Assembly: GCA_964405695.1 (NCBI GenBank)
Contig: CAYOOR010000112.1
Location: forward strand, 1-39,963
Source: an uncultured Alphaproteobacteria bacterium
GTDB lineage: Bacteria > Pseudomonadota > Alphaproteobacteria > GCA-002720895
Length of the DNA: 39,963 bases
Direction of reading: 5' to 3'
Shown here: piece after piece, positions 1-39,963 of the stretch
Layout of the letters: every line of letters begins with the position of its first letter
Numbering within the stretch: the first letter of the stretch is position 1
Translations under genes and position numbers: made by a program
Notes under the pieces: generated by a model
The model's database searches: none
What the model saw: the letters and a program-made list of their open reading frames with translations, nothing else
Told to the model about the DNA's origin: nothing

Positions 1-422
1 ATGCAACGAAAATTTTAGAAAATGTAAAGCCGAACAACCCTGACCAACAAGTTGGTGTTAGTATAGTAAAAAAAGCTATTGAGAGACCTGTAAGACAAAT
101 TGCAAAAAATGCTGGAGTTGATGGTTCAGTGATTGTAGGAAAATTACTAGAACAAGATAACCAAAATTTTGGTTATAATGCTCAAACTGGAAAATTCACT
201 GATCTTGTAAAAGATGGAATAATTGATCCGACCAAAGTTGTGAGATCAGCAATTCAAGATTCTGCATCAGTAGCTGGATTATTAATTACTGCTGAAGCTG
301 TGATAGCTGATTTACCTGAAGAAAAAAGTGACACCCCTGCTATGCCTGATATGGGCGGAGGCGGTATGGGTGGCATGGGCGGTATGGGCGGAATGGGCGG
401 AATGCCAGGAATGGATATGTAA
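1..422 (+). CDS. groL: Chaperonin GroEL, C-terminal part (5' end lies outside the window)
   Basis: The frame is open from base 3. The translation reads ...[37 protein letters not shown] and ends in the Gly-Gly-Met repeat tail ([17 protein letters not shown]) typical of GroEL. TAA stop at 420-422. Confidence 0.95.
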
Positions 423-427
423 ATTAA

Positions 428-1567
428 TTAAAACTTTTTAATTAATATTCTTTTATACAATTCTTCTACTTTAAATAAAGACTGATTCATATTAAAATTC
501 TTTAACGAATCTTTATATGCACAATTCTTAATTTTATTAATTTTTAATTTATTTAACTTAAAAAAATTAATTATTAATTCTGATAAATTTTTATAATTAT
601 TAGGTTTAAACAGCCAACCAGATTTATTGTGAACAATAGATTCTTTATGTCCACCAGAATTTGAAGCAATTACTGGTAATTTAGATAACATGGATTCAAC
701 AATAACACGATTATGCCCCTCATTAATTGCCGGAGATATTAATAGATTTGAATTTTTGAACCAATAATTGATATTATAACAATCTTTTAAATAAAATAAT
801 TTTTTTCTAAACTCATTATCATTTATCTTTAAAAGTATTTTTCTCAAAATATTAAATTTATCACGACCTATAATTAAAAAAATAAAATCATCATTATTTT
901 TAGAAATGTTAATTGCAGCCTTGATAAAAATATCAACTTTTTTACTTTCAATTATATTAGAAAAAAATAAAATCTTTTTTTTTTTTATTTTAGAAAATCT
1001 TGTAATAATTTTTTTTTCACTTTTACTTATTACTCTCTTATTCAAAACAATCGGATTATATATCACAGAAGAATTATTATGAAATTTTTTAGGAAGCGTT
1101 TTTCTAACATACTTTGAAATACAAACAATTTTATCTGAATATCTAATTAAAAATTTATATAATTTCCAATTGGGAAATTTTGTTCTTAAATGCCATAAAA
1201 ATTTACTATCAGAAAATTTTGTTGGGATAACCCAATTAAAATGAATACTTACATCATTCGAATGAACAATTTTAATATTATTATTTTTAATAAAACTATT
1301 TATCTTAAAAAAATTTAAAATTAAAATTTTTAAATTAAAAAATATTCCTTTTTTTTTACCTGCAAAATCTCTAATTGGAATATAAGAAAAAATTATATTA
1401 TGTTGTTTTAAATAATTATATAAAATACCTTTTTTATGAAGAATAATTATTGGATTAAAAAATTTCTTATTTAAATTTTTAATAATATCTAGTGTAGAAA
1501 AATGACTCCCTCCTAAACTATCGCCAACAAAAGGAAAGCAAATGTTAAATTTTTTATTTATTTTCAT
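428..1567 (-). CDS. Glycosyltransferase, GT4/GT-B type (Glycos_transf_1-like)
   Basis: 379 aa. The C-terminal domain has an E-x7-E-like motif region: PAINEGHNRVIVESMLSKLPVIASNSGGHKESIVHNKSGWLF. Confidence 0.8.
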   Translation of the reverse strand: MKINKKFNICFPFVGDSLGGSHFSTLDIIKNLNKKFFNPIIILHKKGILYNYLKQHNIIFSYIPIRDFAGKKKGIFFNLKILILNFFKINSFIKNNNIKIVHSNDVSIHFNWVIPTKFSDSKFLWHLRTKFPNWKLYKFLIRYSDKIVCISKYVRKTLPKKFHNNSSVIYNPIVLNKRVISKSEKKIITRFSKIKKKKILFFSNIIESKKVDIFIKAAINISKNNDDFIFLIIGRDKFNILRKILLKINDNEFRKKLFYLKDCYNINYWFKNSNLLISPAINEGHNRVIVESMLSKLPVIASNSGGHKESIVHNKSGWLFKPNNYKNLSELIINFFKLNKLKINKIKNCAYKDSLKNFNMNQSLFKVEELYKRILIKKF

Positions 1568-1578
1568 AAACTAATTGT

Positions 1579-2544
1579 TTACAAAATATTATTTTTTAGA
1601 AAAAATCTGTAATATTTTTTTATATTAAGAGTGTGATCTTTAAGACTAGGTAAAGAAGTTTTTGTTCCTTTCAGAAACACATTGGTCATTTTATATAAAC
1701 CTGGCTTAAATAAAAAATCATCTTTATCCTTAAAATTTATTTTTGTTTCTTTAAATTTTCTATTTATAAAACTAAGTTCCTCTAATGGCTTAAAAATTAA
1801 ATGCTTATTAGATGTAAAAAAATCTAAACTCCATCTACCAGGCGTTTTCCAATTTGCATGATAAGAAAATAGAGCATTCTTTTTAGAAATACCAGAACCT
1901 GTAAAAATAGCGCCATTTCTATGCCATGAAACTTTATCATAACTATAGTTTATTATTTTCCTAGGTAACCCTCCCAAATAAAAAGCTAAATCTATTACAT
2001 GGATAGAGTTAGCCATAAACCATTGTTGTTTAACATCTATAGATGTTTTTTCTCGTGATATAAGATGAGATCTTTCTGTAAAATCAAACTTAAATGATTT
2101 AATTCCACCATCTAATATAATTAATTTTTTAGCTTCAATCGTAGAATTATAATATCGTCTATTAAAAGCTATATGAATTCTGTTTTTATATTTTTTTTGG
2201 AGTCTAACTAGATCAACTAATTGTTTCAAATATAATGCGCCAGGCTTTTCTAATAAAATATTTTTAATTTTAAATTTGATTAGAATCTTACATACATCAT
2301 ATAATTCTTCGATACCTACAGCAATAATAGCATAATTATAATTATTACTTTTATTAATTAAATATTCATTTAAATTATTTTTAGGTTTTATTCCAAATTC
2401 ATTGTAAAAATTTTTATTATTTTTTGCCCCTCTTCCAATTACTGTTAGATTATCTTTTTTAACTTATTTAATAATTACTTTGGCTTATTCTTTTGCCATA
2501 TAACCTGTTCCTATTAATAGAACTTTTTTTATGTAATTAGACAT
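1579..2544 (-). pseudogene. Gfo/Idh/MocA-family oxidoreductase interrupted by two in-frame TAA codons
   Basis: The ATG at 2544-2542 opens MSNYIKKVLLIGTGYMAKE*AKVIIK*VKKDNLTVIGRG...NILLEKPGALYLKQLVDL..., in the same frame as the 216-aa ORF 1579-2229. The stops are at 2487-2485 and 2466-2464. A Rossmann GxGxxA motif and an EKP motif are both present. Confidence 0.65.
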
Positions 2545-3509
2545 GAATTATATTTTTTTTTAGAATTTTTATTTATATGCTTTAAAAAATTAATTAATAA
2601 TTTTTTGTGAATTAATGTTGATTCACTAAACCTTGGTAAACTACAATTTCCTGTTTTTAAAATTTGATTAACATATCCATGCGTAGAATTTGAAACATAT
2701 GGTATTTTAAACATTTCTGTTTTTTCCTTTTTTTTTCTTTTTAAATCAATAATTCTACATTTACCTGATAGTTCATTATATATTATTTTATTATTTTTAA
2801 AAAAAATCTCTGTTGAAAAGTAATTTCTTTTTTTTCCATACGGATAATCAACATACAAAATTCTTTTTTTATCTAAACTTGAAAAAATAATATTACCATT
2901 AAATTCTATATATCCTTTTCTTTTAGAATTAACAATTTTTTTATCAAGTCCTGCAATATTAACTTTAAATTCTTTATTCTGAATTATTTCTTTATATACA
3001 CTTAAATAATGTATTGAATTACAACCAATATTATTTTCTGGTCCTTTTATAAAAATTTTAAATTCTTTTTCTTTCCTAAGTTTATTAATTATAAATTTAA
3101 AAAATGGAAAGTCTTGCACAGGCATATGAACCCATGATCGAATATTATTTTTTTTTAATATTTTATTAGCATCAGAATAATGAGAAACTTTTGGAAATAA
3201 AAATTTTTCAAAAAGTATAAATTTGATACTTGAATAATTTATAATTTTTTTTAAAACATTTAATCTTTCTTTAGAATTTGTTGCTATTATTAAGAAATCT
3301 ATTTTTTTTGGTAAAACGCTTAGTTTATTAGAATAAATAACATTATTTTTATATTTATCTTTTAGATTTACCAAATCCTTGATTTCATCAATTCTAGTTA
3401 ATGAATTCTCTATAATCCATAAATTCACAGAACTAATTATTTTCAATAATGATTGGAAATGTCTGAAACCTATATTGCCACAACCAACTACAACTATTTT
3501 TTTTTTCAT
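2529..3509 (-). CDS. Gfo/Idh/MocA-like NAD(P)-dependent oxidoreductase
   Basis: 326 aa. The N-terminus MKKKIVVVGCGNIGFRHFQSLL is a Rossmann GxGxxG motif. It is a tandem paralog of the disrupted gene downstream. Confidence 0.7.
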   Translation of the reverse strand: MKKKIVVVGCGNIGFRHFQSLLKIISSVNLWIIENSLTRIDEIKDLVNLKDKYKNNVIYSNKLSVLPKKIDFLIIATNSKERLNVLKKIINYSSIKFILFEKFLFPKVSHYSDANKILKKNNIRSWVHMPVQDFPFFKFIINKLRKEKEFKIFIKGPENNIGCNSIHYLSVYKEIIQNKEFKVNIAGLDKKIVNSKRKGYIEFNGNIIFSSLDKKRILYVDYPYGKKRNYFSTEIFFKNNKIIYNELSGKCRIIDLKRKKKEKTEMFKIPYVSNSTHGYVNQILKTGNCSLPRFSESTLIHKKLLINFLKHINKNSKKKYNSCLIT

Positions 3510-3526
3510 AAAAATTTTATTATTTG

Positions 3527-4618
3527 TTAATTTGTTTCATTTAATATTTTTTGCCAACCATTAGAAAAAATATTAAGATTAGAAATTCTTTTTAATTTTT
3601 TATAAGCGCTTATTGAAAAATTATTTCTTATATTTTTATTTTTTATATAATAATTAATTGATTTAACTAAAGAATTTTCATTATCATTTGCAAATAATTT
3701 TCCTGAATTATTATTTTTTATAAAAAATTTAATACCAGGAATATTAGAACCAATAACTGGTAATCTAAAATCAATAGCCTCAATTAAAGCATTTGGCATT
3801 CCTTCAAATCTTGAAGATAAAATAAAAAAACCTGATTTTTTATACCAATAACCTGTATTTTTAACAAATCCTTTAAAAAAAACATATTTTGTTATATTTA
3901 ATTTTTCACATTCTATTTTTAATTTTTTTTTATCAGGCCCTTCTCCTAAAATTACCAATTTCCAATCCTTTTTAATCGCAATACTTTTGGCAAAACTTCT
4001 TATTAATAAAATAATATTCTTTTGATAATTTAATCTTGCTACAGTCAAAATTATCTTTTCTTTTTTATTTTTTTTTTTTAACGGTTTAGATAAAATTAAA
4101 GGATTTGGTATAAAAATTATTTTTTTTTTAAAGAAAGGATATTTTTCTGCTTTATTATCAGGAATATTTTTAATAATCCTAAAAACAAAAGAATAAAGAA
4201 TTATTCTCAAAACTTTCCAAATTAATGGTATTTTTTGTTTAACCATATCATTTCTCTCATTTACAATTAATTTTCTTTTTAATCCAATATTAGCTAATAT
4301 CGATAATATATTTGTTGTTGTTAAAAAACTTATAACAATTGATTTTTTTTCTTTATTTATTTCTTTTCTTATTTTTCTTATTCTTTTGAAATTATAAAAA
4401 ACTTTTTCAAATATATTTTTCGATTTTTTGTATAAATTTAAATTTATAATCTTAATTTTTGATGAAAGTTGGAATGTTTGCTTAAATTTATCTAATAAAA
4501 TTAATTTTATATTAAATTTTTTAGTTACTAAAAAATTAATTAAATAAACTAAAACTTTTTGCGCTCCACCCACTTGTAGATCTGGAATTATAAAAATTAA
4601 ATTTTTTTTTACATTCAT
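3527..4618 (-). CDS. Glycosyltransferase, GT4/GT-B type
   Basis: 363 aa. Motif region: LSSRFEGMPNALIEAIDFRLPVIGSNIPGIKFFIKNNNSGKLF. Confidence 0.8.
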   Translation of the reverse strand: MNVKKNLIFIIPDLQVGGAQKVLVYLINFLVTKKFNIKLILLDKFKQTFQLSSKIKIINLNLYKKSKNIFEKVFYNFKRIRKIRKEINKEKKSIVISFLTTTNILSILANIGLKRKLIVNERNDMVKQKIPLIWKVLRIILYSFVFRIIKNIPDNKAEKYPFFKKKIIFIPNPLILSKPLKKKNKKEKIILTVARLNYQKNIILLIRSFAKSIAIKKDWKLVILGEGPDKKKLKIECEKLNITKYVFFKGFVKNTGYWYKKSGFFILSSRFEGMPNALIEAIDFRLPVIGSNIPGIKFFIKNNNSGKLFANDNENSLVKSINYYIKNKNIRNNFSISAYKKLKRISNLNIFSNGWQKILNETN

Positions 4619-4619
4619 T

Positions 4620-5564
4620 TTAATTTTTAGATAATAAGATTGTTCTTAAACCACCTTGAGTACAAATTAAATTGATTGCATCTTTATTTTTTATATTAAA
4701 AAATATTTTTCTTTTAACATCATCAGTTTTTATTGATGGCATGTTTGAAATGTATCCTAATTTTTCTAAAATTTTGGTACCGTGTTCTGAAGAACTTGAA
4801 GCTATTTTTACTTTATAGCCAATTTGAAACAACTTATTTAAATTCTTATTCATTTTATTATTTTTTTGATATTTAGATAAATGTGTTTCAAAACAAATCA
4901 TTGGATATTTCTTCAATTTATTTTTTGTTATATTTTCAAATATTTCAACTTCATGCCCTTCAACATCCATTCTAATTAAATCTGGATAAAAATATTTATT
5001 AAATAAATCAGTTAATTTATAAGTTTTTATATTTATAGAATTATTTTCATGCTTTATTTTTAATGGATTAAATGTTCCTAAATTAGAATGTGTCGATCTG
5101 TAAAACTTCTTTTTTCCAGTTATATTTGATACACCACCATGTATAACAATCGTATTATGTTCATTATTTAATTTTAAATTTAAGTTTAATAAATCAATAT
5201 TATCTTTTAATGGTTCTACAGCAATTATTTTTGATGATTTACTAATAAATTGTCTTTGTAAAAGAATATAATAACCAATATTTGCCCCTACATCAAAGAT
5301 GTTCATATTCTTTTTTAATATTTTTTTAAGTATAATTAAATGATCTATTTCTCGTTCACCAAATAAAATTAATGTGCGTGAAATTCCTTTATCAAAAGGA
5401 TTTAAAAACATTTTAAATTTAAATATTTTCTTTTTAATAAATTTTTTTGGATAAAAATTTTTATATATTTCTATTAAAAAAAAATAAAAGAAGGAAAATA
5501 AAAGTTTTTTTAAACCTTTTTTTTTAAGAATTAAAATAATATTTAAAAAATATTTTTGAATCAT
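4620..5564 (-). CDS. FkbM-family SAM-dependent methyltransferase
   Basis: 314 aa. Motifs: IFDVGANIGYY, IAVEPLKDNIDLL, DLIRMDVEGHEVEIF. Its ATG overlaps the upstream stop as ATGA. Confidence 0.75.
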   Translation of the reverse strand: MIQKYFLNIILILKKKGLKKLLFSFFYFFLIEIYKNFYPKKFIKKKIFKFKMFLNPFDKGISRTLILFGEREIDHLIILKKILKKNMNIFDVGANIGYYILLQRQFISKSSKIIAVEPLKDNIDLLNLNLKLNNEHNTIVIHGGVSNITGKKKFYRSTHSNLGTFNPLKIKHENNSINIKTYKLTDLFNKYFYPDLIRMDVEGHEVEIFENITKNKLKKYPMICFETHLSKYQKNNKMNKNLNKLFQIGYKVKIASSSSEHGTKILEKLGYISNMPSIKTDDVKRKIFFNIKNKDAINLICTQGGLRTILLSKN

Positions 5565-7489
5565 TTAAGTAAATTATTATTTTTTTTCCAAGATTGATAA
5601 ACTAAAACTGTCCAAATCGAATAATGCCAATTTCTTTTACTAGAAATATGTTCATTCCATTTTTCTATTATTTTTTTTGAATTTAAATAACCATCATCTA
5701 GTTTTTTTTTTATTAATAAATCTTCTGCCCAATCTCTTAAAGGACCTCTTAACCAACTGGCTAAAGGTATAGCAAATCCCATTTTTGGTCTATTTACTAA
5801 ATTTCTAGGTATATATTTTTCTAACATTTTTTTTAAAAAAAATTTAGATTCTCTATTTTTCTTTAAAAAATTATAATGCCATACATTTTTGAAAATATTT
5901 TCTTCTATAAATGGCACTCTAACTTCTAGTCCTTTGGCCATACTTGCTCTATCAACCTTTGTTAAAATATCATCTACTAAATAAGTATTTATATCTATAA
6001 TTTGCATTTGATCTTTCATATCTAAATAAGAATTATTATTAAATGTATAATTTTTGTCTAAAATATTTATTTTATTTAATGGAATTTCATTATCTTTCCA
6101 TTGAGATATAAAATATGAATACACTTTAAATATTGAATCCAAATTTATTGAATCTGCTAATTTATGAATTTTATCTCCAGGTAATGAATATTTATTAAAA
6201 TAAGGTAAAAATTTAAAAAAATTATCCCATTGATTAGGTGATAAAACTTTCATTGTTTTACAAATTACATTTCTAAAAACTTTAGGAAAGTTGTATAGAA
6301 ATCTTAATTTATTAATCCAATTATATCTATTATAGCCACCAAATAATTCATCACCTCCATCTCCAGACAAAACAACCTTAACTTGTTTACTTGTTATTTG
6401 GGATAATAAGATTGTTGGTAACTGTGATGAATCAGCAAAAGGCTCATCATAAATCTTTGCAACTTTAGGGATAAATTCTAATAAATCTTTATTTTTAAAA
6501 ATTACTTGATGATGATCAGTTTTTAAATGTTTGGCAACAGAACTAGCAAATTTTGATTCATCCAATGATTTATCTTCGAAACCTATATTAAAAGTTTTCA
6601 CAGTCGAAGTATTTTTTCTCATTAAAGCTGTAATAAGTGAACTATCAATACCGCCAGATAAAAAAGCCCCTATTGAAACATCTGATATCATATGTTTTTC
6701 TACTGATTTATTTATTGAGTCTTCAATTTTTTTTTCAATTTGTGTTGGACTTAGATTTATAACTTTTTTTTTATTTCTATTTTTTTCGGCTACTTTTTTA
6801 GCATCCCAATATTTCTCTTCTTTAATTGAACCATCTGATGAAAATATTATAAAATGACCAGGCAAAACCTGTCTTGTATTTTTATAAATACTTTGATTAG
6901 AAGGAATATAACCATATTTAAAATAAGATCCTAATGATTTGTAGCATATATCAGCATTCCACTTTTTATGTTTTTTAAAACTTTTAGATTGGGAGCTAAA
7001 TAAAAAAAGATTATTTTTAAAGCTAAAATAAAGCGGTTTAATACCAAATCTATCTCTCACAAGATATAATTTTTTTTTATAATTATCCCATAAAGAAAAT
7101 GCAAACATTCCAGAAATTTTATTAATTGTTTTTTTAATTCCCCAATACGAGAAAGCTTCTAATAGAACACGTGTATCTGATTTAGTATCAATATTTGTTC
7201 CATCTTTTTTTAAATCATTTATTAAATCAATAAAATTATAAATCTCACCATTAAAAACAATAATGTATCTCTTATTTTTACTTTCCATAGGCTGCTTACC
7301 TAAATTACTAATTTCTAATATTGATAAACGCCTGTGACCTAAAGCTAAATTTTTATCTTTATTTATCCAACAACCTTTGGAATCCGGACCTCTGTGATCC
7401 AGAGTTTTAGTCATATCATTAATAATACTTAAAATTTTCTCTGATCTATATTTCTTTTTTAGATCCCAAAATCCAACTATACCGCACAT
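5561..7489 (-). CDS. asnB: Asparagine synthase (glutamine-hydrolysing) family amidotransferase
   Basis: 642 aa. It has the N-terminal MCGIVGF nucleophile and the PP-loop AFLSGGIDSS. Confidence 0.85.
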   Translation of the reverse strand: MCGIVGFWDLKKKYRSEKILSIINDMTKTLDHRGPDSKGCWINKDKNLALGHRRLSILEISNLGKQPMESKNKRYIIVFNGEIYNFIDLINDLKKDGTNIDTKSDTRVLLEAFSYWGIKKTINKISGMFAFSLWDNYKKKLYLVRDRFGIKPLYFSFKNNLFLFSSQSKSFKKHKKWNADICYKSLGSYFKYGYIPSNQSIYKNTRQVLPGHFIIFSSDGSIKEEKYWDAKKVAEKNRNKKKVINLSPTQIEKKIEDSINKSVEKHMISDVSIGAFLSGGIDSSLITALMRKNTSTVKTFNIGFEDKSLDESKFASSVAKHLKTDHHQVIFKNKDLLEFIPKVAKIYDEPFADSSQLPTILLSQITSKQVKVVLSGDGGDELFGGYNRYNWINKLRFLYNFPKVFRNVICKTMKVLSPNQWDNFFKFLPYFNKYSLPGDKIHKLADSINLDSIFKVYSYFISQWKDNEIPLNKINILDKNYTFNNNSYLDMKDQMQIIDINTYLVDDILTKVDRASMAKGLEVRVPFIEENIFKNVWHYNFLKKNRESKFFLKKMLEKYIPRNLVNRPKMGFAIPLASWLRGPLRDWAEDLLIKKKLDDGYLNSKKIIEKWNEHISSKRNWHYSIWTVLVYQSWKKNNNLLK

Positions 7490-7490
7490 C

Positions 7491-8375
7491 TTATTTTAAT
7501 ATTTTAAGAAGATAATTTTTATAAGGACCTTCTGACATTGAGTAAGTCAATTGTTTTAATTGCGAATAATTTATCCATTTATTTAAGTAAGCTATTTCCT
7601 CTAAACAAGCAATTTTTAAACCCTGTCTTTGTTCTGTGTTTGCTATAAAGTTATTTGCAATTAATAAAGACTCAGGTGTGCCTGTATCAAGCCATGCAAA
7701 ACCTCTACCAAAAGTTTCCATATGCAATTTTTGTTTATTTAAATATACCTTATTAACATCAGTTATTTCTAATTCACCACGTTTAGATGGTTTTAATTTT
7801 TTAACAATTTCAACAACCTCACTATCATAGAAATATAATCCAGTAACAGCTAAATTTGATTTAGGTTTCTTTGGCTTCTCAGTCAATCTATAAGGATTAT
7901 TTTTTTTATCTAGTTCTATAACTCCATATCTTTGTGGATCATGAACTGGATATGAAAATATTGTTGCTCCTTTATCTTTAGATTTAGCAGAAAATAATTT
8001 TTCTCTAAAATTTTGACCATAAAATATATTATCACCTAAAATTAACGCGCATTTTGAATTATTAATAAATTTTTTACCAATTTTAAAAGCATCAGCGATA
8101 CCTTTAGGTTTTTTTTGTATTGCGTAGGAAATATTTATACCTATTTTTTTTCCATTTCCCAATAATGCTTTAAATGCTTTTAAGTCTTCTTGCTTAGTTA
8201 TAATTAAAATATCTTTAATATGTGATAGCATTAGAACTGATAATGGGTAATAAATCATTGGTTTATCATAAATAGCTAAAAGTTGTTTATTTACAGAAAT
8301 TGTAATTGGAAAAAGACGTGTTGCTCTTCCAGCGGCTAAAATAATTCCTTTTGTTTTATTTTTTATTTTTTCCAA
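7491..8375 (-). CDS. rfbA: Glucose-1-phosphate thymidylyltransferase (RmlA)
   Basis: 294 aa. Motifs: GIILAAGRATRLFPITISVNKQLLAIYDKPMIYYPLSVLML and GLYFYD. Confidence 0.9.
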   Translation of the reverse strand: MEKIKNKTKGIILAAGRATRLFPITISVNKQLLAIYDKPMIYYPLSVLMLSHIKDILIITKQEDLKAFKALLGNGKKIGINISYAIQKKPKGIADAFKIGKKFINNSKCALILGDNIFYGQNFREKLFSAKSKDKGATIFSYPVHDPQRYGVIELDKKNNPYRLTEKPKKPKSNLAVTGLYFYDSEVVEIVKKLKPSKRGELEITDVNKVYLNKQKLHMETFGRGFAWLDTGTPESLLIANNFIANTEQRQGLKIACLEEIAYLNKWINYSQLKQLTYSMSEGPYKNYLLKILK

Positions 8376-9405
8376 GCCTTTGCCCTTTATATTTAAATTT
8401 CCTTATTTCTTCCCACCAAACTTTATTTTTTAAATACCAATTAATTGTTTTAAATAAACCACTCTCAATATCTATAACTGGCTTCCATCCAATTTCTTTT
8501 TTTATTTTTGATGAATCTAAAGAGTATCTTTTATCATGTCCCGGTCTATCTTCAACATGAGTAATTAAACTGTTATATTTTTTATTGTTTTTTCTAGGAA
8601 CAATCAAATCTAAAATTTTGCAAATTTTTAATACTAACTTATTATTAGTTAATTCATCATCTCCACCAATATTATAAGTATTTCCGACCTTACCTTTAAG
8701 GTATATTTGATGTATAGCTTTTGCATTATCATTTACATATAACCAATTTCTAATTTGTTTACCATGTCCATAAATTGGCAACTTTTTTTCTTGTAAAGCA
8801 TTTAATATTATTAATGGAATTAATTTCTCAGGAAATTGATAAGGTCCATAATTATTAGATGATCTAGTTATTATTGATGGAAAGTTATAAGTTTTAAAAA
8901 AAGAAAAAATTAAATGATCAGCTGAAGTTTTTGAGGCAGCGTAAGGTGAATTCGGAGTTAAAAGGGCATTTTCTTTAGAAGAACCTTTTGATACAGAACC
9001 ATAAACTTCATCTGTAGAAACCTGGATAAATTTAAATTTATTATTTTTATTTTTTATTTTTAAATAATTTAAAGTACTTTTCAAAAGATTAAATACTCCA
9101 AGTATATTAGTATTAACAAAAGCACTTGGGCTATCAATTGATCTATCAACGTGAGTTTCGGCGGCAAAATTTATTAAACAATCAGGTTTATATTTTGAAA
9201 AAATTAATTTTGTTTTTTTCAAATCAGCAATATCGCCTTTTATAAAAATATAATTTTTATTATTTTGAAATTCCTTTAATGTTTTTTTGGATGCAGCATA
9301 AGTTATAAGATCTAAATTAATAATTCGATAATTTTTATTTAATATTTCTCTTATAAAGTTAGATCCGATAAAACCGCCACCACCTGTTACAAATATATTT
9401 TTCAT
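8356..9405 (-). CDS. rfbB: dTDP-glucose 4,6-dehydratase (RmlB)
   Basis: 349 aa. Motifs: VTGGGGFIGSNF, STDEVYG, YAASKTSADHL. Confidence 0.9.
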   Translation of the reverse strand: MKNIFVTGGGGFIGSNFIREILNKNYRIINLDLITYAASKKTLKEFQNNKNYIFIKGDIADLKKTKLIFSKYKPDCLINFAAETHVDRSIDSPSAFVNTNILGVFNLLKSTLNYLKIKNKNNKFKFIQVSTDEVYGSVSKGSSKENALLTPNSPYAASKTSADHLIFSFFKTYNFPSIITRSSNNYGPYQFPEKLIPLIILNALQEKKLPIYGHGKQIRNWLYVNDNAKAIHQIYLKGKVGNTYNIGGDDELTNNKLVLKICKILDLIVPRKNNKKYNSLITHVEDRPGHDKRYSLDSSKIKKEIGWKPVIDIESGLFKTINWYLKNKVWWEEIRKFKYKGQRLGKNKK

Positions 9406-9409
9406 TAAT

Positions 9410-10480
9410 TTAATTTTTTAGTAATTTTAAAAATCTTTTAACAAAAATTTCATCAGAACCTTTATTTGAAGTAAAAAATAAATATTTTTGTTGAGCATTT
9501 GTTGCCAATTCTTTTAACATTTTATAATTATCTAAGGCGTAAATTATTTGATCTCTTAAATTACTAAGATCCCATAAAAAAGGCAAATATGTTTTTTTAT
9601 TATACCATCTTGGCCACGTTTTAATTAAACTCATTTCAGGTTTTATAAGTATAGAGCCATGTAGAAATGCTTCAAAATCTCTTGGGCATAATTCCCCCCA
9701 ACCAAAAGGTGAAACAACAAATTTAGAATTTTTTAATTCCTCTATATATTTAAATCTTGATATTTTTTTAATTTTTGTAAATTCATTTAATATTTTTGAT
9801 ACTTTTCTTCTTTGGTATTCAACTGTTTCTCTATCATATTTAATTCCAATTCTACAAGATATATCATTTTTTCTCTCTATAGAAGGTAAAAAAAAATTTT
9901 TAGAATTAAATAATATATAATTACTCTTAAAAATAGAAAAAAATTTTTGTTTTAAATGTGAAAATTTTCCATGATCACATAAACCCATATTCCAAGAAAC
10001 TAAAATTTTTTTTAACAAATCTTTTTCTATAATAATATCTGTCTGTTGTTTATTTTTATCTATGATTTTAAATTTTTTATTATAAAAATCAGTAAATAAA
10101 CGGCCACCATAATGACTATTTGCATAATATTTTTTATCATTTAAAATTTGTCCTTTCCAATAAGAATTACATATTCTTAAAAAATCTTTTTTTAATTGAC
10201 CGCTATTATCCGCATTATCAGCAAAAATAAGTTTTGTATTTTTTGGTTTATTTTTATTAATAAACTCTAAAATATTTTTTTTATTTTTCTCAATTTCATT
10301 AAATCTACTATCAATAATTACCACATCACAATCAAATAATTTTTTGTTTAATAAATGAAGGAAAGAAAACCGAAAATTTATATCTTTAAACCTTTTTAAG
10401 GATTTTATTATTGGGTATATAAAACTATAAGAACAATAATCATTAAAAAAATTATTATTTATTAAAATATTAATTTTCAT
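9410..10480 (-). CDS. Hypothetical protein, possibly an exostosin-like (GT47-like) glycosyltransferase
   Basis: 356 aa. The C-terminal FVVSPFGWGELCPRDFEAFLHGSILI resembles the exostosin-family motif. This is a weak recognition only. Confidence 0.4.
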   Translation of the reverse strand: MKINILINNNFFNDYCSYSFIYPIIKSLKRFKDINFRFSFLHLLNKKLFDCDVVIIDSRFNEIEKNKKNILEFINKNKPKNTKLIFADNADNSGQLKKDFLRICNSYWKGQILNDKKYYANSHYGGRLFTDFYNKKFKIIDKNKQQTDIIIEKDLLKKILVSWNMGLCDHGKFSHLKQKFFSIFKSNYILFNSKNFFLPSIERKNDISCRIGIKYDRETVEYQRRKVSKILNEFTKIKKISRFKYIEELKNSKFVVSPFGWGELCPRDFEAFLHGSILIKPEMSLIKTWPRWYNKKTYLPFLWDLSNLRDQIIYALDNYKMLKELATNAQQKYLFFTSNKGSDEIFVKRFLKLLKN

Positions 10481-12263
10481 CTAAAATTTTTAAAAAATGA
10501 TCAATACAAAGAAGATTAATAGTAAAAGTATCGTGACCTGAATTTTTTTTCATCAAAACTGTATTAAGATAACTCTTGATTTTTTTAATATCTAAAAAAT
10601 CTAATTTATCTAATCTATTTGAGGAGATTGTATCTTTAAGGTAATTATGCCAATCATTTTTTAATAAATAACTATATGGAAGACCCATTCTTTGAAACTT
10701 TTCCTCTAAATCTTGTTTATCACCTTTAAATTTATTTCTAAAATAATTTGTTAATTGAAAAAAAGTTTTTTGGTATTTTGAATATTTAATTGGTAAATTA
10801 GTATTGGCACTTTTTAAATTTGCTAAATTTTTATTAATTTTTTTTAATGCCAATCTTTGTATTTTTGAATCAAATCTATATTGCCATGGTAGAGATTGAT
10901 ATAAATCGTAAAGTTCATTATCAAATGCTGGTATTCTTGTTTCTATAATTGAATTAATTGAAATATTATCTGAAACACTATAATGTCTTCCCAAATTATT
11001 GAAGGTAAGATATTCATATAATTCAAAAACATTATTACTAAGTTTTTTTCCAATTTTTTCTATTTTTTTAAGTTCATAGAATACACTACTCATCATTTTC
11101 TTTTTTTGTCTATTTTTAATAAAATTTAAAACATTTTGGGATTTAGTTTTATAAGGAACATTTTTAATAAAAAAATTAACCAAATCCCCCTTTATTAACC
11201 TAGGTATAATAAAATTTAAATCATGATTCAGAAATTTTAATCTTTTCTTAGGCAAATACATTCCTTGGAAAAAAAAATCAAATCCATGACCGTGAATTCC
11301 AATATCAGCATATTTTTTCATTAATTTAGAAAAACCATAAAACATTGTTAAAGGAGGATACATTGAACTAGTCGAAAAAATACATTCTTCAAAATTTTTT
11401 TTATAATGATTTTCTGTATTTTTTATAAAAATATTTTTTACATTAACAATATTTGCAGCTTCTTTTGCAATTTTAACTTCTCTATTTATAAAACTATTAA
11501 AGGTAAGTGTACAAAAATTTGAATTATTTTTTTTAAGACAAGATAAAAGTAATCTTGTATCCATACCACCACTTAAAAAAAGGCCGTATTTTTTATTATC
11601 ACTTGTTCTTGTTTTTAAAGAATTTAGTAGAAGATCAATTAATAAATTAGCAGACTTATCAATTGAAAGATTAATTTTATTTTTAAAATTAGGTTCCCAA
11701 TAAATAATAATCTTTTTATTAAATCCATTTGTAATTAATTTTGATGCAGGGCCTAAAGATTTAGTATTTAATTCATAACTTTTGTTTCCAAATATTCTCC
11801 TGAAAAATAAATATTCAAAAAATGAATTCTTATTTAATTTAAATGCACTATTTTTTTTTAAATTTATAGATAGTTCACTGAAAGAAAGAGAGGCTAAAAA
11901 TCTTTTTTTATTTAAATAGTACCATAATGCTGGTGAGGTAAATCTAGAATTAATAATTTCTAAAACTTTTTTTGATTTATTAATAAAAAATATTAAAAAT
12001 TCACCGTTAATTTTTTTTAAAATATCAAAATTTTTATTTTGAAAAAAAAATTTTGCAAATTTAGCATTATTTAATTCACCATCAATAATTGGATTTCCTA
12101 AAATACAAAGTTTATTTCCATTTGAGTTAAAAAAAGAAATATTTATATTATTTTTTTTAAATTTTATAAATACTCTTTTATTTTTCTTTAATTCTCCCCA
12201 TTCAATACTATCTGGAATTGAAGATTTATTTGAAATTTCTAAAAAAAAACTTGGAATAGTCAT
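10470..12263 (-). CDS. Asparagine-synthase-like protein lacking the N-terminal Cys nucleophile
   Basis: 597 aa. It starts MTIPSFF with no Cys2, but keeps the PP-loop LFLSGGMDTRLL. Its ATG overlaps the upstream stop as TAATG. Confidence 0.7.
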   Translation of the reverse strand: MTIPSFFLEISNKSSIPDSIEWGELKKNKRVFIKFKKNNINISFFNSNGNKLCILGNPIIDGELNNAKFAKFFFQNKNFDILKKINGEFLIFFINKSKKVLEIINSRFTSPALWYYLNKKRFLASLSFSELSINLKKNSAFKLNKNSFFEYLFFRRIFGNKSYELNTKSLGPASKLITNGFNKKIIIYWEPNFKNKINLSIDKSANLLIDLLLNSLKTRTSDNKKYGLFLSGGMDTRLLLSCLKKNNSNFCTLTFNSFINREVKIAKEAANIVNVKNIFIKNTENHYKKNFEECIFSTSSMYPPLTMFYGFSKLMKKYADIGIHGHGFDFFFQGMYLPKKRLKFLNHDLNFIIPRLIKGDLVNFFIKNVPYKTKSQNVLNFIKNRQKKKMMSSVFYELKKIEKIGKKLSNNVFELYEYLTFNNLGRHYSVSDNISINSIIETRIPAFDNELYDLYQSLPWQYRFDSKIQRLALKKINKNLANLKSANTNLPIKYSKYQKTFFQLTNYFRNKFKGDKQDLEEKFQRMGLPYSYLLKNDWHNYLKDTISSNRLDKLDFLDIKKIKSYLNTVLMKKNSGHDTFTINLLCIDHFLKILDEN

Positions 12264-14035
12264 TAATGATTAACAAAATTATTTAATATATCTTTTCTTA
12301 TATTAATTTTACGCCAACTATATTCATTCTTAAGATTTAAAATTTTACTATTCTTTGTTAAGTAATTGTTTTCACTATTTTTTTTTGTATTTAATGAAAA
12401 ATATGACGCAGGGTAAACAAAACCTTTTTTATTCTTAGTAATTAATTTATCTGGTAAATATCGTTTAAGAACTTCTCTTAAAACATACTTTTGCCCAAAT
12501 TTATTTAAATTATTTAATTTTAATGAATTATATAAAGAAAAAAGTTTATGATTTAACAGAGGAGATCTTAATTCAATACTTTTATTCATTCCTCCTAAAT
12601 CAAAACACGCTAATCTGCTATCAGCCATTACACTTTCTATATCAAACTCACAAACTCTTTTATAAAAATTTTTATTATTAAATTTTTTAAAAGTTTTTGA
12701 GCACCAAACATCAAAACCCTTTAATGATAATAAATAAGTAAATATTGGTATATTTTTTAATGCTATATATAAATATTTATCATCAATACCAAATATATTT
12801 TTATATAAAAATCTTTTTTTTGAATTTAATAATGGATAAATCAAAATATAAATTAATTTTCTAATTTTTTCCGGTAATCCGTATAAAAATTTATATTTAT
12901 GTATAAATAACTGTTTTAAGTATCCTTGTGATATTTCATCTCCTCCCATCCCTGTAATTCCTACTTTAAAATTTAATTTTTGTGCTAAAGAACACATTTT
13001 TATTACTGAAATAATAGTTAAATTATCATTAGGTTGCCCGTAAAGTTTATTTAATAAATTACTATTAATTTTTTTTTTACTGAAATTTGAAGTGTAATGT
13101 GGAAGGTTTAAATATTTAGCAATCGCTTTAGCTTTATTAATCTCATTATATTGTTTTTCAAAAGAAACTGATATACAGGGAATTTTTATATTTAAATCTT
13201 TAGAAATAATTGAAGCTATAAGTGATGAGTCTACTCCACTTGATAAAAACAAACATCTTTTTGCATCTGATGTTATTCTCGATTTAACACTATCAATAAG
13301 AGTTTCTTGAAAATTATCAATAAACTTTTTATTAATTTCTTTTTTATTTAAATTATTTAAATTACTTTGCTTCCAATATTTAATTTTATTAACAATCTTT
13401 CCTTTATTAATTTTAATTAATGTTGATGGTTCTAACGAATAAATATTTTTATATCCTGTACTTGGACTAGGTATGTAACCTAATGATAAAAAAGCAGAAA
13501 CTTTTTTTTCATTTAAATTTTTTTCAAGTTTTGTAATTTTAATTAATGGTTGTATTTCTGATGAAATAAAAATTCCATTATCAACGATTGCATAAAATAA
13601 TTGTTTTTCACCAAATTTGTCTCTAGCAATCCAAATATTTTTACCATCCCAAATAATAAAGGAAAACATACCATCGATTTCGTTAAGACATGATGGGCCT
13701 TTATCCATCCATAAATTTAATAAAACTTCTGTATCGCTAGTAGAGAAAAATTTATATCCCTTTTTTTTTAAATTTTCTCTAATTTCTTTAAAATTATATA
13801 TTTCTCCATTATAAGATAAAACCGTATCTTTTTTTACCATTGGTTGTGAAGCTTTATTCGATAAATCAATTATTTTTAATCTTCTGTGACCTATATAAAT
13901 ACCTTTTTTCTTATTAATCCATTCTCCAGAACCATTGGGGCCTCTATGATATAAAAATTTAGTTCCATTTCTACCTAACAAAATATCTTTTTGTGATATT
14001 TTACTTTTTGAAATAAAAGAAAAAATTCCGCACAT
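12263..14035 (-). CDS. asnB: Asparagine synthase (glutamine-hydrolysing) family amidotransferase
   Basis: 590 aa. Motifs: MCGIFSF, HRGPNGSG, LFLSSGVDSS. Confidence 0.85.
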   Translation of the reverse strand: MCGIFSFISKSKISQKDILLGRNGTKFLYHRGPNGSGEWINKKKGIYIGHRRLKIIDLSNKASQPMVKKDTVLSYNGEIYNFKEIRENLKKKGYKFFSTSDTEVLLNLWMDKGPSCLNEIDGMFSFIIWDGKNIWIARDKFGEKQLFYAIVDNGIFISSEIQPLIKITKLEKNLNEKKVSAFLSLGYIPSPSTGYKNIYSLEPSTLIKINKGKIVNKIKYWKQSNLNNLNKKEINKKFIDNFQETLIDSVKSRITSDAKRCLFLSSGVDSSLIASIISKDLNIKIPCISVSFEKQYNEINKAKAIAKYLNLPHYTSNFSKKKINSNLLNKLYGQPNDNLTIISVIKMCSLAQKLNFKVGITGMGGDEISQGYLKQLFIHKYKFLYGLPEKIRKLIYILIYPLLNSKKRFLYKNIFGIDDKYLYIALKNIPIFTYLLSLKGFDVWCSKTFKKFNNKNFYKRVCEFDIESVMADSRLACFDLGGMNKSIELRSPLLNHKLFSLYNSLKLNNLNKFGQKYVLREVLKRYLPDKLITKNKKGFVYPASYFSLNTKKNSENNYLTKNSKILNLKNEYSWRKINIRKDILNNFVNH

Positions 14036-14064
14036 TATAAAATAATTTTTATATTAAAAGATTA

Positions 14065-15228
14065 TTAAAGAAAGCTTTTCTTGGCAGTTGGTAGATCACA
14101 ATATGTTAATATTTTTGAAATAGATTTGCCAGAATCGCCATTTCCATAAAGTGTATTTTTTTTATATTTACCATGTTTTATTTGGCGTTCAATAGCTTTT
14201 TCTATCTCAACTGAATTATAATCACAATCAATAACATTTTTACCTCTATCTCTTCCAGTTTGTCTAGTTCCTATATTTACAACTGGAACACCTAAATATG
14301 AAGATTCTCTGATACCAACACTAGAATTACCAATTAAACATAATGATTTCTTTATTAATGCAAGGAAATCTTCTGGAGGCATATTTTTTAAAAATTTTAT
14401 TTTTAAATTATTATTATTTTCTCTAAAACTTCTTATTGCTTTACTTGCTTCATCAACGCCTGCATCAACATTTGGCCAAAACCAAAAAACTGGTATATTT
14501 ATTTTTTTTATCGCATTTAAAGTTACTCTTATTTGTTTTGCTGTATTTTTCCATTCATATGTTACAGGATGTTGCATAACAACTAAAAAATCACTAGATA
14601 TATCAATATTTTTTCCAACACCCTTATTAATAAAATTTTTATTAACATCCTTCTTCGATTTTATTATTTCTTGAACTAAATCAATAGATGGACATCCAGA
14701 AATAAAAACTTTTTTTGGATCTTCGCCTAATTTTAATAAACGCTTAGCAGCAATCTTATTTGATGCAAAATGTAAATCTGATAATTTTGTTACAGCATGT
14801 CTTACTTTTTCATCAATGGATCCTGTTATTTCTCCTCCTTGAATGTGGCCAACGGGAATATTTGTATAAGATGCACTTATGGCCGTTGCAATTGTTTCAT
14901 ATCTATCAGCAACAGTTAAAACAATATCAGGATTAATTCTATCAAATAAAGATGAAAGCTCGATAATACTTAAACCTGTTGATTTGGCACTTGTTAGCAA
15001 ATTACCGCCTTCAACCAACATATGAACTTTGTAATTAACTTTAAATCCATCTTTATTAATAACATCAATTAAATTTCCATATCTATCTAATAAAGAGGAA
15101 GCGGTTAAAATTAATATTAATTCTAATTTTTTATTTTTTTTAATTTCTTTTAAAACACTCTTTACTCTTGCATAAGATGGTCTCGCAGATATAACTATAC
15201 AAATTTTTCGTCTTGTTTTTTTTTTCAT
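14065..15228 (-). CDS. neuC: UDP-N-acetylglucosamine 2-epimerase (hydrolysing), NeuC-like, copy 2
   Basis: 387 aa. Motif region: ADRYETIATAISASYTNIPVGHIQGGEITGSIDEKVRHAVTKLSDLHF. Confidence 0.8.
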   Translation of the reverse strand: MKKKTRRKICIVISARPSYARVKSVLKEIKKNKKLELILILTASSLLDRYGNLIDVINKDGFKVNYKVHMLVEGGNLLTSAKSTGLSIIELSSLFDRINPDIVLTVADRYETIATAISASYTNIPVGHIQGGEITGSIDEKVRHAVTKLSDLHFASNKIAAKRLLKLGEDPKKVFISGCPSIDLVQEIIKSKKDVNKNFINKGVGKNIDISSDFLVVMQHPVTYEWKNTAKQIRVTLNAIKKINIPVFWFWPNVDAGVDEASKAIRSFRENNNNLKIKFLKNMPPEDFLALIKKSLCLIGNSSVGIRESSYLGVPVVNIGTRQTGRDRGKNVIDCDYNSVEIEKAIERQIKHGKYKKNTLYGNGDSGKSISKILTYCDLPTAKKSFL

Positions 15229-15255
15229 TTTAATAAAAATTCCTCAATAAACTAT

Positions 15256-16691
15256 TTAATCATTATATTTAATTGTTTTATTTATTTCTTTATATATACG
15301 ATCTTTTGTTTTTCCATCAAAAAAGCCATAAACATCGTATATTAATTCTTTTGGGCAAATTTGTTTTGGTAACTTTCCTTTAATACCATCATTCATTGCT
15401 TTTATAAGTTTGTCGGTAGATTTTGCAATATAAAAAGCTTTATTAAAATATTTTTTAAAATTAACATGCTCTTTAAAATACTTATTTTTTGCTTCAGCAA
15501 AAATAGGTACGATAACATTTTTATTCATTAATTTTGATTCAATTAAACTTGTGGAATTAATACCAACAATAACTGCTGATTCCTTTATCAATTCCTCTGA
15601 ACTTTTATCTATAGATATATGTAAATTTGGAATTTTTTTTGCATCTAGTCCTCCTCTTTTTATTGCAGTATAAATTCTTTCACTCCAATGTTGCATAAAT
15701 TTTGGTTTAATCCAAACTTCAATATCTGGGTTTTCATAAGCAAATTTTGCCATTGTATAATGAACTAAATCAAAATATTTATAAAATCCTTCATTGGGAT
15801 TATCACAAAAAAAATAACGATTATAATTTATTCCTGAAACTATTAAACCAGTACAGTGAGTAAATGAAAATAATGTTATTTGCTTTTTTTGTATTTTCGA
15901 AATGTATTTATTTCTATAATATTGATCAGTTCTTAATGCGCCAGATACAACAATTTTCTCCTTTGAAGTTATGTTTGAACTTAAAAAAAGTTTTTTGGCA
16001 TTTCCCCCATGAACAATTAGTTTTGTTCCTCTAAATTTATAATCTAAACCTATATAACGTTTCTTTGTTACTTCTGATGTATCAGGATCATGCAGACATT
16101 CTTTATGTAATGCAATAAAAGGTAATTTTATTTTAGAAGATGCTATTGACCAATCTTGATCATGTGGATAAAAAAAAGCACAAGTAATTAACGCATCAAT
16201 TTTTTGATTTTTAATCAATTTTTTTAAAAAAATTTCTAAAAAACTTTGTAATTTTTTTCTTAATTTTAGAATTAATTTTATCTCATTCTCTTTTAATTTT
16301 CTTTCTTTAAGAACTTTTTCACTAGAAGCAAAAGAAACTTTATATCCAACTCCTTTATTATAATTTTCCCAATTAATTTTTGTAACTGGCGCTATCCATA
16401 ACATATTAATAAGTGGTTGAATATTTGGATTAAAATCTAATAGTTGAATATTTTTGTGTTTTGATAATTCATTTAAATCATTTTTGTAACGGTCACTATG
16501 TAGAACTAGAATTCTAATAGTTTTTTTTTTTTCATATTATTTATAATTTTTAATTGTCTGCCAAACCAATAAACTAAAAAAGGTAAAAATATTCTTTGCC
16601 TAACAAATATTCTTAAAAAATTTATTAATTTTTTTTTTAATTGTGATTTATTTTTTGTTTGTAAGAATTTATAAATAAATTTAAAACTCAT
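15256..16691 (-). pseudogene. Uncharacterised GT-B-like surface-carbohydrate biosynthesis gene, split by a frameshift at an A12 tract
   Basis: The ATG at 16691 overlaps the hisH-like stop (TAATG). That frame runs MSFKF...IINNMKKKK and then stops at 16508-16506. The long frame (382-aa ORF 15256-16404) is open upstream as far as 16536, reading EKKKTIRILVLHSDRYKNDL... A tract of A13 or A10 would join the two frames. Confidence 0.5.
16521..16532 (-). repeat. Homopolymer A12 on the coding strand (T12 on +) at the frameshift point
   Basis: Counted directly: tttttttttttt at 16521-16532. Confidence 0.9.
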
Positions 16692-17278
16692 TAGCTTAAC
16701 ACAAATTTTTTTAAAAATTTTACTCCAGCAATACTACTTTTTTCCGGATGAAATTGACTCGCTATAATATTTTCTTTTCTAAATGCTCCTATATATGCTT
16801 CATTATTAAAATAATAATATGATAAATTAGTAATATTTAAATTTTTTTTTAAACCGTAATTATTCACATAATAATATGAGTTATTTAAATCTTTTTTTTT
16901 ATTAAATATAGTTTGATACCAACCTAAGTGTGGCCTTCTTTCTTTTCCTTTTTTTAATTTTATAATTTTTCCTTTAATCAATGATAACCCTCTAACATTC
17001 TTAGATTCTTCACTTTGATCAAATAAAACTTGAAAACCAGCACAGATTCCAAAAATAAGTTTTTTTTTATCATTTCTTTCTTTAATAGTTTTTATAATGT
17101 CTTTATCAAAAGAATTCATAAATCCACTAAATGATGCAGCACCTGGAATTACAAGTAAATCACAAGTAATTATTTTTTTTTTATCATTTGTCAATTCAAC
17201 ATTATATTTTTGCTCTTCAAAAAAAGTAAAAATTGATTTAAAGTTACCAACCTGTGATTTTAATATTACAATTTTCAT
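16691..17278 (-). CDS. HisH-like glutamine amidotransferase subunit (glycan-cluster paralog)
   Basis: 195 aa. Motifs: LVIPGAASF, FGICAGFQVLF, FHPEKS. Confidence 0.85.
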   Translation of the reverse strand: MKIVILKSQVGNFKSIFTFFEEQKYNVELTNDKKKIITCDLLVIPGAASFSGFMNSFDKDIIKTIKERNDKKKLIFGICAGFQVLFDQSEESKNVRGLSLIKGKIIKLKKGKERRPHLGWYQTIFNKKKDLNNSYYYVNNYGLKKNLNITNLSYYYFNNEAYIGAFRKENIIASQFHPEKSSIAGVKFLKKFVLS

Positions 17279-18108
17279 CTTGTTGATATTCTTGGAAATT
17301 TCTTTAATATTTTTTTTGGGTTAAATTTTGTTGATATATTCATGTTATTTTCTATATTTTCTATAGTTCTAAAATCTAAATAATTTTGTTTTCCTTTATT
17401 TTGTTTAAGAAATTGATAATGAAGTGATGAAGCAATAACAATTCCACTAATATTTTCAGATAAATTTATAATATTTTTTAAATCTTTTTCTGAACTAACT
17501 CCTCCTGAATATAAAAATGTTTGATTTTTTCTTTTAGATAGAATTTTAATTAAATCTAAATCAATACCATTACACCTACCATCATGTTCTATTGAATTGA
17601 TCAAAATTTCACCATCAAAAATTGTTTGTAAATAATCTAACCATTGTTTTAAGTTTTCATTAGCTAGATTTCTAGAAGATTCAGTAAAACATCTATATTC
17701 ATCATCTAAAATTTTTGTATAAACAGAAATAATTATATTTGCAGAACCAATCTTATTTATTAAATCTTTTAAGATATTTTTGTTTTTAAATATTGCAGAA
17801 TTTATAATAATTCTATCAGCACCTTGGTTAAGAGCAGTAGTAGAACTTTTTATATCTTTTAAACCACCTCCGTATGCTAAAGGAATTCTTAAATTTTTAG
17901 CAGTATCGTCTATTAATTTAAATGCTGATGGCGTACCAAATAAACTCGATACACAATCAATAACAATTATTTCATCAAAATTTTTTTCACTATAATTTTT
18001 AATAAATTTACTTGCAGGACCTAAAATTCTCAAACCTTCATGGTTTATACCTTTAACTAAATTATCATTTTTAACTTCTAGCTTTGGGATTATTCTTATA
18101 TTTCGCAT
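17275..18108 (-). CDS. HisF-like cyclase subunit (glycan-cluster paralog)
   Basis: 277 aa. RIIPKLEVKNDNLVKG parallels the HisF motif RIIPCLDV..G.VVKG. It is coupled to its neighbours by ATGA and TAATG overlaps. Confidence 0.85.
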   Translation of the reverse strand: MRNIRIIPKLEVKNDNLVKGINHEGLRILGPASKFIKNYSEKNFDEIIVIDCVSSLFGTPSAFKLIDDTAKNLRIPLAYGGGLKDIKSSTTALNQGADRIIINSAIFKNKNILKDLINKIGSANIIISVYTKILDDEYRCFTESSRNLANENLKQWLDYLQTIFDGEILINSIEHDGRCNGIDLDLIKILSKRKNQTFLYSGGVSSEKDLKNIINLSENISGIVIASSLHYQFLKQNKGKQNYLDFRTIENIENNMNISTKFNPKKILKKFPRISTR

Positions 18109-19295
18109 TAATTTAAATTTTCTTTAACTTTGTTAATCCATTTATTTTTATTATTTTTATACCAAATATTTTTAGGTCTATTAGTGTCTATAATTTTCCA
18201 ATAATTTTTTTCTGTTAAACCAATATAATCTAAAAAAAATTTAAAATTTTTTTTGGGAAACTCTTCATCATATTTTTTTATTAATTGGATAGCTTCATCT
18301 CTAGTTATATATCCATCCCTTATATCTCTACATGCATCATTCATAGTTCTTCCTTGTCCAAATTTTATCAACATTGTAAAGTAATATTGCCCATCTATTT
18401 TATCATCTAAACTAGAAAACTTTGTGTAAGTTCCTTCACTTCTTCCTAATGGATTGCTATTAAAATTACTAAATTTTTTAGAATAAAAATAATTTTGTTG
18501 AGGTGACCAATTCTCAAAATTACTGAAAAAAAATGTTTTAATTTTATTCTTTTTTACATCTTTTAAATTCATTGGCATATACAAAAATAAATCTTTAATA
18601 TTTATTTTTTCTTTCTTTAATTCATTTAAAGTTAATCCTGCTAACTTTATATCTTTCTTTTTTCCATTAAATGCATAATGTTCTGGAGGCATTTCAAAGT
18701 TATCAAATGAATCTAAATTCGAAGGATGAACCTCTAAAGGAGATTCCCCGTACATTACCAATTTTACATTGTACATTTTTGCAAATTTTGGTCCTATATT
18801 TTTTTGACCAATAACAAATGGTTGAAATGGATTACACAAATTCTTAAAGGATAAACGAGTTAAAATTTTTTTTACTTTTGGATTTGGATTTACAACTATA
18901 TTGTCTAAACCTGAGTTTATCCATTCTTGATGATTTATTTTACCTATATCAGTATAGACTATTGGTGCCCATGTGACAGTTAAAGGATTCATTGAATATT
19001 TATATTTTAATTTATGCGCAACAGCAAAACTATCTTTACCACCACTTCCTGGAACTATAACATCATAGCCTCCATCTTTTTTTTTATATTTTTTTAATAT
19101 ACTTATTAATTTTTTTTCTCTTTTTTTCCAATTAATTTTTCTTTTATATTCTGCATATTTACAAGCAAAACAAACTCCGTCATTATCAAATCTTGTAGAT
19201 TCATGATAGGATTTTTTTTTAAGGAATTCAGGAGTACTAACTGGTCTAGTATTTGCCATAACACATTTTTTACAAATAATAATTTTTTTTTCCAT
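18108..19295 (-). CDS. N-acetyl sugar amidotransferase (WbpG/PseA family), copy 1
   Basis: 395 aa. It has a CKKCVM...CFAC zinc-ribbon-like N-terminus and the PP-loop VIVPGSGGKDS. Confidence 0.8.
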   Translation of the reverse strand: MEKKIIICKKCVMANTRPVSTPEFLKKKSYHESTRFDNDGVCFACKYAEYKRKINWKKREKKLISILKKYKKKDGGYDVIVPGSGGKDSFAVAHKLKYKYSMNPLTVTWAPIVYTDIGKINHQEWINSGLDNIVVNPNPKVKKILTRLSFKNLCNPFQPFVIGQKNIGPKFAKMYNVKLVMYGESPLEVHPSNLDSFDNFEMPPEHYAFNGKKKDIKLAGLTLNELKKEKINIKDLFLYMPMNLKDVKKNKIKTFFFSNFENWSPQQNYFYSKKFSNFNSNPLGRSEGTYTKFSSLDDKIDGQYYFTMLIKFGQGRTMNDACRDIRDGYITRDEAIQLIKKYDEEFPKKNFKFFLDYIGLTEKNYWKIIDTNRPKNIWYKNNKNKWINKVKENLN

Positions 19296-19299
19296 TTAA

Positions 19300-20283
19300 T
19301 TAATCAAAATTATTTACTTCATCCCAATTGTAAATATATCTTTTAACTTTGTTTTTATATAAAACACTGGCAAATCGACCTCTGTAATAATCTCTATTTA
19401 AAATTTCAATATTAGTTAATTTTCTATTTTTTTTTCCTAGAATCTTATTTTTAAAATTTGTCGATAATTTAGACAAAATTATTTTTTGATCACTTCTAGA
19501 TAGATTTGAAAATTTGCTTATTTCATTTAATTGTTGCGGATTCATAGATACAATTCCATCACGAGTTTCTTCTGACTCTAATATTGTAAAATGTTTTTCA
19601 ATTATTTTAGCACCTAAATAAATAGCATATTTAATTGCTATTAAATTTTTATCTAAAGCTGCAGTATGGTCTGAGTAACCAAAACTTTTAGTAAATTTTT
19701 TTAAAAAATTTAATCTATTTAAATTCACATCCTTAATTGGAGTTGGATAAATGCTAACACAATGTAAAAAAGAGAATTTCTTTTTTTTTAATATTGAAGC
19801 TGCTTTTTTTATTTCATTATCATATGTTCCACCAGTAGATACAATAATATTGTTAAAATTATTTACTAAATCTCTTAATAATTGAAAAGATGCGCAATCT
19901 ATACTTGCAACTTTAATAAGTTTAAAATTTAATTCTTTTAATAATCTTATTTGTGATCTTGTAAAACAAGTAATTAAAGGAACAACATTATAACTTTCAC
20001 ATTTTTTTTTAAAATTTTCAATTTGTTTAATATTTAATTCTAGTTTTTTTAATCTTTTATATTCATCTTTATAAGGTCTTTTAATAGAATGAACTTTTTT
20101 ATTTATTTTTATACCAGATTCAAATTTTGGCCTAAAAGTTAGTTCATTTGCAAAAATATTTTGAATTTTTAAATGTGTTGCTCCATGTTCAACTGCTTTA
20201 TCAATCATTTCAGATAAAATAGCTGAATTTCCGTTATGATTCTGACAAAATTCAGCAATAATTGAAATTTTATTTTTTTTCAT
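19300..20283 (-). CDS. NeuB-family nonulosonic acid synthase, divergent copy
   Basis: Motifs: IIAEFCQNHNGN...HGATHLKIQ and GYSDHT. ATG at 20283 is preferred; the ORF track starts it at GTG 20298. Confidence 0.7.
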   Translation of the reverse strand: MKKNKISIIAEFCQNHNGNSAILSEMIDKAVEHGATHLKIQNIFANELTFRPKFESGIKINKKVHSIKRPYKDEYKRLKKLELNIKQIENFKKKCESYNVVPLITCFTRSQIRLLKELNFKLIKVASIDCASFQLLRDLVNNFNNIIVSTGGTYDNEIKKAASILKKKKFSFLHCVSIYPTPIKDVNLNRLNFLKKFTKSFGYSDHTAALDKNLIAIKYAIYLGAKIIEKHFTILESEETRDGIVSMNPQQLNEISKFSNLSRSDQKIILSKLSTNFKNKILGKKNRKLTNIEILNRDYYRGRFASVLYKNKVKRYIYNWDEVNNFD

Positions 20284-20986
20284 TAAGAATAAACTCACAA
20301 TATTTAAAATCTATTTCATTATCAATATCAACTGAATTTTTAGCATTCATGAAATAGGGAATTACTTTTTTACCATATACCAAATTATTCTTATTTTTAA
20401 AAATTACATTTCTTTTTGTTAAATAAATTGAACCATTAGTTTTATAAATATTTGATTTAACATCTTGTCTTCTAAAAAATTTATTATTTAACAAATAAGG
20501 TTTTAAATAATTTTTTTTTAATATTCTTAAAAAAACTGGATGAGATTTAATTACCTTTTTTACAGATACAACTGAATCACAAATATTATTTTTCATAATA
20601 TTAATTACTTTTTTTATATCAAGTGCATTTCGAAGGGGTGAAGTTGGTTGTAAAATTATAATCCAATCAATATGAACTTTGTCTTTTTTTTCAATAAAAT
20701 CAATACAGTGTTTTATAACAGGTAATGTAGGAGTAGTGTCTTTAGATATAATTTTTGGTCTTATAAAAGGAACTTCTGCTCCTAGTTTTTTTGATAATTT
20801 TGCTATTTTTTTACTATCTGTGCTTACAACTATTTTATAAAATAGTTTTTTTAATTTTAGCGCTTCATTTATAGAATAAAAAATCAATGGCTTTTTATTT
20901 AAAAGTTTAATATTTTTGTCTTTAATTGTTTTTGAGCTACCTCGTGCAGGTATTATTGCCAGAATTTTTAAATCTTTTTTTATCAT
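20270..20986 (-). CDS. neuA: Acylneuraminate cytidylyltransferase (CMP-nonulosonic acid synthetase, NeuA/LegF-like)
   Basis: 238 aa. Motif: LAIIPARGSSKTIKDKNIKLLNKKPLI. Confidence 0.8.
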   Translation of the reverse strand: MIKKDLKILAIIPARGSSKTIKDKNIKLLNKKPLIFYSINEALKLKKLFYKIVVSTDSKKIAKLSKKLGAEVPFIRPKIISKDTTPTLPVIKHCIDFIEKKDKVHIDWIIILQPTSPLRNALDIKKVINIMKNNICDSVVSVKKVIKSHPVFLRILKKNYLKPYLLNNKFFRRQDVKSNIYKTNGSIYLTKRNVIFKNKNNLVYGKKVIPYFMNAKNSVDIDNEIDFKYCEFILNEKK

Positions 20987-21023
20987 TTTTTATTAAAAAT
21001 TTAATTAAGAATAAATATTTGAA

Positions 21024-22076
21024 TTATTTTTTTATTTTAAGATTATCAATCTTAGCTTTATCTAAATCAGATATCTTACCAATATCAATCCAATAATCTG
21101 AAAATAAAAAAGCATTAATTTTCTTTTTTTTTTCAAAACCTAATTCAACGAGTTCAGGAAAATCTAATATTTTTTTTTCTTTTACTAATTTTACAGCTTC
21201 CTTACTTAATATATATATTCCTGTATTAATTAAACTTTTATAGGTTGGTTTTTCAACAATATTTGTAACTCTTGTTTTTTTAACTGAAACAACACCAAAA
21301 TCATTTTTCATCTCATGATATTTAACAGCAATAGATAAAAAAGGATTATGTTTTGTATGAAATTCAAAAAAAGAATTAAAATCTAATGTAGTCAATATAT
21401 CACCATTTATTATTAAAATTGGATAATTAACTTTCTCTTTTATTAACGAAAGAGAACCAATAGTGCCCAATGGTTTTTTTTCTTCTAAATAGTTTATTTT
21501 TATTCCTGAACTTTCATTAGATTTTAAAAAATGTTTTATTTTATTTTTTTTATAATTTATAGAAATATAAAAATTTTTAAAACCTTGTGATGTGCAATTT
21601 TCCAATATATTCATTAATAATGGTTTACCACCAATTTCAACCATTGTTTTAGGTTTATTATATGTTATAGGTCTCAATCTCTTTCCAAGACCTCCTGCCA
21701 TAATAACAACTGTATTTTTTTTTTCTTTAGTAGTCCAAACTTCATCAATTGATTTTATATCTTTTAATTTTCTATCCTTATCAATAATAATTACTTGTTT
21801 GATAATATTAGATTTCATAATTTGGGAAATTTCTGCATTACTCCTATTTTCATTAACAAGAATTGGATTTTTATTCATTATTTTTGAAAGTTGCAAATTA
21901 GTATTAAAATTTTTAATTAATGATCTTCTAATATCCCCATCGGTAACAGTTCCAAGTATTTTATTATTTTTATTTTTAATAATTATTATTTTATAAATAC
22001 TAAATTCTAGTATTTTTAAAGCATCTTGAATTGTATTTTCAGGATTTAATTGGTTTTTTTTTATATTATAAATCAT
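21024..22076 (-). CDS. CBS-domain sugar-phosphate nucleotidyltransferase (PtmE-like)
   Basis: 350 aa. It has the CBS-type GTVTDGDIRRSL followed by the NTP-transferase motif VIMAGGLGKRLRPIT. Confidence 0.75.
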   Translation of the reverse strand: MIYNIKKNQLNPENTIQDALKILEFSIYKIIIIKNKNNKILGTVTDGDIRRSLIKNFNTNLQLSKIMNKNPILVNENRSNAEISQIMKSNIIKQVIIIDKDRKLKDIKSIDEVWTTKEKKNTVVIMAGGLGKRLRPITYNKPKTMVEIGGKPLLMNILENCTSQGFKNFYISINYKKNKIKHFLKSNESSGIKINYLEEKKPLGTIGSLSLIKEKVNYPILIINGDILTTLDFNSFFEFHTKHNPFLSIAVKYHEMKNDFGVVSVKKTRVTNIVEKPTYKSLINTGIYILSKEAVKLVKEKKILDFPELVELGFEKKKKINAFLFSDYWIDIGKISDLDKAKIDNLKIKK

Positions 22077-22077
22077 T

Positions 22078-23625
22078 TTATGAAAAAATTAATTTGTGAA
22101 AAGTTTTATCTTTTCTAAGTTTATAAGAATTAATAATTGCATTTTTTAAATTTTTTTCACTAAAATTTGGCTTGTTTTTTTTATCAATGTTTATTTTTAA
22201 GAGGGATACTCTTTTTTTTAAAATTAAAGTATCTTTTTTAGTTAATTTATAAAAATCTACATCATTTAAAATTATTGGTAAATCTGTTTTTATCGCATGA
22301 CTCCAAGTATTTGTACTTCTGTAATCAAAAAATAAATAATCATACTTATAACAAATAGCTTCAAAGGGTTCATTTTCAATTTCAATTTTTACTAATGATA
22401 ATATTCTTTTAACTATTTCTTTATTACAATCAGGATGAGGTTTATAAATAACTTGATAACCTAATTTTTTTAAAGCACCTAATATTCTAATATGCCAATC
22501 AATTAAAATAGGTGGTGGAAAAAAAGTAATGCATAACCCTTGATTTAATAAAAAGGGAGGAGAAACGAATAATATTTTTTTCCCCTCTCTTTTTTTTTAT
22601 ATTTTTTTAATTGTATTTTTTTTTTTAATTAATAATAATGATTTCAATTTTAATTTTGAATGAGAAGATTTGCTATATTTCATAAATTTAAAATAGTAAT
22701 TAATATGTTTCTTGTTAAATGTAAAAAAAATATCTGAACTATTAGATTCAGCAAATAAACTTGTTGAGGTATTAATAGAAAAATCACCAACAGAATGATC
22801 GAAGTTAAAAACCTTTCCTCCATTTTTTTTTACTGCAGCTGCAAGAATTCTACACCAAATTATCCCTAATGACCCTGTTAATAATAACTTGGGTAATTTA
22901 TCTTTTACTTTATCTAATCTAGTAAGATACAAATTTACCCAAAAAAAATATTCTAGAATCCACTTTTTAAAATCATTTAATTCTTTTTTTGTAAGTCTAC
23001 ATTCTAATTTAATAAATTCTTTTTCTACTTTATTTAAAAAAAAATTTATTAAATTTAGATTCAATTTTTTTTTTTTTTTAGAATTAAATAATTAATAAGT
23101 TTTTTTATAAAACCATTCATATAAAGGAACTAAATAAAAAGTTTTTTTTTGATTATTTAAATATTCTTTAATCAAGGGATTATTTGATACAACTATATTT
23201 AATTCTTTTTTTTTTATTTTTTCTAGTCTTCTGTATGAAAAAACTTTTTTTGGATAAAAATTTTTTAATAATCTTAAATATCTAATTAATTTATTTTTTT
23301 TTTTTAATCCCTTTTGAAGATGTAAATGTTCAAATGAACCTTTGGTTTCTAAGCTAAATAATAATTTCTGAGTTTTATTATCATACTTATTTATTAAATT
23401 TTTAATTTTTTTTTCATGATATAAAATAAATAATTTTTGTGTTATGTAAATTTGTAAACAACTAAATATTTCAAAATCCTGTATCTTATTTTTAAAAAAA
23501 AAATTTTCTGAATCTAAAAAAATTTTTTTAATTTTATTACTGATTTTTTCATAATCACTATACTTTATCGGCCAATAAATATCTTTTATACCACTTTCAG
23601 TTAAATGTAATTTTCTTAATTGCAA
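22078..23625 (-). pseudogene. One 516-codon reading frame for an uncharacterised surface-carbohydrate transferase-like protein, cut by two in-frame TAA codons
   Basis: Segments 23625-23095, 23091-22600 and 22596-22081 are all in the same frame (coordinate mod 3 = 1). The stops are at 23094-23092 and 22599-22597. The third segment (KKREGKKILFVSPPFLLNQG...KLIFS*) has no ATG/GTG/TTG start, and the first two start only at TTG. Confidence 0.5.
23065..23079 (-). repeat. Homopolymer A15 on the coding strand, just downstream of the first in-frame stop
   Basis: Counted directly: 15 consecutive t at 23065-23079. Confidence 0.9.
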
Positions 23626-23645
23626 TTTGATTTTTTAAACTTTAA

Positions 23646-24800
23646 TTATTTAATTAAATTTTTTAATTTATATTTTGTACCAACTTTTTTCCAAATATGA
23701 TTTGATCTCCAACTGTTTATAACATCCCAAAACAGATCTTCTTTAATATTTAAATATTCTAAAAAAAATTTAAAATTTTTTCCGGGAAATTCATCATCAT
23801 ATTTCCTTACTAATGAAACACCTTCATCCCTTGTAATTTTTCCATCTCTTATTTCATGAGCACTATCTGAAGTAGCTCTACCAATACCAAATTTTATAAA
23901 CCCTAGATAATAATGAAAACCATCAAGTTTATCGTCTAAACTTGCGTATCTAGAATAAGTTGATTCACTTCTGACTGGATTTAATTTAAAATTTGTATTT
24001 TTAGCACAATAATAATAATTTTCTTGGGGATCCCAAAAATGATAATAGCCAAAAAAATGTTGTTCAATTCCAATTTTTTTAATACTTTTAATATCAGGCG
24101 CATCATATATTTCTAAATCGCTTGAATTAATTTTATATTTTTTCCAAAATTTTAAAGGATAACTGGAAAAATAATGCTTATTTGCATAATTAACTTTTTT
24201 CATAGGTTGATATGCGTTAGTCATATCACCGCCATATTCAACTTCTCCATTCTCCCCATAAAAAATCAATGGTATTTCGTGTTGCACAGCTACTCGTAAT
24301 GGAAAATTTGCTTGACCATATACAAAACCTTGAAAAGGTTCGCCAAGAACAATAAAGCCTAATTTAGCTAAACGTCTATTCACTATTCCATCAGGTTTTC
24401 CTAAAATATTATCAAGTCCTGCGTCAACTAAACCAGTATAATTTTTTAAACCAATATCTGTCCAGGCATTAGGTGACCAAGTAGCAGTAAGTGGCTTCAT
24501 TCCATACTTTGCTTTAAGTATATGAGCAACATATCCGCTGTCTTTCCCGCCGCTTGATGGAACTACGCAATCATGTTTATTTGTTTTAGATCTATGTTTA
24601 TCTAATAATCTTAATAATTCTTCATCTCTTTTAAACCAATTGACTTTTCTTTTATATTTAGCAAAATTACATGCACTGCAAACATTATTCTTGTCAAAAG
24701 TTATTCTTGGTCTTTGATTACTCATTGTACAAAGTTTACAAAATTGAACCTTTTTCGGTAAATTATATAATTTAATTACATTCTTTTTTATAATTTTCAT
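23646..24800 (-). CDS. N-acetyl sugar amidotransferase (WbpG/PseA family), copy 2
   Basis: 384 aa. Motifs: CKLCTMSNQRP...CSAC and the PP-loop CVVPSSGGKDS. It is clearly paralogous to 18108-19295. Confidence 0.85.
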   Translation of the reverse strand: MKIIKKNVIKLYNLPKKVQFCKLCTMSNQRPRITFDKNNVCSACNFAKYKRKVNWFKRDEELLRLLDKHRSKTNKHDCVVPSSGGKDSGYVAHILKAKYGMKPLTATWSPNAWTDIGLKNYTGLVDAGLDNILGKPDGIVNRRLAKLGFIVLGEPFQGFVYGQANFPLRVAVQHEIPLIFYGENGEVEYGGDMTNAYQPMKKVNYANKHYFSSYPLKFWKKYKINSSDLEIYDAPDIKSIKKIGIEQHFFGYYHFWDPQENYYYCAKNTNFKLNPVRSESTYSRYASLDDKLDGFHYYLGFIKFGIGRATSDSAHEIRDGKITRDEGVSLVRKYDDEFPGKNFKFFLEYLNIKEDLFWDVINSWRSNHIWKKVGTKYKLKNLIK

Positions 24801-25879
24801 TTTTTATTTCTAAAATTTTCTTTAATTAATTCATCAAAATTATAATTTCTAGAAGACTTTTTTCCTAATAAATTCCAAAAATACATTGGGCTAATCCCTC
24901 TACCTGATCTTTTAGTACTTATATTTTTTTTGGTAAATTTCTTTCCTTTTTTTATCTTTTGTAAAGCAATAATACTTTTTCTTGAAACATAAGAATTAGA
25001 TTTTTCTTCTTTAGTTATTTCTCTTTTCAATTTACCTAAAGAGATTTCTGTAAGCCTTATAGAATTAACCATTTCAGAAAATTCTCTTTTATTAAAGGAT
25101 GATGAATGATCGGGGCCTGAATCATTTTTATTTAACGTTAAATGCTTTTCAATAATATTAGCTCCTAAAGCTACAGCTATAGTAGAACTTATTATATTTG
25201 TACTATGATCAGAAAAACCAACTTCAAGATTAAAAATTTTTTTTAAATTCTTAATGTTATTTAAATTAACATTAGATGTTGATACTGGATATTCAGAATT
25301 ACAATGCATTAAAATAATTTTATTTTTTATTTTTTTTTTGTTTTTTTTATATGCATTAATAAAATTTAAATTATTTATTTTTTTTTTCAGAAATGAATGT
25401 GTTAAAACATCTAAAGCTAAATTTATGTCTTTTATAGTTGACATTCCAGTTGATAAAAAAACTTTCTTACAATTTAGTCCAATATAATTTAATAATGGTG
25501 CATTTGTGATCTCTCCAGACGGAATTTTAATTATTCTTGTTTTAAGTTTTTTAATTAAAAACTTAGCACTATCTAAGTCAAATGGAGATGAAATAAACTT
25601 AATACCTAATTTATCAGCATATTTTTTTAATTTAATGAAAGAACTTTGAGATAATTGGTTTTTTTTTAACAATTCAAATTGATTTTTAAAAAATGAATTT
25701 TTTCTTTGATAATTCGCTAATTTTGAATTTTTAACCACTATATTACTTGTAATATAAGTTTGAAACTTAACTGCATCCGCGCCAGCACTGTAAGCAATTT
25801 TTATTAAATTTTTAGCTTTTTTTTCAGAACCATTATGGTTAATACCTATTTCCGCAATAATAAAAGTTTTTTTAATCAT
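24797..25879 (-). CDS. neuB: N-acetylneuraminate/legionaminate synthase (NeuB/LegI-like)
   Basis: 360 aa. Motifs: FIIAEIGINHNGSEKKAKNLIKIAYSAGADAVKFQTY and GFSDHS. Confidence 0.85.
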   Translation of the reverse strand: MIKKTFIIAEIGINHNGSEKKAKNLIKIAYSAGADAVKFQTYITSNIVVKNSKLANYQRKNSFFKNQFELLKKNQLSQSSFIKLKKYADKLGIKFISSPFDLDSAKFLIKKLKTRIIKIPSGEITNAPLLNYIGLNCKKVFLSTGMSTIKDINLALDVLTHSFLKKKINNLNFINAYKKNKKKIKNKIILMHCNSEYPVSTSNVNLNNIKNLKKIFNLEVGFSDHSTNIISSTIAVALGANIIEKHLTLNKNDSGPDHSSSFNKREFSEMVNSIRLTEISLGKLKREITKEEKSNSYVSRKSIIALQKIKKGKKFTKKNISTKRSGRGISPMYFWNLLGKKSSRNYNFDELIKENFRNKK

Positions 25880-25885
25880 TTTTAA

Positions 25886-27046
25886 TTAATTTTTAGAAAA
25901 AAATTTTTTAAGAAGTACTTTATCTAAATTTATTTTTTTAATTTGTTTTATTATTTTCCCTGATGTATTTCCATCGCCATAAAATTTTTTAAATTTATTT
26001 ATTTTTGTTTTAAATTGATTTGATATTGCTACTTGAATTGATTTGATTATTTCTTTTTTATCTGTTTTACAATTAATAATAGATTTGGACATTAATCTAC
26101 CTGACTGCCTAGTTCCGATATTTATTGTTGGTTTTTTGAAATATGGTGCATCTATAATACCACTAGATGAATTCCCTATAACAGCTGATGAATAATTCAT
26201 AATATTTAAATATAAATCACCTCCTAAATTTTCGGTAAAAAAAACTTTATTTAAATTTTTTTTTTTAAATTCTTTTATTTTTTTAATAATATAATTGTAT
26301 TTTGAATCAAAGCCCGGGCATGTAAAAACAAAATTATAATTTTTAAAGTATTTTAATGATTTAATTACTTCATTTATTAATTTTTTAGTTTCATTCTGAT
26401 CTATCGTATTAGGATGAACACAAATTAAAAAATATTCTAAATCTGATTTAAAATTTAAAATTTTTTTTATATTTTTGTAGTTTATTTTTTTCATTAATTT
26501 TATTCTTTCTGCAGAAAGTGATCCGACATTAAATACTTTTTTTGGATCTTCACCCATTTGAATAACATTTCTTTTATATTGATCTGATGCTACAAAATGA
26601 AAATGCGACATTTTTGTTATTGAATGTCTTATACTATTATCAATTGACCCTTTTGTTATTTCACCGCCATGTAAATGAATAATAGGAATATTTTGAAACA
26701 TAGCGCTTATAGCTACTGAAAGTATTTCATATCTATCACCAAATAAAATAATAGCATCAGGTTTAATTTTACAAACCTGACTATTTATTTTTTCTGATAA
26801 AATATTAAAAATATTAGACATTGGTAAATTCTTTATATTTTTTGATATTTTTATTTCTTTAACAAAATTATATTTTTCTTTATAAATATCTTTTATAGAA
26901 TATCCGAATTCTTTTAAATGATGATTTCCGGTTACTATCAATGTTAATGATAAACTTTTTTCTTTTTTTATCTGATCAATTAATATTTTTTGTAAATAAA
27001 AATCAGATCTTGATACTGACACAAATAAAATTTTTTTTATTCTCAC
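25886..27046 (-). CDS. neuC: UDP-/GDP-N-acetylhexosamine 2-epimerase (hydrolysing), NeuC/LegG-like, copy 1
   Basis: 386 aa with a GTG start. Motif region: GDRYEILSVAISAMFQNIPIIHLHGGEITKGSIDNSIRHSITKMSHFHF. Confidence 0.85.
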   Translation of the reverse strand: MRIKKILFVSVSRSDFYLQKILIDQIKKEKSLSLTLIVTGNHHLKEFGYSIKDIYKEKYNFVKEIKISKNIKNLPMSNIFNILSEKINSQVCKIKPDAIILFGDRYEILSVAISAMFQNIPIIHLHGGEITKGSIDNSIRHSITKMSHFHFVASDQYKRNVIQMGEDPKKVFNVGSLSAERIKLMKKINYKNIKKILNFKSDLEYFLICVHPNTIDQNETKKLINEVIKSLKYFKNYNFVFTCPGFDSKYNYIIKKIKEFKKKNLNKVFFTENLGGDLYLNIMNYSSAVIGNSSSGIIDAPYFKKPTINIGTRQSGRLMSKSIINCKTDKKEIIKSIQVAISNQFKTKINKFKKFYGDGNTSGKIIKQIKKINLDKVLLKKFFSKN

Positions 27047-27049
27047 TTT

Positions 27050-27641
27050 TTATATTTTATTTTTAGATATTGTTTGTCCTGCTTTTATAAAAATATTAGA
27101 ACCTATTTTGATATTAGGAGTAATTATTGTACCGGCTCCTATTAATGTATTATTTCCAATACTTACGTTTCCACATATAACTGCTCCTGGAGCAATATGT
27201 ACATTTTCTCCAATTTTACAATCATGATCTATTAAAGCTCCTGTATTTATTATCGAATTTTTTCCTATACTACATCCTGGTTGAATTATAACACCAGCCA
27301 TTATTTGAGATCCTTCATCAAAATAAACATCGTCAGAAATAATAGAAGTTGGATGTTTTAATTCTAAAAAATTAAAATTTTTTTTTTTAAATAATTCATA
27401 AACTTTTCTCCTTTTACTTTTATCTTTACTAAAACCAATGCCATTTATTAAAAAAATTTTATTTGAAGAATAATTTAAAATAGATTCATCATTTCCAAGA
27501 TATTTACAATTCTTAATTTTTTTTTTTTTTATTTTTATCAATGAAACCAATTATTCTTAACCCTTTCTTTTTTAATACATCAAACAAAACTTTTGAATGC
27601 CCTCCTCCTCCTATTAAAATAATTGATTTATTCTTTATCAT
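27050..27641 (-). pseudogene. NeuD/PglD/LegH-like hexapeptide-repeat acetyltransferase, frameshifted at an A14 tract
   Basis: The ATG at 27641 overlaps the upstream TGA as ATGA. It gives MIKNKSIILIGGGGHSKVLFDVLKKKGLRIIGFIDKNKKKKN*. The left-handed beta-helix part (GKNSIINTGALIDHDCKIGENVHIAPGAVICGNVSIG) lies in another frame (ORF 27050-27550). A tract of A13 would fuse the two. Confidence 0.7.
27517..27530 (-). repeat. Homopolymer A14 on the coding strand at the frameshift point
   Basis: Counted directly: 14 consecutive t at 27517-27530. Confidence 0.9.
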
Positions 27642-28819
27642 TTCTTACTAAATAATATCGGACTACTAGGTAAGCAAATTAAATTTTTATTAATAATATC
27701 AATATTTTCTAATTTCATTGACGGATATTTTTTATACATTGGCAACTTATGTATTGGAAACCAAATAGGTCTACAATGAACATATCGTTTTTCTAAATCT
27801 GATAATATTTTATTTCTTATTTTTAAAGAATTTTTTTTTAAAAAAATAATATTTAACCAATTATTTCTTTTAGTATTTAATGGTTCTTTAAAAAAATTTA
27901 TTTCCTGAAACTTATGAAAATAATTTTGATAAAATTTAGTTAATAATTTTTTTCTTTTTAAAAAATTTTTCAATTTTTTTATTTGAGCACAACCAATAGC
28001 AGCATTAATATTGGGCATTCTATAATTGTATCCAACTTGATCATGAAAAAAATCAGTTCTTTTTATTTTTTTTGCAACATTTGATAAATGTTTTGCTTTT
28101 TCAAAAATTTTTTTATTATTTGTTAATATCGCTCCACCAGCACCTGTTGTAATAATTTTGTTTCCATTAAAACTTAATGCTGAAATTGTTCCAAAATTGC
28201 CAACATGTTTTTTTTTATAATAGGACCCAACCCCCTCGGCAGCATCTTCAACTAAATCAATTTTAAAAAGTTTTGCTAATTTCAATAATTCATTCATATT
28301 AGCAGGAGTACCGTAAACATGCGTAACGATTAAAGCTTTAATATAATTATTAGTATTTAAATTTTTTAAACCTTTTGAAGTTTGTCGAGTATTTTTATTT
28401 AAATATTCAATTAATTTTATTGCATCAACACCTAAAGTATTCAATTCAGAATCAACAAAATGCGGAGTTGCATTACAATACTTTATAGCATTAACAGTAG
28501 CTACAAAAGTTAAGGTTGGGACAAGTACTTCATCATTTTTTTTAACACCAATTGATTTTAAAGCTATATGTAAAGCCGAAGTGCCACTATTTAATAATAA
28601 AATATTTTTACATTTTATAATTTTTTTTAATTCATTCTCAAATTTTGAAATAAACTCTCCAGTTGTAGACACCCATCCAGTTTTCAAACAATTTCTTGAA
28701 AATTTAATTTCATCATTACCTATTTCTGGCTCATGTAATGCAAAATATTTGAAATTTCTTTTTTTTGCTACCAATTTAACAGCATTATGAATGTTTTCAG
28801 ATATTTTTAGATAATTCAT
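27638..28819 (-). CDS. DegT/DnrJ/EryC1-family PLP aminotransferase (LegC-like)
   Basis: 393 aa. Motifs: HEPEIGNDEIKF...TGWVSTTGEFISKFE and SFNGNKIITTGAGGAI (the Lys motif). Confidence 0.85.
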   Translation of the reverse strand: MNYLKISENIHNAVKLVAKKRNFKYFALHEPEIGNDEIKFSRNCLKTGWVSTTGEFISKFENELKKIIKCKNILLLNSGTSALHIALKSIGVKKNDEVLVPTLTFVATVNAIKYCNATPHFVDSELNTLGVDAIKLIEYLNKNTRQTSKGLKNLNTNNYIKALIVTHVYGTPANMNELLKLAKLFKIDLVEDAAEGVGSYYKKKHVGNFGTISALSFNGNKIITTGAGGAILTNNKKIFEKAKHLSNVAKKIKRTDFFHDQVGYNYRMPNINAAIGCAQIKKLKNFLKRKKLLTKFYQNYFHKFQEINFFKEPLNTKRNNWLNIIFLKKNSLKIRNKILSDLEKRYVHCRPIWFPIHKLPMYKKYPSMKLENIDIINKNLICLPSSPILFSKK

Positions 28820-28852
28820 AATTAAAATATTTAAATTTCAATAGAAAAGTAT

Positions 28853-29830
28853 TTATATATTATATTGATTTTTGTAATAGCTAAGATTTTCAGGATTATT
28901 AAACCAATTTAAAGTTTTTTCTAGTCCTTCATTAATGTTTACTTTAATTTTCCAATTAGTTTTTTTTATTAATTTTCTATTATCACATACTAAATTAGCG
29001 ACTTCACTATCAATAGGTCTTTTTCTTTTTTTATCAATTTTAATTTTTATATTTAAATTTAATATTTTTTCTAAAGACATAACCATTTCTTTCACAGATA
29101 AACTTTTTTTTGAACCAACATTTACAATTTCTCCAATAATTTTATTAGATTTAAATATTTCTAAAAATGCTGAACAAACATCTGACACATATATTAAATC
29201 TCTTTTTGTATTAATATTTCCAAGATAAATTTCTCTTTTTCTTTGTAAAATCTGAGAAATAATCGTAGGTATAATAGCTCTAGCAGATTGTCTTGGTCCA
29301 TACGTGTTAAAAGGTCTTGCAATTTTAACTGGCAAATTAAAAGATCTAAAATAACTTAATGATAATTGATCCGCAGCAACTTTTGATGCAGCGTATGGTG
29401 ATTGTGCGTTGATGGGATGAATTTCATTAATAGGAGTATATTGTGCAGAACCATAAATTTCGCTTGTGGATGTTATAATTACTTGATCAACTTCTTTGTG
29501 TTTCGAAGCCTCAAGAATATTATAAGTTCCTTCAACATTTGTTTTAATATAAGCTAAAGGAGAAATATATGAATATGGTATTCCAATCAAAGCTGCTAAA
29601 TGAATAATATTTGAAGATTTTTTTACAACATTTAATACTGAATCATAATCACGTATGTCCCCTAAAATCATTTCAAAATCATTTTTATATTTACTATTTT
29701 CTAACCAACCCCAATTATTAAAACTGTTATAACGATCAAAAGCTATTACTTTAAAACCTTTTTCAACAAAAAATTCAACTAAGTGTGATCCAATAAAACC
29801 AGCTGCACCAGTTATTAATACTTTTTTCAT
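28853..29830 (-). CDS. NAD-dependent sugar-nucleotide 4,6-dehydratase/epimerase (LegB-like SDR)
   Basis: 325 aa. Motifs: ITGAAGFIGSHL, YNSFNNWGWLE, YAASKVAADQL. Confidence 0.8.
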   Translation of the reverse strand: MKKVLITGAAGFIGSHLVEFFVEKGFKVIAFDRYNSFNNWGWLENSKYKNDFEMILGDIRDYDSVLNVVKKSSNIIHLAALIGIPYSYISPLAYIKTNVEGTYNILEASKHKEVDQVIITSTSEIYGSAQYTPINEIHPINAQSPYAASKVAADQLSLSYFRSFNLPVKIARPFNTYGPRQSARAIIPTIISQILQRKREIYLGNINTKRDLIYVSDVCSAFLEIFKSNKIIGEIVNVGSKKSLSVKEMVMSLEKILNLNIKIKIDKKRKRPIDSEVANLVCDNRKLIKKTNWKIKVNINEGLEKTLNWFNNPENLSYYKNQYNI

Positions 29831-29835
29831 AATAC

Positions 29836-31542
29836 TTATTTATATTTAACCAATTTGTTTGAACTTAATTTGTAAATATTATCTGCATATTTTAAAACAC
29901 TATTATCATGAGAAACTATTATAGTGGTTATTTTTTTAGATAATTTCTTTAAAGTTTTTAATATTGTTTGTTTATTCTTAGAATCAACACCTGAAGTAGG
30001 TTCATCTAAAATTAATAATTCAGGTTTCTGCAATATTGCTCTAGCTATAGATAATCTTTGTTTTTGCCCACCAGATAATTGCACTCCTCCTTCTCCTAAT
30101 AATGTTTTTAAACCTTTGGGTAATTTTTTTATAAAATTATTACAATCTGAATATTTAATTGCATCATTAATTTCTTTATTTGAAAATTTTTTGCCTAAAG
30201 TAATATTATGTAAAATACTATAATTAAACATAAATTGATCTTGTGTAACATAACTTATTTTTTTTCTATAAGATAAAACATTATATAAATTTAAATCTTT
30301 TTTATTTAATAAAACTAATCCTTTTTGTGGTTTTTGAAAACCTACAATAATATCCAACACAGTAGTTTTCCCAATACCAGATCTTCCATAAAGTAAAGTT
30401 ATTGAATTCTTTTTTAAAGAAAAGTTTACATTTTTTAAAAGAGGTTTGTTGTCAAAAGAAAAATCTAAATTTTTAAACTCTAAAGAATTAAAGTTATTTA
30501 ATGTTTGCCCTTCTGTCGTAATTTCTCTTTTTTCAAAAGCTGTTTCTGTTATAGAATTCATTGTTCTAAAAAAATCTACATTAACAGATATTGCAAAATA
30601 ATTTTGTTGTATGACAGTTAAATTATTTAAAATTCTTTGAAAAAAAACCGCCATAATTAAAACTGATGAAATGCTTACTCCTAATATTTGATTATATGAA
30701 TAAATCAATACACATAAAAAAATTACAATTATAGGCTCTCTCATTATTGATAATAAAAATTTAGAAATTGCTAAACTGGTTTCATATTTTCTCAAAATTT
30801 GAAAATCTTTGTTAAATTGACTATTTAAATAATAATCTTTTGCCATACTTTTTAAAAATTTTATACCTTTCAAATAATCTGAAATCTTAGAGTTTATTAA
30901 TTTTATTTGAGAATTTATTCCTTCTGCACTTTTTTCTCCATAAATTATTATTTTATTTAAAAATAAAAATATTATTAATCCAATTAAAATTCCAAAAAAA
31001 GTTCCGTATGGTGAAATAAATGCTGAAAAAATTAAAAAAATTGAGACATTAATTGAAGAGGCTATAAGTCTATTTATATTAATAAAAATAGATGCCGAAT
31101 TAGGTGCGTTTATATTTATAAAACTAAAATAAGAACCTAATGGCTTAGATGATAAAAAAGTCCATTTAGATGAAATAACATTTTTAATTAAATTATTTCT
31201 AAAATTCATTGAAAACTTATGAGTAATAATTGAAATATATCTAAATGCAAAAAAATTAATAATGCATTTAGTGCAAATTAATATTGTTATAAATATTAAA
31301 ATAGATAATAAAGATACATCTGTTTTAAAAAACTTAAAAATATAAGCTAATTTATTTTGTATAAAGGAACTTTGGGTTGATGTTTGATCCAAAAATAAGC
31401 TTAATAAAGCTAATAAAGAAACAATTCCCACACTCTCTAATAATGCGATAATAATAAAGCATAAAATTAAAAACAAAGAAATTTTTAAATAATTTCTTAA
31501 AAAAAACTTTATTATTTCAAATTTTGTATTAATTTCATTCAT
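29836..31542 (-). CDS. Fused permease/ATPase ABC exporter (MsbA-like)
   Basis: 568 aa. The N-terminus has multiple hydrophobic helices. It has Walker A GRSGIGKTT, the signature LSGGQKQRLSIARA and Walker B LLILDEPTSGVD. Confidence 0.85.
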   Translation of the reverse strand: MNEINTKFEIIKFFLRNYLKISLFLILCFIIIALLESVGIVSLLALLSLFLDQTSTQSSFIQNKLAYIFKFFKTDVSLLSILIFITILICTKCIINFFAFRYISIITHKFSMNFRNNLIKNVISSKWTFLSSKPLGSYFSFININAPNSASIFININRLIASSINVSIFLIFSAFISPYGTFFGILIGLIIFLFLNKIIIYGEKSAEGINSQIKLINSKISDYLKGIKFLKSMAKDYYLNSQFNKDFQILRKYETSLAISKFLLSIMREPIIVIFLCVLIYSYNQILGVSISSVLIMAVFFQRILNNLTVIQQNYFAISVNVDFFRTMNSITETAFEKREITTEGQTLNNFNSLEFKNLDFSFDNKPLLKNVNFSLKKNSITLLYGRSGIGKTTVLDIIVGFQKPQKGLVLLNKKDLNLYNVLSYRKKISYVTQDQFMFNYSILHNITLGKKFSNKEINDAIKYSDCNNFIKKLPKGLKTLLGEGGVQLSGGQKQRLSIARAILQKPELLILDEPTSGVDSKNKQTILKTLKKLSKKITTIIVSHDNSVLKYADNIYKLSSNKLVKYK

Positions 31543-31580
31543 TTATAAAAAGGAAAAAAGAAAGAAAGAAAAAAAAAAAC

Positions 31581-31593
31581 CATAGCTACCGCA
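31581..31593 (-). promoter_or_regulatory. ops-like element (candidate RfaH loading/pause site) in the operon leader
   Basis: The minus strand reads TGCGGTAGCTATG. GCGGTAGC matches 8 contiguous bases of the E. coli ops GGCGGTAGCGTG. It is the only G+C-rich word in the 95-nt gap, and T11 plus a pure pyrimidine leader follow it. Confidence 0.5.
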
Positions 31594-31637
31594 ATACAGT
31601 TAAAAAACTATATAAATATAAAAAAAAAATTATAACT

Positions 31638-32126
31638 TTAAGCAATATTTAAATATCTATTCTCTACAGTTAAATTTGTTAATTTGCCTAAAAAATTTAA
31701 TAATACTTTAACTCTATCTTTGCTTTCTTTTTTTAAAAAATGACATTCCTTATTTTTAAAAGGCCCATCAACAATTTTAATTTTTTTTCCAACATAGAGT
31801 TTAATTAAATCAAATGGATTAATTATTTCTTTATTATTTAAAATTTTTTTTAGATTATTTATTACATAGTCAGGTACTGCTATTGGTTTATTTTGTGAGG
31901 TAAAAATATTTTTCACACCTCTTGTATAAAAAATTTTAGTCCAATTATCTTTTTTTACATCAAAAGAAACAAATAAATATCTTGGAAAAAGAAAAGAAAA
32001 TATTTTTTTTTTATTTTTAAATTTTAAGTATTTTAATGACAAACAATCAAACTTTTGGTTACGTAAATTATTTTCAGCAACTATTTCTTTATTATGATGT
32101 GAATATATAACGTACCACTTTTTCAT
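31638..32126 (-). CDS. rfaH: RfaH-like NusG paralog (operon-specific transcription antiterminator)
   Basis: 162 aa from the ATG at 32126. MKKWYVIYSHH..., LFPRYLFVSFD, TRGVKNIF, PIAVPDYVINNL and the KOW-like GKKIKIVDGPFKNKECHF line up with the E. coli RfaH motifs WYLLY, LFPNYLFVEFD, TRGVSHFV, PAIVPSAVIHQL and GDKVIITEGAFEGFQAIF. Confidence 0.8.
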   Translation of the reverse strand: MKKWYVIYSHHNKEIVAENNLRNQKFDCLSLKYLKFKNKKKIFSFLFPRYLFVSFDVKKDNWTKIFYTRGVKNIFTSQNKPIAVPDYVINNLKKILNNKEIINPFDLIKLYVGKKIKIVDGPFKNKECHFLKKESKDRVKVLLNFLGKLTNLTVENRYLNIA

Positions 32127-32130
32127 TTTA

Positions 32131-32742
32131 TTATTTTTTCTTTTTTTTGGAAATTCGAAGTAATTCAGGTGTGAAAATATTATTATAATTAATAACTTTA
32201 ATACATTCATCATAAACTTTTTGAGAATTATTTATTTCTAAAATTATTAATGCTTCAATTGAATATAATTTATTTATTTTTTTAATTTCATTTCTATTTA
32301 TTTTTACTAAACGAAAAGAAAATTGTTTAGATAGAAGTTCAGTTATCTCAACTAAATCACCATCGCCAATAATACCTATATTTATATATTTTTTTTTTTT
32401 ACATATACTTAGAATTTTTAAACATTCATTTTTTGCTTTTCTAAAAAAATCAAATGAATTTGTTAAATAATTAAAAGTTAATCTACTTTTTTCAGAAAAA
32501 CCCTTAGGAGTTAAATAATAAAAATATCTTGCTTTTGGAATTTGTTTTACTTTAACTAAACCTTTTTTTATACACTTATTTAAATAAGTATTAGTTAAAC
32601 CTACAGCTATAGATAATTGATCTGATAAATATCTTTGTGATGCTTTTCCATTTTTATCAAGTTCACTTAATAAATCCAATTGTATTTTTTCTTCAATTGT
32701 TTTTTTTCCTACTGAAAATGTTTTTTTTTGTATTATGCTCAT
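32131..32742 (-). CDS. MarR-like winged-helix regulator of the EPS-associated type, with an extra C-terminal domain
   Basis: SQRYLSDQLSIAVGLTNTYLNKCIKKGLVKVKQIPKARYFYYLTPKGFSEKSRLTFNYL is a wHTH. About 100 further residues follow (INIGIIGDGDLVEITELL). The start is uncertain: ATG 32742, ATG 32763 or TTG 32781. Confidence 0.65.
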   Translation of the reverse strand: MSIIQKKTFSVGKKTIEEKIQLDLLSELDKNGKASQRYLSDQLSIAVGLTNTYLNKCIKKGLVKVKQIPKARYFYYLTPKGFSEKSRLTFNYLTNSFDFFRKAKNECLKILSICKKKKYINIGIIGDGDLVEITELLSKQFSFRLVKINRNEIKKINKLYSIEALIILEINNSQKVYDECIKVINYNNIFTPELLRISKKKKK

Positions 32743-32746
32743 AACG

Positions 32747-32778
32747 TGAACAATAACGTTCATAGTATGAATTGTCAA
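32747..32778 (-). promoter_or_regulatory. Candidate sigma70-type promoter plus inverted repeat upstream of the regulator gene
   Basis: The minus strand has TTGACA (32778-32773), 17 nt, TATTGT (32755-32750), then 7 nt to ATG 32742. The inverted repeat TGAAC-N6-GTTCA at 32762-32747 overlaps the -10. This is valid only if ATG 32742 is the true start. Confidence 0.2.
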
Positions 32779-32816
32779 CAAATATAACTAATTTTATTTA
32801 AAATATATGAAAAAAA

Positions 32817-34034
32817 TTAAACTAAAATTTTATTGATAATATTAATTATTCGATTTGCTGGTGAAGTAAATGGATAACAAAATTTATAACAAGCTTTTTC
32901 TTGCTTTTTTTCTAGCAACCTAATTTTTTTTTTATTATTTATAAATTTCAAAGTTTTTTTTAATTTAGAGATTGTTTTACAATGAAAAGAATTTCCCATA
33001 ATTTCATACATATTATCCTCATATTGTGTATCTAAAATATTATATGAAATTAGTGGTTTTTTTAATAACATAATTAAAAAACCAACAGTCGACTGTTTTT
33101 GAAATAAAATATTAGAAGATAAAATTACTTTTGCATTAAAATCTTCATTTCCTCTCCCAAAAATTAATTTATAATTATCAAATTTTTTTAAAAAAAATTT
33201 AATTTTTTTAATATCATCTTTTCTAGTTTTTGGATGTAATGTTAATAAAAAAAAGCAATTTTTTTTATTCTTTGATATTTCATTAATAAGAATATATATT
33301 TCTTTAATTTTGATTTCATCATATTTAGAATAAGTTAAAAAAAATGAATAAATAATTTTTTTATAATTAATATTTAAACTTTTTAAAAATGAATTTCTTT
33401 TTTTTTTATTCCAATTTTTTTTTATTTTAAAAATATTTTCATAATTAGGCATTCCACCTACAAAAACATTTCTATCTTTTAAATTACTTTGCTTACATAA
33501 AATTTCATAATTTTTTTTTTGTTCGTGACCGGTTACAATTAGATTTTTTGCACTACCCAATATACGATCTTTAGGTTTATATCCCATTATTTTATCAAAT
33601 AGCAAAAACTTAGGAGGTTTTTTTGTTTTGTAATAATTTAAAGTTGAATTTAAATTCATAAATTCTGTAGCTACATAGATAATAATTGAAGGCATAAATA
33701 ATCCTAGGCAATAAAAATATGGTTTTTGATCGTTAGGTAAAATTATTAAATCATAATTATTTTTTATTTTTAAAGACCAAAAATATGAAAAGATCCAAAG
33801 AAGAAATCTAAAAAAAATATTATTACTTCTGTTAATTAAAAATAAAAGAATTTTTGGAGCAAACCTAACATCAATTTTTTTATTTTTTGAAAGCTTCTCT
33901 TTAACTTTTGTATCAAAAGTTAAAAAAGTTACATTAAAATTCTTTTGTACTAATTTTTCACTTAAAATATACAAATAATTATACAAATAATAATCATGTA
34001 AGAGTGGTATTAAAATTTTTTTTTTTATAATCAT
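32817..34034 (-). CDS. Uncharacterised GT-B-like protein; possible Kdo/ulosonic-acid or glycerophosphate-type transferase
   Basis: 405 aa. Its ATG lies directly after the kdsB stop. The LTLHPKTRKDD segment (an HP motif) resembles capsule KpsS/TagF-type transferases. This is a weak recognition. Confidence 0.4.
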   Translation of the reverse strand: MIIKKKILIPLLHDYYLYNYLYILSEKLVQKNFNVTFLTFDTKVKEKLSKNKKIDVRFAPKILLFLINRSNNIFFRFLLWIFSYFWSLKIKNNYDLIILPNDQKPYFYCLGLFMPSIIIYVATEFMNLNSTLNYYKTKKPPKFLLFDKIMGYKPKDRILGSAKNLIVTGHEQKKNYEILCKQSNLKDRNVFVGGMPNYENIFKIKKNWNKKKRNSFLKSLNINYKKIIYSFFLTYSKYDEIKIKEIYILINEISKNKKNCFFLLTLHPKTRKDDIKKIKFFLKKFDNYKLIFGRGNEDFNAKVILSSNILFQKQSTVGFLIMLLKKPLISYNILDTQYEDNMYEIMGNSFHCKTISKLKKTLKFINNKKKIRLLEKKQEKACYKFCYPFTSPANRIINIINKILV

Positions 34035-34757
34035 TTATTTTCTTAAAATTTTCTCAACTTTTTTAATATCACTTGGATAATCAACTGAAGCATTTATCTC
34101 ATTTAATTTAACAGCCAAAATTTTAAAATTATTTTCTAAAAATCTAATCATTTCTACTTTTTCTAAATTTTCTAGATAAGAAACTTTTAATTTAGAAAAA
34201 TTATTTATCCCTTTTTTAGTAAATGCAAATAATCCTAAAGATATACTTACTTTTTTATTTTTTAATTTTTTAAAAAATGGAATTTGAGATCTTGATAAGT
34301 ACAAAACCTCATTTGTAGAATTTTTTACTAAATAAGTTGGATAGTAATTCTTATGTTTAATGATTTTATTTAAATTATAATATCCTAATGCTGCATTATA
34401 GTTTTTATTTGATTTTATTTTTCTTATTAAAAAATCAATATTTTTTGGTTTTATTAATGGTTCATCGCCTTGTACATTAACATATATATCAGCATTTATT
34501 TTTTTTGATACTTCACTAACTCTATCTGAGCCTGTTTTATGTTTGGTACTTGTCATCATAACTTTGATATTGTTTTTAATACAAAATTTAAAAATTTTTA
34601 CATTATCTGTTGCAACAACACAATTATTGGCTTCTTTTACTTTTAAACATTGTTCCCAAACTCTTCGTATCATTTCTTTTCCATTAATTAAAGCTAAAGG
34701 TTTACCAGGAAACCTTGAAGAATTCCATCTAGCAGGTATTACAATTAAAATTTTCAT
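34035..34757 (-). CDS. kdsB: 3-deoxy-manno-octulosonate cytidylyltransferase (CMP-Kdo synthetase)
   Basis: 240 aa. IVIPARWNSSRFPGKPLALINGKEMI and VNVQGDEPLI parallel E. coli KdsB. Confidence 0.9.
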   Translation of the reverse strand: MKILIVIPARWNSSRFPGKPLALINGKEMIRRVWEQCLKVKEANNCVVATDNVKIFKFCIKNNIKVMMTSTKHKTGSDRVSEVSKKINADIYVNVQGDEPLIKPKNIDFLIRKIKSNKNYNAALGYYNLNKIIKHKNYYPTYLVKNSTNEVLYLSRSQIPFFKKLKNKKVSISLGLFAFTKKGINNFSKLKVSYLENLEKVEMIRFLENNFKILAVKLNEINASVDYPSDIKKVEKILRK

Positions 34758-34767
34758 TTTTTATAAA

Positions 34768-35997
34768 TTATTTAATTATTTTTTTCTCAATTAAAATCTT
34801 ATTAATAATAAAAGATGCAAAAATAATAAGTATTGGTTCTATCGGATATCTATATCTTATAGAAGCAATAGTTATAATATGAATTAATGTAAATAAAGAA
34901 ATAATAACTAAAAATGGCAATATTTTTTTTAAATACTTTTTTGAAAAAAATAATACAAAAATTAAAGATAAAAATAATATTAAGCCAAAAGACATAATTG
35001 AAATTATCTTGTACTTAATTTTATTATATTCATTTGCATTAAATGCATCTAAATAATCTATTTCTTTTGGTATATATTCCTCTGGAATTTCATAAGGATA
35101 CAAATTCCAGAATCTAACAAATTTTTTAAAAATTAAATTTACTGTTTTATAGGGATTTTCTTTAATAAATTTAAAAGCTTCTTCTCTAAATTTTTTATCA
35201 TTATTTAAAAAATCTTTATTATTATTCTTTGTGACTAAGGTATGATCAACATCAATCCCTCCAATTCCTCCCCCAGTTTTATTTTTTGGATTATTTCCTG
35301 AATAAAGATGATAATTAGCAGCTAAATTTAATTTTATAAATGAATTATACTTTAATAAATTGTGATACCACCATGGTGACAAAAGTACAATATAAACTAA
35401 AAAATATAATGACAGATAAAATAAAGTTTTCTTTAAAGTAAATTTTTTTGTTATTAAACAAAAAAAAATAATTACAAACGGCGAAATGATATCTGCTGTT
35501 GATTTTACATATATACTCAAAACAAACAATATTGAAGCGAATATTATTTTTTCTCTATAAAGCGCAAGAACAGCGCTAAAAAATAAAAAAACAAATAAAG
35601 TTTCTGTTAATCCACTTAATGAATAAAAAATGGAAAAGGGATAAATAGAAAAAATAATAGCACTTATTTTAGAAATATTTAAATCATCAAATATTTCTTT
35701 TGAAATAAAATAAACAATAAAAATAGTTAGAGAAGATAAAAAAATATCACCTATCAAATAACCAAGATTATTTTGAGTTAAAAAATTTGTTATGTAAATC
35801 CAAATTCCATATCCAGGCATGTGCAAAGTTGAATGGACTATTTTTAAAGAAAAAATTTCTTCACCCATTCTTTGAAAAGTTTGGGTATCACCAAAATCCT
35901 GTGGGAAAAAAAAGAAAAAAATTAATCTTAAAAAGAAACCAAAAAAAAATATCTTTGTAATTGAACAATATTGAAAAAAAGTTTTTATATTTAGCAT
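34768..35997 (-). CDS. GT-C-fold polytopic membrane glycosyltransferase (ArnT/PMT_2-like)
   Basis: 409 aa with many hydrophobic helices. The C-terminal RYRYPIEPIL motif is shared with the paralog at 36117-37442. Confidence 0.6.
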   Translation of the reverse strand: MLNIKTFFQYCSITKIFFFGFFLRLIFFFFFPQDFGDTQTFQRMGEEIFSLKIVHSTLHMPGYGIWIYITNFLTQNNLGYLIGDIFLSSLTIFIVYFISKEIFDDLNISKISAIIFSIYPFSIFYSLSGLTETLFVFLFFSAVLALYREKIIFASILFVLSIYVKSTADIISPFVIIFFCLITKKFTLKKTLFYLSLYFLVYIVLLSPWWYHNLLKYNSFIKLNLAANYHLYSGNNPKNKTGGGIGGIDVDHTLVTKNNNKDFLNNDKKFREEAFKFIKENPYKTVNLIFKKFVRFWNLYPYEIPEEYIPKEIDYLDAFNANEYNKIKYKIISIMSFGLILFLSLIFVLFFSKKYLKKILPFLVIISLFTLIHIITIASIRYRYPIEPILIIFASFIINKILIEKKIIK

Positions 35998-36009
35998 TTT
36001 TTAAATTAT

Positions 36010-36086
<77 letters not shown>

Positions 36087-36116
36087 GTAATTTAATTTCT
36101 AATTCTAAACATTAAA

Positions 36117-37442
36117 TTAACGTTTATAAAGACTTAGTTTTACTTTTTTATTTATTCTTTTTAAACCTATTATTGTTAAAAGAAAAAGCGCAGGCTCAAG
36201 TGGGATTCTATATCTAACATTTCCTAAATGTACTGAAGTTATTATAAAAGATATAATATAAAAAGTTAAAAAAATTATACTCCATGTATTTTTTTTACTA
36301 TTACTTTTAAAAATACTAAATAATCCATATAATTGAATCAATCTCAAAAAAATCACAATTATTTGTGATAAAAACCAAATGAACCCATTGATTGAAAAAT
36401 TAAAATTATCAATTGATATAATAGATTTTAAATCACTATATGAAACATCATGTCTATGAAAAATATTAATCATTGATGTGTGAAGTAATACTTTTAAAGT
36501 TGAGCCAATTGAAGCTGTAATAATTTGGTATGGAGACATTTTTCTTATTTCATCATAAAAAATTTCCATTTGAATTTTTTGGTGTTCAGATTTAATTTCA
36601 AAATTATCTGGAAATTTTTCATTTTCAGGTATATTTTCAAATTTTTTTATTCTTTTCTCAGATAATGTCCAAACTTTATTTAAAGAATCTAAATCTCGAG
36701 TACCACACCCCCATTTTTGTTTTAAACACGGATAGACCCAAAAAAGTAAATGAGCACTTTTTTGACTAGTTATAGATTTTCCTGTTATTTTATAATTAAT
36801 TTTAGATGCCAATAAATTACAAAACAAAACAGGAATTAGAGAACAAAGAACTATTTTAAAGAATGAAAATTTTTTTTTAAAAAGAAGAAAAATTAATAAA
36901 AAAAAAGATAAAAAATATGCCAATAAAAATCCTGCTGGTTTTGTTAAAGTAGCAAAAAGTAAAAAAATAGAACCAATAAAAATATAAGTTAATAATTGTT
37001 TCTTAAAAATAAATTTAATAAAAAAAAACATGCCCAAAGATAAAAAAAATACATAAAAACTATCTGGTAAAATAATTGTCGATGACCAGAAAAGATGTAC
37101 ATTAAAGCCAAGTAAAAAAAAACAGGTCCAAAAGAATTTTTTTGTAAAAAAATTTTTAATTGCAAATAAAATCGAAATGGTAAAACCATTTATAAAAGAT
37201 TGAAGTAAAGAAATAGCTAAATAATTATCTGATCCAAAAATCTTAAATATAAATGAAGTAAAATATGGATAAAAAGGTAATCTTACACTTTCTTTAACAT
37301 TTATATTAACATATGCCAAAGTCTCAAAATCTGTGTTAAATATTCCAAAACGAAAATGCTGATAAAAGGTTGCAATTAAAGGAATTATAAAACCTATTAA
37401 AAAAATAATAGCATATTGATTAACACTAGTTTTTCTATTCAT
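36117..37442 (-). CDS. GT-C-fold polytopic membrane glycosyltransferase (ArnT/PMT_2-like), paralog
   Basis: 441 aa with many hydrophobic helices and the C-terminal motif RYRIPLEPAL. It lies between the 5S rRNA and tRNA-fMet. Confidence 0.6.
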   Translation of the reverse strand: MNRKTSVNQYAIIFLIGFIIPLIATFYQHFRFGIFNTDFETLAYVNINVKESVRLPFYPYFTSFIFKIFGSDNYLAISLLQSFINGFTISILFAIKNFFTKKFFWTCFFLLGFNVHLFWSSTIILPDSFYVFFLSLGMFFFIKFIFKKQLLTYIFIGSIFLLFATLTKPAGFLLAYFLSFFLLIFLLFKKKFSFFKIVLCSLIPVLFCNLLASKINYKITGKSITSQKSAHLLFWVYPCLKQKWGCGTRDLDSLNKVWTLSEKRIKKFENIPENEKFPDNFEIKSEHQKIQMEIFYDEIRKMSPYQIITASIGSTLKVLLHTSMINIFHRHDVSYSDLKSIISIDNFNFSINGFIWFLSQIIVIFLRLIQLYGLFSIFKSNSKKNTWSIIFLTFYIISFIITSVHLGNVRYRIPLEPALFLLTIIGLKRINKKVKLSLYKR

Positions 37443-37485
37443 CAGAATATTGTAAACAAATTGAATATTTTTTTAAGAAAAAAAA

Positions 37486-37597
37486 CCGGCAGCGACCTAC
37501 TCTCCCACATCTTAAGATGGAGTACCATCGGCGCTGGAAAGTTTCACGGTCGAGTTCGGAATGGAATCGAGTGGGAGCTTCCCGCAATAGCCACCGG
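37486..37597 (-). rRNA. rrf: 5S ribosomal RNA
   Basis: The minus strand reads CCGGTGGCTATTGCGGGAAGCTCCCACTCGATTCCATTCCGAACTCGACCGTGAAACTTTCCAGCGCCGATGGTACTCCATCTTAAGATGTGGGAGAGTAGGTCGCTGCCGG. It contains the conserved words CCGAAC, GTGAAAC, GCGCCGATGGTAC and GGGAGAGTAGG. Helix I pairs the two ends. Confidence 0.95.
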
Positions 37598-37604
37598 AAA
37601 CATA

Positions 37605-37633
37605 AATATAATATAAGAAAAAAAAAATTTCAA
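37605..37633 (-). promoter_or_regulatory. Candidate sigma70-type promoter dedicated to the 5S rRNA
   Basis: The minus strand has TTGAAA (37633-37628), 17 nt, TATATT (37610-37605), then 7 nt to the first base of the 5S helix I at 37597. Confidence 0.4.
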
Positions 37634-37640
37634 GAAAAAA

Positions 37641-38426
37641 TTAATATTTATCGTTACTGATAAAAAATGGATCTTTTAAAAGTGATAAGTTAAATTTATC
37701 AATTATTTTAATTTTTCTTTTAAAAAATTTTTTAATTATTTTATCTGTAAATTCCTTTTTTTTTGAATATCTTATTTCTTTCAAAGAATTATTTTTAATA
37801 CATTTAATATCAAATATTGATTTTTTTTTAATTTTATCAACAAGAGAGTAAAATGCAGCCTTTACTGCTAACATTGAATACAAAAAAGGATCAGATACTT
37901 TTTTAGATAATGCATGATATAAAATATCTCCATCATCTAATCCTTTTGATAAATATTGAATAGTAGAGCCTACTAAATGAATATTATCATCATATAAGGC
38001 CCAAAAATTACAATCAGTCCCTCTATAATATGGAGAAATACCAATATGTATATTTATAGCTTTTTTTTTTATCAAAAAATTTACTAAATCTCCTTTTATA
38101 TAACTAGAGCCAAAAACTATAAAAATATCACTTTTTAAAAAAGTACTTAATTTCTCCATATTACATTTATTTAAATCTCCAAATGGTACTGTTAATATTT
38201 TTATTTTTTTTTTATTAATTTTTGAGGAAAAATTTCCAAAAACTTTTTTTTCAGCGTTCAAAACTTTAGAAAAATAATTTTCTTTTACTTTTGAACTATT
38301 AAGATCTCCTGGAAAAAAAGTTTTTTTATCTTCTTGTATTACAAAGATTTCATTTGATATTTCTGATAATAAATTTATTAAAAAATTATGACGTAATTGA
38401 TTAGCAGTTAATAATGTAATTTTCAT
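37641..38426 (-). CDS. Formyltransferase-family protein (probable sugar N-formyltransferase)
   Basis: 261 aa. INIHIGISPYYRGTDCNFWALYDDN resembles the N.H.SLLP.YRG motif of the Fmt/ArnA/VioF-type N-terminal domain. Confidence 0.5.
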   Translation of the reverse strand: MKITLLTANQLRHNFLINLLSEISNEIFVIQEDKKTFFPGDLNSSKVKENYFSKVLNAEKKVFGNFSSKINKKKIKILTVPFGDLNKCNMEKLSTFLKSDIFIVFGSSYIKGDLVNFLIKKKAINIHIGISPYYRGTDCNFWALYDDNIHLVGSTIQYLSKGLDDGDILYHALSKKVSDPFLYSMLAVKAAFYSLVDKIKKKSIFDIKCIKNNSLKEIRYSKKKEFTDKIIKKFFKRKIKIIDKFNLSLLKDPFFISNDKY

Positions 38427-39385
38427 TTTTTAATCATTCTAATTATAGTGCAGTGATCTTCTCTTGCTATCTCATATTGAGAATTATTTAATTTTTTAGT
38501 TTTTTTATCTAAAAAAGTTGAACTTGTAAAACCAATTTTAATATTTAATTTTCTTAAAACTCTTAAAGTGTTTTGATTATAAGAACTACAAGGATGAGAC
38601 ATAGATAATATCTCACTATCATTGCATCCGAGAATATTAGAAAGAAATTTCTTATTATTTCTATATTCCCTCATTTGCTCATTATAATTTAATTTTTCTA
38701 ATAAATATGGATGTGTATGGGAATGCATTCCTATTATATGTCCTAAATCTTTTAATTTTCTTAAATTTTGATTACTCATATATAAAAATTTATAAAATTT
38801 ATTTATATCAAAAGATTTTATGAAGAACATTTCATTCATTAAATTTCTGTATTCATTCTTACTTAAAAGATTATCTCTTAATAATCTAAATTTAATATCA
38901 TTTATGGAATAATGAGGAAATTTTTTTTTTGTTAAATTTATCAAAGATTTTTTTTTATCAAAAAAATTATCAATATTTTTTTTACAAATTTTAAAAAATA
39001 AAAAATAAAATTCATCGATAGTTTTAAAAAATTTTGTTCTAAAATATCTATAAACCTCAATCATATCTGATTTACTTCTCGTAATTGAAGATTGAATAAA
39101 AAAAAAACTCTTAATTCTGAAATCTTCTATTACTGGGAGTGCTACATCAAATTGACTCTTAATACCATCGTCGAAAGTTAAACACAAATTATTCTTTTTT
39201 AATTTATTTTCATTAAGTCGTAACATAAATTCTTTTGCGTCCAAAATATTTTTTCTACCGACAAACTTAATTAATTTATATAATTCTTCTTTTGTAATTG
39301 CTCCTTGAGATTTGATATGCATTCTTTTATCACAAAAGTGATGAAACATTATCCCATGAAAAAAATTATTTTTTTTTTGATACAT
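38423..39385 (-). CDS. Polysaccharide deacetylase (NodB-homology) family protein
   Basis: 320 aa. Motifs: LTFDDGIKSQFDVALP and MHSHTHP. It overlaps the downstream gene as ATGA. Confidence 0.7.
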   Translation of the reverse strand: MYQKKNNFFHGIMFHHFCDKRMHIKSQGAITKEELYKLIKFVGRKNILDAKEFMLRLNENKLKKNNLCLTFDDGIKSQFDVALPVIEDFRIKSFFFIQSSITRSKSDMIEVYRYFRTKFFKTIDEFYFLFFKICKKNIDNFFDKKKSLINLTKKKFPHYSINDIKFRLLRDNLLSKNEYRNLMNEMFFIKSFDINKFYKFLYMSNQNLRKLKDLGHIIGMHSHTHPYLLEKLNYNEQMREYRNNKKFLSNILGCNDSEILSMSHPCSSYNQNTLRVLRKLNIKIGFTSSTFLDKKTKKLNNSQYEIAREDHCTIIRMIKK

Positions 39386-39458
39386 AAAATTAATATAAAT
39401 TCTAAAATTATTTCACATATATTTTTATAAATTTCTTTTTATAATTAAAAAATAAATA

Positions 39459-39963
39459 ATGTCCAAATTTAAAAAAATAATTTTACTTTCAATATTTTTA
39501 ATAATTTTTATATCTTTTTTTGTTTTTAATTTAGATGAATATTTCTCACTTGATTATATTAAAAAAAATAATGAAATAATATCTGAATATATCAATTCAA
39601 ATTATTATTATTAAATTATTTTATTTTATTTAATATTTTTAATTTCAATTTCTTTTTTTTACCAGTAATAGCAATAACAACAATTATACTAAGTTTTTTA
39701 TATGGTCCATTTATTAATATACCATTAAGCATATTAACAATAACTTTAGGAGGAACATTAAATTTTTATTTATTACGACAAATAAATTTTAATAAAATTT
39801 TTTTAAAGGCAAATAAAATTCTTAAAAAAATTAATTTTAAAATTAATGAAAACCAGTTTCAATACTCTCTTTTATTAAGATTCATACCAATACCGTATAT
39901 AATACAAAATGCAATTTTAGTTTTATTAAAAATAAAACCAAAAATTTTTGTAATATCAACGAT
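39459..39963 (+). pseudogene. TVP38/TMEM64 (DedA-related) membrane protein gene, apparently frameshifted; 3' end lies outside the window
   Basis: The ATG at 39459 gives MSKFKKIILLSIFLIIFISFFVFNLDEYFSLDYIKKNNEIISEYINSNYYY*, with the stop at 39612-39614. A second frame, open from 39587, continues LLLLNYFILF...FFFLPVIAITTIILSFLYGPF...LLLRFIPIPYIIQNAIL, which is typical of the family. Confidence 0.5.

What the first reader, a model, noticed from the sequence alone, without database searches (positions are those of the whole stretch)
14065..29830. Two nonulosonic-acid modules and two acetamidino-forming amidotransferases share a single CMP-transferase
Module 1 runs from 29830 down to 24797: a LegB-like dehydratase, a LegC-like aminotransferase, a NeuD-like acetyltransferase, a NeuC-like hydrolysing epimerase and a NeuB-like synthase. 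It is followed by a WbpG/PseA-type amidotransferase, a CBS-nucleotidyltransferase (PtmE-like, which implies a GDP-linked legionaminic-type route) and a NeuA-like CMP-transferase.

A second, divergent NeuB (19300-20283) and a second NeuC (14065-15228) flank a second amidotransferase that has its own HisH/HisF ammonia-channel pair. In characterised systems, WbpG/PseA-type enzymes (some with HisH/HisF partners) make acetamidino (acetimidoyl) sugars. The locus is therefore predicted to decorate the cell with amidino-modified nine-carbon acidic sugars, possibly two different ones. Only one cytidylyltransferase is present for two synthases.
Basis: partly seen in the sequence, partly recalled or inferred. 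Interest (0 to 1): 0.6.

Follow-up and report, generated by a model that had tools for sequence, protein, structure and literature searches.

The report
Two sialic-acid-like sugar pathways, one activator
An uncultured, very AT-rich marine bacterium carries one long operon predicted to make two different nine-carbon acidic surface sugars, each with its own amidine-forming enzyme and candidate transferase but only one activating enzyme, built from known enzyme families except for a widespread, unstudied type of synthase.

Summary
The gene calls are right. Module 1 (29830-24797, plus 22076-21024) is a GDP-type legionaminic-acid set: LegB, LegC, NeuD, LegG-type NeuC1, NeuB1 and a PtmE-like CBS-nucleotidyltransferase.

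Module 2 is not a second copy of it. NeuC2 resembles the UDP-GlcNAc-hydrolysing GNE/NeuC enzymes. NeuB2 belongs to a large, uncharacterised NeuB clade without the SAF domain, but keeps the catalytic residues.

Synteny assigns the only NeuA-type cytidylyltransferase (20986-20270) to module 2. Its stop overlaps the NeuB2 start, and it travels with NeuC2-type genes and a BFO_1060-like transferase in other contigs. So the Leg module is the one without its own activator.

Both amidotransferases are true NASAT/WbuX enzymes.

A KdsB-type cytidylyltransferase lies 4 kb upstream of the finding, probably for Kdo.

In this copy NeuD and GT478 are frameshifted in poly-A tracts and g512 has two TAA stops. 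A 99.8 % identical contig has NeuD and g512 intact.

The "two synthases, one CMP-transferase" layout recurs in 10 of 17 comparable loci. Verdict: a new variant of a known kind, of moderate interest. Sugar identities are inferred, not shown.

The parts
28853..29830 (-). LegB-like NAD-dependent 4,6-dehydratase (module 1)
   Evidence: TIGR04180 433 bits, just under the cutoff of 475; Pfam GDP_Man_Dehyd/Epimerase. dN/dS 0.11 against the sister lineage.
27638..28819 (-). LegC-family aminotransferase (module 1)
   Evidence: TIGR04181 460 bits, above the cutoff of 420; the PseC model gives only 232 bits.
27050..27640 (-). NeuD/LegH-type N-acetyltransferase, frameshifted in this copy at an A14 tract (27517-27530)
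   Evidence: TIGR03570 165 bits for the 166-aa ORF. The L001 195-aa orthologue aligns in two frames. The 99.8 % identical contig L094 has one A fewer and an intact 196-aa gene.
25886..27046 (-). NeuC1, a LegG-type hydrolysing 2-epimerase (module 1)
   Evidence: TIGR03568 396 bits. Best solved relative is the GDP/UDP-diNAcBac hydrolysing 2-epimerase 5xvs at 239 bits; human GNE gives 151 bits.
24797..25879 (-). NeuB1, a full-length Neu/Leg-type nonulosonate synthase (LegI-like by context)
   Evidence: TIGR03569 392.6 bits over the whole 329-position model (cutoff 399.65). The PseI model gives 251 bits, below its cutoff of 340.
23646..24800 (-). NASAT1 (WbuX/WbpG/PseA-type N-acetyl-sugar amidotransferase)
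   Evidence: TIGR03573 324 bits (cutoff 203). 310 bits to the L. pneumophila NASAT structure 8wex. SGGKDS PP-loop at residue 83 and two CxxC motifs. dN/dS 0.08.
22078..23625 (-). g512: unannotated GT-B-fold protein, candidate CMP-NulO transferase of module 1. Interrupted here by two in-frame TAA codons (23092-23094 and 22597-22599).
   Evidence: Collinear in one frame and 71 % identical to the intact 512-aa gene of L001. L094 reads AAA and GAA at the two stops. Contigs from three metagenome runs read AAA at the first stop. The family has 817 representatives, and 6 of 69 members hit PF07388 polysialyltransferase. K395-P-H397-P398 is nearly invariant. The AF2 model has pLDDT 88.9. Foldseek gives weak GT-B matches, including a polysialyltransferase-CDP complex, 5wcn.
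21024..22076 (-). PtmE/LgaF-like CBS-nucleotidyltransferase (GDP-sugar entry step of the Leg route)
   Evidence: Pfam CBS + NTP_transferase. Best NCBIfam matches are sugar-1-phosphate guanylyl/nucleotidyl-transferases, none above cutoff.
20270..20986 (-). NeuA-type CMP-nonulosonate synthetase, the only one in the operon. Its stop overlaps the NeuB2 start by 14 nt.
   Evidence: Pfam CTP_transf_3. The PseF model gives 149 bits, below its cutoff of 206. Best solved relatives are CMP-Neu5Ac synthetases 6ifd and 1eyr. Orthologues at 45-69 % identity sit next to NeuB2-type or NeuC2-type genes in L085, L098, L099 and L100.
19300..20283 (-). NeuB2: NeuB-family synthase of the SAF-less clade (module 2)
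   Evidence: Pfam NeuB 169 bits. TIGR03569 gives 163 bits and PseI 132 bits, both far below cutoff. Catalytic and metal residues of N. meningitidis NeuB are conserved, with E134->D and N184->S. The AF2 model (pLDDT 93.7) shows a TIM barrel plus a helical C-terminus, not a SAF domain. More than 2000 relatives were found.
18108..19295 (-). NASAT2 (WbuX-type amidotransferase)
   Evidence: TIGR03573 302 bits. 333 bits to 8wex. SGGKDS at residue 84 and two CxxC motifs. dN/dS 0.05. 42 % identical to NASAT1.
17275..18108 (-). HisF-like (WbuZ/AglZ-type) subunit
   Evidence: TIGR03572 WbuZ gives 164 bits and NF038364 AglZ/HisF2 gives 141 bits, both below their cutoffs. Pfam His_biosynth 149 bits.
16691..17278 (-). 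HisH-like glutaminase subunit (WbuY-type)
   Evidence: TIGR01855 145 bits, above the cutoff of 105; Pfam GATase.
15256..16691 (-). GT478: distant BFO_1060-family protein, candidate NulO transferase of module 2. Frameshifted at an A12 tract (16521-16532), leaving a 382-aa ORF at 15256-16404.
   Evidence: NF046086 gives 50-55 bits (E 2e-13 to 7e-15) and TIGR04396 gives 33-40 bits, both below cutoff. The L001 478-aa orthologue aligns in two frames. The frameshift is shared with L094. BFO_1060 relatives are needed for Pse/Leg transfer in T. forsythia (PMC5420450). Homologues sit beside NeuC2-type genes in L085 and L100.
14065..15228 (-). NeuC2: GNE/NeuC-type hydrolysing UDP-GlcNAc 2-epimerase (module 2)
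   Evidence: TIGR03568 380 bits (cutoff 236); the WecB model gives 93 bits, below 210. Best solved relative is the human GNE epimerase domain 4zht at 241 bits; LegG gives 183 bits. dN/dS 0.05.
34035..34757 (-). KdsB-family cytidylyltransferase outside the finding (probably CMP-Kdo synthetase)
   Evidence: NF003952 242 bits (cutoff 193) and TIGR00466 145.5 bits, just under its 155.2 cutoff; PseF model only 20 bits. KdsB and the adjacent 405-aa ORF are absent between the u409 and MarR homologues in L084.
31638..32213 (-). RfaH/UpxY-like NusG paralogue at the head of the ~31-kb co-directional gene string
   Evidence: TIGR01955 111 bits and NF033644 65 bits, both below cutoff. The same MarR-RfaH-ABC head is found in L004 and L084.
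29836..31542 (-). ABC exporter (MsbA/PglK-like), first gene after the regulators
   Evidence: Many ABC permease/ATPase models match at E of about 1e-50 to 1e-70, none above cutoff.

Best explanation
One long operon of an uncultured, roughly 21 % GC marine bacterium joins two different nonulosonic-acid (NulO) modules.

Module 1 is a GDP-type legionaminic-acid route. The predicted steps are:
1. The PtmE-like enzyme makes the GDP-hexosamine.
2. LegB dehydrates it.
3. LegC aminates it.
4. NeuD acetylates it.
5. LegG-type NeuC1 hydrolyses and epimerises it.
6. NeuB1 condenses it with PEP to give Leg5Ac7Ac.

Module 2 is a neuraminic-type route. GNE-like NeuC2 is predicted to make ManNAc, or a close analogue, from UDP-GlcNAc. 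The SAF-less synthase NeuB2 would condense it with PEP. The overlapping, probably translationally coupled NeuA would make the CMP-sugar.

The Leg module has no activator of its own, so the same NeuA most likely activates both acids.

Each module carries its own ATP-dependent NASAT amidotransferase. NASAT2 is fed ammonia by the HisH/HisF pair. These enzymes are predicted to convert an N-acetyl group into an acetamidino group. Each module also carries its own candidate CMP-NulO transferase, g512 and GT478.

Shown here: gene content, family membership, conserved residues, synteny and purifying selection. Inferred: all substrates and products, the sharing of NeuA, and the stage at which amidination occurs.
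For: - Family scores and motifs for every gene.
- NeuC1 versus NeuC2 discrimination. NeuC1 scores 239 bits against LegG and 151 against GNE. NeuC2 scores 183 against LegG and 241 against GNE.
- NeuB2 keeps the residues equivalent to E25, K53, Q55, T110, K129, S132, S154, S213, H215, E234, H236 and D247 of N. meningitidis NeuB. Its model has a NeuB TIM-barrel fold.
- NeuB2 homologues have a NeuA-type gene within 10 kb in 65 of 80 genome loci (56 of 77 loci by ORF clustering).
- The window's NeuA orthologues travel with module-2 parts:
  - L085: GT478-like, NeuA (60 %), NeuB2 (67 %), NeuC2 (80 %).
  - L098: NeuA (69 %), NeuB2.
  - L099: NeuC2-type (55 %), NeuA (49 %), SAF-type NeuB.
  - L100: GT478-like, NeuC2-type (60 %), NeuA (45 %).

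- The whole architecture is intact in a sister lineage about 80 % identical at protein level, seen in several independent assemblies. dN/dS is 0.05-0.24 for every gene.
- Both NASATs score 310 and 333 bits against the L. pneumophila LPS NASAT structure (PMC10607449).
- GT478 is distantly related to the T. forsythia Pse/Leg transferase family (PMC5420450).
- The g512 family has a near-invariant HP motif, a GT-B fold and weak similarity to polysialyltransferases.
Against: - No member of the NeuB2 clade has been characterised. It scores far below the curated NeuB and PseI models.
- Most NeuB2 homologues sit with a CBS-UDP-sugar dehydrogenase and not with NeuC. The usual substrate of the clade may therefore not be ManNAc.
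- The gene order LegB-LegC-NeuD-NeuC-NeuB...PtmE-NeuA also matches, from my own knowledge and not checked here, the canonical lgaA-G order of Acinetobacter. On that reading NeuA could equally be called the Leg module's activator.
- A KdsB-type cytidylyltransferase is nearby.
- WbuXYZ in E. coli O145 is thought to amidinate a non-NulO sugar while sitting beside Neu5Ac genes (my own knowledge). Adjacency therefore does not fix NASAT2's substrate.
- A 5-acetamidino neuraminic acid has not, to my knowledge, been described.
- In this particular copy NeuD, g512 and GT478 are disrupted.
Confidence: 0.55

Rival explanations
1. The cytidylyltransferase is the Leg module's own LegF/LgaG. Module 2 then lacks an activator, and its product is either activated by the upstream KdsB-type enzyme or is not a separate end product.
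For: The gene order LegB-LegC-NeuD-NeuC1-NeuB1-...-PtmE-NeuA mirrors known Leg clusters (my own knowledge of lgaA-G). JGI labels several relatives of this NeuA as CMP-N,N'-diacetyllegionaminic acid synthase. A KdsB-family gene lies at 34035-34757, and together with its neighbour u405 it is absent at the equivalent place in L084.
Against: The NeuA stop overlaps the NeuB2 start. The closest NeuA relatives (45-69 %) sit in NeuC2/NeuB2 or NeuC2/SAF-NeuB clusters that lack LegB and LegC. KdsB passes a CMP-Kdo synthetase model and scores 20 bits on the PseF model.
Confidence: 0.2
2. NeuB2 does not make a classical nine-carbon amino-NulO. Its clade makes a different CMP-activated ulosonic acid, and NASAT2/HisHF amidinate some other N-acetyl sugar of the glycan, as WbuXYZ is thought to do in E. 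coli O145.
For: - 64 of 77 NeuB2-family loci carry a CBS-UDP-ManNAc-dehydrogenase-like gene.
- 33 carry an unknown 334-aa gene with a faint PseG match, 25 a 2-hydroxyacid dehydrogenase and 14 a HAD phosphatase.
- NeuC is present in only about 7 of 80 loci.
- NeuB2 scores far below the curated NeuB and PseI cutoffs.
- The residue equivalent to N184 is replaced, and the SAF domain with its substrate-contacting Arg is absent (PMC8208679).
Against: In the window lineage the dehydrogenase and 334-aa partners are missing. A GNE-like NeuC2 takes their place, as it does in L085, L020 and L078. In L099 and L100 the same NeuC2/NeuA set works with an ordinary SAF-type NeuB. That argues for a ManNAc-type substrate here.
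Confidence: 0.2
3. The locus in this particular genome is decaying or phase-switched off. Three disrupted genes mean that neither sugar is displayed by this strain.
For: NeuD and GT478 are frameshifted in A14 and A12 tracts, and g512 carries two TAA codons. 13 of the 21 substitutions relative to the 99.8 % identical L094 fall within g512.
Against: L094 has NeuD and g512 intact. Contigs from three metagenome runs read Lys at the first stop. Homopolymer length errors are common in assemblies of such AT-rich DNA. The remaining sequence shows no further decay, and dN/dS is low. The 382-aa GT478 remainder keeps the conserved C-terminal domain.
Confidence: 0.25

Closest known systems
Campylobacter jejuni/coli flagellar glycosylation locus (Leg pathway LegB/C/H/G/I/F plus PtmE, and the amidotransferases PtmG and PseA)
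   Same: It has a GDP-linked Leg route with a CBS-nucleotidyltransferase, several NeuB paralogues in one locus, and WbuX-family amidotransferases without a HisH/HisF partner that yield acetamidino NulOs. Homopolymer-tract phase variation affects glycosylation genes there (my own knowledge; PMC7371886 summarises the three NeuB paralogues).
   Different: Campylobacter has a dedicated CMP-synthetase for each pathway, and its second and third pathways are Pse and Neu with SAF-type synthases. Here there is one NeuA, a SAF-less NeuB2, a HisH/HisF-coupled second NASAT, and no flagellar context.
Legionella pneumophila LPS O-antigen cluster (poly-Leg5Am7Ac) with its NASAT (PDB 8wex)
   Same: Both window NASATs score 310-333 bits against LpNASAT. 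They share the SGGKDS PP-loop and the tetracysteine motif (PMC10607449). HisH/HisF paralogues are reported in that LPS cluster (my own knowledge; PMC3694923 mentions hisF in connection with legionaminic acid).
   Different: Legionella has a single NulO pathway and a single NASAT.
E. coli O145 WbuX/WbuY/WbuZ and Methanococcus AglX/AglY/AglZ triads
   Same: An adjacent NASAT, HisH-like and HisF-like gene trio. The models matched here are TIGR03573, TIGR03572 and NF038364.
   Different: Those triads are thought to amidinate hexosamine derivatives (FucNAc, ManNAc3NAcA), not NulOs (my own knowledge). The window's HisF-like protein scores below both equivalog cutoffs.
Aliivibrio salmonicida LFI1238 Neu and Leg clusters
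   Same: One organism makes both a Neu-type acid and an acetamidino Leg (8eLeg5Am7Ac). The NeuA of its Leg cluster is a conserved pseudogene, yet LegAmAc is detected. This implies that one activator can serve both pathways (PMC7371886; the sharing is my inference).
   Different: There are two separate clusters, SAF-type synthases and one amidination. Here everything lies in one operon and the Leg module has no NeuA remnant at all.
Tannerella forsythia Pse/Leg-derivative transferases (Tanf_01245, TFUB4_00887, BFO_1060)
   Same: GT478 matches the conserved C-terminal, putatively CMP-binding part of this family and sits inside a NulO cluster (PMC5420450).
   Different: The score is only 50-55 bits against a cutoff of 200. 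No HP motif is present in GT478. The N-terminal domain is unrelated.

Membership tests
NASAT / WbuX (TIGR03573) N-acetyl-sugar amidotransferase | Whole-protein score above the curated cutoff | tested here: met
   WbuX1 scores 324 bits and WbuX2 302 bits against a cutoff of 203. They score 310 and 333 bits against the 8wex structure.
NASAT / WbuX (TIGR03573) N-acetyl-sugar amidotransferase | PP-loop SGGXDS and tetracysteine CXXC...[GN]XCXXC motif (PMC10607449) | tested here: met
   SGGKDS is at residue 83 in WbuX1 and 84 in WbuX2. WbuX1 has CKLC...NVCSAC and WbuX2 has CKKC...GVCFAC.
NASAT / WbuX (TIGR03573) N-acetyl-sugar amidotransferase | Converts a sugar N-acetyl group into an acetamidino group | not testable with these tools
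   This needs an enzyme assay or glycan mass spectrometry.
WbuXYZ / AglXYZ amidination triad | Adjacent HisH-like glutaminase and HisF-like partner of the dedicated WbuZ/AglZ type | tested here: inconclusive
   The three genes are adjacent (18108-19295, 17275-18108, 16691-17278). HisH passes TIGR01855 (145 bits, cutoff 105). The HisF-like protein scores 164 bits on WbuZ (cutoff 300) and 141 on AglZ/HisF2 (cutoff 310).
GDP-type legionaminic acid pathway (LegB/C/H/G/I/F plus PtmE) | LegB, LegC, NeuD-type acetyltransferase, LegG-type epimerase, Neu/Leg-type synthase and CBS-nucleotidyltransferase all present | tested here: met
   LegC and NeuD score above their cutoffs. LegB (433 vs 475) and NeuB1 (392.6 vs 399.65) fall just below theirs. 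NeuC1's best solved relative is the diNAcBac hydrolysing epimerase. The CBS + NTP_transferase architecture is present. NeuD is frameshifted in this copy but intact in L094.
GDP-type legionaminic acid pathway (LegB/C/H/G/I/F plus PtmE) | A dedicated CMP-legionaminate synthetase (LegF) | tested here: inconclusive
   One NeuA-type gene follows PtmE. By synteny it belongs to the NeuB2/NeuC2 module. No second NeuA-type gene exists in the 40-kb window.
Sialic-acid (NeuC/NeuB/NeuA) pathway | Hydrolysing UDP-GlcNAc 2-epimerase | tested here: met
   NeuC2 scores 380 bits on TIGR03568 (cutoff 236). The non-hydrolysing WecB model gives 93 bits (cutoff 210). Its best solved relative is the GNE epimerase domain.
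Sialic-acid (NeuC/NeuB/NeuA) pathway | N-acetylneuraminate synthase equivalog (TIGR03569) with a C-terminal SAF domain | tested here: not met
   NeuB2 scores 163 bits against a cutoff of 399.65, and only profile positions 2-249 are matched. The AF2 model has a helical C-terminus that does not align to the SAF domain of 1xuu. Catalytic residues are nevertheless conserved.
Pseudaminic acid pathway | PseB, PseC, PseI and PseF equivalogs | tested here: not met
   All Pse models score well below their cutoffs: PseB 61, PseC 232, PseI 251 (NeuB1) and 132 (NeuB2), PseF 149.
BFO_1060-family NulO transferase (NF046086) | Score above the cutoff, plus the DXD, D/E-D/E-G and HP motifs (PMC5420450) | tested here: not met
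   GT478 scores 50-55 bits against a cutoff of 200. It has a DDG motif but no HP motif. It is a distant relative only.
Bacterial polysialyltransferase-like GT-B (PF07388 / GT38) | Pfam match, GT-B fold and HP motif | tested here: inconclusive
   The window protein has no Pfam hit. 6 of 69 family members hit PF07388 (best E 8e-6). The KPHP motif is nearly invariant. Foldseek against 5wcn gives E 1.2e-3 with TM-scores of only 0.27-0.34.
CMP-Kdo synthetase (KdsB) | Score above the curated cutoff | tested here: met
   The 34035-34757 protein scores 242 bits on NF003952 (cutoff 193). NF009905 gives 248 bits, just under its cutoff of 255.

The most novel reading that the evidence does not exclude
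The SAF-less NeuB2 clade makes a so far undescribed CMP-activated ulosonic acid. The clade is found from SAR11, SAR116 and Prochlorococcus to Thaumarchaeota and Patescibacteria, and usually sits with a CBS-UDP-sugar dehydrogenase and a NeuA. In this operon it has been rewired to a GNE-like epimerase and a HisH/HisF-fed NASAT. The product would be a 5-acetamidino neuraminic-type acid. A single NeuA would activate both this sugar and a 6-deoxy-diamino legionaminic acid.
Probability: 0.2. Interest if true: 0.65.

Novelty: new variant of a known kind. Interest (0 to 1): 0.45.

Why it matters
Nonulosonic acids sit at the outermost tips of microbial surface glycans, where they may be seen by phages, grazers and immune systems.

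If the reading is right, abundant uncultured ocean bacteria combine a legionaminic route and a neuraminic-type route in one transcription unit. They would economise on the activating enzyme while diversifying through separate amidination and transfer steps.

The analysis also points to a very widespread NeuB clade with no known product. Its usual partner genes suggest an unexplored ulosonic-acid pathway in dominant marine lineages. That clade could be tested directly with a few recombinant enzymes.

Tried and rejected
- An exact-sequence look-up of NeuB2 from the GTG start found nothing. The ATG start at 20283 is the conserved one.
- One read-laying run over the NeuD poly-A tract gave only spurious low-complexity matches. 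The two frameshifts could therefore not be checked against reads.
- The word-index homologue search for g512 returned only 3 proteins. The exhaustive HMMER search was needed.
- A profile of the g512 family found no solved structure by sequence. It showed no relation to GT478 (probability 0.1). The two candidate transferases are therefore unrelated.
- A pseudaminic-acid reading was rejected because every Pse model scores below cutoff.
- Alternative genetic-code recoding was considered for the in-frame stops. It was rejected because only g512 is affected and a 99.8 % identical contig has sense codons there.
- Literature searches found no characterised member of the SAF-less clade. They found only the observation that SAF-less NeuBs occur in environmental bacteria (PMC8208679).
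- A search for direct evidence that one CMP-synthetase accepts both Neu and Leg substrates gave nothing explicit.

Full report
**1. What is in the sequence**

The window has about 19-26 % GC. Nearly every ORF of 100 aa or more lies on the minus strand with short or overlapping junctions. It therefore reads as one long co-directional gene string.

The string starts with a MarR-type regulator and an RfaH/UpxY-like NusG paralogue (32781-31638). An MsbA/PglK-like ABC exporter follows (31542-29836).

- LegB: TIGR04180 433 bits (cutoff 475).
- LegC: 460 bits (cutoff 420).
- NeuD: 165 bits (cutoff 161).
- NeuC1: TIGR03568 396 bits.
- NeuB1: TIGR03569 392.6 bits (cutoff 399.65), matched over the full model.
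- WbuX1: TIGR03573 324 bits (cutoff 203).
- A CBS + NTP_transferase protein.
- A CTP_transf_3 protein.
- NeuB2, WbuX2 (302 bits), a HisF-like protein, HisH and NeuC2 (380 bits).

All pseudaminic-acid models score well below cutoff. The Pse route is excluded.

**2.

(a) Two further genes lie inside the interval.
- g512 (22078-23625) lies between WbuX1 and the CBS-nucleotidyltransferase.
- GT478 (15256-16691) lies between HisH and NeuC2.

(b) Three genes are disrupted in this copy.
- The 195-aa NeuD and the 478-aa GT478 of a sister contig each align to the window in two frames. The breaks fall at an A14 tract and an A12 tract.
- g512 aligns in a single frame but has two in-frame TAA codons.
- A metagenome scaffold, L094, is 99.79 % identical to the window over 20.7 kb. 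It has A13 and an intact NeuD. It reads AAA and GAA in place of the two TAA codons. It shares the GT478 frameshift.
- 13 of the 21 substitutions between the window and L094 fall inside g512.
- Contigs from three other metagenome runs also read AAA at the first stop.
- The NeuD and g512 lesions are therefore specific to this copy, or are errors. The GT478 lesion is a lineage trait or a recurrent homopolymer miscall. I could not settle this with reads.

(c) A KdsB-family cytidylyltransferase lies at 34035-34757. It scores 242 bits on NF003952 (cutoff 193) and only 20 bits on the PseF model. It is most simply a CMP-Kdo synthetase. Still, "only one cytidylyltransferase" is strictly true only for NeuA-type enzymes.

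**3. The two modules are of different kinds**

NeuC1 and NeuC2 are 35 % identical to each other. NeuB1 and NeuB2 are 28 % identical. The two WbuX proteins are 42 % identical.

Against solved structures, the two epimerases separate cleanly:
- NeuC1 scores 239 bits on the GDP/UDP-N,N'-diacetylbacillosamine hydrolysing 2-epimerase (LegG type, 5xvs) and 151 bits on human GNE.
- NeuC2 scores 241 bits on GNE and 183 bits on LegG.

Module 1 has a dehydratase, an aminotransferase, an acetyltransferase and a PtmE-like enzyme. It is therefore a complete GDP-type legionaminic set, apart from a dedicated activator. Module 2 has none of the 6-deoxy-diamino tailoring enzymes. It looks like a NeuC/NeuB/NeuA neuraminic-type route.

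**4. NeuB2 belongs to a distinct, large clade**

NeuB2 matches only the TIM-barrel part of the curated synthase models. It scores 163 bits on TIGR03569 and 132 bits on PseI.

An AlphaFold model (pLDDT 93.7) shows the barrel followed by three helices and a small hairpin. Foldseek aligns about 270 columns to N. meningitidis NeuB, without its SAF domain.

The residue-level alignment to 1xuu shows the metal and catalytic residues conserved. These are the equivalents of E25, K53, Q55, T110, K129, S132, S154, S213, H215, E234, H236 and D247. Two differences stand out: E134 is Asp and N184 is Ser. NeuB2 is very probably an active PEP-condensing synthase, possibly with an altered sugar pocket.

More than 2000 relatives exist, mostly about 320 aa long with a conserved C-terminal NRDYYRGRFAS motif. 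Genomes carrying them include SAR11, SAR116, Prochlorococcus, Thaumarchaeota, Patescibacteria, Bacteroidota and others. The nearest is a MarineAlpha6 alphaproteobacterial MAG at 64 % identity.

The literature notes that SAF-less NeuBs are typical of environmental bacteria. It gives no function for them (PMC8208679).

**5. Neighbourhood statistics**

I looked at 77-80 genome loci holding a NeuB2 homologue.
- A NeuA-type gene lies within 10 kb in 65 of 80 loci, usually adjacent.
- A 567-aa CBS + UDP-ManNAc-dehydrogenase-like gene is present in 64 of 77.
- An unknown 334-aa gene with a faint PseG match is present in 33.
- A 2-hydroxyacid dehydrogenase is present in 25.
- A HAD phosphatase is present in 14.
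- NeuC is rare, at about 7 of 80.

The clade's product is thus clearly a CMP-activated ulosonic acid. Its usual precursor supply differs from the one in this window.

The window lineage lacks the dehydrogenase and the 334-aa partner and has NeuC2 instead. The same NeuB2 + NeuC2-type pairing is seen in L085, L020 and L078.

**6. Whose cytidylyltransferase is it?**

The NeuA stop overlaps the NeuB2 start by 14 nt. The contexts of its closest relatives are:
- L085: GT478-like, NeuA (60 %), NeuB2 (67 %), a 51-aa remnant of a GT478 gene, NeuC2 (80 %).
- L098: LegC-like, SAF-type NeuB, AP-endonuclease-fold protein, NeuA (69 %), NeuB2 (80 % over the 45 residues on the contig).
- L099: NeuC2-type (55 %), NeuA (49 %), SAF-type NeuB, capsule genes.
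- L100: GT478-like, NeuC2-type (60 %), NeuA (45 %), deacetylase, SAF-type NeuB. Homologues of the window's FkbM, u356, AsnB2 and GT4 genes follow.

NeuA, NeuC2 and GT478 therefore travel together as a neuraminic-type module. Its synthase may be SAF-type or NeuB2-type. The window's NeuA is that module's activator, and the Leg module is the one without its own.

Because the order ...PtmE-NeuA also mimics canonical Leg clusters, the gene sits exactly at the seam between the modules. A functional assignment to both is the simplest reading.

The layout is not unique. Of 17 genome loci with two NeuB-type genes within 10 kb of each other, 10 have one NeuA, 2 have two, and 5 have none detectable by tblastn.

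Aliivibrio salmonicida offers a partial precedent. The NeuA of its Leg cluster is a conserved pseudogene, yet LegAmAc is produced alongside Neu5Ac (PMC7371886). Sharing of the activator there is my inference.

**7. Amidotransferases**

Both WbuX proteins pass the NASAT model. Both carry the SGGKDS PP-loop and the tetracysteine motif. They score 310 and 333 bits against the Legionella pneumophila LPS NASAT structure 8wex (PMC10607449).

NASAT2 is followed by HisF-like and HisH genes. This is the WbuXYZ/AglXYZ arrangement, although the HisF-like protein scores below both equivalog cutoffs.

NASAT2 and NeuC2 are the most constrained genes of the operon, with dN/dS of about 0.05.

The chemistry of converting N-acetyl to acetamidino is inferred from family membership. 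The substrate and the stage (free, nucleotide-linked or CMP-linked sugar) are unknown.

**8. Candidate transferases**

GT478 is a distant relative of the BFO_1060 family (E of about 1e-14, below cutoff). Members of that family are required for transfer of Pse or Leg derivatives in Tannerella forsythia (PMC5420450).

g512 has no family assignment. The evidence on it is:
- Its family has 817 representatives.
- The family includes members that hit the polysialyltransferase Pfam model (6 of 69).
- It has a near-invariant K-P-H-P motif.
- It models as a GT-B-like two-Rossmann protein (pLDDT 88.9).
- Foldseek matches are weak and include a polysialyltransferase-CDP complex and TarL.

Each module thus appears to carry its own glycosyltransferase. 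This argues for two distinct end products rather than one.

**9. Conservation**

A sister lineage is about 80 % identical at protein level. It is seen in at least five independent assemblies from Tara and other marine metagenomes. It has exactly the same gene order with all genes intact.

dN/dS between the two lineages is 0.05-0.24 for all 17 genes tested. The combined architecture is maintained by selection.

**10. Verdict**

The interpretation needs three changes:
- The second module is neuraminic-type and uses a synthase from an uncharacterised clade.
- The lone NeuA belongs to that module.
- The sharing pattern is recurrent, not exceptional.

All component families are known. The combination, and the NeuB2 clade itself, are the new elements. 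I rate this a new variant of a known kind, with moderate interest.

Noticed in passing
L004-L083 (genome loci around NeuB2 homologues), e.g. L007:5843-12000 and L013:9293-13700: NeuB2-family genes sit in a strongly conserved cassette across SAR11, SAR116, Prochlorococcus, Thaumarchaeota and others. The cassette holds a NeuA-type cytidylyltransferase, a 2-hydroxyacid dehydrogenase, NeuB2, a 567-aa CBS + UDP-ManNAc-dehydrogenase-like protein and an unknown ~334-aa protein with a faint PseG match. A second variant has a HAD phosphatase and two methyltransferases. I found no characterised pathway that matches.
   Followed up: partly
window 22371-23311: 13 of the 21 substitutions between the window and the 99.8 % identical scaffold L094 fall inside the 1.5-kb g512 gene. 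Six of them lie within 21 nt (23077-23097), and two create TAA stops. This is a local hot-spot of variation, a recombination patch or an assembly artefact.
   Followed up: partly
window 27517-27530 and 16521-16532: Both frameshifts lie in the long poly-A runs (A14 and A12 on the coding strand) of surface-glycan genes. The NeuD tract differs by one base in L094. This could be slipped-strand phase variation or homopolymer miscalling. The window holds 36 homopolymer runs of 10 nt or more.
   Followed up: partly
L085:3084-3239: The 51-aa ORF between NeuB2 and NeuC2 in L085 matches the last 28 residues of GT478 at 64 % identity. It looks like the scar of a deletion that removed NASAT2, HisF, HisH and GT478 from a window-like arrangement. 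Another GT478-like gene sits upstream of NeuA in that contig.
   Followed up: partly
window 32817-34757: The KdsB-type cytidylyltransferase and the adjacent unannotated 405-aa ORF lie between homologues of u409 and MarR. Those two are directly adjacent in L084. The pair is therefore a variable insertion next to the operon head, not fixed core-genome context.
   Followed up: no
window 36117-39385: Upstream are a polysaccharide-deacetylase-family protein, a formyltransferase-like protein and a weak PMT/ArnT-like membrane protein. The trio is reminiscent of ArnD, the ArnA N-terminal domain and ArnT of lipid A aminoarabinose modification. The scores are weak.
   Followed up: no
window 428-14035: Downstream in the same gene string are three AsnB-type amidotransferases (14035-12263, 12263-10470 without a glutaminase domain, and 7489-5561). 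RmlB, RmlA, an FkbM methyltransferase, two GT4 glycosyltransferases and several unannotated ORFs follow. Together with the two NASATs, this makes five amidotransferase-type genes in one operon.
   Followed up: no
L083:200-11000 and L081:1-11000 (Pelagibacteraceae single-cell genomes): SAR11 loci place a Leg-like set (PtmE, LegB, SAF-type NeuB, LegC or NeuC) divergently next to a NeuA-NeuB2 cassette. Only one NeuA-type gene lies within 20 kb. L083 also has HisH/HisF paralogues beside it.
   Followed up: partly

What the first reader, a model, noticed from the sequence alone, without database searches (positions are those of the whole stretch)
27050..27641. NeuD/LegH-like acetyltransferase is out of frame at an A14 tract near its 5' end
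The N-terminal 40 or so codons (MIKNKSIILIGGGGHSKVLFDVLKKKGLRIIGFIDKN..., the nucleotide-binding part typical of NeuD/PglD) start at an ATGA overlap with the aminotransferase gene. The hexapeptide-repeat body is in a different frame. The switch point is an A14 run (27530-27517), and A13 or A16 would restore a single ORF.

There are three possible explanations. One is a homopolymer sequencing or assembly error. Another is slipped-strand phase variation, as seen for surface-glycan genes in Campylobacter, though there with poly-G. The third is rescue by transcriptional slippage on long poly(A), which is documented for A/T-rich endosymbionts. This enzyme is an essential step of the Leg/Neu-type pathway encoded around it, so its state decides whether the pathway runs.
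Basis: partly seen in the sequence, partly recalled or inferred. Interest (0 to 1): 0.6.

Follow-up and report, generated by a model that had tools for sequence, protein, structure and literature searches.

The report
One-contig poly-A frameshift in legH
A sugar N-acetyltransferase gene in this marine contig really is split by a run of 14 A's, but nine other public copies of the same gene have 13 A's and are intact. The break is therefore most likely a one-base miscount in this contig, or at most a one-off slippage mutant, and not a genetic switch.

Summary
On the minus strand an A14 run (27530-27517) separates a 42-codon N-terminal ORF from the hexapeptide-repeat body. A13 or A16 gives one 196-aa protein that passes the NeuD/PglB/VioB model. 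It sits in a complete legionaminic-acid-type cluster (LegB, LegC, LegH, NeuC, NeuB).

The frameshift is private to this contig. Nine independent metagenome datasets carry an otherwise identical, or one-SNP, gene with A13 and an intact ORF. No indexed run holds all three sampled words of the A14 stretch.

Orthologs at 77% identity have an interrupted tract (A5-T-A6). More distant homologs and a second allele have no tract. Runs of 13 or more A's are as common here as in shuffled sequence (22% GC).

The same contig has six more private disruptive lesions in three other genes: five in-frame TAA codons and a second homopolymer frameshift. These lie in short clusters of mostly transversions.

My verdict is a sequence or assembly error (about 0.6). 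Next comes a sporadic real slippage null allele (about 0.25). Evolved phase variation or programmed slippage rescue is unsupported. The reads behind the contig could not be inspected. Interest is low.

The parts
27517..27530 (-). A14 homopolymer (T14 on the + strand). This is the frame-switch point. It is A13 in every other copy found.
27513..27641 (-). N-terminal ORF of legH/neuD: 42 codons plus a TAA. It encodes the GGGGH nucleotide-sugar-binding start of the PglD_N domain. Its ATG overlaps the legC stop codon (ATGA).
27050..27550 (-). Body ORF in the +1 frame: the rest of the PglD_N domain plus the left-handed beta-helix with the catalytic His (IDHDC). Its DNA is identical to the intact copy in L003; the DRR683874/DRR683878/SRR5002404 copies (L006-L008) differ by one SNP at 27477.
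27050..27641 (-). The whole legH/neuD-type N-acetyltransferase gene. It would encode 196 aa if the tract were A13.
27638..28819 (-). LegC-family aminotransferase, the step before the acetyltransferase.
   Evidence: TIGR04181, 460 bits, cutoff 420
28853..29830 (-). LegB-like NAD-dependent 4,6-dehydratase.
   Evidence: TIGR04180, 433 bits, just below the cutoff of 475
25886..27046 (-). NeuC/LegG-type hydrolysing 2-epimerase, the step after the acetyltransferase.
   Evidence: TIGR03568, 396 bits
24797..25879 (-). NeuB/LegI-type nonulosonic acid synthase.

Best explanation
The gene is an ordinary legH/neuD-type sugar N-acetyltransferase. Its natural state in this marine population is a single 196-aa ORF containing an in-frame A13 tract (four AAA lysine codons plus the first A of an ATT isoleucine codon), in a variable loop just after strand beta-2 of the N-terminal domain.

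The 14th A in this contig is a one-base length miscount at the longest homopolymer tract that could be compared with other assemblies (A14). It most likely entered during sequencing or assembly of a low-coverage, extremely AT-rich region. It is not a property of the organism.

What is shown: the break is present, A13 restores the frame, the A14 is private to this contig, the tract is not conserved, and the contig carries other private defects. What is inferred: that the extra A arose in sequencing or assembly rather than in a cell.
For: 1. Nine independent datasets carry the gene with A13 and an intact ORF:
- ENA ERZ23495044 scaffold_1151 (L001/L003)
- Logan contigs of DRR683878, SRR5002404 and DRR683874 (L006-L008)
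- ENA ERZ23491119 (L030)
- runs X26, X27, X28 and X29, each with one contig showing '1 letter left out at 27517'

2. A14 appears nowhere else. Of the 3 sampled 31-mers in the 64-base stretch around the tract, no indexed run holds more than 2.

3. Apart from the tract, the gene is base-for-base identical to the intact copy in L003. There is no decay downstream of the break.

4. The same contig has six more private disruptive lesions in three other genes, all intact in the sibling assemblies:
- two TAA codons in a GFO/IDH/MocA oxidoreductase gene
- two TAA codons in a conserved 515-aa gene
- one TAA plus a -1 frameshift (8 versus 9 bases) in a DedA-like gene

5. The private differences sit in 7-50-nt clusters, and 11 of the 13 that can be polarised are transversions. 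Differences private to the other assemblies are about half transitions.

6. The population is at only about 2-6x word depth in the runs that hold it. Other assemblies of it also carry private artefacts, such as N-runs and a 23-nt junk insert that splits the ABC transporter gene in L003.

7. Assembly-induced homopolymer frameshifts are documented for AT-rich marine genomes, though for Nanopore assemblies (bioRxiv 10.64898/2026.04.03.716430).
Against: - The contig's homopolymer calling is otherwise good. 157 of 159 comparable A/T tracts of 8 nt or more agree in length with the other assemblies, including all five A12 and all four A11 tracts.
- A13 tracts really are hypermutable, so +1 alleles must exist in nature at some frequency.
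- Three of the other broken genes carry two lesions each. That is also what relaxed selection after a first hit would give.
- Five stop codons among roughly 20 private substitutions is more than I would expect from random errors. This is my estimate and was not computed.
- The reads behind the contig were not available. The only raw-read runs offered (X40, X41) do not contain the organism.
Confidence: 0.6

Rival explanations
1. The allele is real but sporadic. A +1 replication-slippage mutation in the A13 tract inactivated legH in the clone that was sampled. This would be part of a recent, unselected or phage-selected loss of function of genes in and beside the glycan island. The tract toggles because any A13 does, not because it evolved as a switch.
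For: - The tract length (13-14) is in the range where replication slippage is frequent (established knowledge).
- The contig shows other private inactivating lesions, two per gene in three genes, as expected once a gene is already dead.
- 157 of 159 other homopolymer tracts agree with the other assemblies, which argues against a generally noisy sequence.
Against: - The private alleles are absent from all nine other datasets and from contigs of the four runs that hold the locus best.
- One broken gene (DedA-like) is not a recognised glycan-biosynthesis gene.
- The private substitutions lie in 7-50-nt clusters and are almost all transversions. That does not look like independent neutral mutations, and no private synonymous change is seen in the ~11 kb covered by two or more comparators.
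- Five nonsense codons and two frameshifts in a sequence 99.7-99.9% identical to its siblings would need a very unusual burst of mutation.
Confidence: 0.25
2. This is evolved phase variation. The poly-A tract is a contingency locus that switches the Leg-type surface glycan ON (A13) and OFF (A14, A12), for example to escape phage, as poly-G tracts do in Campylobacter glycan genes.
For: A slippery repeat lies in the 5' part of a surface-glycan gene, and one OFF-length copy exists.
Against: - The census is 9 ON to 1 OFF, with no third length.
- The tract is not conserved. It is A5-T-A6 in the 77% orthologs. It is absent from the L002 allele and from the ~60% homologs.
- Such tracts are no more frequent than composition predicts.
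- None of the other 157 comparable tracts varies between assemblies.
- The only other tract that does vary is also private to this contig, which points at the contig rather than at a switch.
Confidence: 0.08
3. Expression is rescued or programmed. The genomic A14 is real, and functional enzyme is made through RNA-polymerase slippage on the T14 template (A13 or A16 transcripts) and/or ribosome sliding (+1) on the poly-A. This would resemble Buchnera and Blochmannia genes or Citrobacter tssM.
For: - Runs of 9 or more A/T cause slippage by bacterial RNA polymerase (PMC5009743).
- An A11 run rescues tssM (PMC4256274).
- Ribosomes slide on iterated AAA codons (PMC4363877).
- If the allele is real, some rescue is mechanistically expected.
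Against: - The out-of-frame arrangement is not conserved, because all relatives are in frame. Nothing therefore suggests the arrangement is programmed.
- Restoring the frame needs -1 or +2. At A/T runs +1 insertions prevail, and a transcriptome-wide study of Buchnera found no case of a restored frame (PMC5574713).
- No RNA covers the tract. The one metatranscriptome with the locus covers only legC 28023-28373.
Confidence: 0.04

Closest known systems
LegH / PglD / PerB / VioB-type NDP-sugar N-acetyltransferases (NeuD/PglB/VioB family, TIGR03570)
   Same: - It has a PglD_N domain plus a left-handed beta-helix.
- It aligns end to end with PerB (4ea7, E 1.7e-29), VioB (7txp) and PglD (3bss).
- The His of the IDHDC motif aligns with the PerB His that is replaced by Asn in entry 4eaa.
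- The gene lies between a LegC-type aminotransferase and a NeuC-type epimerase, as legH does in the Campylobacter legionaminic acid pathway. That comparison is from my own knowledge (Schoenhofen et al. 2009) and I did not check it in a paper here.
   Different: In this contig only, the ORF is broken after codon 41 by one extra A. The substrate and nucleotide carrier were not determined.
Assembly- or sequencing-induced homopolymer frameshifts in AT-rich marine genomes
   Same: One gene is predicted as two adjacent ORFs, split at a long A/T run. The split is private to one assembly, and intact copies exist elsewhere. 'Pelagibacter, resolved' (bioRxiv 10.64898/2026.04.03.716430) reports 3,547 such genes (1.8%).
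   Different: That report concerns Nanopore assemblies with many such errors per genome. Here only 2 of 159 tracts are off, and the sequencing platform of this contig is unknown.
Phase-variable homopolymer contingency loci (poly-G in Campylobacter jejuni flagellar-glycan, capsule and LOS genes; Neisseria, Haemophilus)
   Same: A mutable homopolymer sits inside the coding region of a surface-glycan gene, and its length sets the reading frame.
   Different: The tract is poly-A rather than poly-G. It is not conserved in orthologs. Only one OFF copy was seen against nine ON copies. The tract frequency is explained by base composition.
Poly(A) frameshifts rescued by transcriptional slippage (Buchnera/Blochmannia genes, Citrobacter rodentium tssM A11, Thermus dnaX A9)
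   Same: A run of 9 or more A's lies at the frame break, so RNA polymerase slippage is mechanistically possible.
   Different: In those cases the out-of-frame genomic arrangement is fixed or conserved, and RNA or protein evidence exists. Here the arrangement is private to one contig and no RNA evidence is available.

Membership tests
NeuD/PglB/VioB sugar N-acetyltransferase family (LegH-like) | Whole-protein match to the family model above its curated cutoff | tested here: met
   TIGR03570 scores 199.1 bits against a cutoff of 160.8, with residues 7-194 on model positions 2-189 of 202, for the A13 read-through.
NeuD/PglB/VioB sugar N-acetyltransferase family (LegH-like) | Two-domain architecture: PglD_N Rossmann-like domain plus a hexapeptide left-handed beta-helix with the catalytic His | tested here: met
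   Pfam PglD_N covers residues 7-82 and Hexapep gives 3 stretches. The protein aligns with PerB 4ea7. The IDHDC His aligns with the residue changed to Asn in 4eaa.
NeuD/PglB/VioB sugar N-acetyltransferase family (LegH-like) | One uninterrupted ORF | tested here: not met
   In the window the gene is split at A14. It is uninterrupted in nine sibling copies with A13.
NeuD/PglB/VioB sugar N-acetyltransferase family (LegH-like) | Context of a Leg-type pathway (dehydratase, aminotransferase, 2-epimerase, NulO synthase) | tested here: met
   LegB-like, LegC, NeuC and NeuB genes flank it. Downstream lie WbuX, a PtmE-like nucleotidyltransferase and a cytidylyltransferase.
Phase-variable contingency locus | Simple-sequence repeat inside the ORF or promoter whose length sets expression | tested here: met
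   The A13/A14 tract lies at codons 38-42. A13 and A16 are in frame.
Phase-variable contingency locus | Recurrent ON and OFF lengths among closely related sequences | tested here: not met
   Nine copies have A13 and one has A14, which is the window itself. No other length was seen. These are consensus contigs only.
Phase-variable contingency locus | Length heterogeneity within one sample or clone, at read level | not testable with these tools
   Only assembled contigs were available for the runs that hold the locus. The raw-read runs X40 and X41 lack the organism.
Phase-variable contingency locus | Tract maintained by selection (conserved in orthologs, or enriched over composition) | tested here: not met
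   The tract is interrupted (A5-T-A6) in the 77% orthologs and absent from the L002 allele and the ~60% homologs. Runs of 13 or more A's occur as often as in shuffles.
Programmed transcriptional slippage / recoding | Out-of-frame genomic arrangement conserved among relatives | tested here: not met
   All relatives are in frame.
Programmed transcriptional slippage / recoding | Transcripts or protein with the corrected frame | not testable with these tools
   The one metatranscriptome with this locus covers legC only.
Sequence/assembly artefact | The difference is private to one assembly and contradicted by independent data | tested here: met
Sequence/assembly artefact | The contig's own reads disagree with its consensus | not testable with these tools
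   The source run of the contig was not identified. No indexed run holds all words of the tract stretch or of the private patch.

The most novel reading that the evidence does not exclude
The contig faithfully records a real lineage of an abundant, very AT-rich marine bacterium. In it, AT-biased transversions and homopolymer slippage have just knocked out legH, a 515-aa glycan-island gene, an oxidoreductase gene and a DedA-like gene. legH A13/A14 would then act as a de facto ON/OFF switch of a legionaminic-acid-type surface glycan, for example under phage pressure, partly buffered by transcriptional slippage or ribosome sliding on poly-A.
Probability: 0.08. Interest if true: 0.5.

Novelty: not a real feature. 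Interest (0 to 1): 0.12.

Why it matters
If the frameshift were real and recurrent, it would be a poly-A contingency switch for a nonulosonic-acid surface glycan in a free-living marine bacterium. That would bear on phage-host dynamics in the hypervariable glycan islands of ocean plankton.

The evidence instead says the gene is normally intact. The practical lesson is about annotation. In 22%-GC sequence, a split gene at the longest homopolymer of a single low-coverage contig should be checked against sibling assemblies before it is called a pseudogene or a switch. This particular contig carries several such private defects.

Tried and rejected
- Read-level check. The runs that hold the locus are available only as contigs. 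The two raw-read runs offered (X40, X41) gave only low-complexity partial matches.
- RNA check. The single metatranscriptome (X25) covers part of legC and not the tract.
- Exact-pattern scans allowing A10-A18 found nothing in JGI metagenome contigs (two scans), GTDB genome contigs or IMG/VR.
- A GTDB scan with LegC found relatives of 37% identity or less. They were mostly Pelagibacteraceae single-cell genomes, which is too distant for a tract comparison or for taxonomy.
- Exact look-ups of the 42-aa and 166-aa fragments found no other contig.
- Taxonomy. The KdsB-like protein, and the GroEL that flanks the island in the sibling scaffold, have only unnamed marine metagenome relatives (one search timed out). 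The organism stays unassigned.
- Stop-codon reassignment as an explanation for the in-frame TAA codons was rejected. The siblings have Glu, Glu, Tyr, Leu and Ser at those five positions, and ordinary genes here end in TAA.
- A second frameshift at the A15 run (23079-23065) was rejected. The two flanking ORFs are in the same frame, separated by a TAA.
- A frameshift between the overlapping ORFs at 31638-32781 was rejected. They are two separate genes, a MarR-type regulator and an RfaH-like factor.

Full report
**Observation**

On the minus strand the sequence reads GAT AAA AAT AAA AAA AAA AAA AAT TAA, with exactly fourteen A's at 27530-27517. An ORF starts at the ATG at 27641, which overlaps the TGA of the upstream aminotransferase gene (ATGA). 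It stops after 42 codons at 27513. The rest of the protein is open in the +1 frame from 27550 to 27050.

Editing the tract in silico shows that A13 or A16 gives a single ORF of 196 or 197 aa, while A14 and A15 do not.

The tract is not a statistical oddity. The window is 21.9% G+C and has 36 A/T runs of 10 nt or more. Runs of 13 or more A's occur as often as in dinucleotide-preserving shuffles (5 matches against a mean of 5.05).

**What the gene is**

The A13 read-through matches NCBIfam TIGR03570 (NeuD/PglB/VioB sugar acetyltransferase) in one stretch across the junction, with 199.1 bits against a cutoff of 160.8. It has Pfam PglD_N plus Hexapep domains.

It aligns end to end with solved N-acetyltransferases: PerB (4ea7, E 1.7e-29), VioB (7txp), Neisseria PglB (4m98) and PglD (3bss). 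The alignment includes the His of the IDHDC motif, which is the residue replaced by Asn in entry 4eaa.

The lysine run (codons 38-41) lies in a variable loop just after the IIGFID strand of the N-terminal domain.

The neighbours form a complete Leg-type cluster:
- a LegB-like dehydratase (28853-29830)
- a LegC aminotransferase (27638-28819)
- a NeuC-type epimerase (25886-27046)
- a NeuB-type synthase (24797-25879)
- a WbuX amidotransferase (23646-24800)
- a CBS-domain nucleotidyltransferase (21024-22076)
- a cytidylyltransferase (20270-20986)

There is also a second set comprising NeuB, NeuC, WbuX, WbuZ and HisH. No other hexapeptide acetyltransferase was recognised in the window. If the break were real, this branch would therefore probably be blocked (inference).

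**Is the frameshift a property of the organism?**

The window is a complete NCBI contig of 39,963 bp. Its 42-aa and 166-aa fragments cluster with full-length 196-aa proteins from other sources.

The same gene, identical or with one SNP, was recovered with A13 and an intact ORF from nine other datasets:
- ENA ERZ23495044 scaffold_1151 (L001/L003)
- Logan contigs of DRR683878, SRR5002404 and DRR683874 (L006-L008; the DRR683874 contig has the same length (1018 nt), SNP and A13 as the contig laid from run X1, so the two are counted as one dataset)
- ENA ERZ23491119 (L030)
- runs X26, X27, X28 and X29, each with a contig spanning the tract and one letter left out at 27517

No dataset has A14 or any third length. 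Of the three sampled 31-mers in the 64-base stretch around the tract, no indexed run holds more than two. That includes runs known to hold A13.

**Is the tract conserved?**

It is not. Syntenic orthologs at 77% protein identity (six contigs, L009-L014) read AAT AAA AAT AAA AAA TTT, which is A5-T-A6. Homologs at about 60% identity have no lysine run. One near-identical contig (L002) switches to a different allele without a tract, at 27537, seven bases upstream of the tract.

The A13 therefore arose by two point changes in one lineage of a lysine-rich, AT-rich loop.

**Quality of this contig**

The window was compared with sibling assemblies that are 99.7-99.9% identical. Of 159 A/T tracts of 8 nt or more, 157 have the same length. 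The two exceptions are both private to the window and both break a gene: the A14, and an 8-versus-9 run at 39653-39660.

The window also carries five private in-frame TAA codons:
- two in a GFO/IDH/MocA oxidoreductase gene (2544..1579), giving Y20* and L27*; only one comparator covers this gene
- two in a conserved 515-aa gene (23625..22078)
- one in a DedA-like gene on the + strand near 39613

The intact alleles of the 515-aa gene are seen in L003 and L004. They are also seen in contigs of runs X1 and X2, and partly in X3 and X4.

The private differences lie in tight clusters: 2485/2465, 23097-23077, 22628/22599, 39661/39613 and 39023-39017. Eleven of the thirteen that can be polarised are transversions, mostly towards T or A. 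Differences private to the other assemblies are about half transitions.

In the ~11 kb covered by two or more comparators, every window-private difference falls in legH or in the 515-aa gene.

The other assemblies have their own private artefacts. These include N-runs and a 23-nt insert that splits the ABC transporter gene in L003. The population sits at only about 2-6x word depth in the runs examined.

**Interpretation**

The simplest reading is that the true gene is intact (A13). The extra A would then be a miscount at the longest homopolymer tract that could be compared with other assemblies, in a contig that has several other local errors. I put this at about 0.6.

The main rival, at about 0.25, is a real and very recent +1 replication-slippage allele in a clone that has also lost other genes. 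Three points favour it:
- The homopolymer calling is otherwise accurate.
- A13 tracts really are unstable.
- Two lesions per gene are what relaxed selection after a first hit predicts.

Against it stand the clustering and spectrum of the private changes, their absence from all other data, and the involvement of a gene that is not a recognised glycan-biosynthesis gene.

An evolved phase-variation switch (about 0.08) fails the tests that could be run. The census is 9 to 1, no third length was seen, and the tract is neither conserved nor enriched.

Programmed rescue by slippage (about 0.04) is not indicated, because the out-of-frame state is not conserved. If the allele is real, some adventitious rescue is plausible. 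RNA polymerase slips on runs of 9 or more A/T (PMC5009743), an A11 run rescues tssM (PMC4256274), and ribosomes slide on iterated AAA codons (PMC4363877).

The frame here needs -1 or +2, however. Insertions, mostly of a single base, dominate at A/T runs, and a transcriptome-wide study of Buchnera found no restored frame (PMC5574713).

**Limits**

I could not see the reads behind the contig, and I could not obtain RNA across the tract.

The organism remains unassigned. It is marine and planktonic. The low-identity genome hits go mostly to Pelagibacteraceae single-cell genomes. The GroEL that flanks the island in the sibling scaffold has only unnamed metagenomic relatives at 90-96% identity.

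**Verdict**

The gene identification and context are right. The break is most likely not a biological feature, and if it is real it is a sporadic null allele rather than a switch. Interest is low.

Noticed in passing
window 22078-23625 (- strand): A conserved 515-aa gene of unknown function has no Pfam or NCBIfam hit and has a 512-aa ortholog in the syntenic cluster. In the window only, it carries two in-frame TAA codons (23094-23092 and 22599-22597). It also has a private patch, GAGAAAGAA changed to TATTAATTA, and a T-to-A change that creates the A15 run at 23079-23065. The gene is intact in L003, L004 and the contigs of runs X1 and X2.
   Followed up: yes
window 1579-2544 (- strand): A GFO/IDH/MocA-type oxidoreductase gene (321 aa in the sibling scaffold L027) has two in-frame TAA codons 20 nt apart in the window. 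They are T-to-A changes at 2485 and 2465, giving Y20* and L27*. The gene is otherwise identical. Only one comparator covers it, so the direction of change is inferred.
   Followed up: partly
window 39459-39963 (+ strand): A DedA/VTT-domain gene (228 aa in L028 and L029) carries three window-private changes: a TAA at about 39612-39614 (S52*), a -1 frameshift at a T8 run (39653-39660, T9 in both siblings), and a K-to-N change at 39814. The gene runs off the end of the window.
   Followed up: partly
L002:4272-4315 versus window 27537-27505: One near-identical contig (99.95% over 4.3 kb upstream) switches to a different legH allele at 27537, seven bases upstream of the tract (IDFDNKKFIEWLK...). 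This is either a recombination boundary inside the gene or a chimeric contig end. The contig ends 33 nt later.
   Followed up: no
L003:4316-6045, 11083-11171; L027:11031-11915: The sibling ENA scaffold has its own private defects. A 23-nt insert splits the ABC transporter gene into 119 + 457 aa. N-runs interrupt the WbuX and RmlA genes. Assemblies of this AT-rich population are generally imperfect.
   Followed up: partly
window 14065-20986 (- strand): A second nonulosonic-acid gene set lies downstream: NeuC-like, a divergent NeuB-like protein (332 aa, below the model cutoff), a PseF-like cytidylyltransferase, and WbuX/WbuZ/HisH acetamidino-modification genes. The island may therefore make two related sugars or an amidated derivative.
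   Followed up: partly
window 31638-32781 (- strand): An RfaH-like antiterminator (TIGR01955, 111 bits, below cutoff) and a MarR-type EPS-associated regulator sit just upstream of the ABC transporter and the leg genes. This suggests dedicated transcriptional control of the long operon.
   Followed up: no
window, whole: There is strong strand asymmetry of long runs: 130 T runs of 8 nt or more on the + strand against 37 A runs. Nearly all genes are on the minus strand, and the runs are AAA lysine codons. All 36 runs of 10 nt or more, except the A14, are compatible with open frames.
   Followed up: partly
window 28023-28373: Contigs from one marine metatranscriptome (X25) match legC exactly. The locus is therefore probably transcribed in situ, although DNA carry-over is not excluded.
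   Followed up: no
L027:18984-21050: In the sibling scaffold the island is flanked by groEL-groES and a sigma-70-family gene. The GroEL has thousands of unnamed marine metagenome relatives at 90-96% identity. This indicates a very abundant, microdiverse planktonic lineage.
   Followed up: partly

What the first reader, a model, noticed from the sequence alone, without database searches (positions are those of the whole stretch)
31543..32126. RfaH-type NusG paralog followed by an ops-like GCGGTAGC word at the head of a ~31 kb one-strand glycan operon
The 162-aa product of 31638-32126 matches E. coli RfaH motif by motif: WY.IY at the N-terminus, LFP.YLFV.FD, TRGV, P.IVP..VI..L and the KOW G..I.I..G.F. 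It is also the same length.

The 95-nt gap just downstream reads on the coding strand AACTGTATT-GCGGTAGC-TATGG-T11-CTTTCTTTCTTTTTTCCTTTTTATAA-ATG. GCGGTAGC equals positions 2-9 of the E. coli ops element GGCGGTAGCGTG, including the G5/T6 bases RfaH is known to read. It is the only G+C-rich word in an otherwise A/T gap. The leader that follows is pure pyrimidine with no Shine-Dalgarno sequence. That fits the established idea that RfaH substitutes for an SD by recruiting the ribosome.

Downstream are about 27 co-directional genes (31542 down to 428) with no gap larger than ~37 nt. A string this long is what needs a processivity factor. An rfaH gene sitting in cis with its own target operon, next to an EPS-type MarR, is unusual for a SAR11-like alphaproteobacterium.
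Basis: partly seen in the sequence, partly recalled or inferred. Interest (0 to 1): 0.78.

Follow-up and report, generated by a model that had tools for sequence, protein, structure and literature searches.

The report
RfaH-like antiterminator with its loading site
A marine, very AT-rich bacterium carries an RfaH-like transcription elongation factor gene followed at once by a hairpin plus the same DNA word E. coli RfaH reads, at the head of a long surface-sugar gene cluster; this is a divergent copy of a regulator–RfaH–loading-site cassette common in Alphaproteobacteria, not a one-off oddity.

Summary
31638-32126(-) encodes a 162-aa NusG-family protein that scores best against RfaH models, though below their curated cut-offs. 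It is 30% identical to E. coli RfaH.

GCGGTAGC (31585-31592, -) is unique in the window (0.01 expected). The word sits at the same place in every related marine contig (protein identity 57-100%) and in relatives at about 35%. It also follows the rfaH-like gene in about 47 of 80 genome loci, mostly alphaproteobacterial.

An RNA-sense hairpin always abuts it, the same layout as the E. coli JUMPstart. A covariance model built only from distant relatives finds the window site and nothing else (E 5e-5). A MarR-like gene precedes rfaH in about 60 of 80 loci.

Corrections:
- Lack of a Shine-Dalgarno sequence is window-wide, and the CT-rich leader is not conserved.
- The operon has four gaps of 87-520 nt and one terminator-like hairpin.
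- AlphaFold2 twice predicts a beta-barrel KOW domain, not the autoinhibited alpha form, and E48 is replaced. This matches the recently proposed cis-acting "monomorphic" RfaH clade.
- The cis arrangement is typical of this clade, not unusual.
- SAR11 origin is unverified.

Verdict: a real new member of a known kind, moderately interesting.

The parts
32750..32778 (-). Candidate promoter of the marR-rfaH unit (TTGACA-17-TATTGT), overlapped by the inverted repeat TGAAC-N6-GTTCA, a candidate MarR operator.
   Evidence: This is the best promoter-like match in 31000-35000, at 10/12. The block TTGACA..TGAACGTTATTGTTCA..ATGAGC is conserved in L001/L004/L006, although the flank upstream of it is unrelated. 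It is kept in L007 with spacer changes. Function is inferred.
32131..32763 (-). MarR-like winged-helix regulator gene of about 210 aa (an alternative start is ATG 32742), with a C-terminal extension of about 100 aa.
   Evidence: Pfam HTH_24 scores 38 bits. The best NCBIfam hit is MarR_EPS TIGR04176 at 61.6 bits, below its cut-off of 88. A full-length homologue lies directly upstream of the rfaH-like gene in about 60 of 80 genome loci and in all marine relatives.
31638..32126 (-). RfaH-like specialised NusG paralog, 162 aa.
   Evidence: Searches give the sequence evidence (30% identity to E. coli RfaH). AF2 gives pLDDT 90.7 and 87.3 with a beta-barrel KOW. The Foldseek best hit is 8phk_P, fully recruited RfaH. 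All 127 family members score best on RfaH.
31594..31613 (-). Hairpin AUAUAGUU-UUUU-AACUGUAU. It starts 24 nt after the rfaH stop codon and ends 1 nt before the ops-like word.
   Evidence: RNA fold gives -5.3 kcal/mol, z -4.4, with 0 of 200 shuffles as stable. A hairpin sits at the same place, with a different sequence, in all relatives.
31585..31592 (-). ops-like core GCGGTAGC, equal to positions 2-9 of E. coli ops GGCGGTAGCGTG. The flanks are T at position 1 (31593) and TATGG at 31580-31584.
   Evidence: It is unique in the window against 0.01 expected. It is invariant across 52 aligned sites, except T6 to C in a sub-clade. The ops sequence and the bases RfaH reads are taken from PMC5995543.
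31578..31617 (-). Whole hairpin-plus-ops element, as matched by covariance model R1, which was built only from 15 distant non-marine loci.
   Evidence: It scores 22.3 bits, E 4.9e-5 with filters off, and is the only hit below E=3 in the window.
31569..31579 (-). T11 run just after the element.
   Evidence: A T8-T11 run is kept in all five distinct marine relatives but is absent from alphaproteobacterial relatives, which have GGAAAAT. Its role is unknown.
31543..31568 (-). CT-only leader before the first structural gene.
   Evidence: It is present only in contigs that carry the identical protein. It is replaced by A/T-rich sequence in L001, L004, L006, L007 and L008.
29836..31542 (-). First downstream gene: an ABC exporter with fused permease and ATPase, of the HepA/MsbA/PglK type.
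   Evidence: The same gene follows the element in L001-L010 and L015.
428..29830 (-). Co-directional glycan biosynthesis genes. They include PseB/PseC-like enzymes, an acetyltransferase, RmlA/RmlB, an FkbM methyltransferase and GT1 glycosyltransferases. Duplicated sets are 2x UDP-GlcNAc 2-epimerase, 2x NeuB, 2x WbuX, 2x cytidylyltransferase and 3x AsnB-like, plus HisH/HisF-like genes.
   Evidence: The gaps are listed.
22545..22594 (-). Terminator-like hairpin (A-tract, G+C stem, U-tract) inside the 520-nt non-coding stretch of the operon.
   Evidence: RNA fold gives -15.8 kcal/mol, z -3.0, with 0 of 200 shuffles as stable.

Best explanation
The region is a three-part regulatory cassette at the head of a surface-glycan gene cluster: a MarR-like regulator gene, an RfaH-like NusG paralog gene, and a hairpin-plus-ops element.

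Proposed mechanism, all inferred:
- Transcription starts at the conserved promoter-like block upstream of marR and runs through marR and rfaH into the leader.
- About 45-55 nt past the rfaH stop codon, RNA polymerase exposes GCGGTAGC on the non-template strand. That octamer is the part of ops that E. coli RfaH reads. The abutting nascent-RNA hairpin may help hold the polymerase there.
- The RfaH-like protein binds the element and the polymerase. It then stays on as a processivity and anti-termination factor, excluding NusG/Rho, through the ~31 kb of glycan genes. It may also couple the polymerase to ribosomes.
- The protein is predicted to be constitutively in the NusG-like beta state. Its specificity would then come from the ops contact plus being made next to its target, rather than from autoinhibition.

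Shown here: family assignment, conservation and uniqueness of the element, the hairpin, the gene order, and the predicted fold.
For: Protein:
- RfaH models score best (111.8 and 81.6 bits) against NusG at 49.3.
- It is 30% identical to E. coli RfaH over 160 aa.
- PDB sequence and fold searches both put RfaH first.
- All 127 family members score best on RfaH, some above the cut-off with a best E of 3e-52.
- Q24, T72-R73-G74-V75 and R138 equivalents are kept.

Element:
- It is unique in the window.
- AACTGTAYTGCGGTAGCTATGG is invariant in contigs whose proteins are 77-100% identical, while the flanks diverge.
- TGCGGTAGCTAT is kept at 57-58% protein identity and at 34-36% in G+C-rich organisms.
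- 35 of 80 genome loci have GCGGTAG within 10-335 nt after the gene on the same strand. Eleven more carry GCGGCAGC with the same hairpin arm.
- A model built without any marine sequence finds the window site at E 4.9e-5.

Hairpin:
- Searches show 76% of cells paired against 31-47% in slid controls. G-U pairs (58) outnumber A-C (30).

Protein-DNA link:
- The C6 variants occur almost only where the R23 equivalent, part of the T6 pocket in E. coli (PMC5995543), is lost.

Single transcription unit:
- The spacer between the rfaH stop and the hairpin is only 24-60 nt and holds no conserved promoter block.
- A conserved promoter-like block lies upstream of marR.

Predicted fold:
- The KOW is a beta barrel in two AF2 runs, and E48 is replaced by S.
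- This agrees with the cis-encoded monomorphic RfaH clade of PMC13015549.
Against: - No expression, transcription-start or binding data exist for this locus.
- The protein is below both curated RfaH cut-offs.
- Three of the five E. coli ops-contact side chains differ: K10 to H, H20 to N, R23 to N.
- The pause-inducing TG of E. coli ops (positions 11-12) is displaced by one base here (GCTATGG), so pausing at this site is not assured.
- The window hairpin is weak (-5.3 kcal/mol).
- PMC13015549 reports that predicted monomorphic homologues act without ops in an E. coli reporter. The element might therefore not be needed for loading.
- A terminator-like hairpin and four gaps allow the cluster to be more than one transcription unit.
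- About 33 of 80 relatives have no recognisable element within 450 nt.
Confidence: 0.72

Rival explanations
1. The element is mainly an RNA signal. The NusG paralog, or the MarR-like protein, recognises the nascent RNA hairpin and its conserved 3' arm, as LoaP does with a leader hairpin. GCGGUAGC is then part of that RNA motif rather than a non-template-DNA site.
For: A hairpin abuts the word in every lineage. Its 3' arm and loop (TTTCACCCGGACT) are at least 90% conserved in alphaproteobacterial loci, far more than pairing alone requires. G-U pairs outnumber A-C pairs, so the sense strand folds.
Against: The invariant part is exactly the octamer that E. coli RfaH reads as DNA. The 3'-arm sequence is not kept in the marine clade, where only pairing survives. 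The protein scores much better on RfaH than on LoaP.
Confidence: 0.12
2. The inverted repeat is a double-stranded DNA operator for the co-conserved MarR-like dimer. The resemblance of the neighbouring word to ops is incidental or secondary.
For: The MarR-like gene is co-inherited with the cassette in about 60 of 80 loci. In G+C-rich relatives the stem is a near-perfect 12-bp palindrome.
Against: The invariant octamer lies mostly outside the palindrome. The two arms are very unequally conserved, and many pairs are G-U, which would be mismatches in a DNA palindrome. The site lies downstream of two genes rather than at a promoter. A separate conserved inverted repeat, TGAAC-N6-GTTCA, overlaps the promoter-like block upstream of marR and is a better operator candidate.
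Confidence: 0.06
3. The hairpin plus T-run is a terminator or attenuator that ends the marR-rfaH transcript. The glycan genes have their own promoter and are not controlled by the paralog through this site.
For: A T8-T11 run follows the element in all marine relatives. A perfect TATAAT lies in the rfaH-hairpin spacer of the window.
Against: The T-run begins 14 nt after the stem, so this is not an intrinsic-terminator geometry. The terminator scan found nothing here. The T-run is absent from alphaproteobacterial relatives. The TATAAT is not conserved even at 83% protein identity.
Confidence: 0.05
4. The protein is the organism's general NusG, and the word is a chance match.
For: AF2 predicts a NusG-like beta KOW.
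Against: NusG scores 49 bits against a cut-off of 135.7, and RfaH models score higher. The neighbours are marR and glycan genes, not a ribosomal-protein context. The word is expected 0.01 times by chance and is conserved across lineages.
Confidence: 0.02

Closest known systems
E. coli RfaH with the ops element (GGCGGTAGCGTG)
   Same: Both are two-domain NGN-KOW proteins of 162 aa, 30% identical. RfaH is the best HMM, PDB and Foldseek match. The leader carries ops positions 2-9 unchanged, including the C3:G8 pair and the G4-A7 loop that RfaH reads. The target is a long polysaccharide operon.
   Different: - The score is below the RfaH cut-offs.
- The KOW is predicted as a beta barrel and E48 is replaced, so no autoinhibition is predicted.
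- K10, H20 and R23 equivalents differ.
- The gene lies in cis, immediately upstream of the element and paired with a MarR-like gene. [quoted passage not shown]
- The TG pause dinucleotide is shifted by one base in the window.
JUMPstart RNA/DNA element (Rfam RF01707) upstream of enterobacterial polysaccharide clusters
   Same: Both have a stem-loop whose 3' arm abuts the ops word, placed in the 5' leader of a glycan cluster. The E. coli control between galF and rfbB folds this way (PMC2864571).
   Different: The Rfam model scores 61 bits on E. coli but gives no hit on the window (E up to 10) or on 8 alphaproteobacterial loci (E up to 1). In turn, model R1 gives E. coli only 6.9 bits. The hairpin sequence, loop and length are unrelated. 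Only the octamer and the layout are shared.
Predicted 'monomorphic' beta-RfaH homologues encoded in or beside long LPS-type operons (preprint PMC13015549, 2026)
   Same: The KOW is predicted as a beta barrel with high confidence, E48 is absent, and the gene sits at the head of a long glycan operon.
   Different: The preprint treats these proteins as ops-independent and recruited through proximity. It does not report ops sites beside them. Here a strongly conserved ops-like element directly follows the gene. Whether the window's clade is the same clade as theirs was not tested.
RfaH cluster CL4 of Wang et al. 2020 (PMC7593976): RfaH-like genes associated with an HTH regulator and envelope-biogenesis neighbours
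   Same: The rfaH-like gene is next to an HTH (MarR-type) regulator and glycan genes, in Alphaproteobacteria (paper read).
   Different: Identity with CL4 was not checked sequence by sequence. The paper's main text, as read here, describes no recruitment element for these clusters and states that only the E. coli mode of recruitment is known.
Operon-resident NusG paralogs UpxY (Bacteroides), TaA (Myxococcus) and LoaP (Bacillus)
   Same: Each is encoded inside or at the head of the long operon it is thought to control. The targets are polysaccharide or secondary-metabolite clusters (PMC7593976).
   Different: The window protein scores lower on these models (UpxY 66 bits, LoaP 48 bits, both below cut-off). 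Their known signals differ from ops.

Membership tests
RfaH (E. coli-type; NCBIfam TIGR01955 / NF006534 equivalogs) | Two-domain NusG fold: an N-terminal NGN domain plus a C-terminal KOW domain, about 160 aa. | tested here: met
   Pfam NusG NGN scores 60.9 bits. AF2 gives pLDDT 90.7 with both domains. Foldseek hits to RfaH/NusG reach E 3e-12.
RfaH (E. coli-type; NCBIfam TIGR01955 / NF006534 equivalogs) | Score at or above the curated family cut-off. | tested here: not met
   The scores are 111.8 against a cut-off of 144.5, and 81.6 against 124. RfaH is still the best-scoring family, and some relatives in the same alignment pass, with a best E of 3e-52.
RfaH (E. coli-type; NCBIfam TIGR01955 / NF006534 equivalogs) | Closer to RfaH than to housekeeping NusG or other specialised paralogs. 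| tested here: met
   Scores are RfaH 111.8, UpxY 66.2, NusG 49.3 and LoaP 48.3 bits. In the PDB search, RfaH scores 58.6 bits against 36.7 for the best NusG.
RfaH (E. coli-type; NCBIfam TIGR01955 / NF006534 equivalogs) | Autoinhibited alpha-helical KOW hairpin packed on the NGN, with an E48-R138 salt bridge (the 'transformer' property). | tested here: not met
   Two AF2 runs, with 127-sequence and 15-sequence alignments, both give a beta-barrel KOW with block pLDDT of about 83-92. Only the NGN aligns to autoinhibited 2oug, whereas the full length aligns to active 8phk_P. E48 is S here and A/S/R in most relatives, while R138 is kept. This is a prediction only.
RfaH (E. coli-type; NCBIfam TIGR01955 / NF006534 equivalogs) | ops-contact residues K10, H20, R23, Q24 and R73 (PMC5995543). 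| tested here: inconclusive
   The window has H10, N20, N23, Q24 and R73-equivalent R. Across relatives Q24 is nearly invariant, and position 20 is H or N in most relatives.
RfaH (E. coli-type; NCBIfam TIGR01955 / NF006534 equivalogs) | An ops element in the transcribed leader of the target operon, with the core bases 3-8 that RfaH needs. | tested here: met
   GCGGTAGC equals ops positions 2-9, lies 50 nt before the first structural gene, and is unique and conserved. That it is transcribed is inferred.
RfaH (E. coli-type; NCBIfam TIGR01955 / NF006534 equivalogs) | A pause-inducing TG at ops positions 11-12. | tested here: not met
   The window and its marine relatives read GCTATGG or GCTATAC, so TG falls at positions 12-13 or is absent. 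Most G+C-rich relatives do read GCGTGG, as in E. coli.
RfaH (E. coli-type; NCBIfam TIGR01955 / NF006534 equivalogs) | Coexists with a separate housekeeping NusG in the same genome. | not testable with these tools
   The window is one 40-kb contig. No nusG context is present in it.
RfaH (E. coli-type; NCBIfam TIGR01955 / NF006534 equivalogs) | Increases expression of distal genes by anti-pausing and by excluding NusG/Rho. | not testable with these tools
   This needs genetics or in vitro transcription.
JUMPstart RNA (Rfam RF01707) | Match to the Rfam covariance model at or above 35 bits. | tested here: not met
   There is no hit at E up to 10 in 31400-31800, and none in 8 related loci at E up to 1. 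The E. coli positive control scores 61.1 bits.
JUMPstart RNA (Rfam RF01707) | A stem-loop directly 5' of the ops word, in the leader of a polysaccharide cluster. | tested here: met
Predicted monomorphic (beta) RfaH homologues acting in cis (PMC13015549) | AF2 predicts a beta KOW, and the gene lies in or next to a long LPS-type operon. | tested here: met
   fold; operon content.
Predicted monomorphic (beta) RfaH homologues acting in cis (PMC13015549) | Activity independent of ops. | not testable with these tools
   The conserved ops-like element beside the gene argues that ops still matters, but there is no functional test.
Housekeeping NusG (TIGR00922) | Score above the cut-off. | tested here: not met
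   It scores 49.3 bits against a cut-off of 135.7. The neighbours are marR and an ABC exporter.
MarR_EPS regulator (TIGR04176), for the upstream gene | Score above the cut-off, and a location in an exopolysaccharide locus. | tested here: inconclusive
   It scores 61.6 bits against a cut-off of 88, and this is the best family. The location in a glycan locus is met.

The most novel reading that the evidence does not exclude
The cassette may be a self-loading device.
- The rfaH-like gene ends 24 nt before the hairpin. A polymerase held at the hairpin-plus-ops site, about 45-55 nt past the stop codon, would sit just ahead of the ribosome finishing the protein.
- A factor that is always active (beta state, not autoinhibited) would then be delivered straight onto the polymerase that transcribed its own gene.
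- It would read ops for final docking and so be confined to its own operon without autoinhibition.
- This would be the long-postulated intermediate stage in RfaH evolution, with ops recognition arising before fold-switching.
- It would also show that 'monomorphic' RfaHs are not ops-independent in their native setting.
- As a consequence, expression of the hypervariable O-chain clusters of very abundant marine bacteria would depend on elongation control.
Probability: 0.25. Interest if true: 0.75.

Novelty: new member of a known kind. Interest (0 to 1): 0.45.

Why it matters
RfaH/ops control of long polysaccharide operons is textbook in enterobacteria, and recruitment has been worked out only for E. 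coli RfaH (PMC7593976).

This locus and its roughly 50 relatives show three things. First, the same octamer is kept beside cis-encoded RfaH-like genes across Alphaproteobacteria and some Gammaproteobacteria. Second, those proteins are predicted not to be autoinhibited. Third, a hairpin always abuts the octamer.

That gives a concrete, testable handle on how non-fold-switching RfaH homologues find their targets. It also bears on whether DNA read-out arose before autoinhibition.

For marine microbiology, it points to elongation control plus a MarR-type switch as regulators of a flexible surface-glycan island in a very AT-rich planktonic lineage. The surveyed literature on such islands does not mention regulators (PMC11898729).

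Tried and rejected
- **Full 12-mer ops at up to 3 mismatches.** The site is not recovered, because only positions 2-9 match.
- **Rfam.** There is no family at the site in the window or in relatives. JUMPstart membership is rejected after a positive control.
- **Terminator reading of hairpin plus T-run.** No terminator-like site was found by the scan, and the geometry is wrong.
- **Promoter between rfaH and the element.** The window has a TATAAT there, but it is not conserved. No conserved block appears in 38 anchored relatives.
- **SD-less leader as an RfaH signature.** Rejected, because SD motifs are nearly absent upstream of all 36 ORFs.
- **Clean protein-DNA covariation (R23 versus T6/C6).** Only partly upheld. 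The C6 sites sit in one sub-clade where residue 23 is already non-basic even for T6 sites. It is therefore at most one or a few events.
- **Taxonomy.** The single genome-contig scan found no relative above 37% identity. Cluster look-ups carried no organism names, only a TARA annotation of COG0250/K05785. The SAR11 assignment stays unverified. The 5S rRNA lies upstream of the cluster rather than downstream as in the described SAR11 island.
- **MAFFT alignment of the hairpin 5' arm.** It was unreliable, so a covariance-model alignment was used instead.
Full report
**1. Observation**

Read on the minus strand, 32126-31638 encodes a 162-aa protein.

GCGGTAGC lies at 31585-31592(-). It occurs once in the window on either strand, where dinucleotide shuffles predict 0.01. 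The window is about 21% G+C. The full 12-nt E. coli ops does not match here within three mismatches, so the resemblance is to positions 2-9 only.

The statement about gaps is wrong. Besides many overlaps and gaps of at most 37 nt, there are gaps of 87, 286, 299 and 520 nt.

**2. The protein**

- Pfam finds the NusG NGN domain.
- Among NCBIfam models, RfaH is best (TIGR01955 111.8 bits, NF006534 81.6). UpxY (66.2), NusG (49.3) and LoaP (48.3) follow. All are below their curated cut-offs.
- Against solved structures, E. coli RfaH is the best sequence match (E 7.5e-15, against 4e-8 for the best NusG).
- BLASTP gives 30% identity over 160 residues.
- A profile search of 1.84 billion representative proteins found 951 relatives at E up to 1e-30.
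- All 127 aligned family members score best on the RfaH model, the best at E 3e-52.

The protein therefore belongs to the RfaH branch of specialised NusG paralogs, as a divergent, AT-biased member. A TARA annotation of a near-identical protein already carries K05785. By my own knowledge, that is KEGG's rfaH orthologue.

**3. Is it a fold-switching RfaH?**

AlphaFold2 was run with a 127-sequence alignment and again with a 15-sequence alignment. Both runs gave a confident model (pLDDT 90.7 and 87.3). In both, the C-terminal KOW domain is a beta barrel, not the alpha-helical hairpin of autoinhibited RfaH.

Foldseek aligns the whole model to 'fully recruited' RfaH (8phk_P). It aligns only the N-domain to autoinhibited RfaH (2oug, 8pfg).

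E48 is the partner of R138 in the E. coli autoinhibitory salt bridge. It is S here and A/S/R in most relatives, while R138 is invariant.

A 2026 preprint (PMC13015549) reports four relevant points:
- About 14% of RfaH homologues are predicted this way.
- They form a clade.
- They are encoded in or beside long LPS-type operons.
- They behave like the constitutively active E48A mutant.

The window protein fits that description. This rests on prediction only.

**4. The ops-like word is conserved, and is part of a larger element**

Contigs encoding proteins 77-100% identical keep AACTGTAYTGCGGTAGCTATGG plus a T-run unchanged, while the flanks differ. Two contigs with proteins 57-58% identical keep TGCGGTAGCTATAC plus T8. 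Two contigs at about 35% identity, from G+C-richer organisms, have GGACTGCGGTAGCT downstream of the gene.

A scan of one genome per species returned 80 loci, all at 27-37% identity. Most are Alphaproteobacteria (Rhodospirillales, Ferrovibrio, Pseudolabrys, Holospora, Finniella). A few are Legionella- or Coxiella-type Gammaproteobacteria.
- In 35 of them GCGGTAG lies on the coding strand 10-335 nt after the end of the protein match.
- In 11 more the word is GCGGCAGC in the same setting.

The consensus is GCAGTCCGGGTG-aTTT-CACCCGGACTGC-GGTAGCGTGGaAAAt. This is a hairpin of up to 12 bp whose 3' arm runs into the first bases of the ops-like word.

The window has the same layout with a wholly different stem: AUAUAGUU-UUUU-AACUGUAU, then U, then GCGGUAGC. 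That stem folds at -5.3 kcal/mol, z -4.4, with 0 of 200 shuffles as stable. Each marine relative has its own stem at that place.

A covariance model built only from 15 non-marine loci finds the window site at 31578-31617(-). It scores 22.3 bits, E 4.9e-5 with filters off, and nothing else in the window falls below E=3.

Pair counts on the model-fitted alignment of 47 sites:

| Measure | Observed | Control |
|---|---|---|
| Cells paired | 76% | 31-47% (partner slid by 1-3 columns) |
| Double-change cells | 18 | 4.2 (shuffles) |

The covariation score exceeded all 500 shuffles. G-U pairs (58) outnumber A-C (30), so the sense strand is the one that folds. The 3' arm is much better conserved than the 5' arm, so sequence as well as pairing is under selection there.

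**5. Link between protein and word**

In E. coli, T6 of ops flips into a pocket made by H20, R23, Q24 and R73. Mutating bases G4, G5, A7 or G8 abolishes recruitment (PMC5995543).

In this family G2-C3-G4-G5-N6-A7-G8-C9 is invariant apart from T6 to C. Q24 is nearly invariant.

| Residue at the R23 position | T6 sites | C6 sites |
|---|---|---|
| R | 24 | 1 |
| Not R | 17 | 10 |

A neighbour-joining tree shows the C6 sites lie in one sub-clade where residue 23 is D/E/N/A/Q. This is consistent with the pocket reading position 6, but it represents few independent events.

**6. Gene order and transcription unit**

A full-length homologue of the upstream gene ends at, or overlaps, the start of the rfaH-like gene in about 60 of the 80 genome loci and in all marine relatives. 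That gene is 32131-32763, with an HTH_24/MarR_EPS-like N-domain and a C-extension of about 100 aa.

Upstream of marR, a block with TTGACA-17-TATTGT and the inverted repeat TGAAC-N6-GTTCA is conserved. This holds even where the flanking gene is different and divergently oriented.

Between the rfaH stop and the hairpin there are only 24 nt in the window and about 25-60 nt in relatives. No conserved promoter-like block is present there.

The simplest reading is one transcript: marR, rfaH, element, then the glycan genes. This is inference, as no transcript data were available.

**7. What lies downstream**

The first gene is an ABC exporter of the HepA/MsbA/PglK type. After it come:
- PseB- and PseC-like enzymes and a hexapeptide acetyltransferase
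- two UDP-GlcNAc 2-epimerases and two NeuB synthases
- two cytidylyltransferases and two WbuX amidotransferases
- HisH/HisF-like genes and three AsnB-like amidotransferases
- RmlA/RmlB, an FkbM methyltransferase and GT1 glycosyltransferases

This is a nonulosonic-acid-containing surface-glycan cluster.

It is not seamless. The 520-nt gap at 22077-22596 looks like a decayed gene. It holds an A-tract/G+C-stem/U-tract hairpin (-15.8 kcal/mol, z -3.0). That hairpin could be an internal terminator, a place where an antiterminator would matter, or it could mark the end of a separate unit.

**8. Claims that do not hold**

- The SD-less leader is not informative. Of 36 ORFs in the window, only about four have even a weak SD-like tetramer upstream.
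- The CT-only leader is confined to contigs with the identical protein.
- The cis arrangement with a MarR-type gene is the norm for this clade, not an oddity. Its outline is in the literature, as CL4 with an HTH neighbour and CL2-CL8 with envelope-biogenesis neighbours (PMC7593976).

**9. Comparison with JUMPstart**

I recalled the E. coli 39-bp JUMPstart from memory, then verified it. It occurs in 1,593 of 5,426 E. coli genomes, and in the one locus examined (H2) it lies between galF and rfbB. Rfam's JUMPstart model scores 61 bits on it.

There, too, a stem-loop ends where ops begins (PMC2864571). But the Rfam model does not see the window element or eight alphaproteobacterial ones. My model gives E. 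coli only 6.9 bits.

The two share the octamer and the layout, not the rest. No Rfam family covers the alphaproteobacterial and marine element.

**10. Origin**

The window holds these landmarks:
- a 5S rRNA gene at 37484-37598(-)
- tRNA-Met(CAT) at 36010-36086(-)
- a groEL 3' end at 129-419(+)
- glycan-type genes on both sides of the 5S gene

In described Pelagibacterales the O-chain island lies between the 23S and 5S genes (PMC3448164, PMC11898729). [quoted passage not shown]

No species-representative genome has a relative above 37% identity. Close relatives come only from marine metagenome contigs. SAR11 affiliation is plausible but unverified. If it is SAR11, the cassette is a rare accessory. 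The paper on Pelagibacterales O-chain clusters does not mention NusG, antiterminators or regulators.

**11. Verdict**

This is a genuine RfaH-like factor with a conserved ops-type element and abutting hairpin. It is a divergent member of a widespread MarR-RfaH-element cassette that heads glycan clusters.

It is a new member of a known kind. The more novel reading is that a non-autoinhibited RfaH is loaded in cis at an ops pause placed just behind its own stop codon. That reading is compatible with everything seen but is untested.

Noticed in passing
window 32740-32780 (-): A conserved promoter-like block (TTGACA-17-TATTGT) is overlapped by the inverted repeat TGAAC-N6-GTTCA, just upstream of or overlapping the marR start. 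It is kept in relatives whose upstream flank is unrelated. It is a likely autoregulatory MarR operator. The predicted start site would make the marR mRNA nearly leaderless at ATG 32742.
   Followed up: partly
window 22545-22594 (-), within the gap 22077-22596: The only strongly G+C-rich hairpin inside the operon has an A-tract, a stem and a U-tract (-15.8 kcal/mol). It sits in a 520-nt stretch that looks like a decayed gene. It is a possible internal or bidirectional terminator.
   Followed up: partly
window 2230-2528, 16405-16690, 27551-27637: These are further non-coding stretches of 299, 286 and 87 nt in an otherwise tightly packed cluster. Only a 61-aa ORF lies in the second. They may be gene remnants or frameshifts.
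   Followed up: no
window 36010-37598 (-): A 441-aa ORF with no Pfam or NCBIfam match (36117-37442) lies between the 5S rRNA and tRNA-Met(CAT) genes. Glycan-type genes lie on both sides of the 5S gene: a formyltransferase-like gene at 37641-38426 and a polysaccharide deacetylase at 38423-39385. The cluster is bounded on the left by groEL. This layout differs from the published SAR11 23S-island-5S arrangement.
   Followed up: partly
loci L021, L022, L023, L027, L030, L036, L041, L052, L062, L063, L064 (about 80-260 nt after the rfaH-like gene): A variant element, GCGGCAGC (T6 to C), carries the same hairpin arm. It is almost confined to a sub-clade (Holospora, Finniella and similar low-GC lineages) in which the R23-equivalent residue is D/E/Q.
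   Followed up: partly
L069 3544-3585 and 4667-4708; L062 5066-5118; L067 5410-5436; L038 4864-4909; L049 4792-4835: Some genomes carry a second hairpin-plus-ops element one gene further downstream, or have the only element about 1.4 kb after the rfaH-like gene. A single cluster can therefore hold several loading sites.
   Followed up: no
window 32131-32450 (-), C-terminal half of the MarR-like protein: The regulator has a C-terminal extension of about 100 aa that includes IGIIGDGD, a Rossmann-like glycine motif. It matches no Pfam family at a significant level. Relatives of similar length (about 195-270-aa reading frames) give whole-protein E-values near 1e-36; whether the extension itself is conserved was not checked. 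It may be a ligand-sensing domain.
   Followed up: no
L009 3585-5314 (contig encoding the identical RfaH-like protein): In this 44-kb contig the ABC exporter gene after the element is called as two ORFs (119 and 457 aa) instead of one of 568 aa. This is a frameshift or an assembly error in an otherwise near-identical locus.
   Followed up: no
window 31569-31579 (-) and the equivalent positions in L001, L007, L013, L014: A T8-T11 run directly after the ops-like element is conserved in all marine relatives. G+C-rich relatives have GGAAAAT there instead. Its role (pause enhancer, S1-type ribosome landing pad, or nothing) is unexplained.
   Followed up: partly
window 14065-27046 (-): The cluster holds duplicated sets of nonulosonic-acid genes: two NeuB, two hydrolysing-type UDP-GlcNAc 2-epimerases, two WbuX amidotransferases and two cytidylyltransferases. 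This suggests two different nonulosonic acids or a recent duplication.
   Followed up: no
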